Part shown: piece by piece, positions 1 to 64,000 of the stretch
Layout of the letters: each line of letters begins with the position of its first letter
Position numbering within the stretch: position 1 is the first letter of the stretch
Origin: Paramoeba atlantica
Lineage: Eukaryota > Protista > Discosea
Length of the DNA: 64,000 nucleotides
Direction of reading: 5' to 3'
Assembly: GCA_977017575.1 (NCBI GenBank)
Contig: CDRNVI010000037.1
Coordinates: 248,001 to 312,000 of the forward strand
Notes under the pieces: model-generated
Databases searched by the model: none
Seen by the model: only the letters and a program-made list of their open reading frames with translations
Told to the model about the DNA's origin: nothing
Position numbers and translations under genes: made by a program

Positions 1-1501
1 CTAGTATTTTAGTACGTACTATAGTACGTACTATGAGATACTACTTTGGTGAGTGTATATTCTTGGAAAATAAGTTTCGCCGTAGTGGCCGCAATCTCTT
101 TGATTTGTATAATATTTTATTTTCTCTTTGGGTTACAGTGGTATACGAATCATACATTCTGTATCATTCTTGTCTAAACCCCCTGTACAGTTATTATTCC
201 ACTTTTTTTTTGTGGGATAATAAAAAAAGTGGAATAATAAATGAAAATTGAAATACCGTGCCGAACATAATTACGCCCAACTTACCGGTGAAACGGTTAT
301 TAAAGATTAAAATAATTAAGGCAGAACGGGTTTAAAAATTAAGTATTGCCTTAATTAAAGTGGCGCTGATAAAAACTCAAAACAGGTCTTATTTAAATAT
401 TGTCGTTTGTAGCATAAATATCACATTTCTGCTAAAGGTGCTCAATTTCTGATCATTTGTCATGTTTTCGAACTTTTCTAGACGAGCTTCGTCTGTTTCG
501 CCTACCTTTACGGTCTTCAACCAATTCAACGTGTGAGAGAAAAGCTAAAACGATCATTGAAAGGAGAAGTCTGAGACAGAATCATGAAATTAATTTTTCC
601 CTATTTCTTCCCCAAAATGACAAAAAATTAATTATTGTCTTAATTAAAGTTGCCTTAATTTTAATTACCCTTAATTGAAGTTTCTACGGTAATTACGCCC
701 AAACTTAATTAGGCCCAAATGGGTTGGTCAGGCTGCGAGCCATCCCCCTCCGATGCCCTCTCCCCTCCAGGGTGAGGGGATCGCGGAAAATACCATGCCA
801 AACATATTTATGTCCGCACGTGTATAAATACGTGTGCATTAATTCGTTTTTGGGCCCAACAAAAATAAATTATGTGCCCCAAAGGGCCAAGCACGCATAA
901 ATGACTCCCAGCCCCGCGGCTAAATTTCAAAACGTAGACTCTTAGTGAGTGTTAGCATGCGTGCCCTTCATTACAGAGGTTGCAGCCCTTCAGCGTCGCA
1001 TGGTACACTACTTCAGTGCGATCTCTTTAATCGAAATTGTTAGGCAAACTGCATGAAGTACGGACTTTCGTACTAAGTACGGATAGTACGGTACTTAGTA
1101 TGTACTAGTACGGAATACGGGGTCCGTACTACGTTTAGTACGAAGTACCGTACTGCGGAGACGTATGTTTAAAGGTGGGAGGGCGATGGAAGATTAAAAG
1201 TTGGCACAGAAATCACCCTACATTTGGGAGCGAGGAACCAGGAATTATTCAATCGCTACGTGGGCCCCGGCGTTCTGCCAAAGTAAAATGTCCAGCACCA
1301 CCCCTCGCAAAAGTCCTCTATACTGTACTATGCCGATGCAAAATAGGTTGTTTCGTCTGCTTCGATCAAAAGTAAAAATAGGAGTGCCGCAATACCTGAG
1401 GAAAAAAAATTCCTTCCATTCCAAAAAAGTAGTATCTCATAGTACGTACTATAGTACGTACTAGTCGATTACTAGTATTTTAGTACGTACTAAAATACTA
1501 G
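1..1501. mobile_element. Foldback/MITE-like element with GTAC-rich palindromic ends (left end probably outside the window)
   Basis: 11-47 (agtacgtactatagtacgtactatgagatactacttt) is the inverse of ~1426-1462. 1470-1501 is a perfect 32-bp palindrome, actagtattttagtacgtactaaaatactagt. An internal GTAC cluster lies at ~1056-1155. Confidence 0.55.
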
Positions 1502-1655
1502 TTAGACTATGGTTATCATCTAAACGAATCAGCAGTATTTACAACTTTGTCTCACGCCGTTTATGGATTTTCTCTTGGTTTGGAGCCTTATTTACTTACA
1601 TCTTCTACACTTGACAAAGACTTTTTTTTGACAACATCCATCATACAATTTTTCT

Positions 1656-2609
1656 ATGATCTTTTTACTTTGCAAACATCTTTCTTCTTCCCAATTTATA
1701 GCCCTTAACCGATTCTTAGTGCAAATACTTCTCTACTTTTTCTTCTGGCTACTACAACCTATCTCGAGAATGCAATTTGTTTTGGATGCTGCGGATAGTG
1801 TACCTAAAGCGGCTCGGGTGCGTGGAGCATCCCTCCCGCAAGAATATGAGCTCTGTCGTGTCTTGCATAACATTTCAAGTCATCATCCCTCATGGACTAC
1901 AGAGACTCCCGCATGTAACTGGAAAGGTATAACATGTGACTCCAACCTGCAGGTCACTGAAATTAAGTGGAACCATATGAATCTTCAAGGCACCATATCA
2001 TGGCGCCATATTCCAGTGAGTGTACACGTCTTGATTTTAGGCAGCTTCTTTAATTTAGCGAAACCGAACGAAATTACGGGAGAACTTCCTGTTCTTGAGT
2101 TACCACCGCGGCTAACAAAGTTCGTGTTGGATGGCAACAATATGACCGGGAACATTGACTTAGAACATCTCCCCGCGGAGTTGGCTGCCTTTGAAGCGGC
2201 GAAAAACTGCTTTGAGGGAACTGTATCTTTATCATCTCTACCTCGTCATCTATTTGTATTAGATCTTCAAGATAATTTGCTTTTTGGGGAGTTTGATCTC
2301 TCAAACTTACCTCCGAATATGCAAACAATGTACTTCGGGAATAACCAGTTTAGCGGGAGCTTAATTCTTAAAAATCTGCCAATTTCCCTCGTACGACTTG
2401 ATCTAGACAATAATAACCTAAGTGGAGAATTAGAGTTAGATTGTCTTCCATCTAAAATGAGGTACCTTCTGCTTAAGAATAATGCGTTCGAGGGACACGT
2501 TGACCTCCGAAATCTGTCAGAGCATTTCGCATCGCTGGATCTTCGGGGAAACAAGATTACCTCTGCAGAGCCAACTCCCTTCCCATATGCCCTGAAATGT
2601 GATCTATAA
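1656..2609 (+). CDS. Leucine-rich repeat protein (LRR family copy 1; alternative start ATG 1770)
   Basis: LPQEYEL motif, W..ETPACNWKGITC N-cap, about 8 LxxLxLxxNxLxG repeats; close paralogue of 25997-26830. Confidence 0.9.
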   Translation: MIFLLCKHLSSSQFIALNRFLVQILLYFFFWLLQPISRMQFVLDAADSVPKAARVRGASLPQEYELCRVLHNISSHHPSWTTETPACNWKGITCDSNLQVTEIKWNHMNLQGTISWRHIPVSVHVLILGSFFNLAKPNEITGELPVLELPPRLTKFVLDGNNMTGNIDLEHLPAELAAFEAAKNCFEGTVSLSSLPRHLFVLDLQDNLLFGEFDLSNLPPNMQTMYFGNNQFSGSLILKNLPISLVRLDLDNNNLSGELELDCLPSKMRYLLLKNNAFEGHVDLRNLSEHFASLDLRGNKITSAEPTPFPYALKCDL

Positions 2610-2731
2610 ATCCACGGTGGATTTATCCACGTGAAATATCCACCTTCCTTTCGGAATGACGATACGGAATTCTTTATTCTTCGCTTCAGATTACTAAACC
2701 GGGGAACGGAATAATATTCAGATGCGGTTTA

Positions 2732-3330
2732 TTGCGGTGGTTGTAAACCACATATGCGTTTAACATACCTATACCTTGAGTAACATACCGGGGGGGTATG
2801 TTATTCTGGCCCGCGACACTTAACATACCCCCCCTCGTCCCGCGGCTTTTTTTGTGCAAAGGTACAAAATTCCAACCATAATATCACGTACGTTTTTAAC
2901 AAAATGTTTCTTTTATGCGTTTTTAGATGTATTTTGATACGTTCTAGCATTTAGTACTACGCGAGGTACATCTTTAGATACAGGTTCTAACAGTGAAAGT
3001 GATTTTCTTCTCTTTCCTATTTCATAATCAGTCTACTTAACATACCTACACCTTGATAACATAACGGGGGGGTATGTTAAATGGGTATGTGGTTTATAAA
3101 TATCGCTCCGCCCTCGATGATTTAAAAAAAGTGAACAAAAGCAAAGAAAAAATAAAGAGGGACAGTATTAGAATATATAAAAGTGGACTCTGGTGGTCCA
3201 AAATCGAAAACAAATGGGGGTCAAGGGGGGGGCATACGCGATATTATTTCTACCTGTCCTGAATTTTGTCCGATTTTGATCAATATAACCCATAAAATTT
3301 ATGGGTTTTACATACTCTCTGGTAGTATCG
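2732..3330 (+). mobile_element. Old, diverged element A copy interrupted by MITE B
   Basis: Begins A|TTGCGGTGGTTG. After MITE B it resumes as taaatatcgctccgccctcgatgatttaaaaaaagtgaacaaaa, a degenerate match to the element A 5' region. Confidence 0.6.
2746..3094. mobile_element. MITE family B (TIR aaccacata..tttaacatacc; aacatacc iterons)
   Basis: Inverted ends at 2746 and 3094 are each flanked by TA. A second copy starts at ~44544 inside another element. Confidence 0.75.
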
Positions 3331-3334
3331 TTTA

Positions 3335-4226
3335 TTGCGGTGGTTGTAAAACTACCGCTCTACACTCGATTATTGAAAAAAAAGTGAACAAAAACAGTGA
3401 AAATATAAAGAAGAACACAGTAATATAATAGAAGAAAAAAATATAAAAGGGGGCTCCGGTGGTCCAAAACTGAAAAAATTTTTTGAAAAAAATGGGGGGT
3501 CCAGGGGGGGGGTCCAGGGGGGGGGGGCATGGTCGATCAAATTTTTTCGAAAAAATTAGTTTTCGAAAAAAAACCGCAGAAAGGGTAGCCGGGGTCTTGG
3601 CGCGCATTTTCCGCCCCCCTACCCGGGGGTGACCCCCCCGCGTATCCGCAGGACGGGTCCGCCAAGTTCGGATTTTTTCGGAAAAATTTTTTCGAAAAAA
3701 AATTCAACTTGGCGAAAAAAATGACAAAAAAAATATTTTTCCAAAATCGTTTCCCCTATTGTATTTTGATAGTTTGGGACCTACACTAGCTTTCTACGCA
3801 GTTGTTTTCGCAAGGTATCACTTCTTCGAACTGTGGTGCGCCCCTCAAATTGACCCATTTTTGACTAAAAAAGGTGAAAAAGTATTTTTCGGACCTAAAG
3901 GGGCATTTTTGTGTCGAAAGAATGGTATGGTTGGAGTCGTATTCTCTACCCAATACGTTCGGTAGGCTTTCATTCATGCCTGCGAGTGATTTCCCACGCG
4001 CAAATGTCGGATTTAGTGCTCTGAGAGCAAAAATATGCGAAAATCACCCCATTTTTACCCGAAAATCGGCTATTTTTGGCTATAATCTTTCCGTTTTCCA
4101 GGCTAAATTTTCTTTTTTAGGCTCTTCGTTAAACGCGGCGGTAGTTTTCAACGCGAAGCGCGCAGCATGAGTGACTTCTAAGTTGAAAGCAACCACCGCG
4201 TTTAACGAAGAGCCTAAAAAAGAAAA
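3335..4226 (+). mobile_element. Element A (non-coding, A|T-inserting, 3' fold-back hairpin), young copy
   Basis: 5' TTGCGGTGGTTGTAAAACTACCGC hairpin, GGGGGGTCCA repeats and a terminal ~110-nt hairpin; near-identical to the copies at 30335, 45377, 46202 and 52301. Confidence 0.9.
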
Positions 4227-4394
4227 TAATTTTATTGTGGTGGTTGTTTGTAACCTCTACCTCTCCCTTCTTTATGGTGTTCGGGGTAGGGTGGATCGAG
4301 GACGGTCAGAAAAGGGGGACCAACCCCCCCCCCCTCCCTATTCTCGATTCGGGCATAAATCACTGTGCTTAAAAACGTAGGTATCGGAACTCGA

Positions 4395-4467
4395 GCCCAG
4401 GTTGTCCAGTTGGTAAGACATGCCGTTTATAATCTGGTGGTCGCAGGTTCGACTCCCGGCGGTTACA
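4395..4467 (+). pseudogene. tRNA-like sequence (Ile-TAT-type loop) with unpaired acceptor stem; possible SINE head
   Basis: 73 nt; D-arm tgtc-cagttggtaa-gaca, anticodon loop tttataa, B-box ggttcgactcc. Acceptor and anticodon stems do not pair. Confidence 0.55.
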
Positions 4468-4819
4468 TTTTCAGCCATACGCGACGTCCGTTAGTGGGAA
4501 GATTTGCAAAGCCCCGTTCTTCGTATCTTGAAAAGTTAACTTTACTGTAGCTACTTAACATTCCCCCCGGAATGCTAAACCGGACTGTGGTTTACATCCT
4601 TCTGTATAAATTTGTATTCAACATACTCCTTCAGTAAATGAGAAAAGATCATCCGAGAATTGCTTTACTTAAAGTTCCATTATACTAATTTTACGATTCA
4701 TTCACTCAAATTCTGTGATCTTTTTATATTGCCAAATTTTAATTTTCTTACCGTACACGTTGCAATATTGTAACCTTGTCAATAACAGACTTGGCGGATC
4801 GCTTCAATATTTTAGTTAA

Positions 4820-6274
4820 ATGCATGTGGAAGGTATCAAATCTCTTCCTTCCCATACTTCTAGTGTGAAAGAGTCCTTGGAAGAACAAACTCTTGCAACT
4901 TCCTCCGCACGAGTCGAAGAGCTCGAATGTTTACATGCCCATGCTCGTCGTGGGCGGGAGCATGCCTTGGAACGTGATAGGGACACGGAAGGGCAGATTG
5001 ACGTTGCGGATCTACCGAAAGAAATGCCAAAGGCCAGCGCAGAGGTAATGTCTTCTCGGCGTATTCGTAAAGTTCGAATACCACAACGTAGTACACCACA
5101 GGAAGAGAAGTCTTCCGATACGTCATTGAACCCTTTTGCGTTGTCTGCAAAAGCTACACCTGTAGTCCCAACTATTCTCACTGAAACTACTAAACAGGGA
5201 ACTGATAAAGGGGAAGGAAACGAACATGGAACCACATCCAGTGCTTCTGGTGTGTCAGAAGAATCAGTCTCAGATATTACCAAGGATACTTCGACCAACG
5301 TAAAGCCGTTTGAACATATAGCGAAGAATGATTTTGAGAAGACTGTTTCCGATAGCACAAGTGAATCAGAAGAAAAATCAAACCCAAAGGACGTTTCAAA
5401 TCTTACCCCTTCACGATCTCACCCATTCCTCGGCTCCGCATTTGCAGCGCCCACACCGAATTTGGTAACAAACACGGTGCAAAAAAATGACACCAAACAG
5501 CAGACAAATTCGGTCGCTCCAAACGATCTCCTTGCGGCCTCACCATTTGCGCAAACCCCCTCACGAAAATTTGAAGATGCCGCAGCAGAGCTTGAAAAGC
5601 TACAAAGTCAAAGAAAAAATATTTTTTCGACACCATCAAGCGAGTCTGTGAGTCGCTTTCATGAAGATACTCCCAGTAAAGTACAATTCAGTACTGAAAC
5701 TTCGGAGATGATTCACAAAGATACAAATTTTTGTGAGGGTCATGACAGGGCTGAAAAGATTTGGTCTTCATGCGTTGTCCGCGTCTTTTTAGCTAGCGAT
5801 GACAAACAGTGGAACGAAATTGGGCGTGGGGAGTGTAAACTTTTGGTCACAACAAAAAATACGGAAGCCGACATCGCCGCACAAGAGAAGAGTGAGTCAG
5901 ATCTCCAAATGAGCGAGTCAGAGGACGCGTCAGAAAATGAAACACCGCGTTTTACAGATATCAAGGTAGATGATATCACAGAGGGTCGCGTCGTGTTGCA
6001 TGATGAAAAAACAAAGCAAGTTCGAGTCAACGCCGGTCTTGGCACTTCCTTTACATTGGGAGTCACATCCTTGACAAGCGGGGACAAATCTTCCTCTTCG
6101 ATGCTTTTCTCAACCATTGATTCAGAGTCTCAACGTTCTCGTAGTTACCTCTTACTCCCGCTTCGCAGCGTCTCTGTTCCTGCATCTGAACGAGCCTTGG
6201 CTCTGTCCTCTTTTCAAAGACGAGTAAGAGACCTACTCACACATTTGAAAAGTGTTTCACCTCATTCATCTTAG
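4820..6274 (+). CDS. Nup50/Nup2-like nucleoporin with C-terminal Ran-binding (RanBP1-type) domain
   Basis: KASAEVMSSRRIRKVR resembles the NUP50 N-terminal importin-alpha-binding motif. The middle has sparse Phe repeats (NPF, HPF, SPF). The C-terminus has KQWNEIGRGECKLL and GRVVLHDEKTKQVRVN RanBD-like motifs. Confidence 0.6.
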   Translation: MHVEGIKSLPSHTSSVKESLEEQTLATSSARVEELECLHAHARRGREHALERDRDTEGQIDVADLPKEMPKASAEVMSSRRIRKVRIPQRSTPQEEKSSDTSLNPFALSAKATPVVPTILTETTKQGTDKGEGNEHGTTSSASGVSEESVSDITKDTSTNVKPFEHIAKNDFEKTVSDSTSESEEKSNPKDVSNLTPSRSHPFLGSAFAAPTPNLVTNTVQKNDTKQQTNSVAPNDLLAASPFAQTPSRKFEDAAAELEKLQSQRKNIFSTPSSESVSRFHEDTPSKVQFSTETSEMIHKDTNFCEGHDRAEKIWSSCVVRVFLASDDKQWNEIGRGECKLLVTTKNTEADIAAQEKSESDLQMSESEDASENETPRFTDIKVDDITEGRVVLHDEKTKQVRVNAGLGTSFTLGVTSLTSGDKSSSSMLFSTIDSESQRSRSYLLLPLRSVSVPASERALALSSFQRRVRDLLTHLKSVSPHSS

Positions 6275-6591
6275 GAAACAAAGTAGATAAGAAGAAACTA
6301 TAATCGCCGCCACTTTGCGTAGAGTTTCAACTTCTATTTGTATTTTTATTTTTCATGCCTCCAACTAGCTGAACCTACCTTTGAACTTTGCCAAAGAAGA
6401 GGCTTGGATTGCTATTGAGTACGTTAGTGAACTCTTGTGGGCGAAATATCTTTTATTATAATCACAATACATACTTTGAGTAGAAAGATTTATCGCACCA
6501 GTTATGCAATGCACATTACAATATTTTTCTTTGATGTGACGGAACGATTTAAATTGTGTTGGGCAATTTATTTTTGAAACAGAAATGACCA

Positions 6592-8106
6592 TTGTTTTGT
6601 ACAGTTTTTATCGAATTCCTATCCCTATGCATCATAGATCGCTCTGACGTTTCTTCCCCATTGCAGCGTTTCTTGCCACAACTACGGCACTCACGCACCT
6701 CGTGTCCCCTAATGTTCCGTCCTAACGCGTCTATGTTTTTAATCGCCCCACCTCTTGACCCTCCCTCTTATCGAAGTCGCGTCTTTTTCCGAAAGCGCTT
6801 TTTACATTTTCCTGGTTTTGGGCCCATCACACGGCACAAAAATTCCTATCTACATTTTCCGGCACAAAGAATCCCCTCAACCCGAACATCTTTTTTTATG
6901 CCCAATGACCGTTTATTTTCTATCCCTCACCGTACCTTCCTCCGTCACGTACTCTCCTTACAAAGAACTCCTAAACCCACCTCTTTCACGCATCGATCAT
7001 CACTTTCCCAAACAGCCCCTCTGCCCTCTTCCACAATTTCATCCAGCCCCCTGCCACGACGAAAAAATAGAAACCACCCCCACTTATCCTCGACCGCTTT
7101 TCCCATAGCCGCACCTCCTCAACCTACCCCGATCTCCTCTGTATCGACAACAACAAAAAGCTCATCTCTCCCTACTACCCCTAAACCCCCAACCTCCTCT
7201 CTCTCACCCACAGCCACATCTCAATCCCCAACCGCCCCTCTCACTACCCCTACAACCACAACTACCCGTAAAACTACCCCTAAAGTCACCACAACACCTA
7301 CAACCCCAGCCACCGCCACAACTACCCCTGCAGCCACAACAACAACCCACGCCACAACCCCAACCCAACCCACAGCCACAGCCACAGCCTCCCCCTCCCT
7401 TCCCTCCCCCCACCACTACTGGGTGACCCACGAACACCTCGACTTCGCCTTTGAGTGTCGCACCCCCTCCTCCTGGACCACACGTGTCACGCTCTCGGAG
7501 AACTTCCTCTACCTCCGTGCCATCCCCCCCACCCATCCCTCCCCCTACAACCCCTCCACAGTTAACTCTTCTTCTTTGTCTTCTTCTATATCCTCTTCTT
7601 TATCCTCTTCATTATCATCTTCATTATCTTCTTTATCATCATCTTCTCTATCCTCTTCTTTATCTTCTTCTTCTTCTTCTTCTTTCTCTCCCCTCTTTAG
7701 GAACCCCTCCCCCTCCCCATACTACCAATCCATGGTCGAGGGGCTTAGCATCAACGCCTTTGCCTACCCTCGTAAAATGCCCTGGGGGGATGCCTCCATT
7801 TTAATGGAGCGCTTCCTGGGGGCGTTTGCCCCGCTCCAAGCGGAGTACGCCGTGGTGGAGGGCCCGGAGCGCATGGACCCCGCGATGTCGGGGGTGGTGC
7901 GGGCCGGGATCGAGTTTGTCCCCGCAGGGGGGGGTGGGGGGGAGAGAGCCCGTGGGGTGGTCACCACGTGTTTTCACCCCAATAAGAGGTTTCACTATGT
8001 GGTGGTGGCGGCGGTGAGGAAGGAGGTGTGGGTGGCGCAACGGCACGGGACGGAGGTGCTGTTGGAGGAGCTGGTGAGGGGGTTGGCGTGTTTAACGGCG
8101 GCATAG
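6592..8106 (+). CDS. Hypothetical protein: Thr/Pro/Ser low-complexity region plus C-terminal globular domain (possibly PsbP/Mog1-like); start uncertain (6592, 6712 or 6898)
   Basis: 504-aa ORF. FAFECRTPSSW and the terminal HYVVVAAVRKEVW...LLEELVRGL recall the PsbP/Mog1 pattern only by eye. Confidence 0.7.
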   Translation: MFCTVFIEFLSLCIIDRSDVSSPLQRFLPQLRHSRTSCPLMFRPNASMFLIAPPLDPPSYRSRVFFRKRFLHFPGFGPITRHKNSYLHFPAQRIPSTRTSFFMPNDRLFSIPHRTFLRHVLSLQRTPKPTSFTHRSSLSQTAPLPSSTISSSPLPRRKNRNHPHLSSTAFPIAAPPQPTPISSVSTTTKSSSLPTTPKPPTSSLSPTATSQSPTAPLTTPTTTTTRKTTPKVTTTPTTPATATTTPAATTTTHATTPTQPTATATASPSLPSPHHYWVTHEHLDFAFECRTPSSWTTRVTLSENFLYLRAIPPTHPSPYNPSTVNSSSLSSSISSSLSSSLSSSLSSLSSSSLSSSLSSSSSSSFSPLFRNPSPSPYYQSMVEGLSINAFAYPRKMPWGDASILMERFLGAFAPLQAEYAVVEGPERMDPAMSGVVRAGIEFVPAGGGGGERARGVVTTCFHPNKRFHYVVVAAVRKEVWVAQRHGTEVLLEELVRGLACLTAA

Positions 8107-8497
8107 GGAGTGTTCCGCCTCCTCAGGAGAGGGTAATTTTTTTTTTTGGGGGGGGGGTGACACGTTCAAAGATGTGTCTGCACGTTGGCTCATCATTTTT
8201 TCTGTGGGCATAGGTGAGTTCTGAGTGACGCATGTCCTCAATGGAATGTTGCCGATTGTTTGGCAAGCATTTTTTTAATTCTACACCTGATTTATGGGTT
8301 TTACTCTTTAGCCATGTGTCTATTTTTTGAACGAGTTCATGAATGTTCTGCTTCCTTTTCTAGATTATTTTCTCCTAAGAAGCTAATCACAAGTATGATA
8401 GCATCCGGAATCATCTTACCTGTCTAACGAAATAAAAAGGCCTTCCTATCTCCCTCACATCTCCTGGGCGGTTCTCCCCTCACCTCTTCTCGTTTAC

Positions 8498-10276
8498 ATG
8501 CGTAATTCCTTCAAAAACGGGTCTTCGCACCATGTTTTAAAAACGCTCTTTCCCCGCATTTCACCACCTCCCTATTTCGTCCTAAACCAACCCAAAAGGT
8601 TTTCTAAACCCTTGCCCACTTTACAACCCTCCCGTCCCGTCCTTCCCCTCTCTCGTCCTTTCTCCCAACCCCTTTTCTCTTCCCCTTTTCGCTCCTACTC
8701 CCTCCTACCGCTTCCTTCTTCCGCCTCCATCTTTTCACGTGATTTCTCTTTTCCTTCCTCTCTTCTCTCTACCCGCAGTATTTTACTTCTTCTCCCCCTT
8801 CTCAGCGTAATCTCTCTCTATGGGTACATTTACTACCGCAGCTTTACCAAACCGCTGCCCTCCATCCCCCCTACACTGGTCTCTCAAAACGGTGAACTTC
8901 TCGACAAGAACGGCAACATCATTGCGCTCCATCCCCTCTCCCTGGTCCTTCGCTTTTTTTATCTTTTTTCTCTCTATTTTCCTCTACTTTGTCTCTATGT
9001 GTGTTGCTGGCCCTGGAGTGTTTCCTATACACTCTGGCAGCGGCTGTTTCTGTTCGCGCTCCAACACAGCGGACCGGCCGCCATTAAAGCCGGCCAGTGG
9101 GCCTGTACCCGGGAGGACTTATTCTCCCCGGAGTTAAGGAACACGTTAACCGTGTTGTACAGCGAGGCAAGGACACATGACGGGGAACAATCGATTGTGA
9201 TTATTGAGAAAGAACTTGGGAGTTCGCTCTCGTCGTATTTTACGAAATTTGAGAAGAATCCAATTGGTAGCGGTGCGATTGGACAAGCCCATGTTGCGAT
9301 TTGGAAACCGGATGGTCGGAAAGTTGTGGTGAAAGTGATGCATCCCGGGTGTGTGGAGACATTGGCTCGAGATATTTATCTGGTTAATGTGGTGGCGCGA
9401 ACCCTTCATGGGTGTTTTTCCTCATTGCAAAAATGGTATCTCCCGGAGACTGCCATGGCGTGGAGTAACTTGCTCGCGTCGCAGTTGGATTTTCGCGTCG
9501 AGGCGGATAATTTGACCCAATTTCGGGCTAATTTTGCACACGTCCCGGAGATCCATTTTCCCGAGCCGCTGCATAGCACACGTCAGGTTCTGGTTGAGAC
9601 CTTTGCGCCCGGTCATCATGCCACTCCAGAACGACTGCAGCATTTACCCAAACACACAAAGGATGTATTAGCGCACATCGGGATGAATGCATTCTGCCAA
9701 ATGCTCCTCCGGGATAACTTTATCCACTGCGATTTGCATCCAGGAAATATTTTATTGGACACCTCGGATTTAAACTCCCCGACAGTAACTTTACTGGACG
9801 TCGGGTTAGTTCACCATTTAAGCTCCGAGCGGGAGGCAGATTTAGTACAACGCCTGGTGGCAGGTTTTTGCTACTGGAAGCCTCAGGAGATTGCCGAGAC
9901 ACTCTACGCGATGGGGACCCCCCAGTGGGCGAGCCAGGACGTGTTTGTTCGTGATCTCTCCCAGATTTTGGCGACCTATCGCCCGAATGGACAGGTAGGG
10001 GAATATGCCGTGTTGGGAGATGTCCTGGAAAGTGTTTTTGGGGTGATACGAACGCACCATGTTCACCTGGACGCATGTTTCGTGACAATGTTGTTCTCTG
10101 TGCTGTTATGTGAGGGGTTTTTAATGACGCTGAATCCATGTTTTAATGTGGCCCACAGCGCGGCGCCGTGGCTAGTTACAGAAGGCCATGTGAGTTTTCG
10201 CGTTTGGCGAAATTTGGCAAGACACGCATGGCGTCGCGTGCAAAATTATGTGGGAAGTACGCACGTGGTTGGGTAA
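8498..10276 (+). CDS. ABC1/UbiB (ADCK2-like) atypical protein kinase, probably mitochondrial
   Basis: GPAAIKAGQW (KxGQ), PIGSGAIGQAH, VVVKVMHP, DFRVEA, FIHCDLHPGNILL and LLDVGLV motifs; Arg/Ser/Leu-rich N-terminus. Confidence 0.92.
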   Translation: MRNSFKNGSSHHVLKTLFPRISPPPYFVLNQPKRFSKPLPTLQPSRPVLPLSRPFSQPLFSSPFRSYSLLPLPSSASIFSRDFSFPSSLLSTRSILLLLPLLSVISLYGYIYYRSFTKPLPSIPPTLVSQNGELLDKNGNIIALHPLSLVLRFFYLFSLYFPLLCLYVCCWPWSVSYTLWQRLFLFALQHSGPAAIKAGQWACTREDLFSPELRNTLTVLYSEARTHDGEQSIVIIEKELGSSLSSYFTKFEKNPIGSGAIGQAHVAIWKPDGRKVVVKVMHPGCVETLARDIYLVNVVARTLHGCFSSLQKWYLPETAMAWSNLLASQLDFRVEADNLTQFRANFAHVPEIHFPEPLHSTRQVLVETFAPGHHATPERLQHLPKHTKDVLAHIGMNAFCQMLLRDNFIHCDLHPGNILLDTSDLNSPTVTLLDVGLVHHLSSEREADLVQRLVAGFCYWKPQEIAETLYAMGTPQWASQDVFVRDLSQILATYRPNGQVGEYAVLGDVLESVFGVIRTHHVHLDACFVTMLFSVLLCEGFLMTLNPCFNVAHSAAPWLVTEGHVSFRVWRNLARHAWRRVQNYVGSTHVVG

Positions 10277-21967: not shown

Positions 21968-22690
21968 CCTTTTTTAGCCTCTTCGTTAAACGAGGTGGTT
22001 TTCAACTTAGAAGTCATTCATGCTGCGCGCTTCGCGTTGAAAACTACCACCGCGTTTAACGAAGAGCCTAAAAAAGAAAAATTGGTAAAGGATCATGAAT
22101 AATCTATTTTTTGAGGTGAAAAAGCTGGATTTTTCGGCAAAAATTGCGAAATTTTACACCAAATTTGGGCCGTTTTTGATGCCTTACCAGTAGGGGCAGG
22201 AGTCAAATCTGACGAAAAAAAAGTCGTAGAATGGTAGCTGAAGTCCCAAACTCTCCAAATAGGGTTTGGAAGTCGATTTCGGAAAAATAATATTTTTACT
22301 TTTTTCCGGGTCAAAAAACGTTTTTTTGTCATCCCAAAAATTTCGGAATTTTCAACCTTGTCGGACCCCTCCAGCGCGTACCAGGGGGGGGTACCCCCAG
22401 GTGGGGGGGTGGAAAGTCATCGCCGCGGCCTACTCTACAACTTCCCTGCGCTCGATTTCGAAAATCAAGATTTTGAAAATTCAAAAAACGACGTATGCCC
22501 CCCCCCTGGACCCCCCCCTCCATGGATCCCCCATTTTTTGCAAAAACAAAATTTCAGTTTTGGACCACCGGAGCCCCCTTTTATATTTTTTTCTTCTATT
22601 ATATTACTGTGTTTCTCTTTATATTTTCACTGTTTTTATTCACTTTTTTTTAATAATCGAGGGTAGAGAAGAAGTTATACTACCACAGCA
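21968..22690 (-). mobile_element. Diverged element A-related copy
   Basis: Terminal hairpin at ~21968-22080 and degenerate 5' region at ~22490-22690, with a different internal segment. Confidence 0.65.
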
Positions 22691-23146
22691 ACCTAATTAC
22701 GGTTAATCTATTTAAGATTAAAGCTGACATTTTTATTTTCCAAGCAAAATATTTTTATGCGCCCTATGACTGGAATATCAGGAAGCAGAAAGCCGCCTGG
22801 GCGAGGAATAGAGCGACTGGCATTCCTCGTGCAATGTGGAATGCGCCACCATGTTGCTACATAGTATCAGATAATTGCATTACGAGGGGCTTGCAAATAT
22901 TCTAGCTTGGATTTGGCTACGGGGAACGCAACGATGATGCGGATACCACTAGAAGAAAACAACAACGCACTTTCGAATCTAGCGGGTATAAGATGCAAAT
23001 TCGTTGTGGGCAACGCATAACCGATTTTCCCTATTTACGGAATTTCTTAATTACGGTTAACCGATTTAAGGTTAAAATCGACGAAATTTTAACCGTTAAC
23101 CGTAATTAAGATATTCCGTAATTAAGTAACGCCCGGTAATTTACTA

Positions 23147-25905
23147 AACCACCGTCCGGGTTATTATACCTAGAGACACCTATTGTACCTCCTAGGTATA
23201 ATAAGCGTCCCCAGGGTCCTTATTATACCTCCCCCCCTACCGCATCAGAGGCAGGTGCAGAACTTACAGGACCGTAAATTTTGATCTGGGAGGGGTCTAA
23301 AATTTGTAAAACTTGGCCCATTTTGGAAAGTTATAGCGCATTCGAGAGCTCTGGAACTGGGCTCATGAACGTGCAGGCACGGAATCCTCGTTATTTGGAT
23401 TTTCGAATGCACATGGAACACTTTGTTTTTTGGTAGACAAAATGTTTCATTTTTCACAATTTTTCTGATTTCCCCCCCTGTTTTATGCCACAAAGACGGG
23501 ATTACGGACGATCGCCCTAATATAAAGTATTGTTCACAAAAATGGCCGACACAAAAAGTATTGTATTTATTAGTATCGACCATTTTTTTGAGTTTTGACC
23601 AGAATTTTAGTTGTTGTTTTTTCGAATTTTCAGGAAATTAGCATAATAAGTTCTGATATACGCGGCCACTTGATCATCTCGAGGGAAGCTGAGTGATTTC
23701 TCTCCTATTTTTATGCTTCACTATACGTTTACACAGATCCGATATGATAATGTTCAACTTTTTGGAGGCCAGTGGCAACTCGTGGAAATCGACGAAAAGT
23801 ATTGTATTTATTAGTATCGCCCAAAAATTCGTGGCCGATACTAATAAATTACAATACTTTTTGGCGGGGGTGTAATTCTTCACCTGGACACGTAAGTTGT
23901 TGTAGACTACGAAGCAACACAATCTTTCCCCCTCACTGCGCGTAAATTTCAATGTTGCGTTTGATGAGGGAAACTTACCAAGAAGTCAGATTGACATTGT
24001 CAAGAGTTTTGACCAGTTGGGGTATAGCAACCACGAAAATACATGTACTCGTGACATTTCATATTCTTTTACCCTGAAACCCAAGAAATCAACCCCACCC
24101 CACGCACACGTTCCCCCCGACGTCCACAGGTGCCCCCGGGAAACTTGCAAACGGATCATAACATGTTGTGGGCAATATGAAAAAGAACGCGCCGCGAAGT
24201 GGCGCGAATTTTTTTTACCCTTTTTGCAAAGCAAAGTTATTACACCTAGGGACACTTACAGTGAAAGTCACTATTCTGAGAATCGTGTGTTGAACGTTGA
24301 CACGAAAAATGATCTTTATTGGTCACTACAGTAAACGTCACTATTCTGAGAGTCGCTAAAAATGAGAATTGGGCTGTCAACGTACAACTGGCTAAAATGA
24401 GAATGCACCTTGAAAAATGAGAATGGAGCTTCGGTCATGTGTCAACGTTCAATTCAATTTTACACTCAAAAATGAGAATTGAAAAAAAAGCGCTTTCGTT
24501 TTCTCAATGATTAACTCACTGCTTCATCTTCACTCACTGGAGAGTTTGGACCCAAATGGCCAAATCTCCGTTACTGGGGGGTATGCTTTTTTGGTGGGAA
24601 AAAACCTTTTTTACTCATGAGTTCGTTGATTTTCTGCCCTGACAACCCCTCAACTACGCCATTCGCTCCCGCGCAACCACCCTCACCCAGCCCAGCGACC
24701 CCCACCCGCCCAAACACCCCCCCCCCTCCAACCACCCTCCCGAACCAAATCTCTGTTACTGAGGGTCAGCCGAAAAATCGTCCAATCTCTGTTGCGGGGG
24801 GGGTCTATTACTGGCACACAAATGTCTTAGTGAGACCAAAAAAAGAGAAGACAACATTGATTTAAGTGACTACGAGTAATGAAACTTTGTTTTTCTGAAA
24901 ACAAAACGCTATTACACAAAAGGAAAACTGGCGCTGTTTGACTGCGCGGTGTTCTACTGATAGAGCGGCGACTCCGTAAACCGAGGAGATAGTTGGAGAT
25001 CACTGGGGGTCATTTTTGTGCACCCAAAGCGGCCAGTTGCTCCGCTGCTAACGTGTTTCTTGCGAAACGTTTTCTTTTTTAAAAATGAGAATTGGGATTT
25101 GACCTCATAAAAAAGTGCCTGTCAACGTTCAACAGACCAATTCTGAGAATAGTGACGAAAAACGACAAGAAAGCCGTTTTTTCTGTGTCAACGTACAACT
25201 GAGAATTCTGAGAATAGTGACGTTTACTGTATTCTCAGAATTGGGTGTTGAACGTTGGCAGAGCCTCTTTTGATGGGTCAATCATGAATTCTCATTTTTG
25301 AAAAAGAAAAGTACAAATTTATTTTCGAGAGGATTAGATTTTCGAGAGGATTTGCAAGGCACACTAGATCTGAAGGCACATGGATTTGACAAAAAAAAAT
25401 GGTTCTAATATGGATCCTGATATCTCTCCTCAAGAACATGAAGTAGTAAATGTCGACAACAAAAATATTGAATCCTATGATGCCGTGGGAGAATTCTCCC
25501 TTGACACCGACACCGAAGAAGAAGAAGGCGGACCAAGTGAAGAAGAGATTACTGTAATAGAGCGAATGCGAATTATTTAAAGGGCGACACAAAAAGTATG
25601 CCCGTTGCCGACACGTCTGTACCAACAAGGTATAGAAACTGTATCTTAAAGGGCAACATAGAATAAGAGGAAGAAGAAGACTTACAACATTGTATATCAA
25701 TTCAAAAAAAATGGCATTCTCATTTTTTGGGTTACATTCGAGTTGAATGTTGACATCAGAAGTTAAAGCCCCATTCTCATTTTACCATTGCATTCTCATT
25801 TTTACCAATTGAACGTTGACAGCCCAATTCTCATTTTTAGTGACTCTCAGAATAGTGACTTTTACTGTATTATACCTCCTAGGTATAATAAACCGGACGG
25901 TGGTT
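23147..25905. mobile_element. MITE family F (TIR aaccaccgtccgg; ttatacc iterons) carrying two nested family E insertions (24259-25867 and 24329-25229)
   Basis: TIRs at 23147 and 25905 are flanked by TA. The uninterrupted copy at 41740-42583 reads gggacactTAttatacc at the insertion point, showing TA duplication. Confidence 0.85.
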
Positions 25906-25996
25906 TAGTTAGGGTATCACTATAATGCAGTAATTTGACTGTCATTTAGAGGAAATCGACACATCTCGTTTCTCTTTTTCTGTGTATACTATCACA

Positions 25997-26830
25997 ATGA
26001 TATTTTTCTTAGATGCTGCGGATAGTGTACCTAAAGCGGCTCGGGTGCGTGGAGCATCCCTCCCGCAAGAATATGAGCTCTGTCGTGTCTTGCATAACAT
26101 TTCAAATCAGCATCGCTCATGGACTACAGAGACTCCCGCATGTAACTGGAAAGGTGTAACATGCGAGTCTGCAAAGATGCAAGTCATTAAAATCAGGTGG
26201 GAGAATATGGGGCTTGAGGGAACACTATCGTGGAGGTATATTCCAATGAGTGTACAAGTCTTGACTCTGGGTTGTTTCTTTAATTTAACACCGAATGTAA
26301 TCACAGGCTCGCTCCCTGTTTTTGAGTTGCCCTCACGGCTAACAAAATTCGTGGTGGACGGCAACAAGATGACGGGGAATATTGACTTGGAACATCTTCC
26401 TGCAGAGTTGATTTCTTTTGAAATAGCGGAAAATCGCTTTGATGGAACTGTATCTCTATCATCTCTACCTCGTCATCTGGTTTTGTTAGATCTTCAACAT
26501 AATCTGTTCTCTGGGGAACTTGATCTAACAAGATTATCTCCAAACTTGGAAACACTGAATTTGGCTGATAATATGTTTAGTGGTAACTTGGCTCTTAAGA
26601 ATCTGTCAAAATCACTCGTACGACTTGAGCTAGACAATAACAAACTAAGTGGAGAATTGGAGTTGCATTTTCTTCCACCTCAAATGAGGTGCCTTGTACT
26701 TAAGAATAATGCGTTTGAGGGACACCTTGACCTCCGAAATCTGTCAGAACATTTTACTATACTGGATCTTCGGGGTAATAACATCACCTCCGTTGTGCCA
26801 ACTCCTTTTCCACATTTTTTTAGAAAGTGA
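25997..26830 (+). CDS. LRR family copy 4 (paralogue of 1656-2609)
   Basis: The first ~100 coding nt are nearly identical to copy 1, and the LRR array is collinear. Confidence 0.9.
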   Translation: MIFFLDAADSVPKAARVRGASLPQEYELCRVLHNISNQHRSWTTETPACNWKGVTCESAKMQVIKIRWENMGLEGTLSWRYIPMSVQVLTLGCFFNLTPNVITGSLPVFELPSRLTKFVVDGNKMTGNIDLEHLPAELISFEIAENRFDGTVSLSSLPRHLVLLDLQHNLFSGELDLTRLSPNLETLNLADNMFSGNLALKNLSKSLVRLELDNNKLSGELELHFLPPQMRCLVLKNNAFEGHLDLRNLSEHFTILDLRGNNITSVVPTPFPHFFRK

Positions 26831-26853
26831 TTTATAACCCCCCCTCGCTTATA

Positions 26854-27219
26854 CAGTGGTTTCAATTGAACCCCCCCGCGGAATTTTGAGTTTTTTGTCC
26901 GTTTTTGCTCATTTTTGTTACAAACGAGAGATCTCGTTCCCCTAGTGAAGCGCTTTGGCACCTTTTTTCACAGGAATCCCCTAGTGCTCATATGATGACC
27001 CGAAAAACAGCCAAAACAAAATTTTTGATAAATACGAACCTTGGAAGGAAGTCTAAAATCATGTGTTTTGGACCCAGTGGGTACCGGGGGGTCCCTACAA
27101 AAAAAGGGCAGCAAAGCGCTTCACCAGAGAAACGAGATCTATCCAATGCTGCGAAAATGAGAAAAAACAGATAAAAAAACTTAAATTTCCGCGGGGGGGA
27201 AGATATCTTGAAACCACTA
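26854..27219. mobile_element. Tc1-type MITE
   Basis: TA-cagtggtttcaattgaacccccccgcggaa at the left and imperfect inverse ttccgcggggggga...ttgaaaccacta-TA at the right. The internal gagatctc block is shared with ~14240, ~28900 and ~58590. Confidence 0.7.
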
Positions 27220-27375
27220 TACACTGTATACACTTACGGTTATACAAGGTTGTATGTACACATACACTTATACACATACATATTGTATGTATATTGTATA
27301 AATATCTTTATACACATATTTGCTACTTTCGCTTATAAACACTTTATAATATATACATGTATATACTTACACTTA

Positions 27376-28986
27376 CACTGTCGTTCAGCTATAAGTCCCC
27401 CCCCTCGAATTTTGAAAAACTGGTCTGTTTTTTATCATCTTTTTTTTAAACGTGTAGAGAATTTTACGTAGGTGCGTTTCCCGCCGTTTAAATTGGTTTT
27501 TTGCGACTCATTAGGATCGAATTATTTTTTGAAAAACAAAATGAGCCGAACAAATGATTTTTTTACAAAAATGTTCCATTTTTTGATATAAAAATATCTA
27601 TATTTAATTATATTTAAAATATCTATATCTTTTTATTTGCCGGGTAAAACCCCATAAATACACTCACCGCAGGAAAAGAAGATTACACAAAGACAAGCTT
27701 AATATCCAATATTCCACCCCCCGCTCTCCAACACCTTGTTCATACGTTTTAAGTACTCTGAACACATTTTTTTTGACCACCTCCCCCATTTCCCTCTGTA
27801 CCCACTCAAACGTCACACGTAAAGCTTCCCGTAATTCAGTTCTATTTTTGGGGCGAAGCGTTTCTTTTATGTAGCGCGCCATCATGGCCCAAATGTTTTC
27901 CACAGGGTTCAGGTCAGGAGACTTAGGAGGCCAGTCTAAGCGCCTGTTGATCATCTGAGCCTTTGTGATGGTGTGTGTCGGGGCGTTATCCAGCTGAAGC
28001 ACCGCGTGTCTGTGATCGCGAATGTATCGTACAAAACCGATATCATTCAACGCATCCCACACCGTGGTGGTCTTGATGGATAACCCCCCCTCAAAGACAT
28101 GAAACCACCACCCATGAGTATCACTATACCCCATCTATACCATAACCCCCGGACCACCAAACCACTTCTGGTGCGCTGCGGTCATCCGCATGCGTGGGGC
28201 GTCGCGTTGGCCAATGTAGTAAAGGCGCCGCCCATTGCGACTGCAATTGAACAATTTTTCATCCGTCCAGATCATATTGTTTATTTGGGCTGGGCTCCAA
28301 GTGAGAAGTTCACGGGCCAGTGCAACGCGCTTCATGCGCTGCTCAGTTGTAAGTCCCAAGTCTTTGCTCTTACGGATGCGCCCGTAGTCGTCGCAATCCA
28401 ATGCCCTCTTCACCGAGGAAATTGATCCTCCATGCGAATCTTTGATTCTTTCATGGATGGCGGTGAAGGAAGGACACCCATCTGGGTCTTCCCGTGCAAG
28501 CTCCAAACAAGCACGCCCTACGGTATCGGTCCGTTAAGGTAGTTTTTTTTCGGGGAACTCGCTCTGGGGTGGTCAAGTCATTTTTTTCATCGTACATTTT
28601 TGCCCATTTTCGTACCGTTTTTTTATCAACTTTATATTTTTTAGAGATGGAAGTGATGGAAGCACCGCATTTTCGTTCAATAACAAACGAAATGCGCATT
28701 GCGAGCGTCGTACGCTCCGAGTTGAGGTAACTCGGCCTGTGGTTCCTCACCATGGGTATAAAAAGGGTAGTGTCAATGAGAAAAAAGGGAAAATTTGACT
28801 GTACATTAGAAAATCTCGTTTTCGACCAGTATTTTGAGTGCCAAAAACGTATATTAAGTTTTAACAAAAAAAGGAAGACCGGCAAAGATAGGCTAGGGAT
28901 CGAGATCTCTCGTTTGCCGCTGGAATTAGGTCAAACGGACGCGCGACCCAAAAATAAGGGGGGGGACTTATAGCTGAACGATAGTG
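27376..28986 (-). mobile_element. Full-length Tc1/mariner-superfamily DNA transposon (1611 bp)
   Basis: 28-bp TIRs cact(g/a)tcgttcagctataagtccccccc with one mismatch, TA on both sides, enclosing a transposase. Confidence 0.93.
27664..28753 (-). pseudogene. Tc1-like DDE transposase, disrupted (frameshift near 28500; TAG at 28135-28137)
   Basis: HTH-like N-terminus, IWTDEKLF, GVMV*MG (Trp expected), LQLDNAPTH and LDWPPKSPDLNPVENIW. Confidence 0.9.
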
Positions 28987-28990
28987 TATA

Positions 28991-29350
28991 CAGGGGGGAT
29001 CACCAATATCGGGACACCTCCCATTTTTGGGCCGTGGGTCCGTTTCACCTGATTTTTGTTGCAAAGGAGAGATCTCGACGCGAATATGGTCGGAACGACA
29101 TTTTGCGCCTATTTAAACACACTTGTAAAAAAAATTAAAAAAAATACTAAAAAAAACTCCAAAAAATAGTTTGTAAAAATCCCTTTAAAATTGTCTATTA
29201 AAGGATACAATTCTCTTTTGTTAAGTTTCACATGGGAAAACAACATAGATTAAAGCGACCATGTTCCATCATCGTTCTTGACAATGCACCGGGTCATGGG
29301 CAAGTCCGTCGTGCGGGATTGCAAGCAGGCCTAAACATTATTGGAGGGAG
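28991..29350 (+). mobile_element. Second Tc1 family, internally deleted left end with transposase fragment
   Basis: TA-cagggggggatcaccaatatcgggacacc end; IIVLDNAPGHGQ fragment; inverse copy at ~42600-43062. Confidence 0.75.
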
Positions 29351-29661
29351 TGCAAGTGGACCTACGAAGGTCTCAAAAAATACCTACAGCGTTCGCCACC
29401 GGTCGTCACCGATCGTCACCGACTCCCAGAAAACGACACTTTGAAGGCCGAAATGCTCAACTTTATGACTGACTGATCAATATAATTATACATCGGCAAA
29501 AACAATTTAGCATTTTATACACCACCAGTTTATACATTCCCAACTATTTTGTTAGTTCCATTAATGCAAAATTCTCGCTGTGCTAAGAAATTTTGTGATA
29601 CTTGTGGGGAAGATTAATGGTCGATCCTTCGAACCTCAAAAAATACCTAAAGGGGGGGTAC

Positions 29662-29783
29662 ACCCACTATTGGCAATCACCCACTATTGGCCAACTCACC
29701 CACTATTGGCAATCACCCACTCTTGGAAATCACCCACTATTGGCAAACTCACCCACTATTGGCAATCACCCATTATTGGCAAA
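29662..29783. repeat. Seven tandem ~17-19-bp repeats (cacccactattggcaa)
   Basis: Read directly; no unique spacers. Confidence 0.85.
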
Positions 29784-30054
29784 TAATTAATTACCTCAAA
29801 ATTTGTTAAGATGGAATTTCTAAATGTACATTAGTAGCAACTAATGGACACCTTGAAGGCTGCGGCCATAAAGGAATATTAAATTATAAATTAACTGATA
29901 ATAAAGTTCTTTATTTTCTTTTTTTGAAGTATGAAGGGTGGCATTGCCTCTATTTTGCCCAGTAGACGAACCAAGTACTGTAGGTCCATTGGGGGGTATA
30001 TGAATTGAAAACAAGCAATCAAATTAGCAATTTTACTTTGTTTTTATGCAAAAA

Positions 30055-31289
30055 CAGGGGGGACATTTGTCTGTGTAATACTAATCTGGAGAACATTAAT
30101 CTGTGTGCTATTAATCTGTGTTAATTCGAAAATATTTGGCCGGACGGAAATCTGTGTTAAAAAAACAAAAATGCGCCGCAGGCGAAATTTTTCTTATTTT
30201 AGTACATTTTTACGTCTTTTTCTCTGAAATTTTCCTTTTTCTTTGCAAAACTGGACAATTTTTTGAAAAAATATCATAGCTCCGGCATACCGAGGGGACA
30301 TTTATCTGTGTAACATTAATCTGTGTAACATTAACTTTTTTAGGCTCTTCGTTAAACGCGGTGGTTGTTTTCAACTTAGAAGTCACTCATGCTGCGCGCT
30401 TCGCGTTGAAAATTACCGCTGCGTTTAACGAAGAGCCTAAAAAAGAAAATTTAGCCTGGAAAACGGAAAGATTATAGCCAAAAATAGCCGAATTTCGGGT
30501 AAAAATGGGGTGATTTTCGCGTATTTTTGCTCTCAGAGCACTAAATCCGACATTTGCGCGTGGGAAATCACTCGTAGTCATGAATGGAAGCCTACCGAAC
30601 GTATTGGATAGAGAATGCGACTCCAACCATACCATTCTTTCGGCACAAAAATGCCCCTTTAGGTCCGAAAAATACTTTTTCACCTTTTTCAGTCAAAAAT
30701 GGGTCATTTTGAGGGCCGTACCACGGTTTGAAGAAGTGATACCTTGCGAAAACAACTGCGTAGAAAGCTAGTGTAGGTCCCAAACTATCAAAATACAATA
30801 GGGGAAACGATTTTGGAAAAATATTTTTTGTGCCATTTTTTTCGCCAAGTTGAATTTTTTTTCAAAACATTTTTTCCGAAAAAATCCGAACTTGGCGGAC
30901 CCGTCCTGCGGATACGCGGGGGGGTCACCTCCGGGTAGGGGGGTGGAAAATGCGCGCCAAGACCCCGGCTACCCTTTCTGCGTTTTTTTTTCGAAAACTA
31001 ATTTTTTCGAAAAAATTTGCTCGACCATGACCCCCCCCCCTGGACCCCCCCCATGGACCCCCCCCATGGACCCCCATTTTTTTCAATTTTGTTTTTCAGT
31101 TTTGGACCACCGGAGCCCCCTTTTATATTTTTTTCTTCTATTATATTACTGTGTTCCTCTTTATATTTTCACTGTTTTTGTTCACTGTTTTTTCAATAAT
31201 CGAGGGTAGAGCGGTAGTTTTACAACCACCGCAATCTGTGTTAATTTTACGAATTAACACAGATTAATGTTAGACAAATGTCCCCCCTG
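30055..31289. mobile_element. MITE family C (TIR caggggggacatttgtct; attaatctgtg iterons) hosting an element A insertion
   Basis: Inverted ends at 30055 and 31289; repeated aatctgtgt motif. Confidence 0.75.
30335..31234 (-). mobile_element. Element A copy
   Basis: Inverse of 3335-4226; removing it restores the host iteron cattaa|tctgtg. Confidence 0.9.
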
Positions 31290-31740
31290 TAAAAAACATT
31301 CTCTCTCCTTCCCCTCTTTCTCTCTCACTTTCTCACCTCTTGACCTACTTTTCCCACCTTTCTCCCTACTTCCCTACTTTCCCTTACCCAACTTCTCAAC
31401 TTTTCAGGGAGGGTAAGGTCTCCCTCAGCTTCGCCTCACCCGGCCTGCAGGCGGCCCCTCAACCATTCACGCGTTTCGGACCGGGTCTTTCGACCACTCC
31501 TCGGCCTGACTTGTGAACCCTTCCCTTGTTATACGGGAGGGCGCAGGCGCGGGCCTGTGTCGACAGCGACACGGTCGCGAAACAGGATGCTGGCCGACTG
31601 GGAGGAGATTCACTACCCGTGTACTACCTCACTTGGTGTACCTAGTCCTCGCGGGCTAGGCGTGAGCATAGACTCTGTCGGCCCGACCAGCATCCAGGCC
31701 AGTGGTTTGTGGCCCCGCACATGGCGCCTTCGCCATGCCC

Positions 31741-33578
31741 CTAAGCGCCTTCAAGGGGGGCGTTAGGGTCACTGACAACTATCATGGAGACCATCATCCG
31801 AGCCTGGGAACGCATCAACGTGATATTAAGCTCTTGCAAGAGGATGTTTCGTGCCTGAGTGTCTGTCAAAAGACCGTTCGACACGTTGGCACGTAACGCT
31901 CCCACCTTCCACAGGACCGTCAAGGCACTTCTGCTCCATGAGCCGAAGGACTCAACAACCATGGCTGCGAACTGTAACTGAGCCGCTTCCGCTTCCTGGC
32001 GCTGCTTCCCTTTCGTTTCAGAGAAGTGTTCAGCAAAAGACCCCGCAGCCACCCAGCTAGCATTACGGACTGAGTCCAAATACTTCAATTGCTGTGCATG
32101 GGTGACTGCGAAGTCTAGAACCATGCCGCCTCCCAGTTCATAGTTGGGGAGAAAATCGCCTGGTCTGGTGAGACCTCCAGGTCCCCGATTTCCGAGACTT
32201 TATTCCCTTTGCGGAGCCATATTGGCCTTGCTGCAGAAGGAGGTGAACTGTTGGCAAATCGCATTGTGGCGGGTGATGAGACCGTGCCCGTTCTTACACA
32301 TCAGAGCATGTTCCGCATTTTTTAGGAGTGGTAAGTCACATCCTTTTGCTGGACAAGGTCGATCCTCTACCAGTGAGGGGTATCCCCAGGGGGGGGGGCG
32401 GAAAATTATCGCCGCGGCCTACTCTAGCACTTCCCTGCGTTCGATTTCGAAAAGCAAAAAATTCGAAAAAACAATCTTGACGTATGCCCCCTGGACCCCC
32501 CCCCATGGACCCCCCCCTAGACCCCCCATTTTTTTCAATTTGTTTTTTCATTTTTGGACCACCGGAGCCCCCTTTTATATTTTTTTCTTCTATTATAACT
32601 TATTACTGTGTTTCTCTTTTTTTTTCACTGTTTTTGTTCACTTTTTTTGCAATAATCGAAGGTAGAGCGGTAGTTATACAACCACCGCAATGTACCGGGT
32701 ACCCTTTTATACCGGGGGGGTATAATCGCTACCCAATATACCCCCCCTGGGCACCGTGGAAAACAAGGGAGTGGGGGGTATAAACGCTCAAAAAAAAATA
32801 GAGCGTTTATACCCCCCACCCCCTTGTTTTCCACGGTGCCATCATGTATTGCCCCTTTTAACCTCTTTGGATACCGCAAAAAAACAGGTCTTCTTTGGTT
32901 TACCGCAAAAAAACATTGGAGCTAATATACCTAATGTACCTCCCACCCACCCGCATTATACCCCCCACCCGGTATAAACGGTAAGCGAATATACCCCCCC
33001 TTAATATACAGGGTACACTTTATTATACCCCCCCTGTACATTAAGTCATACCCCCGTTTAAATCCTTGAGCTTACAAGGGGTCCCAGTCGTCCATGTCGG
33101 CTGCGTGAGCGACAGATTAAACGTATGCTGCCGTTGCGTGCAGTGTAGACGATCTGAGACCGAAGCCTCCGTGGCGCTTCCTTCGTAGTATTTGATCACG
33201 TGCGTGGGGGTCCAGGGAAAAAAGTGCCCACTCTACAGCCGTCATGACAGAGTCGTCTAGTAAAAAGCAAAGATGGGTAAGGGCCTGTGGGGGTGTAGTT
33301 CGGAGGGCGTATACCATCTGACAGAACCCCGTGCATTGACGGATTAGAGCACAGGCTACTTTGGGGTCTCCTATTAAACCTATGGCGGCTAGGGTCTCAC
33401 GTGCTGGGTCGATGGCGTATTGCATCAGGAACTCCGCGCAGTGCTCGTCCGACCCGATCGGGCTCCCAAGGATATCGAAGTTCCCGTCATGCCGGATTTT
33501 CGCCTTTGGGATCTCGGGAAAAAGCGTTGTGAGATGAGCCGAGGCAGGTGGCGTTATGATTTCACTTTTCGCAGGATT
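31741..33578 (-). mobile_element. CRE-like non-LTR retrotransposon remnant (RT end, CCHC knuckle, restriction-like endonuclease), interrupted at ~32356-33060
   Basis: Minus-strand translation gives NPAKSEII and ILGSPIGSDE (late RT motifs), YALRTTPP...GGFGLRS, CPAKGC...EHALMC, RHN, RPGD...DFAVT and AMVVESFGSW. Confidence 0.85.
32356..32690 (-). mobile_element. Element A 5' fragment inside the retrotransposon
   Basis: Ends ...gcggtagttatacaaccaccgcaa|t. Confidence 0.8.
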
Positions 33579-33717
33579 TCGCCGCCATTTTTTATTTTAT
33601 TTTTTTTTTCTTTATTTTTTTTTAGTTGTCTGCCCATTGCGCTTAGTTGCGTTTTTAACATTTCCAAGCTATTTATACTTGATGGTACTCCGAGCAAGGA
33701 GCAGACCACTGGCAGGC

Positions 33718-34080
33718 ATGGCACACAACCATGCCAATCTGCCGACCAACCTTCATCTATACCAACCCCCTTCATCTATCTCCCCACCTAACCACGGTAA
33801 CCTTCCGTTACCCCATTCCGGTAACCAACCCCGTTCTCTTCTATCCCCAGTGTACGCGGTATTGCATTACGAATATCATTATATTCTCCTGCATATCAAG
33901 GGTCATATTCTGAATATTTATGACAGTTTTTTTGAACATGCCTCAGTAACAGGTCGGGCTAACGTCAAAATTTTCCGAGACAGACTTAGAAATACGCTCA
34001 AAGGATCCTTAATTGATGTATTTTGCCAAATACCCTCAGCAAATGCCTGGCGAAAATACGTGCGGACTGCACGTAATTAA
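33718..34080 (+). pseudogene. Truncated Ulp1-like peptidase fragment
   Basis: HYILLHIKGHILNIYDSF resembles the His/Asp segment of C48 peptidases; no Gln/Cys motif before the stop. Confidence 0.35.
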
Positions 34081-34514
34081 TATCTTATGTTGTTCTCTAT
34101 TTGGTGTCGAAAAAGAGTATTTTAACAGATCAACACTATGCGATGATTGGTCTCCACACCTTAACTAGACAATAATTTTTATCAAATTCATAAAATTTAC
34201 CACTCCTGATGTGAGTGCGTAATAGGGAAGCATGGTCGGGACCTCCTCGTGGTCTTCCCTGGCACTGCTATCGTAGCGATAGTACAGACGCCGACCTTCA
34301 TTAGACAAAAATAGAGAAAAAAAACATAGACAAAAAAGGAACCGGTCATATTGAAATTTTATGAAAAAATGTTGACTCCCCCACTTAAGAGTCCAAACGC
34401 CCAAAATCGGCGGACTCTTAAGTAGGGAGGGACAGCAATATTTGTGCTTTATTTTGACAGGAGGAGTATCTAAATTTACCTATTTCTCCCACCTATCTAC
34501 TTTTCTACCAACAC

Positions 34515-34832
34515 ATGTTTCGACTCCTGTCATCCCTCCGCAAAGGTTCCCTTCCTTCCCTTCGCCCCTTGGGTCATCGCATTCTTATCCAACGCACAGA
34601 GGCTGCGAAACAGACCTCTAGCGGTCTTCTCATTCCGGAACAAGCCCAAGGCCGGGTGAATGAGGGCGTCGTGATGGCCGTTCCTAAGCCCACGAAAGAA
34701 TTCAAGCCCGCAGTAAAAGCTGGAGATACGGTGCTGCTGAGTGAGTATGGGGGCACGAAGGTCAAGGTAGATGGTGTCGAAATGGTCATGTTTAATGAGG
34801 ATCAATTGCTGGGTGTGGTGGTGGGGAAATAA
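34515..34832 (+). CDS. HSP10: 10 kDa chaperonin (Hsp10/Cpn10), mitochondrial
   Basis: LRPLGHRILIQR, SSGLLIPE, VKAGDTVLLSEYGGTKVKVDG; short MFRL presequence. Confidence 0.95.
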   Translation: MFRLLSSLRKGSLPSLRPLGHRILIQRTEAAKQTSSGLLIPEQAQGRVNEGVVMAVPKPTKEFKPAVKAGDTVLLSEYGGTKVKVDGVEMVMFNEDQLLGVVVGK

Positions 34833-35199
34833 GAAGTGGAAAGGGGGAAAGGATGGGTAGTTCTTTTGGGCCATCTATGAGGTAGAACAATCGTACGAAA
34901 GGGGTGAACAAATTTGCTAAATAATCTCTTTTAAAATGATCATGACAAAAGAAGCAGCACGTTGCATTTGTTTGTTAAGCTTGTGGGAATTATAGAAGAT
35001 GCTGCTTTTTTGGTTTGCTAGTTTCCTTGGCTGTATGCAAGTTCCTCAACATTTTTCACAAAGGTACGGGTGTCGCAACGCTTATTCCTGTGGGTTTCAT
35101 ATATCGCTAACATTAATTTTATACAATACATTTCTGTGTGCTTTCACATTATTTGGGACTAAAAATTAAGTCAACTTTTTTTTCGCTTTTTATTGCGCA

Positions 35200-35508
35200 A
35201 TGTTTCGTCTTAGTCCGTACGTGGCTCGCAAATCTATTCAACCTTTAGGGAAACGAGTGCTTATCCGACGAGCCCAAGCCGCGAAGGAAACCCAAAGTGG
35301 CATCTTAATTCCTGAGCAAGCTCAGGGAAAGCTAAACGAAGGTACGGTTGTGGCTGTAGCCCCCGCTACTAAAGAATGGACACCCAGTGTGAAGTCCGGG
35401 GATCGGGTCTTGCTGAATGAGTACGGCGGAACAAAAGTAAAAGTAGAAGGAGAAGACCTGATGTTGTTTCCCGAGGAGCAACTTCTTGGTGTTCTGACCG
35501 GAAAATAA
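35200..35508 (+). CDS. HSP10: 10 kDa chaperonin (Hsp10/Cpn10), second diverged copy
   Basis: IQPLGKRVLIRR, QSGILIPE, VKSGDRVLLNEYGGTKVKVEG. Confidence 0.95.
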   Translation: MFRLSPYVARKSIQPLGKRVLIRRAQAAKETQSGILIPEQAQGKLNEGTVVAVAPATKEWTPSVKSGDRVLLNEYGGTKVKVEGEDLMLFPEEQLLGVLTGK

Positions 35509-35941
35509 AAGATGTAGGGCCGTGGGAGATATAAATTGTTTTTGTGAGATATTTTATTTCGCAGATCAAACAATCACTGAGTATAAATTCATTCTTCAAA
35601 CGTTATTTTATTACCGAATCTCTGCTTGGGAGCTTTGCCTGGATCTTACAGGTTTCTTTCACAATTAAAATCTAAAATTAAATGAACGTTCCTTGAATAC
35701 AATATGACGGATACATGCATGTACCACTAAACTAAAATTTTGCTTATTTATTGCTCAGTGTAACTACAGGTTTCTACTTTTCTATCGACACCATAACCCA
35801 CAAATTTATTTTTTCAATTCAACAAATTACCTACAAAACCTTAATCCGAAACTATTTCCTCTTTTTTCCTTTACCCCTTTATCTCTCCTCCATTTTCTTC
35901 TCTTTCCTTATACTCCCCCTTCTCCACCCCTCTTTCTCCTC

Positions 35942-36430
35942 ATGCACCGTTTTCTTACCCCCTCCCCTTCCCCCTCCCCCCTCCTCCTGGTCTTCGCCCA
36001 CCGCCTCACCCACCCCGACCTCCAGGAGCCTCCACTGGACCAGCAGCTCTTCCGCACCAAACCCTCCCGCGGCCCCCCGGTCGCCCACCAGCTCAATGTC
36101 TACACCCGGGCCCACAAACTTCACCAAAGTGCGAAATGGAAAAAGGCCAATCTCACGCTCAACTTTGCCGGGGGGAAGGACTTAAGATTACGCGATACCC
36201 ACGGGGAAGGGAGGCTGGACGCGGACGGGATGTACCGGGATTGGCTGTATGGCACCGAGCGACGGTCCGCGAACCTGCTTTGTGGGGGTCTAGCGGTTCT
36301 GGTCGCGCTGCTGTATTGCTATTCCATGCATTTGCTGCGGCAGGATACGTGGGAGATTCCCGCGAGTTTGTTGCACAAGCCCAAGGTGGTGGGGGGTGGG
36401 GAGGGGGAGAGGGGGAAGGGTGTGTCGTGA
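35942..36430 (+). CDS. Small mitochondrial membrane protein, COA3/CCDC56-like C-terminus
   Basis: RRSANLLCGGLAVLVALLYCYSMHLLRQD resembles the COA3 R..N...(TM)...Y.Y......Q pattern; similarity by eye only. Confidence 0.45.
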   Translation: MHRFLTPSPSPSPLLLVFAHRLTHPDLQEPPLDQQLFRTKPSRGPPVAHQLNVYTRAHKLHQSAKWKKANLTLNFAGGKDLRLRDTHGEGRLDADGMYRDWLYGTERRSANLLCGGLAVLVALLYCYSMHLLRQDTWEIPASLLHKPKVVGGGEGERGKGVS

Positions 36431-36649
36431 TCGGGTGTTTGTTGCTCTATGGGGAAAGGTATTATGTATAGTATGTGTGATCCAGAAGTTCTTTTTGCCC
36501 CAGTTCTTTTTGCCCCTGTATATGTGATCCTCCTGCATGTACGAATGCATACAAAGCTCTGCTACCCACTCGCTGCTACTTATACGGTTTTTTGGATTTA
36601 TAGTATTTTTTTCTCTTGTTAGTGCTGCTATTTTTTTTGTGTCCTCTTC

Positions 36650-38563
36650 ATGATGCCTCGATATCTATTTCTTCGTTCCCTCTCTCTTAAACTGGTTCGA
36701 TCTGGAACCCTTCTCCACCTTTCGCATCGTTCCTACACCAACGCGATCGTCTATGGCTCGGGCAGACTGGGTACCGCTCTAATTGCTGCACTTTCCAGAG
36801 CTCACACTCCCCCCGAACGATCTACCCGGAAGGAAGAAACGAGACCCAAGTCGAGTACGAATCCTACTTCGAGCAAACGAACCAATTCTTCTTCCTCTCC
36901 CTATTGGAATGCCTACCGTGCGCTATCGCTCCCTCTTCGCCTGGGGTTTGTTGTGCGAGACACCGAAGCGGCTCAGAGCTTACGTCATAAACGACAGTCA
37001 CCTGTTTTTTCGCAATATCAGTTGCCTCGTTCGGTTTCTATTCTTTCTAATGGCTTGGAGATGGAATCGTTCTTAGAATCGCCCTCGGAAAGGGACGATT
37101 TGCCTCCTGTTGTTTTCCTAGCGCTCCCGGCTCGTGCACTACGGGAGGTGATTCAACCCGGGAGCGGGTTTCGTGCTCTATTTCCAAAATCCACAAATTG
37201 GCCTTCGATTTCCCCAATTGTTGACTTAAGAAGTGCGAAATCGAAACAAAAACTCGGAGAACAGGAGAAAAAAGAGACAACGAAAACGCAAAATGAAAAT
37301 ACGGATTCCGATGATCATTCTCAAAGCTCTGCTTTGAGAAGGAAGCCATCTTGTGTTCCAAAAGACGCCCCCCTCCCTCTCGTCGTGTTGGCTACCCGTG
37401 GAGTGGATGAGGAGGGTCGGCTGCCTCACCAGTACCTTCCGTGTGGAGTCCCATACGTCTACCTCGGTGGTCCAATGGATCCGAGTGATATTGTCGACGG
37501 CAAGCCGACATTTATTGTGGCCTCCGGTAATGCGGGTGAAAAATATGAAACCCTTGTTCGGGAAATGCTCACCTGCGAGGATCTGCGGTATCCCTTTGTG
37601 GTTGGCACTGTGTCCTCTAGGAAACAGCCGTCATCATCTCCGGACACACGCGTACATCACAGTACCCCTCTGTCGGGTATTGGTGTGCTCGACCTGCCTC
37701 TGATTGCCCAGCCGGAGGGGAGAAACAATCAAACCAGCCCTCAATGTAACGAAACCGGACAAGATGAAAAGGATTCAGCTCCAACTTGGGTTTCCCCTAT
37801 TTCTTCCTCTTCTTGTTCATCTGAATTCTCTTCGCTAGAGACCGCAATTTGTGCCGCATTTGGCCATTTCATCGCTCTCGGCTGTGGGGTGTTAAGCACC
37901 CAGTGGGGAGGCTCCTTCTCTCCGTTCTGTGCCTACCTCACGCGTTGTACCGAGGAGGTCCATGAGTTTCTCCACGCTCTCGGACTGAACGCTTCTGTGG
38001 CCTATTCCGTCGCAGGTCTTGGAGAGTTTCTCTCTTACGCCAGCGCGCGGAGGAGTTCATATTTTGTAATGGGCACACGACTCGCCCATGGCCTCCCGGG
38101 GTCGTATATTTCGCAAAAAACCAAACATCACGAGCCCCATGAAGCGGCACTGGAGCTGTTGGGGATTACCAAGTGGTTGGATCATGTAGAGGGGTTGCTG
38201 GTGAGAGCCCGGCAGAGCCCATCTCCGGAAAAAGAGCAAAGAAACAACGCTGCCGAGGGTTTGCAATATGGAGAGTGTGAGACAAATGGGGAGGACGAAC
38301 GCTCTCCGCTACCTTTGCTGCGCGCCACAGTGAAAGTGCTCCGAAATGAGCGCCGGGTATCGGAGTTTGCGGTGCTCGCGCTCGCTCCCTCGGCTGAGCA
38401 AATGAGGTATCGGAGTGTACAACATCCGTTGCTGTCCACCATGAACGTATTTTTTCATCACGTCGAACAGCCTAGTACACAGACAAAGGATGCAATGGAG
38501 CAACTGCGATTGTCGACCCCCGCGCCCCCGCCCGCGATACGCTCCTGGATGGGGATGAAGTGA
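36650..38563 (+). CDS. NAD-dependent glycerol-3-phosphate dehydrogenase-like protein (degenerate active site)
   Basis: VYGSGRLGTAL Rossmann motif, LALPARALREV, LATRGV, LGGPMDP..IVDGKPT, TRCTEEV and AGLGEF align with GpsA blocks. Confidence 0.75.
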   Translation: MMPRYLFLRSLSLKLVRSGTLLHLSHRSYTNAIVYGSGRLGTALIAALSRAHTPPERSTRKEETRPKSSTNPTSSKRTNSSSSPYWNAYRALSLPLRLGFVVRDTEAAQSLRHKRQSPVFSQYQLPRSVSILSNGLEMESFLESPSERDDLPPVVFLALPARALREVIQPGSGFRALFPKSTNWPSISPIVDLRSAKSKQKLGEQEKKETTKTQNENTDSDDHSQSSALRRKPSCVPKDAPLPLVVLATRGVDEEGRLPHQYLPCGVPYVYLGGPMDPSDIVDGKPTFIVASGNAGEKYETLVREMLTCEDLRYPFVVGTVSSRKQPSSSPDTRVHHSTPLSGIGVLDLPLIAQPEGRNNQTSPQCNETGQDEKDSAPTWVSPISSSSCSSEFSSLETAICAAFGHFIALGCGVLSTQWGGSFSPFCAYLTRCTEEVHEFLHALGLNASVAYSVAGLGEFLSYASARRSSYFVMGTRLAHGLPGSYISQKTKHHEPHEAALELLGITKWLDHVEGLLVRARQSPSPEKEQRNNAAEGLQYGECETNGEDERSPLPLLRATVKVLRNERRVSEFAVLALAPSAEQMRYRSVQHPLLSTMNVFFHHVEQPSTQTKDAMEQLRLSTPAPPPAIRSWMGMK

Positions 38564-38931
38564 AAGGCGAAAGTTTAGCAAAACGGAATTACGTTCCCTC
38601 ACACAACACGTATGGAAGACAAGCCAAAGTACTGTGTTGGATACAGCTTTGCGGGTCGTTGTGGGGTATGTCTCCACTGACCCTTAGTTTTCTCTTTCTA
38701 AAGAACCATAAGTTCTTTTAGTTTCTTGCACCTTCTGATCCAGAAGATTAAATTTATTTCTAAAGTGTTAAGCCGAATAAAAATGCAAGTGATGTCGCCT
38801 ACGTCTATGAACTTATCCGTTACTCAAGGATTTTCGGGGTTTGTTTGAACACGCTATTTTTTCAAGTTGTTTATTTCGTGAGAAATAGAAAGCCGAAAAC
38901 GCCCTTGGATAAGATTAATCTTGCTTGTAAA

Positions 38932-39834
38932 ATGTTTCCCTGCTTTTATTTCATGCTCATCATGACGTTAACGCTTCACGTACATCTATCGGATACACAA
39001 CAACCTTCAATCAAACGTCAGCCAACCGATCCTAGTTCAGAGTTTCCTATATCGATTATTCGTGCCAGTAAAGTAAACACGAATCTACCACAAGAATATG
39101 AACTCGCTCGATTTATTGAAGATATGAAGAATCCTGACCCTTCATGGAACACATCGACGCCTGCGTGTGAGTGGAATTATGTACACTGTGATGATAGCCA
39201 ACGTGTTACAAAACTTGATTGGAAATGGGTAAGAAAGACTCATAGATCCGCTCTGGTTGCTGCAGGAATACTAAGATGGGAATGGTTGCCTCGAACATTG
39301 CTTTCTTGTGACGTATACCACAACCTGTTTACAGGTCCAGTATCGCTTGATGTGTTACCACCTCTCCTTATTTCGCTGAAGCTATCATGGAACAAGTTTA
39401 CCGGTTCATTGGACTTTATTCATTTGCCGCCCATGTTAGAAGAACTCCGGTTAAACAAGAACGAATTTGAATGGCGTGTTGACTTGACACAACTGCCACA
39501 GAATTTACGTCATCTAGACTTCTCGGAGAACAACCTTTCTGGTCATCTTCAGCTTTCTTGTCTACCGGACAAAATGCGATCTCTTAATTTGTCATCGAAT
39601 CAATTTTCGGGATCTCTTTCGCTCCAACATTTACCAGCCTCGCTTAGAGGTCTAACCTGTTCCTCTAATTCCTTCTCGGGTTCAGTCAAGTTTGATTCTC
39701 TTCCGGCAGGAATGAAACTACTGTGTCTAGGGATGAATATAGATTTGTATGGTGAGATTGATGGGTCCCTTTTACCTAAGAAGCTGAAGACCTTGAATTT
39801 CCACAGTACAAAAATTGTGTATAAACGCGGATAG
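38932..39834 (+). CDS. LRR family copy 5
   Basis: NLPQEYELARF, WNTSTPACEWNYVHC, tandem LRRs; recent duplicate of 55653-56555. Confidence 0.9.
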   Translation: MFPCFYFMLIMTLTLHVHLSDTQQPSIKRQPTDPSSEFPISIIRASKVNTNLPQEYELARFIEDMKNPDPSWNTSTPACEWNYVHCDDSQRVTKLDWKWVRKTHRSALVAAGILRWEWLPRTLLSCDVYHNLFTGPVSLDVLPPLLISLKLSWNKFTGSLDFIHLPPMLEELRLNKNEFEWRVDLTQLPQNLRHLDFSENNLSGHLQLSCLPDKMRSLNLSSNQFSGSLSLQHLPASLRGLTCSSNSFSGSVKFDSLPAGMKLLCLGMNIDLYGEIDGSLLPKKLKTLNFHSTKIVYKRG

Positions 39835-40827
39835 CTTTCGTTCGTAACATGATCATCTTATCTTAATCCCCACCATCTAAGATAGGGATACAGGGGGGAA
39901 AAAAGTTATGTCAACGAAAGTCGAGGCAACAAAAGTTGCGTGAACAAAAGTCGTGTTACACTCAACACAATTATTTCTGTAACAAAAAACAGGAAAACAA
40001 AAATTTATGTATTTTTTATTGTGCAAAATTTTTAAAAATGAAAATTTTATTTAAATTTGTTTTGCTCAAATTCCAAAAAAACTGATTTTTAACCTAAACG
40101 AGGGTCCGGTTTAGCATACCTGTGAGCTCGCACCATACCGGAGGGGTTATGGTACCGTGCGCAGGGCCGATAGCATACCCCCCCCTGGTTTTTAGTAGTT
40201 CCCCCTGGTTCTCTTTAGCAGTTCTGAATGGTTGTGCCTAACTCCTTTTTTGTTTGTGTTTAACTTTCTTTTCAATATACACACACAGTACATTACTATT
40301 CATACCGAATTACCTTCATACCATTACTATTCCACATCTGTCTTTGAATGGTCTGGCTTACCAGTGAGCGTCCGGAGCAATCCGGAATGATTTGGATTGG
40401 ATTGGATTTATCCATACCGCCTACATTTCCCCCAACAAAAAAAATCTCCACAAATATTTGTGCAACAGAAATTTGTGAATTTTTTATTGTGCAACAATTT
40501 CAAAAGTGATCAAACCCCATTACTTGGAAGGTATGCCTGTTTGGCCAGTTTCTTTTCTCCCAACTTTGTTTGCGAATTTATTCTAATTTTTTCTTCTGAA
40601 GACTTATTAAAACGCTTATTTGGGTTACTCCCGAATCCCCCAACATACGGACATACACCCCCTACTCCCTATACTCGTCCTGTGGGTCTCCGATCCAAAC
40701 CTCTCTTACTGGGGCCCAAAAAGGGTGAAACCTCTATAGCTGGGGGGTGTATTACTCGGGGGGTCTACGGTAGATGATTATCCATCTCCTTCAATAAATA
40801 TTTTTCATACTTCAATACTTTTCCTTT

Positions 40828-41397
40828 ATGGACATCTTTCGTGCACATAAAGTGCGTGGTACTTCTCTTCCGCCTGAGTTTATGCTTATTCGAATGATTG
40901 AAAATATTCAGAACCCGCATTCATCATGGACGGCAGATATACCAATATCTAAGTGGAAGGGGGTAATGTGTTTGGAAAGCGGTGACATTGACAAAATTAG
41001 GTTTGAAAGGAGTAAGCTACAAGGACCTCTACGGTGGGACATGTTGCCTCGCTCACTGACACACTTTGGTGTTTATTCAAACAAACTAATGGGGGAAGTA
41101 GACCTCAGTGAATTGCCCCCAAAACTGAAATTTTTAGATGGTTCTTATAACATGTTTACGGGAGGACTTGATTTATGTCATCTTCCAATGTCACTTGAAG
41201 AGATCTTCTTTTCTGAGAACAAGTTAAGTGGGCGAGTTGATTTTTCTCATCTTCCACATCGTTTGTGTTCACTTGCTTTGAGACACAATCGATTACTTGG
41301 GGGTGAGATGCGTCTTCGTGAACTTCCTTCAAGTTTAAGTTATCGTCCAATATTTGAAACTTCGATTGTAGTTATTGATGATTCTGCAATAAACTAG
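40828..41397 (+). CDS. LRR family copy 6 (short)
   Basis: KVRGTSLPPEFML, SWTADIPISKWKGVMC, about 4 LRRs. Confidence 0.85.
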   Translation: MDIFRAHKVRGTSLPPEFMLIRMIENIQNPHSSWTADIPISKWKGVMCLESGDIDKIRFERSKLQGPLRWDMLPRSLTHFGVYSNKLMGEVDLSELPPKLKFLDGSYNMFTGGLDLCHLPMSLEEIFFSENKLSGRVDFSHLPHRLCSLALRHNRLLGGEMRLRELPSSLSYRPIFETSIVVIDDSAIN

Positions 41398-41739
41398 GTA
41401 GCATACTACTTTAAGTACAGTGGTGTAAGATGTCGATTTAAAACAATAGCATGGTTGAATGAACGAATTACATACACTATCCTATTACTGAATTACATAC
41501 TGTATCTTACAGTAACTCAAGAAAGTGTTCAAATGTTTCGACATTTTTCCATATTTCTATTTTGGCCAAAGAGAATCAGAAGATGATGCCGTAGTATAAG
41601 GTAATAGTGTAGGGTGGAGTAGTGCTTACATTCAACTTTGTCAACGGTCCTCTATTACTGGGGGTCAGCCCAAAAGGATCCAAACCTCTATTACTGGGGG
41701 GGTCTATTACCGGAGGGGTATACGGTAACAAACCATCTA

Positions 41740-42583
41740 AACCACCGTCCGTGTTATATTACCTAGGGACACCTATTGTACCTCCTAGGTATAACAAGTG
41801 TCCCTAGGGTCCTTATTATACCTCCCCCCCTACCGCATCAGAGGCAGGTGTAGAACTTACAGGACCGTAAATTTGGATGTTGGAGGGGTCTAAAATTTGT
41901 AAGCCTTGGCCCATTTTGGAAAGGTATAGCGCATTCGAGAGCTCTCGAACAGGGCTCATGAACGTGCAGGCACGGAATCTTCGTTATTTGGATTTTCGAA
42001 TGCACATAGTACACTTTATTTTTTGGTAGACAAAATCTTTCATTTTTCACAATTTTTCTGATTTTCCCCCTGATTTATGCCACAGACGGGATTACGGACG
42101 ATCACCTTAACGTAAACTCTCCGAAAGGGTTAATTCTTCGCCTGGACACGTAAAAGCATACTGGTGCATGCCCTTTGTTGTCGACTACGAGTTTTCTCCT
42201 CACTGCGCGTAAATTTCAATGTTGCGTTTGATGAGTGAAACTTACCAAGAAAGCAGATTGACATTGTCAAGAGTTTTGACCAGTTGGGGTATAGTAACCA
42301 CGAAAATACATGTATTCGTGGCATTTCATATTCTTTTACCCCTGAAGCCTCAGGAAATAAACTTACTCCCACACTCGCACACGTTCTCCCAGGCGTTCCC
42401 CCAGGCCCGTCCCCCCAGGCGCAAGAGGGAAACTTGCAAATGGATCGTAACATGTTGTGGGCAATGTTAAAAATTTCGCGCCGCTTCGCGGCGCGAAATT
42501 TTTTTCACCCTTTTTGCAAAGCAAAGTTATTATACCTAGGGACACTTATTATACCTCCTAGGTATAATAACCCGGACGGTGGT
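41740..42583. mobile_element. MITE family F, uninterrupted copy
   Basis: Collinear with 23147-24258 plus 25868-25905. Confidence 0.85.
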
Positions 42584-42599
42584 GACCCCCCAACAGCGG

Positions 42600-43062
42600 A
42601 TATCCCGCTTTTCTGTTAGGAGATATTCAATAGCCTTGGGTATGGCCTCTCGCAATTCATGCCTATTTTTCGGACGCAAAGAACTATGAATGTGGTCATC
42701 CATGATTGACCACAAGTTTTCTATCAAGTTTAAGTCAGATGACTTTGAGGGCCAATCAATAATGTTTAAGCCTGCTTGCAATCCCGCTCGACGGGCTTGC
42801 CCATGACCCGGTGCAATAACAGAGAATTGCATCCTTTAATAGACAATTTTAACGGGATTTGCACAATTTTTACATAAATTTGCATATTTGTTGGAGATTT
42901 TTTTTTATTTTTTTATACCAATTTTTACAGGTGTGTTTAAATAGGCGCAAAATGTCGTTCCGATCATATTCGCGTCGAGATCTCTCTTTTGCAACAAAAA
43001 TCAGGTGAAACGGACACATAGCACAAAAATGGGAGGTGTCCCGATATTGGTGATCCTCCCTG
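42600..43062 (-). mobile_element. Second Tc1 family deletion derivative with transposase C-terminal fragment
   Basis: APGHGQARRAG...IDWPSKSSDLNLIENLW; TIR ending ...gatcctccctg-TA. Confidence 0.8.
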
Positions 43063-43227
43063 TATTATTTAAATAGCGATTTAAATAATATACCGTTCCC
43101 CGGGTTACACTAACTTCGCTATTTTTCTTTAGTTTCTTTTGAACCGCTTTTTAATGGTTACAAAGAACACAAAACAACACCCCTAGCCTCCCCCCCGTAG
43201 TCTCGCACGTCGTCTCAACATCATCAC

Positions 43228-44184
43228 ATGTCACCTCTTCCCCTTCCATTCCACCTCCGTACCCTTACCTCCAGTACTATCACAACCCCCCTTGCGTCGT
43301 TTTTTCACCCCTTCTCACTTCCTTACCCAATCCCCTTCTCTCCTCTCGGCTTCCCCTCTCCCCGATCCGATATCATAATCCCCGCCCCATGGTCCTTCCC
43401 GAGTCGTCTCCCTTCCCGTTCTCCCCCAACCCCCACAATCACAACAACCCCTCTACTTCCTCCCCACTCGACCTCCATGCTCTCACGACCACAACACCCA
43501 ACTCATCTACACCCCCACACCCCCTCCCCTTCCCCCTCCCCCACCCCCACCCCCCTCTACACCACCAGTCCCTACTTTCAAAAATCCTTTTTCTCTTTTT
43601 TATTTCTCTCCACACTCTCCTTCATGGTTTGGCTACGTAACCAATCCATTGCCTCCTGCTCTGTAGGAGACCCCAACGAGACCCTTCCCAACGGGTCACC
43701 TTTACAAAACAACAGTTGTTGTAATCCCCACAACTCGTGTAACGGATCACCACGCCTTAAGTATTGTGACACCCCCGAGGAGGTCGAATCCGTGATCCGC
43801 TCACGTGACCCGAGGCGACCCCCTTGGCCGGTGCTTCACCACAGGGCCACACAGATGCGTGAGGGGAAGCTCCCTCTCACGGGGGTGCAGGAGCTGTGGG
43901 AGGCCACCGCCTACTACTACCCCGCGGACTGGCTGATTCCGCTGGAGTTGGCCCAGGTGTTAAAGTACACCACGGGGCGGTACCTGAAACGAGTGGTACG
44001 GGACCCCGAGGGGTTCCGACGGGAGCTGATGGTCCAGCTGATTCAAATCAAGCATGGACGGGTGAGAGGGGTGGACCGGGTGAGTGGGGAGTTGTGGGAG
44101 ATTTTGAGTGGAGCGATTGAGGAGTTAAGTCGGATGGATTTTCGGGATATGGAGGAGATACCGATTGCACCGACCCATCGGTAG
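43228..44184 (+). CDS. Hypothetical protein with one TM segment and a C-terminal helical domain
   Basis: 318-aa ORF. YYPADWLIPLELAQVL recalls the C-terminal extension of long-form bacterial phenylalanine hydroxylases (by eye only). Confidence 0.75.
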   Translation: MSPLPLPFHLRTLTSSTITTPLASFFHPFSLPYPIPFSPLGFPSPRSDIIIPAPWSFPSRLPSRSPPTPTITTTPLLPPHSTSMLSRPQHPTHLHPHTPSPSPSPTPTPLYTTSPYFQKSFFSFLFLSTLSFMVWLRNQSIASCSVGDPNETLPNGSPLQNNSCCNPHNSCNGSPRLKYCDTPEEVESVIRSRDPRRPPWPVLHHRATQMREGKLPLTGVQELWEATAYYYPADWLIPLELAQVLKYTTGRYLKRVVRDPEGFRRELMVQLIQIKHGRVRGVDRVSGELWEILSGAIEELSRMDFRDMEEIPIAPTHR

Positions 44185-45376
44185 ATGTAGGGGAGGGGGC
44201 GAAGAGGGTTGCGATGGAAGAGAAAGGGGAGGAGGGGGGTAGAGAACAGAACCTGTAGATTAGAATGGGTTCAATTTTTGAGAAGAATACGTTTCTTGTG
44301 AAATGTTGAGTATGTTTATGGCACACCGTTTTGAGGTGTTACTACACACCTCAGGGTTAAAATGCATTACAAACTACTGTAAGCATGATGTCTTGGGTAC
44401 AAAAATATCTAACTCATCCGTATTCTGGGAACGCTTTTTGATAGGTGCGGCAAGGTTTTTTAGGTAAAGTCCCCCTCATTTTCTCAGACCCCTCCCGTAC
44501 GATATAAACCATGTTCCAGGATAGTATACCCATGCCCACTTAAACCACATACCCGTTTAACATACCTATACCTTGGATAACATACCGGGGGGGTATGTTA
44601 TTCTGGTCTGCGACAGTTAACATACAACCCCCTCGTCCCACGTCTTTTTTTGTGCAACGGTACAAAACTCCAACCGTAATATCACGTACTTTTTTAACAA
44701 AATGTTTCTTTTATACGTTTTTAGATGTATTTTGATACGTTTTAGCATTTAGTACTACACGCGGTTAGTACTACACCCCCCCCTTTAATATGCACCCCCT
44801 TCCCTCCCCCCCCTTAATATGCACAAATTCCATGTTGAATTTTCGGAACGTTTTTTTGAGAGCAGATGTTTTGCCTATTTTTACCCAATTTCTTCAAAGG
44901 GCTTTGTGCTTTTAAGCCTCTGATGCGCATCTATGTATGTGGAGATAATATATATTTGTATACTTGTTCCTCTCTTTCTCCCGTACTTTTCACCCTTATG
45001 TCAGATACTGACGGAGTTCCGACCACAGTTCACTCTGTGCGTGGACCTCTGACCACTTGGCTTCGGAAGCTCCCTCCCCAACCGCAAGTAGGGGAGCGCA
45101 CATCCCTTATTATTAACAACACCCCGACGGTAACAGTTCAGGAAAAACGGCAGCGTACTGAACTTACTATATTCGAGAAACGAGAAATTTGTATGCAAAG
45201 AATCGAGAAAGCTCTACCATTTACACTGAAATGACACGTCTAACTTATTCTCTGAGCGGGATTTACATCGATGTAATTCGTTCTGGGTGGGTTACTGACG
45301 ATGTCTATGAGCGAATGTTAAAGAAATATTTACCCTATACTCTTGACAACCCCTCGACGGTTATTATCACGGACGA

Positions 45377-47266
45377 TTTCTTTTTTAGGCTCTTCGTTAA
45401 ACGCGGTGGTTGCTTTCAACTTAGAAGTCACTCATGCTGCGCGCTTCGCGTTGAAAACTACCGCCGCGTTTAGCGAAGAGCCTAAAAAAGAAAATTTAGC
45501 CTGGAAAACGGAAAGATTATAGCCAAAAATAGCCGAATTTCGGGTAAAAATGGGGTCATTTTCGCATATTTTTGCTCTCAGAGCACTAAATCCGACATTT
45601 GCGCGTGGGAAATCACTCGTAGGTATGAATGGAAGCCTACCGAACGTATTGGGTGGAGAATGCGACTCCAACCATACCATTCTTTCGACACAAAAATGCC
45701 CCTTTAGGTCCGAAAAATACTTTTTCACCTTTTTTAGTCAAAAATGGGTCATTTTGGGGGGCGCACCACGGTTAGAAGAAGGGATACCTTGCGAAAGCAA
45801 CTGCGTAGAAAGCTAGTGTAGGTCCCAAACTATCAAAATACAATAGGGGAAACGATTTTGGAAAAATATTTTTTTTGTCATTTTTTTCGCCAAGTTGAAT
45901 TTTTTTTCAAAAAATTTTCTCCGAAAAAATCCGAACTTGGCGGACCCGTCCTGCGGATACGCGGGGGGGTTACCCCCGGGTAGGGGGGTGGAAAATGCGC
46001 GCCAAGACCCCGGCTACCCTTTCTGCAGTTTTTTTTCGAAAACTAATTTTTTCGAAAAAATTTGATCGACCATGCCCCCCCCCCCCTGGACCCCCCCCCC
46101 TGGACCCCCCCCCTGGACCCCCCCCCTGGACCCCCCCCATGGACCCCCCATTTTTTTCAAATTTTTTTTTCAGTTTTGGACCACCGGAGCCCCCTTTTAT
46201 AAGTCTTTCCGTTTTCCAGGCTAAAGTTTCTTTTTTAGGCTCTTCGTTAAACGCGGTGGTTGCTTTCAACTTAGAAGTCACTCATGCTGCGCGCTTCGCG
46301 TTGAAAACTACCGCCGCGTTTAAGGAAGAGCCTAAAAAAGAAACTTTAGCCTGGAAAACGGAAAGACTATAGCCAAAAATAGCCGAATTTCGGGTACAAA
46401 TGGGGTCATTTTCGCATATTTTTGCTCTCAGAGCACTAAATCCGACATTTGCGCGTGGGAAATCATTCGCAGGCATGAATGAAAGCCTACCGAACGTATT
46501 GGGTAGAGAATGCGACTCCAACCATACCATTCTTTCGACACAAAAATGCCCCTTTAGGTCCGAAAAATACTTTTTCACCTTTTTTAGTCAAAAATGGGTC
46601 ATTTTGGGGGGCGCACCACAGTTCGAAGAAGTGATACCTTGCGAAAACAACTGCGGAGAAAGCTAGTGTAGGTCCCAAACTATCAAAATACAATAGGGGA
46701 AACCATTTTGGAAAAATAATTTTTTTTGTCATTTTTTTCGCCAAGTTGAATTTTTTTTCAAAAATTTTTTTCCGAAAAAATCCGAACTTGGCGGACCCGT
46801 CCTGCGGATACGCGGGGGGGTCACCCCCGGGTAGGGGGGTGGAAAATGCGCGCCAAGACCCCGGCTACCCTTTCTGCAGTTTTTTTTCGAAAACTAATTT
46901 TTTCGAAAAAATTTGATCGACCATGCCCCCCCCCCCCTGGACCCCCCCCCTGGACCCCCCCCCCTGGACCCCCCCCATGGACCCCCCCCATGGACCCCCC
47001 ATTTTTTTCAAATTTTTTTTTCAGTTTTGGACCACCGGAGCCCCCTTTTATATTTTTTTCTTCTATTATATTACTGTGTTCCTCTTTATATTTTCACTGT
47101 TTTTGTTCACTTTTTTTTCAATAATCGAGTGTAGAGCGGTAGTTTTACAACCACCGCAATTTTTTTCTTCTATTATATTACTGTGTTCCTCTTTATATTT
47201 TCACTGTTTTTGTTCACTTTTTTTTCAATAATCGAGTGTAGAGCGGTAGTTTTACAACCACCGCAA
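45377..47266 (-). mobile_element. Element A copy, itself interrupted by a second copy at 46202-47159
   Basis: Outer copy = 45377-46201 plus 47160-47266; both insertions excise precisely at A|T. Confidence 0.9.
46202..47159 (-). mobile_element. Element A copy nested in element A, with 29-nt fold-back
   Basis: Removal restores ccccttttata|tttttttc exactly (7 T, as in the intact copy at 47041). Confidence 0.9.
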
Positions 47267-48447
47267 TTATACCGCTCATAGAACGAATAATGTACCAACG
47301 AATTGTGATCCACAGACGATACCCGGAGGGTGTACGAAAGCCACACAATTCCATGATCGCGTTTTTAATCGCTTATTCAAGCGTCAATATAATGAGCTTC
47401 TTAGCGCGTGGCGACTTCGAAATAGCGTCCAGAAGGTTACTCGTGCGCTTGTTTTGCAATGGATTAAGGATGCACATGCACATGTATGGGCAAAAAACCA
47501 AAGCACTTTATTAAAAGTAGCACAAACTTACATTTTGCGACCTGCGACTGAGTACCCTTGGATTGAGTCAAGCGTTACAGTTGGCTCAAAAACTACTCTT
47601 GGAATATGTCCTGAACATGCCGTCTCACCCTCCTCAATTTCAAAAGGAGAAAAACTCACACAAGAATCCATTGTGGTAGAAGATAGTGCGGGCAACACGT
47701 CCCACTATGACAAAGAGTGGAAACGATTCCGCGGTCGAAAGCGATTTCTTACGACGCATGCTGTTGATACATTATGCGAAAATGTATTGCAGGCATACCG
47801 TCTAGCCCCTTCCGCAGACAAAAAGAATAGTTTGTTTTGAACACAGGAAAGACTCGATTACTTTTAGGTTTTCAGCGCAAACTGTTCAGTCAAATTTTCC
47901 CCGACTCACGAATTATTGCGGTGCTCTTTTTTAACAACCATTTTTTTTTCGTGGAACTCCGAAAGCATCTGTTGACAATATTTGATAGTTACGAGGATTA
48001 TTCTCCGATTTCTCGTCAAGATTTTCTTCAGTGCTTTCTAAAATTATTCTGTCCTCTTCTTGGTCACTCAATAGAGGATGTTCGTCTTCGACATGCTCCA
48101 GTCATGCAGCAGGAGCCTACGCTAAATGAATGTGGAATACATGTAGTGAACAATTTATGTTCATTCCTGTTCTATCCTGCCACATTCAGTAGGGTGAATA
48201 ATGTTTTGACCCGAAAGAATCTTTCTAAGTCATGGTGGCCGTGCGGACCAGGAATTCCATCACTTCCTGAAAAACAAAGTACTGACGAAGAAACCGTCGG
48301 AGCGCTCCGTGACTCAGATTCCGATTGTGAGTATACAATCAATTTGATAAAAGATGTGCAGTTTGAAGATGCGACCGCGGATGGATGGGAGCTGTCCGAA
48401 AATTAATGACGGAGATGCAAATTCCTATCCAAAATAAGTTTATGTGC

Positions 48448-49305
48448 GCGCTATTATACTCAAATTTTACACTGATATTTTTGCTTGACTTCTGCTTGAC
48501 TTTAAGAAAATCTTCTCGAGTTCGTGGGGCTCTACTGCCGCAGGAATACGATCTTTCTCGAGCCCTGCGCAACGTTCCTAATCTTCGAACCACGTGGACC
48601 ACAGACAATTCTGCATGTAAGTGGATGGGGGTAAAATGTGATGCTGACCTACAGGTTATAGAAATCAAGTGGAGTTATATGGGCCTTGAGGGTACGGTTT
48701 CATGGCGAGATTTTCCTCGAACACTTCGAGTTCTTATCATGGGACAATCTGCAGCATGGTACAGGAATAGGCTCACAGGATCTCTATCGAGTCCTGATTT
48801 ACCACCGTTACTCGCAATGTTTAACATCGAATTCAACAATTTTAGCGGCGAAATAGCCCTAGAATATCTGCCAGCTAACCTTCTATCATTTGAAGTCGCA
48901 CAAAATTCCTTTGAAGGCACAGCATCAATTCATGCACTTCCTTTGACACTAATTAAGCTGGATCTTGATAAGAACCTTTTCTCAGGGCGGTTAAATTTAA
49001 TGAATTTGCCTTCAAAATTCGAACGTCTTCTCATGTCGAACAATATGTTCAGTGGGAGTATCGTTCTGACGCATCTACCAAACACGATATTGTACGTTGA
49101 TTTGTCAGACAACAATCTAAGCGGAGAAATTGATTTGTCCTCTCTCCCACCAGTACTCACTGATTTATCTTTACGTAACAATAACTTCTTCGGACACATA
49201 GACCTCTCTAATACGCCGGATTCTCTGTTACGGGTAGATCTTCTTGGTAACAACATTACTTCTGTGACACCATACCCATTCCCCGACATTTTGCTTCTTC
49301 GCTAA
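48448..49305 (+). CDS. LRR family copy 7
   Basis: RVRGALLPQEYDL, WTTDNSACKWMGVKC, about 8 LRRs; ATG chosen inside track ORF 48385-49305. Confidence 0.9.
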   Translation, partial: ALLYSNFTLIFLLDFCLTLRKSSRVRGALLPQEYDLSRALRNVPNLRTTWTTDNSACKWMGVKCDADLQVIEIKWSYMGLEGTVSWRDFPRTLRVLIMGQSAAWYRNRLTGSLSSPDLPPLLAMFNIEFNNFSGEIALEYLPANLLSFEVAQNSFEGTASIHALPLTLIKLDLDKNLFSGRLNLMNLPSKFERLLMSNNMFSGSIVLTHLPNTILYVDLSDNNLSGEIDLSSLPPVLTDLSLRNNNFFGHIDLSNTPDSLLRVDLLGNNITSVTPYPFPDILLLR

Positions 49306-49709
49306 TTGGGGATACGGGCATTTAAATGCAATCATTGCAATGCATTTGCATTCTTCCCATCTCCAACTCTTGTTTTGCTATTTGGCACAATATGATATTG
49401 TGCCCTCTTTCTTAGACACTGTTATTCACTCACTAGGTTTTTTTTGAATCCATTTTTTGTAGAATCCATCACCGCCATAAAAATGAGAAATAGAGAAACA
49501 CAGTACCAGCATATCTCTCTTTTGTTTAGAAAAACAGACATTTAGGTATTTTCTATAACCACAACCTCAGAACACATGAGAGAAAGAATATTACTACGTT
49601 GCACATTCATTCCTAAGATTTGCATTTCAGAGCAGTGAAACGACTTCAATGCTAGTGTATCACTACATTTTTCTTTTACCTGTGATTCTTCTCTCGGAAA
49701 ACCTCTATT

Positions 49710-51611
49710 GTGACTCGGCTGACCAGTACAGGCCATAAAAGTGATAGTGAAACACTTTTGCAAAATGTTTCCGAATACATCTCCCGGAGTGAAGATTTTC
49801 ATGGAAAAAAGAACAACACTGTATCTTCTACGCTGGAAGATCCTGCATTAGTGTCAAGAAAATTTGATAATAAATCTACGCTCAACACATTCGCTACTCA
49901 TACGGGGCGTTCACACGGAAGCGAAGCTCGGGCTATACACCCTCCCAAAAGCAGCCGTGCTTCTTTGAGGACACACCACAGATTTCTACATGGTCAGGTT
50001 TCGCGATGTGCGCATAAAAATTGTGCCGTCGAGAAATCTGTTTTTGACGTACAGCGCAAAGAGCCGAAGGGCAGGACCGGAGGAGTCCATCTTTCTAAGC
50101 TACCACAATCCAAGAAGAAAAATGAATACGGTCGAGGTACCTTGACAAAACAAAGAGAACGGTGTCATGCATCACGTAAACCTTGTCCTTCTTTAAAAAA
50201 CGGCTTTAGTTCAGGAGAAACTAAAAAGGTTGGTACGCGTCTTCAAGCGAGTGAAGTCTCTAGAAAATCAGACCGTGGTGCAAAATGTATGGTAAAAACA
50301 ACGAAAAAGAAAACTAAGAAATATGTAAAAGTAGACAGTTCATTGAAGGGCAAGCCAGAGAGTGTCCGAGCACAATCGAACGGTGATTCTCAAAATTCTT
50401 TTCTAGTAAATGCGCTACCCGATTTACCATGGACACCAAGCCTTGCAAATATCTCACAAATGTTATCAGAGTATTTCAATTCTGGCTCGTATAATGAAAA
50501 AAGCATTAGTACTCTGGAGCCTGAAGACAGCGTAACTACCTTAATGAATCATCATACTGTCTTGCCTCAAGGGCACTTAAAGGGTGCCCCTGCTCAAAAA
50601 AAGACCATATTGTCTTTACATTTTCCTTCTGGCAGTTCTTTGGTTTCTGATGCAGGTCTGTCAAGTTCCTACAATGCAGAGGAATCTCTAGATCGACTTT
50701 TAGATCAACTCTCCGAACTCAAACCAGTGGATAGCATCTCGTCTCTGGAAGAAGCCATGCAAGCTGATGGCTATCCAAGTTTGCCTGTCAATCGTAATGA
50801 ACAGGTGGGTCGCAACGAAAGGCTAGACTCCAGAAATGACGACGCTACCCGTCCATCGGTCGTATCGCAACCCTTACGAAGAACGAAGAGTCCAGTTCTT
50901 CAAAATTCTGAACTAAGCTACGATAGCGTTTTATTGGATGTCAGAAATCCCTTCACAGGTTTTAATTTGCTTGAATCGCCATCTTTTTACACCTCAAGTT
51001 TGTCCAATTTAACGAGTCTAAGCAACGCGTGGCTTGAAGAGAATCCCTATGAAGGAAAATCGTATTCCGATTCCGAGTTTGATTTAGAATCTTATTCCGA
51101 TGTTAACTTTCCGTTACATTCTACAGATCCTCTGTATTTTTCCGATAGGCCGAAGTCCCGTTCTTCTTTGCGAGGTGATGAAAAGGAAGCAGTCATTCTT
51201 ACCACGCCGCGTAGTCCTGCAGGAATGAACACAAATCCGGACTTTAGTCCAATACCATGGAGATGTAGTCATATAGAAAAAACGAATTCGACCTCATCGG
51301 TACGTGTTCCGTGGTCACTCTCTGGAACAAAATCTTATTTTAACCCAAATTTTCAGAGCGAACAAAGTCCTTTATCACAAAGGCCTGCGAATGTGAGGCC
51401 TCATAAGTCAAATTCCGGCAGATTAGGTGTAGATTCTTCTGTCCTTGGTGATAAAGTTGTCAGTGGCTGTGCTGTTTCGGACCAGAGTGAGAAAGAGAGC
51501 AAACAGGAAAACAGTGGTACACGAGAAACTCCTATCTCATCGCTTTGGACCTATGTTGAGCGAATACTGGAATGTTTCACATTCCTTTTTTGTAGGTGCT
51601 TTCAGCGTTGA
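49710..51611 (+). CDS. Ser-rich low-complexity protein; probable true start at ATG 49649 in another frame (signal-peptide-like), implying a frameshift
   Basis: The long frame has no Met for 193 codons. ATG 49649 encodes MLVYHYIFLLPVILLSENLYCDS and overlaps it. C-terminus RILECFTFLFCRCFQR. Confidence 0.7.
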   Translation: MTRLTSTGHKSDSETLLQNVSEYISRSEDFHGKKNNTVSSTLEDPALVSRKFDNKSTLNTFATHTGRSHGSEARAIHPPKSSRASLRTHHRFLHGQVSRCAHKNCAVEKSVFDVQRKEPKGRTGGVHLSKLPQSKKKNEYGRGTLTKQRERCHASRKPCPSLKNGFSSGETKKVGTRLQASEVSRKSDRGAKCMVKTTKKKTKKYVKVDSSLKGKPESVRAQSNGDSQNSFLVNALPDLPWTPSLANISQMLSEYFNSGSYNEKSISTLEPEDSVTTLMNHHTVLPQGHLKGAPAQKKTILSLHFPSGSSLVSDAGLSSSYNAEESLDRLLDQLSELKPVDSISSLEEAMQADGYPSLPVNRNEQVGRNERLDSRNDDATRPSVVSQPLRRTKSPVLQNSELSYDSVLLDVRNPFTGFNLLESPSFYTSSLSNLTSLSNAWLEENPYEGKSYSDSEFDLESYSDVNFPLHSTDPLYFSDRPKSRSSLRGDEKEAVILTTPRSPAGMNTNPDFSPIPWRCSHIEKTNSTSSVRVPWSLSGTKSYFNPNFQSEQSPLSQRPANVRPHKSNSGRLGVDSSVLGDKVVSGCAVSDQSEKESKQENSGTRETPISSLWTYVERILECFTFLFCRCFQR

Positions 51612-51813
51612 ATGCTCTTCTTAAGTAGATTAGAGCGTTTGTGCAGTATTACTTCGTGGATAGGTTTCGCCAATACAGATTGCTGAAATTTTGCTTTTGA
51701 GCAAAATCAAAGGCGGTCATTGTATGACCTAGTAGTAGAGCATAAAATTTTTTAGTTAGAGCCTCACTGAGTTGTATTCTTGTAGTTTCTATGCTTGCAC
51801 ATGTGATAAGCTA

Positions 51814-51908
51814 CTGGACCCCCCACTAGTTATCTGTCACACCCCTACCCCTCTAGTTTCTGTCACCTTTTGACCAAAAGTAGTGACAGATAACTAAGGG
51901 AGGTACAG
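51814..51908. mobile_element. 95-bp mini-MITE (tagttatctgtcac iterons)
   Basis: TA-flanked inverted ends; related end at ~19984-20040. Confidence 0.65.
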
Positions 51909-52300
51909 TATATTGAACGTGTTCTAACAATTACCCCCCCAGTAATAGAATCAGTTTCGAGCCAAAATAGTTAAATCTCTGTTAGTGGGGGAATGTTTTT
52001 TTGTAGGAAAAGAGCTCTTTTACTCGTGAGTGCAATGATTTTCTGCCCAGCCAGGCCCGCAACTAAGCGATCCCCGCCCGCCCAATCACCCTCATCCTGT
52101 CCTCAATAACTTCTTTTCATTTCGCTTCATGAACTTTTCAAATGGACACTGCAAGTTTACCCTTTCTGTGGATGGCACAGGATGGAACGAAATGGCACAG
52201 GATGGCGCGGCGAGTCTAGTTTTAGGAATCTTCATCCTCCTAAGTAGCATTTTAAAATTGGAGTAAATTTTCGGATGCTCTTTTGTACTGTAGTTTTGCA

Positions 52301-53199
52301 TTGCGGTGGTTGTAAAACTACCGCTCTACACTCGATTATTGAAAAAAAAGTGAACAAAAACAGTGAAAATATAAAGAGGAACACAGTAATATAATAGAAG
52401 AAAAAAATATAAAAGGGGGCTCCGGTGGTCCAAAACTGAAAATTTTTTTTGAAAAAAATGGGGGGTCCATGGGGGGGGTCCAGGGGGGGGGTCCAGGGGG
52501 GGGGGCATGGTCGAGCAAATTTTTTCGAAAAAATTAGTTTTCGAAAAAAAACCGCAGAAAGGGTAGCCGGGGTCTTGGCGCGCATTTTCCACCCCCCTAC
52601 CCGGGGGTGACCCCCCCGCGTATCCGCAGGACGGGTCCGCCAAGTTCGGAATTTTTCGGAAAAAATTTTTTGAAAAAAATTTCAACTTGGCGAAAAAAAT
52701 GACAAAAAAAATATTTTTCCAAAATCGTTTCCCCTATTGTATTTTGATAGTTTGGGACCTACACTAGCTTTCTACGCAGTTGTTTTCGCAAGGTATCACT
52801 TCTTCGAACTGTGGTGCGCCCCTCAAAATGACCCATTTTTGACTAAAAAAGGTGAAAAAGTATTTTTCGGACCTAAAGGGGCATTTTTGTGTCGAAAGAA
52901 TGGTATGGTTGGAGTCGCATTCTCTACCCAATACGTTCGGTAGGCTTTCATTCATGCCTGCGAGTGATTTCCCACGCGCAAATGTCGGATTTAGTGCTCT
53001 GAGAGCAAAAATATGCGAAAATGACCCCATTTTTACCCGAAATTCGGCTATTTTTGGCTATAATCTTTCCGTTTTCCAGGCTAAATTTTCTTTTTTAGGC
53101 TCTTCGTTAAACGCGGCTGTAGTTTTCAACGCGAAGCGCGCAGCATGAGTGACTTCTAAGTTGAAAGCAACCACCGCGTTTAACGAAGAGCCTAAAAAA
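52301..53199 (+). mobile_element. Element A copy (no fold-back extension)
   Basis: gca|TTGCGG ... gcctaaaaaa|tattg. Confidence 0.9.
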
Positions 53200-53929
53200 T
53201 ATTGTTTGATAATTCATAATTTGGAGGTGTATTTACGTCACGAGTGGGGAGGTAAGTAAGCACAATCTTCCAGCTACCCTAATCTTCTCGTGCGAAAAAA
53301 GCGCGGTCGTAGTGATGATGAATTGAAGCAAACTAACTTAGACCATTTCATTGTTTATGATAAGAATTGTACGGAAAGAACGGCTTCTTCAGATTCTCTT
53401 CACCTCACTATCCTCGAGTCATGAACTCATTAGAACTTATGGGAGAGAAGCAACGTACTATAAAAAACGTTAACCACCGCGTTTAATGGAGCGACTACAA
53501 ACTTGTACTGATAGTTGTTACTGCTTATGAGTTCCTCCAATTCTGGTGCGCTTATGAGTTCCTTTTTCTAAGGCGAATGTTTTTGTACCCACTTTTCGCG
53601 AAGCGATCTTTTTATGCACAGAACCCAAATCCCAACGACCGTACGTCCCGCTGCTCTACAGACTCGCTCACTGAGCGGATAATCATTTTAGCGCCAGTAT
53701 CATTGTCAAGGAGAACCCGCGGCTCTTCGCGCCGCGGGCCCGATTTTTCGCGTTTTTATGGCTCGAATTCTGGTCTGGTACGCTTATGAGTTCCTTTTTC
53801 TCAAAACCGGGGAACTCATAAGCAGGAGGGGTATAGTGCTTGGAACCACCCCGTCTTTTCTTGTAAATGGGTACCAAGATCCACATGAAGACGAGCGCCA
53901 TAGGTGGTCATTGTGCCGAAAATCTTCGC

Positions 53930-54533
53930 TCTGGATGGTACAGGATGTCACGAAATGGCACAGGATAGCACCGAATGGCACAGGATGGCACAGGATGGCA
54001 CAGGATACAGTAAAAGTCACATGATGGCACAGGATACAGTAAAAGTATTTTTCGGACCCCAAGGGGCCTTTTTGCGTCGAAAGAATGGTGTGGTTGGAGC
54101 CGTATTCTCTACCCAATACGTTTGGTAGGCTTTCTTTCCTGCCTACGAGTGATTTCCCACACGAAAATGTCGGATTTAGTGCTCTGAGAGCTAAAATACG
54201 CAAAACTGGCCCTATTTTTACCTAAAAATCGGCTATTTTTGGCTATAATCTTTCCGTTTTCTTCAGGTTTCCTGGCCAAATTTTCTTTTTTAGGCTCTTC
54301 TTTTTTTTCTTTCCACGATTTTCTAGGGAATATTCAGACATAGAGATGATAATTCGAAGATCGTAATTTCTTTTTTAGGCTCTTCGTTAAACGCGGTGGT
54401 AGTTTTCAACGAGAAGCGCGCAGCATGAGTGACTTCTAAGTTGAAAACAACCACCGCGTTTAACGAAGAGCCTAAAAAAGAAATTACGATCTTCGAATTA
54501 TCATCTCTATGTCTGAATATTCCCTAGAAAATC
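53930..54533 (+). mobile_element. Element A variant with (atggcacagg)n repeats and a 217-bp terminal palindrome
   Basis: 54040-54300 is homologous to the element A 3' half; 54317-54533 is an inverted repeat around the standard loop. Confidence 0.8.
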
Positions 54534-55063
54534 CTGGGCCGATAAGCAAGTACATCATTCGAAGCCCCCCTTTGCAAGTCGTATGAATTCTTTTCCAGTC
54601 TCAGCAACGGTACCCCATTCCACTGAAGGCAAACGAGACAACGCTAGGATAGGGGGAGAGTACTATTAGGTATAAAGAGGAAGTGCAGAAGCTGTATGGA
54701 ACTTTTTTGGCCTTTCCCATTTTTGGTTCTCAAATGGAGTTGCACGTTGACATGGCCATTCAGAGACGCATTCTCATTTTTAAAATAGCTTTCTCATTTT
54801 TCCTAGTTGCACGTTGACAGCCCAATTCTCATTTTTAGTGATTCTCAGAATTGTGACTTTTACTGTAACTGTATAGTGTTCAATGGACCATCGACGAGTT
54901 TAAACCCTCTTTTACTCATGGGTGCATTGATTTTCTGTCCAATCAGACCACGAGCTCAGCCATACCCGTCCGCCCAACTATTCTCGCTCCCTCCGACTAT
55001 CAACCCGTCCCCCATTTCTTGCACCTCCTGATCCGGAAGATTAAATCTATTTCTAAAGTGTTA

Positions 55064-55489
55064 CAGTGCGCCCAGTTAGTAAAGTCCCAAAACACGGTTT
55101 TCCCAAATAGTAAAGTTTTTTTTAGTAGTTACCTTTTTTTAGAGTTTTTCTCTTTTTCGAAGATTTTTGTGTAAAAGAAATTGATTTCATTTCATCTACT
55201 TTTTTTAAATTATGACAACGGACATTCGCATATAACTTGCGTTGAAAAGCGTTCCATTGAAAAGGACGAAAAACGACGAAAGCAGACGTTGTGCATGTCT
55301 CGAAAAGCGAAAACAAGGTTTGAAAATGCCTGAAAAACAGAGAAAGGTTTTCCCTGTGCTTCAACGACAATTGATTGACCATTTAGTAAAGTCCCAAAAA
55401 ACGGTTTTCCCAAACAGTAAAGTTTTTTTTAGTAGTTACCCAAAGTCGGTGGTAACTACTAAAAAAAACTTTACTATCTGGGCGCACTG
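55064..55489. mobile_element. Tc1/mariner-type MITE (TIR cagtgcgcccag(t/a)tagtaaag), 426 bp
   Basis: TA duplication; the empty site aaagtgtTAagccg is present in the paralogous locus at ~38765. Confidence 0.9.
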
Positions 55490-55652
55490 TAAGCCGAATA
55501 AAAATGCAAGTGATGTCGCCTACGTCTATGAACTTATCCGTTACTCAAGGATTTTCGGGGTTTGTTTGAACACGCTATTTTTTCAAGTTTTTTATTTCGT
55601 GAGAAAGAGACAGCCGAAAACGCCCTTGGATAAGATTAATCTTGCTTGTAAA

Positions 55653-56555
55653 ATGTTTCCCTGCTTTTATTTCATGCTCATCATGACGTTAACGCTTCAC
55701 GTACATCTATCGGATACACAACAACCTTCAATCAAACGTCAGCCAACCGATCCTAGTTCAGAGTTTCCTGTATCGATTATTCGTGCCAGTAAAGTAAACA
55801 TGAATCTACCACAAGAATATGAACTCGCTCGATTTATTGAAGATATGAAGAATCCTGACCCTTCATGGAACACATCAACGCCTGCGTGTGAGTGGAATTA
55901 TGTACACTGTGATGATAGCCAACGTGTTACAAAACTTGATTGGAAATGGGTAAGAAAGACTCATAGATCCGCTCTGGTTGCTGCAGGAATACTAAGATGG
56001 GAATGGTTGCCTCGAACATTGCTTTCTTGTGACGTATACCACAACCTGTTTACAGGTCCAGTATCGCTTGATGTGTTACCACCTCTCCTTATTTCGCTGA
56101 AGCTATCATGGAACAAGTTTACCGGTTCATTGGACTTTGTTCATTTGCCGCCCATGTTAGAAGAACTCTGGTTAAACAAGAACGAATTTGAAGGGCGTGT
56201 TGACTTGACACAACTGCCACAGAATTTACGTCATCTGGACTTCTCGGAGAACAACATTTCTGGTCATCTTCAGCTTTCTTGTCTACCGGACAAAATGCGA
56301 TCTCTTAATTTGTCATCGAATCAATTTTCGGGATCTCTTTCTCTCCAACATTTGCCAGCCTCGCTTAGAGGTCTGGGCTGTTCCTCTAATTGCTTCTCGG
56401 GTTCAGTCAAGTTTGATTCTCTTCCGGCAGGAATGAAACTACTGTGTCTAGGGATGAATACAGATTTGTATGGTGAGATTGATGAGTCCCTTTTACCTAA
56501 GGAGCTGAAGACCTTGAATTTCCACAGTACAAAAATTGTGTATAAACGCGGATAG
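55653..56555 (+). CDS. LRR family copy 8 (recent duplicate of copy 5)
   Basis: By eye, 11 amino-acid differences from 38932-39834. Confidence 0.9.
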   Translation: MFPCFYFMLIMTLTLHVHLSDTQQPSIKRQPTDPSSEFPVSIIRASKVNMNLPQEYELARFIEDMKNPDPSWNTSTPACEWNYVHCDDSQRVTKLDWKWVRKTHRSALVAAGILRWEWLPRTLLSCDVYHNLFTGPVSLDVLPPLLISLKLSWNKFTGSLDFVHLPPMLEELWLNKNEFEGRVDLTQLPQNLRHLDFSENNISGHLQLSCLPDKMRSLNLSSNQFSGSLSLQHLPASLRGLGCSSNCFSGSVKFDSLPAGMKLLCLGMNTDLYGEIDESLLPKELKTLNFHSTKIVYKRG

Positions 56556-56707
56556 CTTTCGTTCGTAACATGATCATCTTATCTCAATCCCCACCATCTT
56601 AGTTGGTGGGGATATGCGAATTCTGTAGGTCCCCAATCTTTTGTTCTTGTTTTGTATTTAAACAAATAACCGTTATTTTTTATAGCCTTAGTATTTTATT
56701 AGCCTTA

Positions 56708-57321
56708 CCGTATACCCCCCAGTAACAGAATCGATTTTGTACCGAAATGGCCAAATCCTTGTTACTGGGGGGTATGCCTTGTTACTGGGTGGGGTTTGTT
56801 CATGAGCGCGTTGATTTTCAGCCCAGCCAACCCCGCAACCACGCCATTCGCTCCCGCGCAACCGCCCTGACCCCGCCCAAACACCCCCTCCCCCTCCAAC
56901 GACCCTCCCGAGCCAAATCTACGTTACTGGGGATCAGCTGAAGAATAGCCGAATCCTTGTTACTGGGGCGCGTCTACGGTTTGTCTGTTTGTCTGGCTTT
57001 TATATCCAACTAGGGACGTAGCCACCGGAGAAAGCCGGTACTTTTCCAATTGTACTGCCTTTGTGCTGTGTGAGCCATGCTATGTTTCCATAGACTTCAT
57101 TTACTACGCTGACGAATCAGCGTAGCATTGCAGGCAATCACTTTATCAGCGGCAGGTAAAAAAGACTCCGAATGACACCCACCCTAGTTGTTTGATACCT
57201 TGGTATTCGATACGGCACTGTATTCGATACCGGGCGGTGTCACTCACGCATGGCCAGAAGGAGGACAGCAGGGAGGGCCGGCGAAGGGGGCGGCGACGGG
57301 TCTACGGTAGGGGGTATACGG
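56708..57321. mobile_element. MITE family G (TIR ccgtataccccc; gttactggggg iterons)
   Basis: TA-flanked TIRs; partial copies at ~20220-20455, 24540-24820, 40690-40770, 41640-41725, 51930-52090 and 54890-55010. Confidence 0.75.
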
Positions 57322-57556
57322 TAAGTACTTAACCACACGCGAAGGATTTTTTCTGCTTATACTTCACGAAGCTGTCTGATCTTTGATAAAAACAAATACT
57401 CAAAAACGACCTTATTTCGCAAATTTTAGAACACCAACTTTAGAACTTCTTTAAGAGCCATTATGTTTATGCAAGCTTCTTCCCTTGCTCTATCTAAACT
57501 TACATTTATTACCGTTATTCCCTTTTAAAAGTTTTTGCTGAACACGTTTTGTTTTC

Positions 57557-58174
57557 ATGACCACTCTGATCCCGTTCGTCTCCTCTTTCGATTCTCGCTC
57601 CAAGAAAAAGGCCAACCTTGCAAAGGTACACGCCGCTAACCTCCCGATGGAAATACAGCTGGCCAACTTCATCCAAGACCTTGACAAGTCTAATCTCCCT
57701 CCTATTTGGCACTCCAAAACTCCGGCATGTGACTGGCCCGGGATTCACTGCAATCCTCAAAAAGAGGTCATCGCAGTGATGTGGTATCTCCGTGACCTCC
57801 GCGGGATGTTAAGCTTTCGGCATTTACCTCCCACAACAAATCACGTGAACTTAAGCACCAATTCGCTCAGCGGGTCGGTCGACCTCTCTTGTCTTCCAGG
57901 AAAGATGACCCATCTGAATTTATCCTACAACAAGTTCTCCGGTCCGATACACCTTGATGTACTCCCGCAGACGTTGACACATTTGCACCTAAACGATAAT
58001 GATTTCAGTGGACGTGCAGAGTTTGACGCTCTTCCTCCGGGGCTTCAGCTTCTGGTGCTCTCGAAGAATAAGCAGCTTCGTGGTACAATTATTCGAACGC
58101 ATCTTCCAAATACGCTTCAGGAAGTTCCAATTATAGAAACGGAAATTCGAATGTTGGATAAACCTGTGTGCTAA
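57557..58174 (+). CDS. LRR family copy 9
   Basis: AKVHAANLPMEIQL, WHSKTPACDWPGIHC, about 4-5 LRRs. Confidence 0.88.
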   Translation: MTTLIPFVSSFDSRSKKKANLAKVHAANLPMEIQLANFIQDLDKSNLPPIWHSKTPACDWPGIHCNPQKEVIAVMWYLRDLRGMLSFRHLPPTTNHVNLSTNSLSGSVDLSCLPGKMTHLNLSYNKFSGPIHLDVLPQTLTHLHLNDNDFSGRAEFDALPPGLQLLVLSKNKQLRGTIIRTHLPNTLQEVPIIETEIRMLDKPVC

Positions 58175-58806
58175 TTAAATGAAAAGTTTCTTGAGTTGTT
58201 TGGTTATGTTTTGTTGTGTGTTTTACGTTTCGCGTATAGCATAATATGGTCTGAATATCTCGGGTAATATATTGAGCGGCCACTCAAAGAATATCAAAGA
58301 AATTTTCAACCAAAATATTTTATTTCTTACAAAAATGAAGTCTGTTGATGTATAAAGTGGGTGTGCACCAGTGTACAGTAAGTGCATTCACCAATGCAAA
58401 CGAATATAAGGATTTATAAAACAATGAACATTAGCTTTTCAAAAAGGCTTGAAATCGCTATCAATCTCATGCGATCAATCTTGTATAAGTCAGGCGGCTC
58501 TTAGACCATTTTTAGAGCTTCTAAGGGGTATCGCCCCAAGGATCTTTTGATCTTTTTCCCGTTTTTGCTCATTTTTGTTGCAAACAAGAGATCTCGTTCC
58601 CCTAGCGAAGCATTTTGCATCTATTTTTTCACCCTGAATTACACATTAGTTCGGGGCCAAAAAAATGGGATTTTCGGGCGACGTCTTTAGAACCAGGCCA
58701 TATTCAAACATTTCTTGAAGCTTCACACTTTTTTTCATAAACAAATACAAGAACAAGCACCTTTTCTTTTCATCTCCCTACCTCTCCTCTACCTCCTCCC
58801 CACTCC

Positions 58807-60255
58807 ATGGTGCGTCCCACCCCCCCTACCCTCCTCTATCTCCTCTCCTGCACCCTTCTCCTCTCCCCCTCCTCCTCTTCCCCCGCCTTTTCCCCCCTCC
58901 CCTTTCTCACCACCGATATAGACCACGCAACCCCCTCCTCCTCCTCCCCCACCCTCTCCACCTCCTCCCCTCACCGCAAGAAGCCTTCCTCTCTCCCCAT
59001 CACCCCTCCTACCCCTTCGGAGGAACAGGAAGATCGGGAGCAGGAGAACCCACCCCTCACCCCTTCCATCCCCACCCTCTCGGATTTGCTACCCTCCCCT
59101 CCTCGTACCTCTCCTATTACCCCTCGGATTCATCGAGGGGTACACACGAGAGAGAACCCCTTAACAGAGGGAAAAGGAGAAGAAAAAGAATCTAAAAAGA
59201 AGGTAACGGAAGGTAAAGAGAGGGTAGCTGAAGGTAAAGAGAGGGTAGCTGAAGGTAAAGAGAAGCTAGCTGAAGGTAAAGAGAAATCTGAAACCTTAAC
59301 CCAAACCCACGGGTTCGTCTCTTCTTCTTCTTCAACCTCTTCCTCATCTTCCTCTTCCTCCTCATCATCGCCCTCCTCTACCCCCACCCCAACCATCCCC
59401 ACAACCCAAGGGTCGCTCTCTTCCCCTTTTTCTTCTTCTTCTTCTTCTTCCTCTTCCCCCTCCCTGAGCCCCGATGCCAGTGTCATCCTCTCCGACGTTC
59501 TCCGCTCCCTTCACCGCTCCCCCCACCGGCCCTCCCACCCGCTCCCCTCACGTACCCTACGCGGTGAGTTGGATGCGCCAGCGGGGGAGGGGGAGGGGGA
59601 GGGGGAGGGGGGGGATGTGAACGACATGGGGGGGGAGTTCACCGACACGGTGGCCTCCCCGGGGAGGGAGGGGGAGGAAGAAGACGAAGAAGAAGGCGGA
59701 GGCGACCGTAAGAAATATCCAGAGGGGGAAGAGGAGGAGGAGTACGTAGAAGAAGATGGGGAGGAGGAGGAGGAGGAGGACTCCGAGGCGATGTTGAATG
59801 CGATGATGGATCAAACTTTTGCGGAGGTGATTGGGTCGGGACCGTCTCCAAAGTCGGTGGATGCGTTTTTTGCGCATTCCGTGAGTGATGGGGAGGAGGA
59901 GGGGGGGAAGGGAGGGGGAGGTTTGTTGTTGGATTCGGATGCGGATTTGACACCGGACGAGGAGGAGGGGGGGGAGGGTTCGACGCATAGTGTTTTGGGG
60001 TCGATTTGTGCTGCGTTTTGGCGCTCTCCGGTGGGTCGTTTTTTGCGGTGCGTGGGCAGATGGATCTCTCGTATTTTTTGCTGTGGTGAGACGGAGTCAA
60101 GGATGGCGGAGAATGGGGAATCGGAAACGTGGGTTGCCGAGGATGTTGCGTCCGCGCCTCCTGCTGAGGCTCGTAGCTCATGGATACCTTCCTTTTTTCA
60201 AAGAAAGAAATCTCCCGAGAAACTTTCAGAGGAAGATTGGGTACTTATGGAATAA
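58807..60255 (+). CDS. Acidic low-complexity protein with signal-peptide-like N-terminus and 21-bp repeats
   Basis: TLLYLLSCTLLLSPSSS; four (A/T)EGKE(R/K)(V/L/S) repeats at ~59205-59290; poly-Glu; FLRCVGRWISRIFCC helix. Confidence 0.85.
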   Translation: MVRPTPPTLLYLLSCTLLLSPSSSSPAFSPLPFLTTDIDHATPSSSSPTLSTSSPHRKKPSSLPITPPTPSEEQEDREQENPPLTPSIPTLSDLLPSPPRTSPITPRIHRGVHTRENPLTEGKGEEKESKKKVTEGKERVAEGKERVAEGKEKLAEGKEKSETLTQTHGFVSSSSSTSSSSSSSSSSSPSSTPTPTIPTTQGSLSSPFSSSSSSSSSPSLSPDASVILSDVLRSLHRSPHRPSHPLPSRTLRGELDAPAGEGEGEGEGGDVNDMGGEFTDTVASPGREGEEEDEEEGGGDRKKYPEGEEEEEYVEEDGEEEEEEDSEAMLNAMMDQTFAEVIGSGPSPKSVDAFFAHSVSDGEEEGGKGGGGLLLDSDADLTPDEEEGGEGSTHSVLGSICAAFWRSPVGRFLRCVGRWISRIFCCGETESRMAENGESETWVAEDVASAPPAEARSSWIPSFFQRKKSPEKLSEEDWVLME

Positions 60256-60868
60256 GGCTTTGGAGCTACAAGTAGTAATTCCTGGCATATAAGGAATATC
60301 TGATATCAGGTTCGAGTCAATATGGAACGATTTCGTGAAATATTTTTTAGACTTTTTACGTAGAAATGCTTTACTCCGTGCATTCATTCGATAAATTTTA
60401 TTAGGACAGCTTCTTTGTTCACTCAATTGTTGTGCAGCACACATGTTTTCCATGTGATTGCTAGAGTCATTTTTTCTGGCCTTTAGTTTGGAATTCGAAT
60501 GTTACAATATGACATAATGTAAAAAGACAGACATAATAGGTCTGTCTTTTTCACTACTTGTGCGCCACATATCCATGTACTTTACACCACGTAGTAATTG
60601 AAATGAAATTTACTTTGTTAAAATTTTATTTTCTGTAACTTTTTCATGGAATTGGGCACCTGCCTCTCATTGCCCTGGTTTACGGAGCCGTATGACCATC
60701 CGGCCTTAAATTATCGTTTTTCAAAAATTGAGCTTTCCTTCGATTAGGTAATGCAACACCTGTACACAATGAGTTTTTCCAAAGGCTCTTTCACGAAGAG
60801 AACACCATACAAAGTTTCGTGAAGCTTGCGGAGGCAAAGCCTTTTTGCTGTGCTCCTCCCCATAAAGA

Positions 60869-63800
60869 ATGCTTTTTAGATGTCCTATGTGTCGACATGC
60901 ACTCAAGGATAGATTTTCCAAACGTTCTCTTACCCCTTCAAATCAGGACGACTGTATCCATCTCCGGGCATTGCTTCGCGCTTTACCAGGTCCGAACTCC
61001 TCGATGATTCCATTTTACCAATTTCTACATCGCCTACCGCTCACATCTATTCGATATTTCGCATCCCTCCACTCCAAAGGTCTGGGTGCCTTCCTTTTCG
61101 AATACGTGCGAATGTTTGATGTAAGAAAGGATCGGTTACAGAAAACAAGAGAAATTCGCGAAAACGAGTGTCGCGTGATGGCAACAAAATGGAAACCGAA
61201 ACAAAGAGTAGATCCTATTCAAATTTTCGACAAAAAAGCAACAAACCCTACCCCAATCTCACGGGACCACACAAAAACGAGCCAGCCCCCATCCACCCTA
61301 CCCCCCACATCACGCACAACCCCAAGCCTACCTCCTTCTCCTCTCCCCCCTCCCCCCTCCTTATCCCCTGCATCCCCTACAACTCTATTTTCTGCCTTCT
61401 CCTTTCTTCGCTCTTTGCAACTTGAAAATGAAACCTCTCTTCATGCGACTCTGGCCGACACCCACAGCTACACGTTGCGGCACCGGTACGAGATGCCCAC
61501 ACTTCTTTGCTTCTTTCTTCATTGGCGGTTGAAGCAGCAGCCCGGGTGGCACCCCGCGGATCGGGTCTCGGAAATGTACAACACCCTGGCGGCTCATCGG
61601 GATCAAGGGAATAGAAATAAAACGGCAGGGGATACAAATGAAACTACAGGGGACACAGATGAAAAAAAAGATACAAACCATAAAAACAGTTTGCCTGTTT
61701 CGTTGTTTTCGCTGCCCTCTCCATTTTCGTTACGGTTGTACTTACGAAAAGGTCCGGGGTCGAGATATGCCACCGTGAGCCCTTGTGGGTTCTGGGTGTG
61801 TTCGACCTCGTGGTATTTACGTGCCTCACGACCTCCTCCGCCTTTTCCGGAGTTTGACCGATTTATGTCGGCAGCAGTGGTAACAGGGGAGGGTGGAGAT
61901 GCTGGGACGGAGAGTGGAAAAGATAGGGTGGGTAGGTCTTCAAAAACAGGCAAAGAAGTACGCTTGGTGGATGAGGATTATTCCTCAACTGTACGGAGTG
62001 CACTTCCAGGAATTGTTTTGGAAAAACTTCCACAAACACTTTCGTGTTTGTTAATGAAGGAAAAAGGGCCACAAAATATATTTGCTACGCAAGAATTGCT
62101 GCAAAAGAAAGAATTTCACACAAATACCTCCCGTCAGATTCACGTGCAGCGCTCGGGCACCGATTTAGAAAAATCTCTGAACTTGTGCGATTTTCTTGCT
62201 CCACCCCCTGCCGTTCCTCTTCGCATTCTTGTGCAATCGTTGCGTTGGGCAGAGACCTCTGAGCTTCGTAAATCAGGTTACACAAATCTTCTCCCGTTCC
62301 TAATTGATCACCCCGAAAGGTACACCCTACGTTTCTCTGAGCAAGATCGTCAGGTCACCCAAACAGCCGATGACACAAAAAAAGAGCTTGAAAGTACACA
62401 AAGCTCTGTAGCAAAAACTGTTATAGCAGAAACATCTTTATCCCATTCGCACAATTCATTCTTTTCAGACGAAAAAGAGAGCGGAAAGTGTTTATCAAAA
62501 AGGAGTTCTGAAAATCCTTCTTCCCACTCCGATTTACTATGTGTTGTGCAATCCACCCCGCTGCTAAGTTACCGTCGCACTTTGCTTCGAATGCTTGCGA
62601 GAGGTCAACACTGGACTCCTATCCGAAGTTTTGTTCCCCTTTTTTGGGTTCCCTTGATTGCGGTCGAGAAAGCTCTTCCTTCGCATGTTTCAATGCTCTA
62701 TCATCGATGTGATGGCATCAACGGATTGTTGCACGTCGGGAGTGGAGTACTGTTGGGAGAAATTCGAAGTGCGTGGCGTAAAAGAGCTCTTATTCTGATA
62801 AGAAAGTTGGAGATGTCACCCACGAATGGGAATGAACGTGCGGAAAAGGAAGGTGAAAGCGTAAAGCACAAGGACATTAAAGAAATAAATGGAAAACGTC
62901 TACATTCAGACGAACGCGTTAAAGAGCCTTTGGGAGATTCCTCGAGAAGACTTTCAAAGGTTGAGGAAGATTCTCAGTTCGCAGATTATCTTCTTACACC
63001 GAAACTTCTGAATTCTATCTCGTATCTTCTTCCGCCGAACGGCTTCATTACCATAGGTGCACTACGATATCAGTTACGTCAGAAAGGAATGAAATTTGGT
63101 GGAGATCGGACGTCAGCGAAGAACTCCGTTTCAATTCGCAAATACTCCGAACAAACCAAACCAATCAGTGACCCACAATCTTCAGTGTACAAGTCGGATG
63201 CATCCTGCTTTAGTCCTGCCCACTCCGCATGGCCACTCGATCTTATTCTTGCATTTCGCCCCGATTTATTCGAGTGTTGTCCTGCACAAGGAGTACGAAA
63301 GCGACACGCTCTTGTGGAGAAAAATAACATAAAATCACGGGAAAATACGAAAAACGCAGAATTGGCATTTTTTCGTCCACCTGTAGGGGAACGTATTACG
63401 GCTACACTTTCTCATGTAAACCCGTGCATTCGCGTTGCATTTTCAAAAACGTTGAAACGTCAAGAATATAAAGCCATTGCGCTTCGACATGGGGCACATT
63501 ACAGCGAGAACGACATTGTAGAAAAAGTGTACAGCTTACTTCCTTCGAACTCAGCGCAGGATGGGATTAACTCTTCCTTTTCAAGGGCAAGTAACTCCTC
63601 TGCCAAAGCGGATTCTCGTTTCTTTCATGAAAGTTCCGACTTAAATGAGGCTGTACCCCTTGCCGTTATTTCGTCTCGTCTGCAAGGGCTTGCTCCTGGC
63701 ATGCTGGAACAGGTCTTGTTCCGCCACGATTCCCTTCGCGAATTCTTGAAAAGGTTTCCAACCAAATTTGCCTGGAAAAAAGTTCCCTCCTTAACTCCTG

Positions 63801-64000
63801 GAGTCGACATCTACGGAGTGCAACGCTATCGTAAACTTCCTTCGTCTCCTTCCACGTCGATCGAGAGCGTCCCGAATCCCTACTTCTGTGAAGAAAAAAT
63901 GTACCAAGCAGTGTACCAAACGTTTCCCCGACATTATGTTGGCAATCTTTCCGGTGGAACACCGAGTAATGCCGTAACCTCCGAAAACAACTCTCCTGAA
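60869..64000 (+). CDS. Large protein (>1040 aa, runs off the window) with repeated OST-HTH/LOTUS-like winged-helix modules
   Basis: Manual translation finds no stop from ATG 60869 to the window end. Modules: AVPLRILVQSL...GYTNLLPFLIDHPERYTL and AVPLAVISSRL...DSLREFLKRFPTKFAW. Confidence 0.8.
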   Translation, partial: MLFRCPMCRHALKDRFSKRSLTPSNQDDCIHLRALLRALPGPNSSMIPFYQFLHRLPLTSIRYFASLHSKGLGAFLFEYVRMFDVRKDRLQKTREIRENECRVMATKWKPKQRVDPIQIFDKKATNPTPISRDHTKTSQPPSTLPPTSRTTPSLPPSPLPPPPSLSPASPTTLFSAFSFLRSLQLENETSLHATLADTHSYTLRHRYEMPTLLCFFLHWRLKQQPGWHPADRVSEMYNTLAAHRDQGNRNKTAGDTNETTGDTDEKKDTNHKNSLPVSLFSLPSPFSLRLYLRKGPGSRYATVSPCGFWVCSTSWYLRASRPPPPFPEFDRFMSAAVVTGEGGDAGTESGKDRVGRSSKTGKEVRLVDEDYSSTVRSALPGIVLEKLPQTLSCLLMKEKGPQNIFATQELLQKKEFHTNTSRQIHVQRSGTDLEKSLNLCDFLAPPPAVPLRILVQSLRWAETSELRKSGYTNLLPFLIDHPERYTLRFSEQDRQVTQTADDTKKELESTQSSVAKTVIAETSLSHSHNSFFSDEKESGKCLSKRSSENPSSHSDLLCVVQSTPLLSYRRTLLRMLARGQHWTPIRSFVPLFWVPLIAVEKALPSHVSMLYHRCDGINGLLHVGSGVLLGEIRSAWRKRALILIRKLEMSPTNGNERAEKEGESVKHKDIKEINGKRLHSDERVKEPLGDSSRRLSKVEEDSQFADYLLTPKLLNSISYLLPPNGFITIGALRYQLRQKGMKFGGDRTSAKNSVSIRKYSEQTKPISDPQSSVYKSDASCFSPAHSAWPLDLILAFRPDLFECCPAQGVRKRHALVEKNNIKSRENTKNAELAFFRPPVGERITATLSHVNPCIRVAFSKTLKRQEYKAIALRHGAHYSENDIVEKVYSLLPSNSAQDGINSSFSRASNSSAKADSRFFHESSDLNEAVPLAVISSRLQGLAPGMLEQVLFRHDSLREFLKRFPTKFAWKKVPSLTPGVDIYGVQRYRKLPSSPSTSIESVPNPYFCEEKMYQAVYQTFPRHYVGNLSGGTPSNAVTSENNSPE

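Follow-up and report, generated by a model that had tools for sequence, protein, structure and literature searches.

Element A at the locus

The stretch of DNA analysed here (the window, 64,000 nucleotides) carries five copies of a repeat of about 0.9 kb, element A, together with relics of it (Table 1), and the copy at 52301-53199 is used as the reference throughout. The initial annotation had reported five such copies plus relics, and this is what is found, with two intact copies 96-97% identical to the reference. Its description of the termini and interior likewise holds. All five copies begin with TTGCGGTGGTTG, the first bases being TTGCGG, and this constant 5' end folds into a 9-bp hairpin (-8 kcal/mol, z -6.3). 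The inverse of the 5' end, placed by the annotation about 21 nt inside the 3' end, sits there in the reference copy as CAACCACCGC, 22 nt inside. The inverted repeat is asymmetric and 10 bp long: GCGGTGGTTG occupies nt 3-12, the complementary arm lies 22-32 nt in from the 3' end, and both arms fall in hairpins; it is the sole inverted repeat of element A, which has no terminal inverted repeats. The interior tract that had been noted as variable is G(5-10)TCCA, with 2 to 5 units among the window copies.

Table 1. Element A copies, relics and related features; coordinates are window positions unless a contig is given
Feature	Position	Strand	Remarks
Relic of 5' region, old	3089..3210	+	74% identity to reference
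Element A copy	3335..4226	+	97% identity to reference; 3' end ...GAAAA, then T
Relic, older, related subfamily	21964..22691	-	5' end degenerate; 3' hairpin recognisable
Element A copy, in iteron of small inverted-repeat element	30335..31234	-	96% identity to reference; 3' end ...AAAAAAG, then T; final base other than A
Relic, 5' 314 nt, 3' side truncated	32377..32690	-	variant loop in 5' hairpin
Outer element A copy, 3' part (nt 109 to end)	45377..46201	-	3' end ...GAAA, then T
Inner element A copy	46202..47159	-	nested at A|T after outer-copy nt 108
Outer element A copy, 5' part (nt 1-108)	47160..47266	-	100% identity to reference 5' end
Element A reference copy, 899 nt	52301..53199	+	5' hairpin nt 3-24; G-rich TCCA tract nt 160-195; 3' hairpin nt 791-899; 3' end ...CCTAAAAAA, then T; paralogous empty site L046:4800-4970
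3' terminal hairpin of reference copy, 109 nt	53091..53199	+	-40 kcal/mol, z -7.6
Relic of element body (reference nt 556-808)	54041..54303	+	87% identity; ends in left hairpin arm
Near-perfect palindrome, ~217 bp, young A-type 3' hairpin	54313..54533	+	paired span in fold 54313-54537
Long RepHel element	G000:C43:151113-163974		second copy on C41

Beyond the window, the 22-nt 5' end is present 382 times in the genome, a count that suggests a family of roughly 400 copies, with about 380 short passengers. Among the scored candidates, 44 near-full-length copies are 94-100% identical, and pairwise diversity is about 1-3%. By this measure the copies are young, and their similarity indicates that the family has apparently been active recently. 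Diversity along the element is generally low over the first 100 nt, which accounts for the 100% identity of the nested inner and outer copies over their 5' 108 nt.

Insertion between A and T

Of the 382 genomic 5' ends, 359 follow an A, 18 a G and 5 a T, and none follows a C. Among 39 independent copies, all are preceded by A (39/39) and 37/39 are followed by T, and flank repeats of 5 nt or longer are absent. Four empty sites put the insertion point precisely at A|T and show no duplication: the nested copy interrupts the outer copy directly past position 108, at an A|T, the iteron period of the small inverted-repeat element (a MITE) is regained once 30335-31234 is taken out, and both the reference copy against its paralogous empty site (Table 1) and the L017 copy against L047:8880-9050 resolve to an exact A|T with neither duplication nor loss. 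A 1-nt duplication of T may also be compatible with these sites, as the element itself starts with T. The A|T preference and the lack of duplication proposed from the window thus extend genome-wide. Of the three empty sites originally put forward, the nested copy and the MITE iteron stand; the third stands in part, in that taking out 45377-47266 restores a frame of 262 aa. The pogo identity given to that frame was not borne out: Pfam searches of four pieces of it matched nothing, a weak Ulp1 protease hint (E 0.11) aside, and none of the 119 DDE_1 matches in the genome falls in it.

A ragged 3' end within a large hairpin

Unlike the 5' end, the 3' end is ragged across copies, its terminus being scattered over 10 positions inside the 109-nt hairpin. 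The variation lies within CCTAAAAAAGAAAA; just the shortest of the ends terminate in CTAA, and ends of the form ...AAAAAAG|T are no rarer than those at neighbouring A positions. The right arm of the reference hairpin contains the complement of the 5' end (CAACCACCGC, 53168-53177), and the distal stem is four times less variable than the inner hairpin (0.6% vs 2.4% differences per site). Inheritance of 3'-end length by lineage was considered and rejected (Spearman 0.14 among element A copies), the same end class being found in 26% of close pairs vs 23.5% of distant pairs.

A long partner encoding Rep and helicase

The initial annotation had suggested looking for a long element that shares both ends with element A and encodes an HUH-Rep/PIF1 protein; such an element is present in two copies of 12.3-12.9 kb on contigs other than that of the window. 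The two are 99.73% identical over 10,016 nt, are both bordered by A and T, and lie in differing flanking sequences. Against element A they match at 110/110 positions of the 5' end and 102/105 of the 3' hairpin. Given that two loci 99.7% identical each run from an A-type end to an A-type hairpin, the whole 12-kb unit would have transposed with these ends. Their frame of 2975 aa contains Pfam domains DUF6570, Helitron_like_N and PIF1, with the Rep motifs ALHFHSVLW (HUH) and YLIKY (two-tyrosine) followed by the PIF1 helicase; atlas neighbours of the protein bear the same domains, and its helicase part matches Helraiser at E 9e-8 only. The N-terminal 1350 aa have no assigned function, and Pfam gave no Exo_endo_phos endonuclease match in either half of the frame.

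Element A is thus very probably a non-autonomous element that derives by internal deletion from a Helitron-like rolling-circle transposon and is moved in trans by the RepHel of its 12.9-kb partner. The annotation's view of a recently active, non-autonomous element of rolling-circle type gains support from this partner and from the flanks. Over its body element A shares only 81-91% identity with the long element, so the current A master does not derive by recent deletion from these two long copies. Under the proposed mechanism, Rep would nick the donor strand at A|TTGCGG, 2 bases upstream of the 5' hairpin; the helicase would peel the strand 5' to 3'; the 3' hairpin, showing a GCGGTGGTTG/CAACCACCGC stem as at the 5' end, would serve as the stop signal; the 3' end would be formed at a loosely set point in the distal right arm; and a target nicked at A|T would receive the strand. 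In the long element, two A-like units make up the 5' leader; both are cut off inside the hairpin, as would be expected if a complete hairpin terminated transposition. Likewise, head-to-tail arrays fit the reuse of an existing element junction, itself A|T, as a target.

The same leader makes a composite origin conceivable, with element A moved by some other single-strand HUH or recombinase system and the long elements arising where fragments of A and a RepHel gene came together by chance. This is improbable given that the near-identical long copies occupy different loci, each spanning an A-type 5' end to the 3' hairpin with A and T flanks. Slightly less probable still is that element A is a MITE, an inverted-repeat transposon moved by cut-and-paste with duplication of an AT or T target, a class for which the genome offers many DDE transposases (119 DDE_1 matches). 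An AT duplication is formally possible in 36/39 copies, which parse as AT[...]AT, but the G-ended copies break this reading, and that they are no rarer than their neighbours argues against it. The 3' end ragged over 10 positions, the lack of terminal inverted repeats beside a single asymmetric subterminal one, and the sharing of both A ends with a RepHel-encoding element count against a MITE as well. That element A is retroposed, SINE-like and copied via RNA, the alternative left standing by the annotation, was rejected as having a negligible probability: the one-sided raggedness can be read as variable truncation, but a variable 3' end with an exact 5' end is the reverse of the retroposon pattern, element A lacks target duplications as well as a tail of poly(A) or simple repeats, Rfam and tRNA scans of the window returned no matches, and the partner encodes RepHel rather than reverse transcriptase.

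Relation to known Helitron groups

The kind of element is already known; what is unusual about element A, as read from its sequence, is the structure of its ends, the family combining a canonical A|T target with Helitron2-like termini. Like canonical Helitrons (HLE1; Helraiser, PDB 7LCC), it inserts at A|T without duplication and is associated with a Rep (HUH, two tyrosines) and a PIF1-like helicase, and it shares with HLE1 an exact 5' end, a looser 3' end and a 3' hairpin as the presumed terminator. It differs in beginning with TT rather than TC, in lacking a fixed 3' CTRR, in having an inverted repeat and a 5' hairpin where HLE1 has no inverted repeats, and in placing its terminus within a 109-nt hairpin, whereas the hairpin of canonical Helitrons is short and lies 10-12 nt away from their 3' end.

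Similarly, the Helitron2 elements FoHeli1/2 of Fusarium oxysporum (PMC5148889) have an asymmetric terminal inverted repeat whose 3' copy lies tens of nt inside the end, hairpins at both termini of which the repeat is part, a RepHel transposase that lacks an endonuclease domain, and ends joined head-to-tail, and they insert without duplicating the target. Their target, however, is T|T/C or TNAT|A, and the T|T or T|C type is not that of element A, for which T makes up only 5/382 of the 5' flanks. FoHeli 3' ends are reported to be invariant (PMC5148889), in contrast to the ragged ends of the element A family, which is further unlike FoHeli1/2 in its 3' hairpin of ~109 nt with the terminus inside the stem and in its partner's frame of 2975 aa with a 1350-aa N-terminal part.

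The likeness to DINE-1 and Helentron-associated elements (HINEs; PMC4067079) that had been proposed applies to layout. These too are short, high-copy and non-coding, have termini in common with an autonomous partner, carry subterminal inverted repeats, a 3' stem-loop and a variable internal tandem or microsatellite tract including a GTCC motif, and vary among copies in the number of terminal bases. The likeness fails in the apurinic-apyrimidinic endonuclease domain of the Helentron transposase, none being found in the element A partner, and in the target, which is T|T in HINEs vs A|T here; moreover, the length of a T-run varies in HINEs, whereas in element A it is the position of the terminus in the stem.

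Host and implications

Judged from the presence of KMP-11 and MIX in the genome, the host of element A is a kinetoplastid. Helitron transposases have been stated to be absent from kinetoplastid genomes (PMC8788227), and trypanosomatids to be altogether without DNA transposons, Merlin being the one type reported from their free-living relatives (PMC12278014, PMC8101967). A kinetoplastid genome with a complete, apparently recently active Helitron-like family and its many short passengers would therefore place the loss of such elements later in kinetoplastid evolution. Exact-pattern scans of metagenome contigs with the element A 5' end and with the 3' arm gave no match. More broadly, the family straddles the usual divide between two Helitron groups in its A|T target and Helitron2-type ends. 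Further, an oversized hairpin with ragged and at times fold-back-extended ends may offer a natural system for the study of 3'-end definition in rolling-circle transposons, the step that underlies Helitron gene capture.

Extended 3' ends and possible fold-back copying

A few copies bear extensions of 31-58 nt that mirror sequence upstream of the hairpin. The 3' arm of the inner copy 46202-47159 runs 33 nt beyond CCTAA, that is, 23 nt past the common GAAAA end, and its extension mirrors two variants of that copy's own inner arm; extensions of 33-34 nt with two mirrored inner-arm variants thus occur at two different loci, this one and C8:154805, and the copy at C29:645953 has a 31-nt extension of standard sequence, the loci on C8, C29 and C50 having been read through 35-nt patterns only. 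Such mirrored extensions point to fold-back copying. A tentative proposal, with somewhat less than an even chance of being right, is that more than a cut makes the 3' end: the folded-back hairpin would prime DNA synthesis that completes the end and at times extends it by copying sequence upstream of the inner arm; the finding that end length does not follow the relatedness of copies is counted as compatible with it.

The 20-bp stem that is always present has 13 variants confined to one arm and none that is mirrored. The lack of mirrored variants in this stem speaks against fold-back synthesis, and routine arm-to-arm templating of the whole hairpin is rejected, as the stem has one-arm variants only.

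If fold-back synthesis did occur, it would amount to a rolling-hairpin-like step within a rolling-circle transposon, accounting for the ragged ends, restoring eroded termini and providing a new route of sequence capture. Parvovirus rolling-hairpin replication (PMC11575299) is likewise an HUH nuclease system in which the 3' end of a terminal hairpin can prime copying of the adjacent strand. This likeness is an analogy only, confined to the rare fold-back extensions, since element A resides in the chromosomes as a transposon and has a single large hairpin, whereas a parvovirus has a linear genome with two.

The palindrome at 54313-54533 (-120.7 kcal/mol, z -22) has an outer arm lengthened by ~54 nt that mirrors the sequence upstream of the inner arm. 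Palindromes of this kind may alternatively have arisen after insertion, through faulty replication at a hairpin. The ~54 nt mirrored here are non-A sequence, which occurs unmirrored at at least 11 other loci.

Element A and its copies

The window holds five near-identical copies of element A, a non-coding repeat of ~0.9 kb, together with older relics, as the initial annotation had described; all were located by blastn with the copy at 52301-53199 and read against the raw sequence, while tRNA and Rfam scans of the whole window gave zero matches.

Element A copies and relics in the window (blastn and raw sequence)
Feature	Position	Strand
Copy	3335-4226	+
Copy	30335-31234	-
Outer copy, two pieces	45377-46201 and 47160-47266	-
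Inner copy, nested inside the outer copy	46202-47159	-
Copy, query and reference	52301-53199	+
Relics	3089-3210, 21964-22691, 32377-32690, 54041-54533	

The 5′ end is TTGCGGTGGTTG, of which nt 3-24 make a predicted 9-bp hairpin (-8 kcal/mol, z -6.3). From nt 160 runs a G(5-10)TCCA tract with 2-5 units, and the terminal 109 nt form a predicted 3′ hairpin (-40 kcal/mol, z -7.6) whose right arm carries CAACCACCGC; this is complementary to nt 3-12 and, in the reference copy, lies 22 nt from the end. The 22-nt 5′ hairpin, the inverse repeat ~21 nt inside the 3′ end and the variable interior tract proposed from sequence alone are thus all recognizable. Diversity is lowest in the first 100 nt, and the always-present 20-bp distal stem has 0.6% of sites off consensus versus 2.4% in the inner hairpin; these two regions are likely the cis-acting parts.

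Several minor observations concern these copies. Further copies of A have repeatedly inserted into the AT-rich nt 90-111 (window 47160; L055:8755-9075, a locus elsewhere in the genome; C91:79977-80086), leaving solo 5′ fragments 91-111 nt long, in some cases three in tandem. A ~230-nt mini-derivative at L055:8504-8735 joins the 5′ 122 nt to the 3′ hairpin. At window 2732-2800 a different repeat shares the 5′ terminal 16 nt (a|TTGCGGTGGTTGTAAA), diverges thereafter, and looks like a second non-autonomous family with the 5′ end of A. A variant 5′ end (TTGTGGTGGTTG) also heads another sequence (4239-4480), 12 nt past the 3′ end of the copy at 3335-4226; that sequence includes a tRNA-like stretch (T-arm-like GGTTCGACTCCC) not called by ARAGORN.

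Insertion between A and T

Genome-wide, the reference as query recovered 44 near-full-length copies at 94-100% identity (40 scored candidates, drawn from 1609 flagged at first look). Exact matches to the 22-nt 5′ end number 382; the preceding base is A in 359 of them, G in 18, T in five and never C. A preceding adjacent copy ending ...AAAAAAG would yield exactly such a G; at least one of the 18 G-flanked cases, at C103:113389, stands first in a run of adjoining same-strand copies. Among 39 independent full copies the 5′ flank is A in all and a T follows the 3′ end in 37; the other two are the inner copy, with its long arm, and a duplicated locus that carries a substitution. Flank repeats of at least 5 nt were found in none of the 39. 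Tabulated in this way, the flanks uphold the proposed A|T insertion without target-site duplication, with the qualification that, because element A begins with T, a 1-nt T duplication is indistinguishable from no duplication, an ambiguity recorded for other Helitrons (PMC5148889). Formally, 36 of the 39 are compatible with an AT duplication. Ends at ...AAAAAAG|T are about as frequent as those at adjacent A positions, and a terminal A is therefore not required.

Empty sites place the junction precisely. Within the outer copy, the inner one interrupts ...GAAGAAAAAAA|TATAAAAGG between its seventh A and the T, with no gain or loss; excising 30335-31234 brings back the 15-nt iteron period of the surrounding small inverted-repeat element; and excising 45377-47266 brings back a 262-aa frame, as shifts of 1-2 nt do not. 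These are the three sites first put forward, and only the pogo identity of the frame went unconfirmed, by Pfam of its pieces and by the genome's DDE_1 positions. Further, the joined flanks of the 52301 copy and of a copy at locus L017 match uninterrupted paralogues (L046:4800-4970, on C91, and L047:8880-9050, respectively), each with the junction exactly at A|T.

A long autonomous partner

A profile search found 29 Helitron_like_N matches genome-wide. The long element anticipated by the initial annotation, with both termini of A and an HUH Rep and PIF1 helicase, exists at G000:C43:151113-163974 (12,862 bp), and supports the rolling-circle reading. It begins a|TTGCGGTGGTTGTAAAACTACCGC and shares the terminal hairpin of A, ending ...GAGCCTAAAA|t. 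Its 2975-aa frame (152882-161806) comprises DUF6570, Helitron_like_N and PIF1, with an HUH motif (ALHFHSVLW) and a two-tyrosine motif (YLIKY); the same two Rep-side domains occur in Atlas neighbours, and the helicase part matches Pif1 structures, with Helraiser only at E 9e-8. A second copy on the minus strand of C41 (about 229598-241907) is 99.73% identical over 10,016 nt, with different flanks that are yet again A and T. The long element matches element A at 110/110 of the first 110 nt and 102/105 of the hairpin, versus only 81-91% identity in the interior. Two A-like units (nt 1-831 and 43-860) make up its 5′ leader, and both break off inside the hairpin, so that neither can fold; this fits a 3′ hairpin that would act as a stop signal.

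Within the long element, downstream of the RepHel frame, lies a 113-aa RRM_1 frame (E 5.6e-7; L047:4303-4641 = G000:C43:162302-162640), which should also be present in the C41 copy given its 99.7% identity; possible explanations are a host gene picked up by the element or an accessory single-strand binding protein. Tandem repeats of ~267 nt lie in the N-terminal part of the RepHel frame (G000:C43:153400-154700), in different numbers in C43 and C41, and the frame, a single piece in C43, is split into 574 + 2257 aa in C41.

Canonical Helitrons have 5′-TC, CTRR-3′, a short 3′ hairpin and an A|T target, without inverted repeats; Helitron2 has asymmetric terminal inverted repeats, a hairpin at each end and a T|T or T|C target; Helentrons add an endonuclease domain to Helitron2 features, with a T|T target; and HINE/DINE-1, short Helentron derivatives, carry subterminal repeats, a 3′ stem-loop and internal repeat tracts (definitions from PMC5148889, PMC4067079, PMC11417382, PMC13085455). 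Compared by ends, target and domains, the element A family has a combination of the canonical target, A|T rather than T|T or T|C, with Helitron2-type ends and, in element A itself, a HINE-like short derivative. Unlike in Helentrons, a domain search of the partner's frame found no endonuclease domain.

A ragged 3′ end

Past CCTAA, the point in the right arm from which 3′-end lengths are counted, the arm continues for 0-13 nt in 57 distinct hairpins, every length between being represented and those of at least 9 nt including flank Ts that match the arm by chance; two outliers reach 33 and 58 nt. The 39 copies end in GAAAA (16), GAAA (9), CCTAAA (4), AAAAAA (3), GA (2), CCTAA (2), G (1), AAAAA (1) or GAA (1). 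End length does not track copy relatedness (Spearman 0.14; the same end class in 26% of closest pairs versus 23.5% of remaining pairs), so the 3′ end is determined anew at each event.

Some ends are extended by mirrored sequence. In the inner copy the outer arm extends 33 nt beyond CCTAA, and two variants of the copy's inner arm recur there in mirrored form. A C8 copy (154805-154839) shares both mirrored variants and has a 34-nt extension, and a C29 copy (645953) has a 31-nt extension of standard sequence. At window 54313-54533 a young hairpin is lengthened by ~54 nt mirroring the sequence upstream of its inner arm, a unit found once each at no fewer than 11 other loci (90-100% identity) and mirrored only here. 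Such ends show that the inner side was copied onto the 3′ end at least three times, and at least one extended end was carried to a second locus. Fold-back copying may belong to transposition itself or may be a replication error that arose later at a hairpin. In the always-present stem 13 variants affect one arm and none is mirrored, so that templating, if routine, would be confined to the part beyond the cut. A literature search found no papers describing hairpin-primed 3′ ends in Helitrons.

The host lineage

The window encodes a MIX protein (PF18529), nearly all of its long frames lie on a single strand, and the genome holds two full-length KMP-11 genes (151 and 150 bits), with no match in control genomes; judging from these sequences, we take the host for a kinetoplastid (45.7 Mb). 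Its transposon content is not that of a trypanosomatid: with 119 DDE_1 (pogo-type) matches beside those to Helitron_like_N, DNA transposons are plentiful in the genome, whereas none were found in 57 trypanosomatids (PMC12278014). Helitron-like frames have been mentioned for a diplonemid (PMC10161547), and a literature search found no papers linking Helitrons with free-living kinetoplastids. The element A family is a known kind of element, in altered form, in a lineage where that kind was reported absent (PMC8788227). The window also carries a dispersed leucine-rich-repeat gene family (1656-2609, 25982-26830, 38845-39834, 55242-56555; repeat families D5 and D8), with 77-99% DNA identity between pairs.

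Follow-up and report, generated by a model that had tools for sequence, protein, structure and literature searches.

Positions 44769 to 48406 of the window (the whole 64,000-nt stretch of DNA that was analysed) are occupied by pieces of a transposase followed by pieces of a Ulp1/SENP-like cysteine protease. The locus is part of a polycistronic gene run, whose orientation it shares, and is flanked by a MIX gene and by an LRR gene; its features are listed in Table 1. Exact look-up in the protein collection returned no entry identical to any of the window ORFs. Two related copies, L003 (3966-7046) and L002 (5786-7512), occur in a kinetoplastid assembly that has repeats in common with the window; each has terminal inverted repeats (TIRs) of 26-27 nt, a TA on both flanks and both domains inside. 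A further relative, P0010, is an intact ORF of 784 aa from another dataset, along which the four window pieces, P1 to P4, align in the same order.

Table 1. Features of the relic at 44769-48406 and of the ORF that follows it
Feature	Position	Strand	Basis or correspondence
Left end: TA, then TIR-like terminus CTACACCCCCCCCCTTTAATATGCAC	44769..44796	+	Aligns with both termini of L003 and of L002
Two subterminal copies of the 18-19-nt motif CCCCCCTTTAATATGCAC	44777..44824	+	Same motif repeated at both ends of L003
N-terminal coding segment: ATG up to a stretch resembling a helix-turn-helix (…EKRQRTELTIFEKREIC)	44998..45192	+	Frame 1; collinear with the N-termini of L003, P0003 and P0010
Breakpoint of internal deletion	45193..45194	+	Frame 1 to 3; blastn: 45143-45192 = L003 4383-4432, 45195-45377 = L003 5105-5287
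Middle DDE segment, up to the second catalytic Asp (45372-45374)	45195..45377	+	Frame 3; aligns with P0010 312-371
Foreign insertion (element A) with partial tandem duplication	45378..47267	+	Interrupts the transposase; outside the pogo element
C-terminal DDE part, third Asp at 47355-47357, then variable linker	47268..47744	+	IPGGCT..Q.HDR invariant among copies (alignments A3 and A4)
First protease helix (FLTTHAVDTLCENV...)	47745..47837	+	Frame 3; matches helix 20-35 of the P0010 model
Copy-specific frameshift in a short T run inside the protease domain	47829..47840	+	Frame 3 to 2; L003, P0007 (the L005 ORF) and P0010 stay in one frame here
C48-like protease core	47837..48241	+	Frame 2; His 47939-41, Asp 47984-86, Gln 48110-12, Cys 48131-33
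Acidic C-terminal tail and stop codon	48242..48406	+	Tail conserved in P0001, P0002 and P0003
LRR ORF, ca. 40 nt past the relic	48385-49305		Follows the relic

The insert that interrupts the transposase is 1,890 bp long, a multiple of 3, and its excision restores one reading frame: in frame 3, ...VIITDD ends at 45377 and YTAH...IPGGCTKATQFHD resumes at 47268. This join, proposed in an earlier note on this DNA, is borne out by three independent lines of evidence. By blastn, the segment upstream of the insert ends at L003 5287 and the one downstream (47268-48302) corresponds to L003 5288-6325, so that the two are contiguous in L003, and P0010 reads LLFDQCTAH uninterrupted across the same point. 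Contigs without the insert from three runs of the same organism (X1 to X3) join 45375 to 47266 and provide the empty site, where three shared letters, ATT, are present on either side of the insert in the window; these contigs display indels within 47266-47983. Other copies of element A occur in the window at 53199-52300, 4225-3334 and 30335-31235. The middle DDE segment immediately upstream of the insert shares 70.8% amino-acid identity with L003.

Beside the insertion, the window copy has three further defects. A 672-bp segment of L003 (4433-5104), which includes the first catalytic Asp, is missing from it according to blastn; this residue (motif FGDET) is kept in L003, L008, P0010 and P0017. 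One frameshift has occurred within the protease domain, where frame 3 stops at a TGA (47838-47840) and frame 2 is open from 47829. Finally, the 3' end is lost: no match to a right TIR was found within the window, and the 3' untranslated part together with the right TIR, which account for ca. 600 bp in L003, are absent. The left end is present, yet its first 6 nt differ from the L003 and L002 termini (CTGTGACCCCCCCCTTTAATAT...), and upstream of these deviating positions lies a 12-nt duplicate of the end of the adjoining repeat. The window locus is inert and immobile. The features described in the earlier note are all present, including the transposase ATG at 44998 implied by its coordinates, the frameshift near 47837 and the complete His-Asp-Gln-Cys set that follows it in frame 2, but it had overlooked the 672-bp deletion, the missing right TIR and the weak Pfam matches of the pieces.

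The subterminal motif CCCCCCTTTAATATGCAC has 2 matches in the whole window, with 0 expected by chance, and its copies are likely binding sites for the DNA-binding domain of the transposase. Family termini read CTGTGACCCCCCCC..., with perfect 27-nt TIRs. It had been suggested that the element is the autonomous partner of MITEs with CCGT/CA ends. This finds no support: the window copy is dead, which bars it from serving any MITE as autonomous partner, the family termini read otherwise, and no other element in the 64,000-nt window carries the TIR and subterminal motif. A TA-flanked candidate MITE of ca. 100 bp with similar C-rich termini (19982-20084) was too weak to count.

The relation between the two coding parts is best seen in the relatives. 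An exhaustive phmmer search with the protease piece identified 14 of them, among which P0010, matching at residues 601-733. In P0010, a DDE_1 domain with D250, D371 and D403 is followed in the same frame by a C-terminal His-Asp-Gln-Cys domain. This is the one intact full-length ORF that was found, and it is carried by a contig of 2.66 kb on which no TIRs were detected. In a second subfamily, represented by L008, the DDE_1 domain (40 bits, E 3.8e-10) has the protease directly after it, and P0003 and P0017 are internally deleted forms in which remnants of both domains persist in one ORF. Transposase and protease are thus encoded by one ORF in the intact relative, and they lie together between TA-flanked TIRs in the genomic copies. 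Homologue searches were otherwise poor in returns: whole P0010 retrieved the query alone, its DDE region added P0017 only, piece P3 retrieved nothing beyond ORF fragments of two other copies, and the JGI metagenomes yielded no relative by a DDE-motif scan or by a protease-motif scan. The whole-protein alignment A2 was left out because protease fragments are mis-aligned in it.

That the two parts might be separate genes or elements, adjoining by chance or nesting and joined only by artefactual read-through of a frameshift, is suggested by their lying in different frames in the window, L003, L005 and L008, and by gene callers, which predict separate ORFs for transposase and protease. This explanation is effectively ruled out by P0010, whose 784 codons run through both parts uninterrupted, and by P0003 and P0017, in which N-terminal or DDE parts are joined to protease parts in a single ORF. 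Moreover, one TIR pair encloses both parts, and the frameshift site varies from copy to copy, that of the window falling inside the protease domain and not between the domains. The same frame changes could be taken as programmed ribosomal frameshifting that joins the parts and sets a ratio between transposase alone and the fusion, since each of four genomic copies changes frame no more than ca. 50 codons before the protease His motif. We reject it as highly improbable because the positions differ between copies and because three relatives (L003, P0007 and P0010) keep a single frame across the site where the window copy is shifted; in addition, the same copies are frameshifted elsewhere too, and 47829-47840 contains no canonical slippery heptamer. 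The frameshift in the window is real and specific to that copy.

Compared alone with Pfam, the window pieces gave no DDE_1 match at E<=1, and the case for their classification was therefore made through relatives: the fragments are assigned to DDE_1 because they align collinearly with P0010 and L008. P0010 scores 23.8-26.7 bits against DDE_1, for which the Pfam gathering score is 22, and L008 lies well over that score. The profile match anticipated by the earlier note consequently holds for the DDE_1 domain of these two proteins and not for the window pieces, nor for the C48 domain of P0010, which are under threshold. The gap between the second and third Asp is 30 residues in the window (counted from the first D of 'DD'), as had been noted before, and is the same in L003 and 31 in P0010; the pogo range for the last two Asp is about 29-59, and P0010 has the DDD triad. 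Short TIRs and TA flanks are found in L003 and L002, the window copy having the left end alone. For the N-terminal region of L003, the Pfam matches were all sub-threshold (HTH_28, E 0.006; HTH_23, E 0.01; CENP-B_N, E 0.2). ESM Atlas neighbours of P3 and P0010, taken as a lead only, are DDE_1 clusters; for the C-terminal DDE part of the window, DDE_1 is present in 87 of the 100 nearest clusters. Overall, the DDE_1 score, the triad spacing, the TIRs and the TA flanks support a DDE core of pogo type.

The protease piece of the window matches Peptidase_C48 with 12.7 bits (E 0.11, profile positions 101-198) and the C-terminus of P0010 matches PF02902 with 15.1 bits, under the gathering score of 20.7; more distant relatives exceed it (P0012, 29.3 bits; P0014, 31.6 bits). 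A family profile run against the PDB retrieved yeast Ulp1 first (E 1.6e-5), then SENP1, SENP5, Ulp2, ChlaDub and SENP8, and its His, Asp, Gln and Cys line up with the Ulp1 catalytic motifs. Being under the C48 gathering score and yet matching Ulp1 by profile, the domain was filed as C48-like, clan CE. The motifs HF(V/F)L, (F/Y/L)DS and QQ.P..N(D/E)CG.H are conserved in the family; alignment A5 shows no variation at Gln or Cys, while His and Asp occur wherever the segment exists.

The AlphaFold2 model of the P0010 protease domain (pLDDT 82.8, pTM 0.80) was matched by Foldseek to SENP2 with E 6e-7, the best TM values being 0.57-0.64 over ca. 185 columns (SENP2, SENP5 and Ulp1), and every one of the 50 matches listed is a CE-clan protease. 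VIA-align gave a Z of about 9 to SENP7 and Ulp1, and in the ESM Atlas each fold neighbour is a Peptidase_C48 cluster. The motif FLTTHAVDTLCENV, previously placed in the frame that continues from the transposase, does belong there and forms the first helix of the predicted protease domain; the equivalent helix of the P0010 model (model positions 20-35) has a pLDDT of about 90, and the TM to SENP/Ulp1 rises to 0.57-0.64 when it is included. The C-terminal domain has the catalytic residues and, by its model, the fold of C48 proteases. The earlier assignment to C48 stands on the profile match to Ulp1 in the PDB and on the fold match, but not on the Pfam gathering score (12.7 and 15.1 against 20.7). 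Between copies, the proportion of differences in the protease part is 0.71-0.91 for synonymous sites (pS) and 0.26-0.37 for non-synonymous sites (pN), the DDE part having pN values of 0.17-0.24. Saturation of the synonymous but not of the non-synonymous sites indicates that the protease domain evolved under purifying selection.

Taken together, these data lead us to regard 44769-48406 as the dead remnant of a cut-and-paste transposon from a pogo-like (DDE_1) family that inserts at TA and has a C-terminal Ulp1/SENP-like protease, a reading to which we give a probability of about 0.88. The fusion proposed in the earlier note is borne out by the single ORF of P0010, the remnants in P0003 and P0017, the TIR-bounded L003 and L002, and the profile and fold matches. 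A domesticated host gene could be envisaged instead, given the sense orientation in a polycistronic run between the MIX gene and the LRR gene, and given that the single ORF of P0010 is intact and that no TIRs could be detected on its contig. Such an origin is very unlikely for a copy in which the first Asp is gone and the coding sequence is interrupted and frameshifted, and whose relatives occur in multiple, highly diverged copies bounded by TIRs and flanked by TA, with deletion derivatives among them.

When compared to known systems, the transposon family resembles members of the pogo superfamily (Tigger, Fot1, pogoR; PMC7386202) in its DDE_1 core, its DDD triad with 30-31 residues between the last Asps, its GW...DN..H-like and IPGG.T..Q..D motifs, its helix-turn-helix-like N-terminus, its short TIRs and its TA flanks. 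It differs from them by the C-terminal C48-like protease, by N-terminal DNA-binding domains too diverged for the Pfam thresholds, and by its host, a kinetoplastid. No protease is mentioned in the pogo surveys (PMC7386202, Gao et al. 2020; PMC7325037), and in a 2021 paper Merlin was claimed as the first DNA transposon reported in kinetoplastids (PMC8101967). In the literature searched, no report of a pogo-C48 fusion was found, either in pogo elements or in kinetoplastids.

Ulp1 domains have been described in Ginger1 and Mutator-like (KI-MULE) transposases, where a role in transposition was hypothesised only (PMC2836005). As in the family described here, the C48/Ulp1 domain of Ginger1, KI-MULE and the plant hAT and CACTA-type ESM Atlas clusters lies C-terminal of, or beside, a DDE transposase; these belong, however, to other superfamilies (integrase-like, MULE, hAT and CACTA) with other target site duplications, and their Ulp1 fusions and the present one are probably independent acquisitions. 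The nearest ESM Atlas neighbour of P0010 (score 0.91, 186 of 256 shared features) is a cluster named 'Ubiquitin-like protease family profile domain-containing protein', of ca. 1,151 aa and dominated by Basidiomycota, with DDE_1 in 69% and Peptidase_C48 in 53% of its 64 members. It too unites these Pfam families in a single protein, and its nearness to P0010 is by language-model features, but it is fungal and ca. 370 residues longer than P0010; the two fusions may reflect shared descent or independent origin. A literature search found no paper on this cluster. The earlier view that such a fusion had not been described therefore agrees with the literature searched on pogo and kinetoplastids, but not with the existence of the Basidiomycota cluster.

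With regard to the protease itself, the order and spacing of the catalytic residues in P0010 (H624, D639, Q681 and C688) are those of Ulp1, SENP1, 2, 5, 7 and SENP8/NEDP1 (MEROPS C48, clan CE), the yeast Ulp1 positions being H514, D531, Q574 and C580. The modelled fold is alike (TM 0.57-0.64), but the domain of the transposon family is shorter (ca. 185 residues), shares 12-17% identity with these enzymes and, in the P0010 subfamily, is under the Pfam gathering score.

The element would encode a single protein composed of an N-terminal helix-turn-helix region, the DDD core, a variable linker, the C48-like protease and an acidic tail. The helix-turn-helix region would bind the repeated subterminal 18-nt motifs and the DDD core would excise the element and insert it at TA. 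The protease may be an isopeptidase for SUMO or some other ubiquitin-like modifier, the data being equally compatible with SUMO, NEDD8 and ubiquitin, with host chromatin or repair factors, or the transposase itself, as putative targets, and its action would favour transposition. The removal of SUMO-dependent silencing suggested in the earlier note is likewise a hypothesis. We consider it unlikely, though less so than the alternatives weighed above, that the C-terminal domain is instead a SUMO- or ubiquitin-like-binding module, which would select the target site by tethering the transposase to modified chromatin, or a self-processing protease acting on its own fusion protein. The CE clan does contain viral polyprotein-processing proteases, adenain and poxvirus I7 being among the fold matches, all subfamilies share a Gly-Gly motif (NRGG, KGGD or RGGD) in their N-terminal region, and purifying selection is compatible with tethering and self-processing alike. 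On the other hand, all four catalytic residues are retained in every subfamily, which disfavours a purely binding role; the linker between DDE and protease parts is without Gly-Gly, and the nearest structural matches are SUMO and NEDD8 isopeptidases.

More tentatively, and with the odds rather against this joint reading, several unrelated DNA-transposon superfamilies of this kinetoplastid may each have acquired a Ulp1-like protease, and the pogo-C48 family may still be mobile, the latter because of the perfect 27-nt TIRs and of open ORFs in deletion derivatives. If true, removal of a modifier, SUMO or similar, would represent a general transposon strategy, licensing transposition or escaping chromatin-based repression in a host where gene-specific transcriptional control is almost absent.

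Ulp1-type domains on Mutator-like, Ginger1, hAT, CACTA-type and Zisupton transposases have been known for some twenty years and none of them has, to our knowledge, a demonstrated function. Because Tc1/mariner/pogo enzymes usually need no host-specific factors, a compact, single-ORF element of pogo type with a protease would offer a simple system for a direct test of the role of this domain, and the value of the window locus is that of a pointer to the transposon family. In the well-studied parasitic kinetoplastids, retroelements only are known; the present finding adds to a new picture, that of diverse DNA transposons in free-living kinetoplastids.

Reading the window copy, a pogo-type transposon copy at 44769-48406 with a transposase and a Ulp1-like protease part, in three forward frames yielded four coding pieces, P1 to P4 (see table). 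The 1,890 bp between P2 and P3, a length divisible by three, are a foreign insert on three lines of evidence. The insert belongs to a repeat with further copies at 53199-52300, 4225-3334 and 30335-31235; L003, another genomic copy of the family, aligns to window positions 45195-45377 and 47268-48302 at adjacent coordinates (5287/5288); and in contigs from three public runs carrying the same organism label, ca. 1% diverged, 45375 is followed at once by 47266, with ATT in common. The earlier note had joined VIITDD to YTAH across this insert (element A), and these data uphold the join; its spacing of 30 residues between the last two Asp, its frame change near 47837, where P3 stops in frame 3 and P4 continues in frame 2, and its coordinates for the whole observation were recovered as well. 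Element A has a unit of ca. 930 bp, partly duplicated in tandem at 45378-47267, and the contigs of the three runs hold its exact empty site with the 3-nt ATT on either side. Strains or haplotypes therefore differ in carrying this insertion, which means that element A has been recently active.

Coordinates of the features in the window and in other copies of the pogo-C48 family
Feature	Location	Coordinates	Strand or frame	Remarks
MIX protein ORF	window	43228-44181	same strand as relic	PF18529, E 2e-41; directly upstream of relic
Left end of window copy	window	44769-44796		two subterminal motifs present
True start codon	window	44998
P1	window	44998-45234	frame 1
P2	window	45189-45377	frame 3	ends ...VIITDD
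P3	window	47268-47837	frame 3	from YTAH...IPGGCTKATQFHD to FLTTHAVDTLCENV...NSLF, then stop
P4	window	47837-48403	frame 2	contains NNHFFFV, IFDS, QQEP, ECGIHV
LRR gene	window	48385-49305		begins ca. 40 nt past relic's stop codon; paralogues in window
Second, protease-only remnant	window	33796-34162	+	His motif to C-terminal motif, split by frameshift
L002	ERZ24900291	5786-7512		1.7-kb deletion derivative; perfect 27-nt TIRs; TA flanks
L003	ERZ24900291	3966-7046		3,081 bp; 26-nt TIRs; TA on both flanks; four frameshifts
L004	ERZ24900291			protease end only
L005	ERZ24900291			decayed, yet collinear
L008	ERZ24900291			second subfamily; DDE_1 40 bits, E 3.8e-10; protease part directly after
L010	ERZ24900291	4001-5368		internally deleted derivative; holds P0017

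In Pfam searches, the window pieces alone gave no DDE_1 match at E<=1, and Peptidase_C48 reached 12.7 bits (E 0.11) over the correct part of the profile. A phmmer search with P4, run exhaustively over 1.84 billion representative proteins, found 14 relatives. The most telling of them, P0010, is encoded by an intact ORF of 784 aa on a Logan contig; it matches P4 over residues 601-733 and exceeds the DDE_1 gathering score (23.8 bits with the full-length protein, 26.7 bits with residues 236-480), so that the transposase assignment stands at the profile level for P0010 and not for the window pieces. All four pieces are collinear with P0010, which reads LLFDQCTAH at the window's insertion point and runs without frame change from FLPSHCVDVLCTNV through CNHFVLVD, VLDS, EQAP and NDCGVCVVNN; candidate catalytic residues are D250, D371 and D403 in its transposase part and H624, D639, Q681 and C688 in its protease part. 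The core interpretation put forward from the sequence, a fusion of a pogo transposase and an Ulp1-like protease, is thus supported by a single ORF carrying both. Frameshift positions differ from copy to copy, and the window's site is read through by L003, by the L005 ORF (P0007) and by P0010; the window shift is therefore a private mutation, and a programmed frameshift or a gene boundary at this site can both be set aside.

When a family profile of 14 sequences was searched against all PDB sequences, the top match was yeast Ulp1 (E 1.6e-5), with the His, Asp, Gln-Gln and Asp-Cys-Gly motifs of the family aligned on its catalytic motifs, followed by SENP1, SENP5, Ulp2, ChlaDub1 and SENP8. AlphaFold2 modelled the core of P0010 575-770 with confidence, CE-clan proteases account for 50 of the 50 Foldseek matches listed, and VIA-align gave Z ca. 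9 to SENP7 and Ulp1. A model starting at residue 545, which includes the FLTTHAVDTLCENV-type helix (pLDDT 82.8, pTM 0.80), matched SENP2, SENP5, Ulp2 and Ulp1 with TM 0.57-0.64 over ca. 185 columns and E down to 6e-7. Fold neighbours in the ESM Atlas were all Peptidase_C48 clusters, several within plant hAT or CACTA-type transposon proteins. The domain thus has a C48-like fold, compact but complete, and the assignment of the C-terminal part to C48 is borne out by the PDB match to Ulp1 and the SENP/Ulp1-like modelled fold. The subfamily of P0010 and the window copy falls under the Pfam gathering score for C48, which the more distant relatives P0012 and P0014 exceed.

At least six further copies occur in the ENA assembly ERZ24900291. 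L003 carries repeated subterminal 18-nt motifs at both ends. In L002 the ORF P0003 (317 aa) joins the N-terminus to the protease C-terminus, and in L010 the ORF P0017 (455 aa) runs from the N-terminus to the second Asp and then straight into the Gln-Cys part; the perfect TIRs of L002 hint at fairly recent mobility of non-autonomous copies. Synonymous differences between copies are saturated (pS 0.71-0.91) and non-synonymous differences lower, at 0.26-0.37 for the protease and 0.17-0.24 for the DDE part, and most divergence therefore arose under purifying selection on both domains in active lineages. The copies died independently after this divergence. Three copies have an RVT_1 reverse-transcriptase gene no more than a few kb away (L003 9517-12159, L005 7013-8101, L004 3645-4886), downstream of the pogo-C48 copy in L003 and L005. 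That of L003 is outside the TIRs, so this proximity is probably a clustering of repeats, and a chimeric pogo-RT element is disfavoured.

The window copy itself is dead: in its present state it can neither encode an active enzyme nor be mobilised. Compared with L003 it is missing 672 bp, which there code for the second DNA-binding region and the first catalytic Asp; the 1.9-kb insert interrupts it, and the frameshift lies within its protease domain. Nothing of the element follows the stop codon: the ca. 600 bp of 3' sequence and the right TIR present in L003 are absent. Consequently, it is not the autonomous partner of MITEs that the earlier note had envisaged; the family termini (CTGTGACCCCCCCC...) and subterminal motif have no other occurrence in the 64-kb window. 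A TA-flanked stretch of ca. 100 bp (19982-20084) with inverted C-rich termini (CTGTACCCCCCCC / CTGACCCCCCCCC) resembling the start of the family's TIR may be a small MITE, although a weak candidate; its internal repeats differ from those of the pogo family. No DDE part precedes the protease-only remnant, whose nearest kin is the L008/P0008 subfamily; the remnant adjoins reverse-transcriptase-like ORF fragments on the opposite strand.

The genome around the window is kinetoplastid-type. Repeats are common to ERZ24900291, a related assembly, and the window at 87-94% identity, and REH2, a kinetoplastid RNA-editing helicase, adjoins one family copy in that assembly. The relic sits between the MIX gene and a leucine-rich-repeat (LRR) gene, all three on one strand, and the close start of the latter indicates that the relic's 3' end has been lost; what remains of the relic is now the upstream flanking sequence of the LRR gene, whose segment 48515-48716 has paralogues at 1813-2014 and 26040-26244. 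The relic's left end coincides exactly with the end of a 225-bp repeat (44541-44765 and 2744-2967, 91.6% identity). A duplicate of the final 12 nt of this repeat (TTAGTACTACAC) lies at 44765-44776 and overlaps the atypical terminus of the relic, a sign that the junction may have been rearranged.

Domain order, catalytic residues, TIR and TA architecture and selection on both domains are established features of the family. By the pogo/Tc1-mariner paradigm, the N-terminal HTH region would bind the repeated 18-nt motifs near both ends and the DDD core would carry out cut-and-paste into TA. By analogy with C48 enzymes, the C-terminal domain would cut SUMO or a related modifier directly after its C-terminal Gly-Gly; candidate substrates are the transposase itself, the fusion protein, and host proteins of chromatin or repair. 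Self-processing, in which the fusion protein is cut by its own protease, stays a rival because of a Gly-Gly motif (NRGG, or KGGD/RGGD) that every subfamily has in its N-terminal region (P0010 ~125-135, L003 ~4560-4640, L008 ~3560-3600, P0017 ~128-140) and that could be an Ulp-type cleavage site or simply a basic nucleic-acid-binding stretch. However, the inter-domain linker contains no Gly-Gly and the best matches are SUMO/NEDD8 isopeptidases, and for these reasons an isopeptidase that acts in trans or on the transposase is favoured, with perhaps 60% of the functional probability.

Ulp1 domains are documented on Ginger1 and Mutator-like transposases (PMC2836005), and plant hAT and CACTA-type proteins carry them too, as visible in ESM Atlas clusters. 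Two large pogo surveys mention no protease (PMC7386202, PMC7325037), and full-text searches found no paper on pogo or DDE_1 fused to Ulp1 or C48, in line with the view that the fusion had not been described. Closest to P0010 in the ESM Atlas (score 0.91), however, is a 64-member, mostly Basidiomycota cluster with DDE_1 in 69% and Peptidase_C48 in 53% of its members; as a lead, this places the architecture already in public protein sets, even if undescribed. In kinetoplastids, Merlin elements were claimed as the first DNA transposon in 2021 (PMC8101967). Overall, the transposase-Ulp1 fusion is of a known kind, now found on a pogo-type enzyme in a kinetoplastid.

Follow-up and report, generated by a model that had tools for sequence, protein, structure and literature searches.

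Self-templated, copy-specific extensions at the 3' hairpin of an apparently Helitron-type transposon

Results

The DNA analyzed here (a stretch of 64,000 nucleotides, hereafter the window) belongs to a gene-dense genome whose genes lie in one-strand clusters, and which we read as euglenozoan and kinetoplastid-like. Its ATP synthase beta subunit is closest to the PDB entries 6f5d and 8ap6, ahead of 6tdu, entries which together we take to be those of the Trypanosoma brucei and Euglena ATP synthases. Comparison of the window with itself brought out a non-coding repeat of about 0.9 kb, here called element A. Copies lie at 3335-4226 and 52301-53199 on the plus strand and at 30335-31234 on the minus strand, with an old, diverged and internally shortened copy at 21965-22690 (minus strand). 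Two further minus-strand copies occupy 45377-47266, and an interior of an old subfamily at 54041-54303 (plus strand) is followed by a 225-nt near-perfect palindrome at 54313-54537.

The 5' boundary of element A, A|TTGCGGTGGTTG (A|TTGCGG), is unchanged in 27 of the 27 copies with an intact 5' end, and a hairpin with a 9-bp stem is found there (-8 kcal/mol, z = -6.3). The 3' hairpin (-40 kcal/mol, z = -9.3) measures 109 nt, with arms of 40-44 nt and a 29-nt loop, and extends to the very terminus; hairpins are thus present at both ends. The window holds seven occurrences of its core, comprising the inner 40 nt of each arm and the loop, and each related locus that we fetched contains it as well. 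The loop has one orientation relative to the interior in all copies, and three fixed arm mismatches in the proximal stem are retained in the young copies, as the original prediction had stated. Asymmetric terminal inverted repeats of 12 nt are present, in which the 5' TTGCGGTGGTTG is complementary to CAACCACCGC(G), a stretch in the outer arm of the 3' hairpin that lies some 30 nt short of the 3' end. On the element strand the constant hairpin arm terminates in ...GAGCCTAAAAAA, the last A of which is taken as position 0 throughout. The A-run of the element is fixed and belongs to the stem, and there is no poly(A) of variable length; a C-rich microsatellite lies mid-element.

Three copies (L012_7959, L001_11150 and L006_10134) terminate exactly with the tetrad CTAA (of the CTRR type), while most copies extend past it. 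Older subfamilies have CTA, CTAA or CTAAA as their 3' end, with T as the next base, the ends of younger lineages lie 4 to 15 nt beyond CTAA, and CTAA appears to be the ancestral 3' end of the element. The host base on the 5' side is A in all copies, insertion falling between A and T with no target duplication. By a manual tally of the junctions, T is readable as the base after the 3' end in approximately 24 of 29 copies, which bears out the earlier claim that the 3' end is joined to a host T; at L005_10236 (end at +11) and L006_14531 (end at 0) the next base is not T. Neither the window nor any of the 12 retrieved loci contains a Rep/helicase gene, and an Rfam scan of the window gave no match. 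Judged by its termini, element A is best classified as a non-autonomous rolling-circle transposon of the Helitron type with Helitron2-like ends.

On the element strand the arrangement at 45377/46202 runs 5' unit, 5' unit, body, hairpin, 29 nt, body, hairpin. A tandem duplication of the 45377 and 46202 copies was considered and rejected, since one copy is nested in the other and the target is restored on removal. The complete copy c46202 (46202-47159, minus strand; 5' TTGCGGTGG, followed in turn by the hairpin and the extension) is inserted at AAAAAAA^TATAAAAGG of c45377. It splits the body and 3' hairpin of that host copy (45377-46201, minus strand, with a 4-nt extension) from the host's own 5' unit of about 108 nt, which carries the 5' hairpin and lies upstream of the nested insertion at 47160-47266 (minus strand). 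Removal of 46202-47159 in silico restores GAAGAAAAAAA^TATAAAAGG exactly as in uninterrupted copies, with no target bases lost or duplicated. Because the target is intact at A^T around c46202, its 29 additional nucleotides either arrived with the inserted DNA or were added scarlessly later.

Three further copies adjoin an identical acceptor, TTGAAAAAAAAG, at position 39 of another copy's 5' unit, and end at -4, +3 and +5. Since the acceptor is the same and the ends differ, it is the incoming DNA, not the target, that accounts for the raggedness. At L008_10206 the end of the element is followed by GAA and 33 nt of the 5' unit of another copy (not its own), a tail which is consistent with read-through, and by the look of this junction loose termination is real.

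Within c46202 the arms at 46202-46270 and 46300-46368 (minus strand) form an inverted repeat of 69 nt that is 94% complementary around a 29-nt loop, and folding of 46202-46370 as single-stranded DNA gives -74.8 kcal/mol (z = -16). Read from the interior outward on the minus strand, the hairpin consists of an interior segment at 46344-46372, the inner (5') arm including its TTTC foot at 46300-46343, the loop at 46271-46299, in the orientation seen in the other copies, and the constant outer (3') arm at 46231-46270, which includes the 3' half of the asymmetric terminal inverted repeat (CAACCACCGC) and CTAA. The 29-nt extension at 46202-46230 then forms the last inserted part before the host T at 46201. 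The original prediction held that an extra inverted copy of the interior lies beyond the constant hairpin, and this proved correct: 46202-46230 is the exact reverse complement of 46344-46372, the interior segment that served as its template. Two non-consensus bases of that segment are mirrored in the extension, 46344 at 46226 and 46367 at 46203, while a third in the constant stem, 46324 (position -16, in the inner arm), has no mirror at 46246, again as had been claimed. Both mirrored bases had been described as private; the mirroring stands, but strict privacy does not hold for 46344, the variant there being carried by one other copy, L006_9309. Of the five substitutions private to c46202, three lie together at 46324-46367 (p about 0.004). 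The cluster fits an error-prone nascent strand which then folded back, and such a strand could equally have arisen in chromosomal repair or in synthesis linked to transposition.

As a handle for further copies we used a chance ORF of 82-98 aa that runs from the interior into the loop. It gave 32 clusters in an ENA long-read-style assembly, from which 12 loci were retrieved; one of these, L007, is the same locus as window positions 36276-55606, on the shorter and differently named contig ctg3374l. The window and 11 other loci of the same genome yielded about 33 hairpins, 29 of them with a readable 3' end. Relative to the end of GAGCCTAAAAAA, the ends of these 29 copies span -5 to +11, with outliers at +29 and +54. 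The individual positions are -5 (one copy), -4 (three), -3 (three), 0 (two), +1 (three), about +2 (one), +3 (three), +4 (four), +5 to +8 (five), +6 to +9 (one) and +11 (one), and one copy each at +29 and +54; these last two stand as outliers to a distribution of short extensions. The lengths originally reported for the window were all recovered, namely 0 nt (53199), 1 nt (30335), 4 nt (45377), 5-6 nt (4226, GAAAA[T]), 29 nt (46202) and 54 nt (54533), and the old shortened copy at 21965-22690 ends at about +1 with no clear extension. Extensions are variable among copies (-5 to +54) and not constant, and the series continues below 0, the lowest length originally listed, several copies ending inside the outer arm at CTA, CTAA or CTAAA.

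What lies beyond the constant hairpin in a copy has that copy's own inner strand as its template. Leaving the 54-nt case aside, all 98 extension bases in 17 copies match that strand, so that chance is excluded. In every copy with a canonical interior the added side is the outer side, and among approximately 30 copies no unambiguous inward copying, of flank into element, was found. End position tracks subfamily, the older copies ending at -5 to -3, the intermediate ones at +3 to +8 and the young ones at 0 to +11, and is thus at least partly inherited, with jitter, and not freely redrawn at each move. The proposal of a snap-back extension is plausible and partly supported, in that templating on the own strand is upheld, but the support does not extend to its wording that this happens during each mobilization. 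The young copies form a star in the copy tree, which is disturbed by indels, and the usable signal of that tree is a subfamily-level trend only.

Mirrored substitutions delimit the copied region. L005_10236, which ends at +11, has private changes in its inner arm, of which the T-to-C substitution at -5 has a mirror in the outer arm (CCTAGAAAA) and the change at -15 has none. Taken with the unmirrored base at -16 in c46202, this limits own-strand copying to the distal palindrome and places its boundary between -15 and -5; the persistence of the three fixed proximal mismatches likewise indicates that the proximal stem is not re-copied. Weaker evidence comes from two other copies: the agreement of L012_3458 with its own variant interior extends one base beyond its agreement with the consensus, and the extension of L009_15153 fits the family consensus over 9 nt and its own interior over only 6 nt. 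Private substitutions number 2 in the outer arm versus 11 in the inner arm, and the outer arm is probably constrained in active lineages. Given this depletion, private in the sample does not equal acquired after insertion, and the timing of the copying is not deducible from such substitutions.

The longest palindrome, at 54313-54537 (plus strand), consists of the core hairpin at 54367-54483 flanked by 54-nt inverted arms of non-family sequence. The old-subfamily interior that precedes it (54041-54303, plus strand) is 86-88% identical to the young copies and ends 19-22 nt into an inner arm, and these nucleotides recur as a 19-22-nt direct repeat, 54282-54303 being equal to 54367-54388, the start of the inner arm. 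No other occurrence of the 54-nt arm sequence was found in the window and L001-L007 (about 190 kb), and it bears a faint, non-significant likeness to the family interior, with a score that 63 of 500 shuffles also reached. The outer arm begins as an ordinary junction of +4 followed by T (GAAA|TTACG...). Homology gives no direction here, and either arm may have been the template of the other.

Discussion

To account for the observed anatomy and target of element A, its ragged ends at known acceptors and its self-templated, copy-specific extension, the explanation that we rank first, albeit tentatively, is a snap-back fill-in of the 3'-OH at the hairpin foot during transposition, with the resulting longer stems being inherited. 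In the Helitron model the helicase pauses at the hairpin, the 3' tetrad is nicked by a tyrosine, and the free 3'-OH attacks the 5' phosphotyrosine (PMC4778049). Where the hairpin reaches the terminus, as it does in element A, the free 3'-OH of that model can at the same time prime synthesis on its own strand. After right-end cleavage this 3'-OH would sit at the foot of the folded hairpin, the interior strand forming a 5' overhang, and a DNA polymerase might then extend it on its own strand, usually by a few bases and occasionally by tens. The transposase would next join whichever 3'-OH is there to the 5' end or to the target T, and in this scheme the target junction stays exact because the attacking 3'-OH has no sequence requirement. 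A fill-in of a few bases prior to strand transfer would give variable, self-templated ends with an exact junction and would not affect the 5' end. Daughters would inherit the longer stem, so that the palindrome could grow stepwise. End-joining polymerases are known to make snap-back templated insertions (PMC5068794). We infer both that the copying takes place on a transposition intermediate and not in the chromosome, and which kind of polymerase would be responsible.

In its strongest form this explanation becomes a ratchet, in which transposition would pass through a single-stranded intermediate, and repeated extension of its free hairpin-foot 3'-OH before strand transfer would have carried the element from CTAA-ended arms of 36 nt to arms of 70-100 nt. 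We regard the ratchet as a possibility to be held more loosely than the fill-in itself. The linkage of end position to subfamily fits it, a longer stem being cut further out, and fits equally well a small set of long-armed master copies with loose termination, which is taken up below.

Alternatively, the palindrome might have grown in place, a replication or repair polymerase having crossed the 109-nt quasi-palindrome after insertion and its nascent strand having folded back, copied sequence beside the other arm and rejoined the template, in a manner unrelated to mobilization, and this would concern mainly the copies ending at +11, +29 and +54. For the 54-nt case such in-situ template switching, with the host flank copied inward, is at least as good an explanation. 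It reads as one event, in which the old interior is followed by the 19-22 nt of inner arm, 12-16 nt of filler, the inverted flank, the hairpin, and GAAA|T with the flank. The in-situ reading is here the more economical, since it requires one event instead of two and accounts for the direct repeat. The three clustered substitutions on the inner side of c46202, mirrored where copied and unmirrored in the stem, are also the pattern expected of a self-templating nascent strand, L005_10236 lacks a host T after its +11 end, and template switching at inverted repeats is well documented (PMC10766183, PMC7999016). Growth in place nevertheless leaves unexplained both the 3-8-nt extensions of most young copies and the ends at -5 to -3. 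For c46202 it would need a blunt and scarless return to the template, without microhomology, loss or duplication. Nor does it sit well with the fixed arm mismatches, which are uncorrected in the young copies, or with the absence of an unambiguous inward copy among the approximately 30 examined. Overall we consider it rather unlikely.

A second alternative to snap-back fill-in at each of many insertions is that the fold-back was made once in each of a few long-armed masters, from which a transposase that ends loosely in the frayed, A/T-rich distal stem produced ragged, truncated daughters. The tracking of subfamily by end position would follow naturally, the short extensions all equal the family consensus, and L009_15153 is closer to that consensus than to its own interior. 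Loose termination is seen in L008_10206 with its foreign tail, and Helitrons are known for read-through and for truncated de novo 3' ends (PMC4778049). The depletion of private substitutions in the outer arm (2 versus 11) means, moreover, that many of these may be lineage variants predating insertion. Against this, fold-back copying is still required for each master, including one that postdates the variants of c46202, and the cuts would have to fall at more than 10 different positions and follow any of A, G, C or T, an unusual behaviour for an HUH nuclease with sequence specificity. In the roughly 330 kb sampled, none of the copies had a long arm of consensus sequence. We judge such masters an unlikely source of the ragged ends as a whole.

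That the extended arms are artefacts of assembly or library preparation at a hairpin seems to us very improbable. Short-read unitigs of 60-90 nt (Logan contigs from four runs, 46020-46860) do not bridge 46201-46231, and depth there is below that of the neighbouring bins, as an artefact would have it. The unitigs are this short because the family is extremely abundant, and where they end loosely, at 46201 and 46227, this is consistent with continuation into a 5' unit and with the 3' boundary that other copies usually have. The locus reads alike over 19.3 kb in two assemblies of different contiguity: L007 shows 0 mismatches to window positions 36276-55606, a segment which covers c45377, c46202, c53199 and the 54-nt palindrome, and differs by 10 one-base indels, none of them near a hairpin. 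Furthermore, the graded pattern recurs in about 30 copies on 12 contigs, and the junction of c46202 restores an exact target site. Each element ORF lies on a single contig, so that the assembly appears collapsed, with no second haplotype contig of the locus, and a metagenome scan with the outer arm gave no match.

A retroelement whose extension arose by cDNA self-priming after target-primed reverse transcription, one of the processes originally suggested, might be brought to mind by the A-rich 3' end and by the reverse-transcriptase genes common in neighbouring loci, but the precise, invariant 5' end, the A^T target without target duplication, the terminal inverted repeats and hairpins at both ends, the CTAA at the ancestral 3' end and the lack of a variable-length poly(A) leave it next to no likelihood. 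For the same reasons (no target duplication at the restored site, an invariant 5' end and an A-run fixed in the stem) an origin as a non-LTR or SINE element was rejected.

The intermediates of Helitron transposition have been inferred mostly from one reconstructed bat element, and to our knowledge natural genomic evidence for a free, structured Helitron 3' end is scarce. If the extensions of element A were made on the intermediate, each insertion would record the length of a polymerase run on the hairpin, a readout of the single-stranded stage from sequence alone, and the process would offer a route by which the terminal palindromes of rolling-circle elements lengthen and diversify. Should the ratchet be true, the extensions would be a trace, left in vivo in a natural genome, of the free 3' end that the rolling-circle model postulates. 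If instead they were made in place, the family would serve as a natural reporter for template switching by fold-back at long palindromes, here in a kinetoplastid-like genome. Opposite and easily tested predictions follow from the two readings. A survey of the trypanosomatid mobilome reports only retrotransposons for the trypanosomatids (PMC12278014), so an abundant Helitron-type DNA transposon in a kinetoplastid-like genome appears to be little documented.

Element A resembles the Helitron2/Helentron-associated elements (HINEs, DINE-1 and FoHeli of Fusarium), which are likewise non-coding, abundant and below 1 kb in length. Helitron2 and the HINEs share with it an asymmetric terminal inverted repeat, hairpins at both ends, a 3' palindrome and terminal bases that vary in number, and neither they nor element A duplicate the target (PMC4067079, PMC5148889). 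Helentrons and HINEs, in contrast, have T^T as target where element A has A^T; their 3' palindrome is 5-20 nt long and set back from the end, whereas that of element A measures 109 nt and reaches the end; and their variable terminal bases are a run of T, whereas those of element A are templated by the opposite arm.

With canonical Helitrons (Helitron1; Helraiser) element A shares insertion at A^T without target duplication and a 3' hairpin as terminator, and its apparent ancestral end, CTAA, is a tetrad of the CTRR type, although most copies run past it; also common to both are read-through and truncated de novo 3' ends, head-to-tail arrays and self-insertion (PMC4778049). The canonical 5' end is TC, compared to TT(GCGG) in element A, and the canonical palindrome of 16-20 nt lies about 11 nt before the 3' end, compared to a far longer hairpin that overlaps the terminus. 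Unlike canonical Helitrons, element A also has a terminal inverted repeat.

The original prediction likened the process to parvoviral rolling-hairpin priming. There is a likeness in the HUH nuclease, the terminal hairpin and a 3'-OH at the hairpin foot that primes on its own strand. As a process, however, parvovirus-type hairpin transfer was rejected, given that neither the orientation of the loop nor the arm mismatches are inverted in any of the copies: element A is without hairpin transfer or flip/flop, has its long hairpin at one end only, and undergoes a short extension that ends in integration.

In the Helitron and Helentron literature (PMC4067079, PMC5148889, PMC4778049, and full-text searches on fold-back synthesis in Helitrons) we found no description of a self-templated extension of the 3' hairpin. 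The phenomenon may be new for Helitrons, with analogous processes known from host repair. The closest of these are the snap-back synthesis of polymerase theta and template switching at quasi-palindromes, which leave, as in element A, short inverted adjacent copies and clustered substitutions (PMC5068794, PMC10766183). Such scars are the products of host repair at breaks or forks, whereas the copies in element A lie at the terminus of a transposon, beside an intact junction of the transposase type.

Hairpin variation

We note that private substitutions fall unequally on the two arms of the 109-nt hairpin at the 3' end of element A, with 11 in the inner arms as compared to 2 independent ones in the outer arms (p about 0.02), when the hairpins of all young copies are considered, for example those at window positions 46231-46339, 45381-45489 and 53091-53199. 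The outer arm, in which both the terminal inverted repeat and the CTAA are located, looks to be under constraint in active lineages. In the copy c46202 (46202-47159, minus strand), 3 of the 5 private substitutions lie in a 44-nt segment at the foot of the hairpin, on its inner side (46324-46367; p about 0.004), and this cluster suggests one error-prone synthesis tract.

Single copies also vary in structure. At L001:8786-8883, a further locus of the same genome, the copy has lost its inner arm to a deletion, the gap being occupied by about 25 nt of different sequence, with the loop and the outer arm (ending at +4, then T) both intact. A C-rich microsatellite of CCCCCCCCTGGA-like units lies within the element (46075-46150 and 46925-47000 in the window, and the equivalent place in other copies), its unit number differing from copy to copy.

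Junctions and insertion sites

A junction of the 3' end with TTGAAAAAAAAG was repeatedly found at position 39 of the 5' unit of the same element (ATTA^TTGAAAA), namely at L012:4059, L012:7959, L008:10321-10353 and L006:15411-15452. The position-39 site is similar to the true 5' end of the element (A^TTGCGG). Either position 39 is a hot target for insertion, or else it acts as a pseudo-5' end from which nested and head-to-tail arrays arise.

At L008:10319-10353, a copy with a GAA end is followed by 33 nt from the 5' unit of a different copy and then by unrelated DNA. These 33 nt are foreign to the copy they adjoin, since its own 5' unit carries a G variant, and the arrangement is probably a 3' read-through transduction out of a nested donor. 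Elsewhere, the flanks of the copy c30335 (30335-31234, minus strand), at 30290-30335 and 31236-31290, are mutual inverted repeats (ACATTAATCTGTGT... and ...ACACAGATTAATGT), and this copy seems to lie within another palindromic or TIR-bearing sequence.

Assembly and host

Window positions 36276-55606 differ from their counterpart on ENA contig ctg3374l solely by 10 single-base indels; that contig is 27 kb as compared to the 64 kb of the window, and the two are therefore two assemblies of one genotype.

Almost all long ORFs of the whole window are carried by the plus strand, Rfam returned no match anywhere in the window, and the nearest matches to the ATP synthase beta subunit of a sister contig are PDB entries of Trypanosoma brucei. 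Taken jointly, these three features point to a kinetoplastid-like host in which DNA transposons and RT-bearing elements are plentiful.
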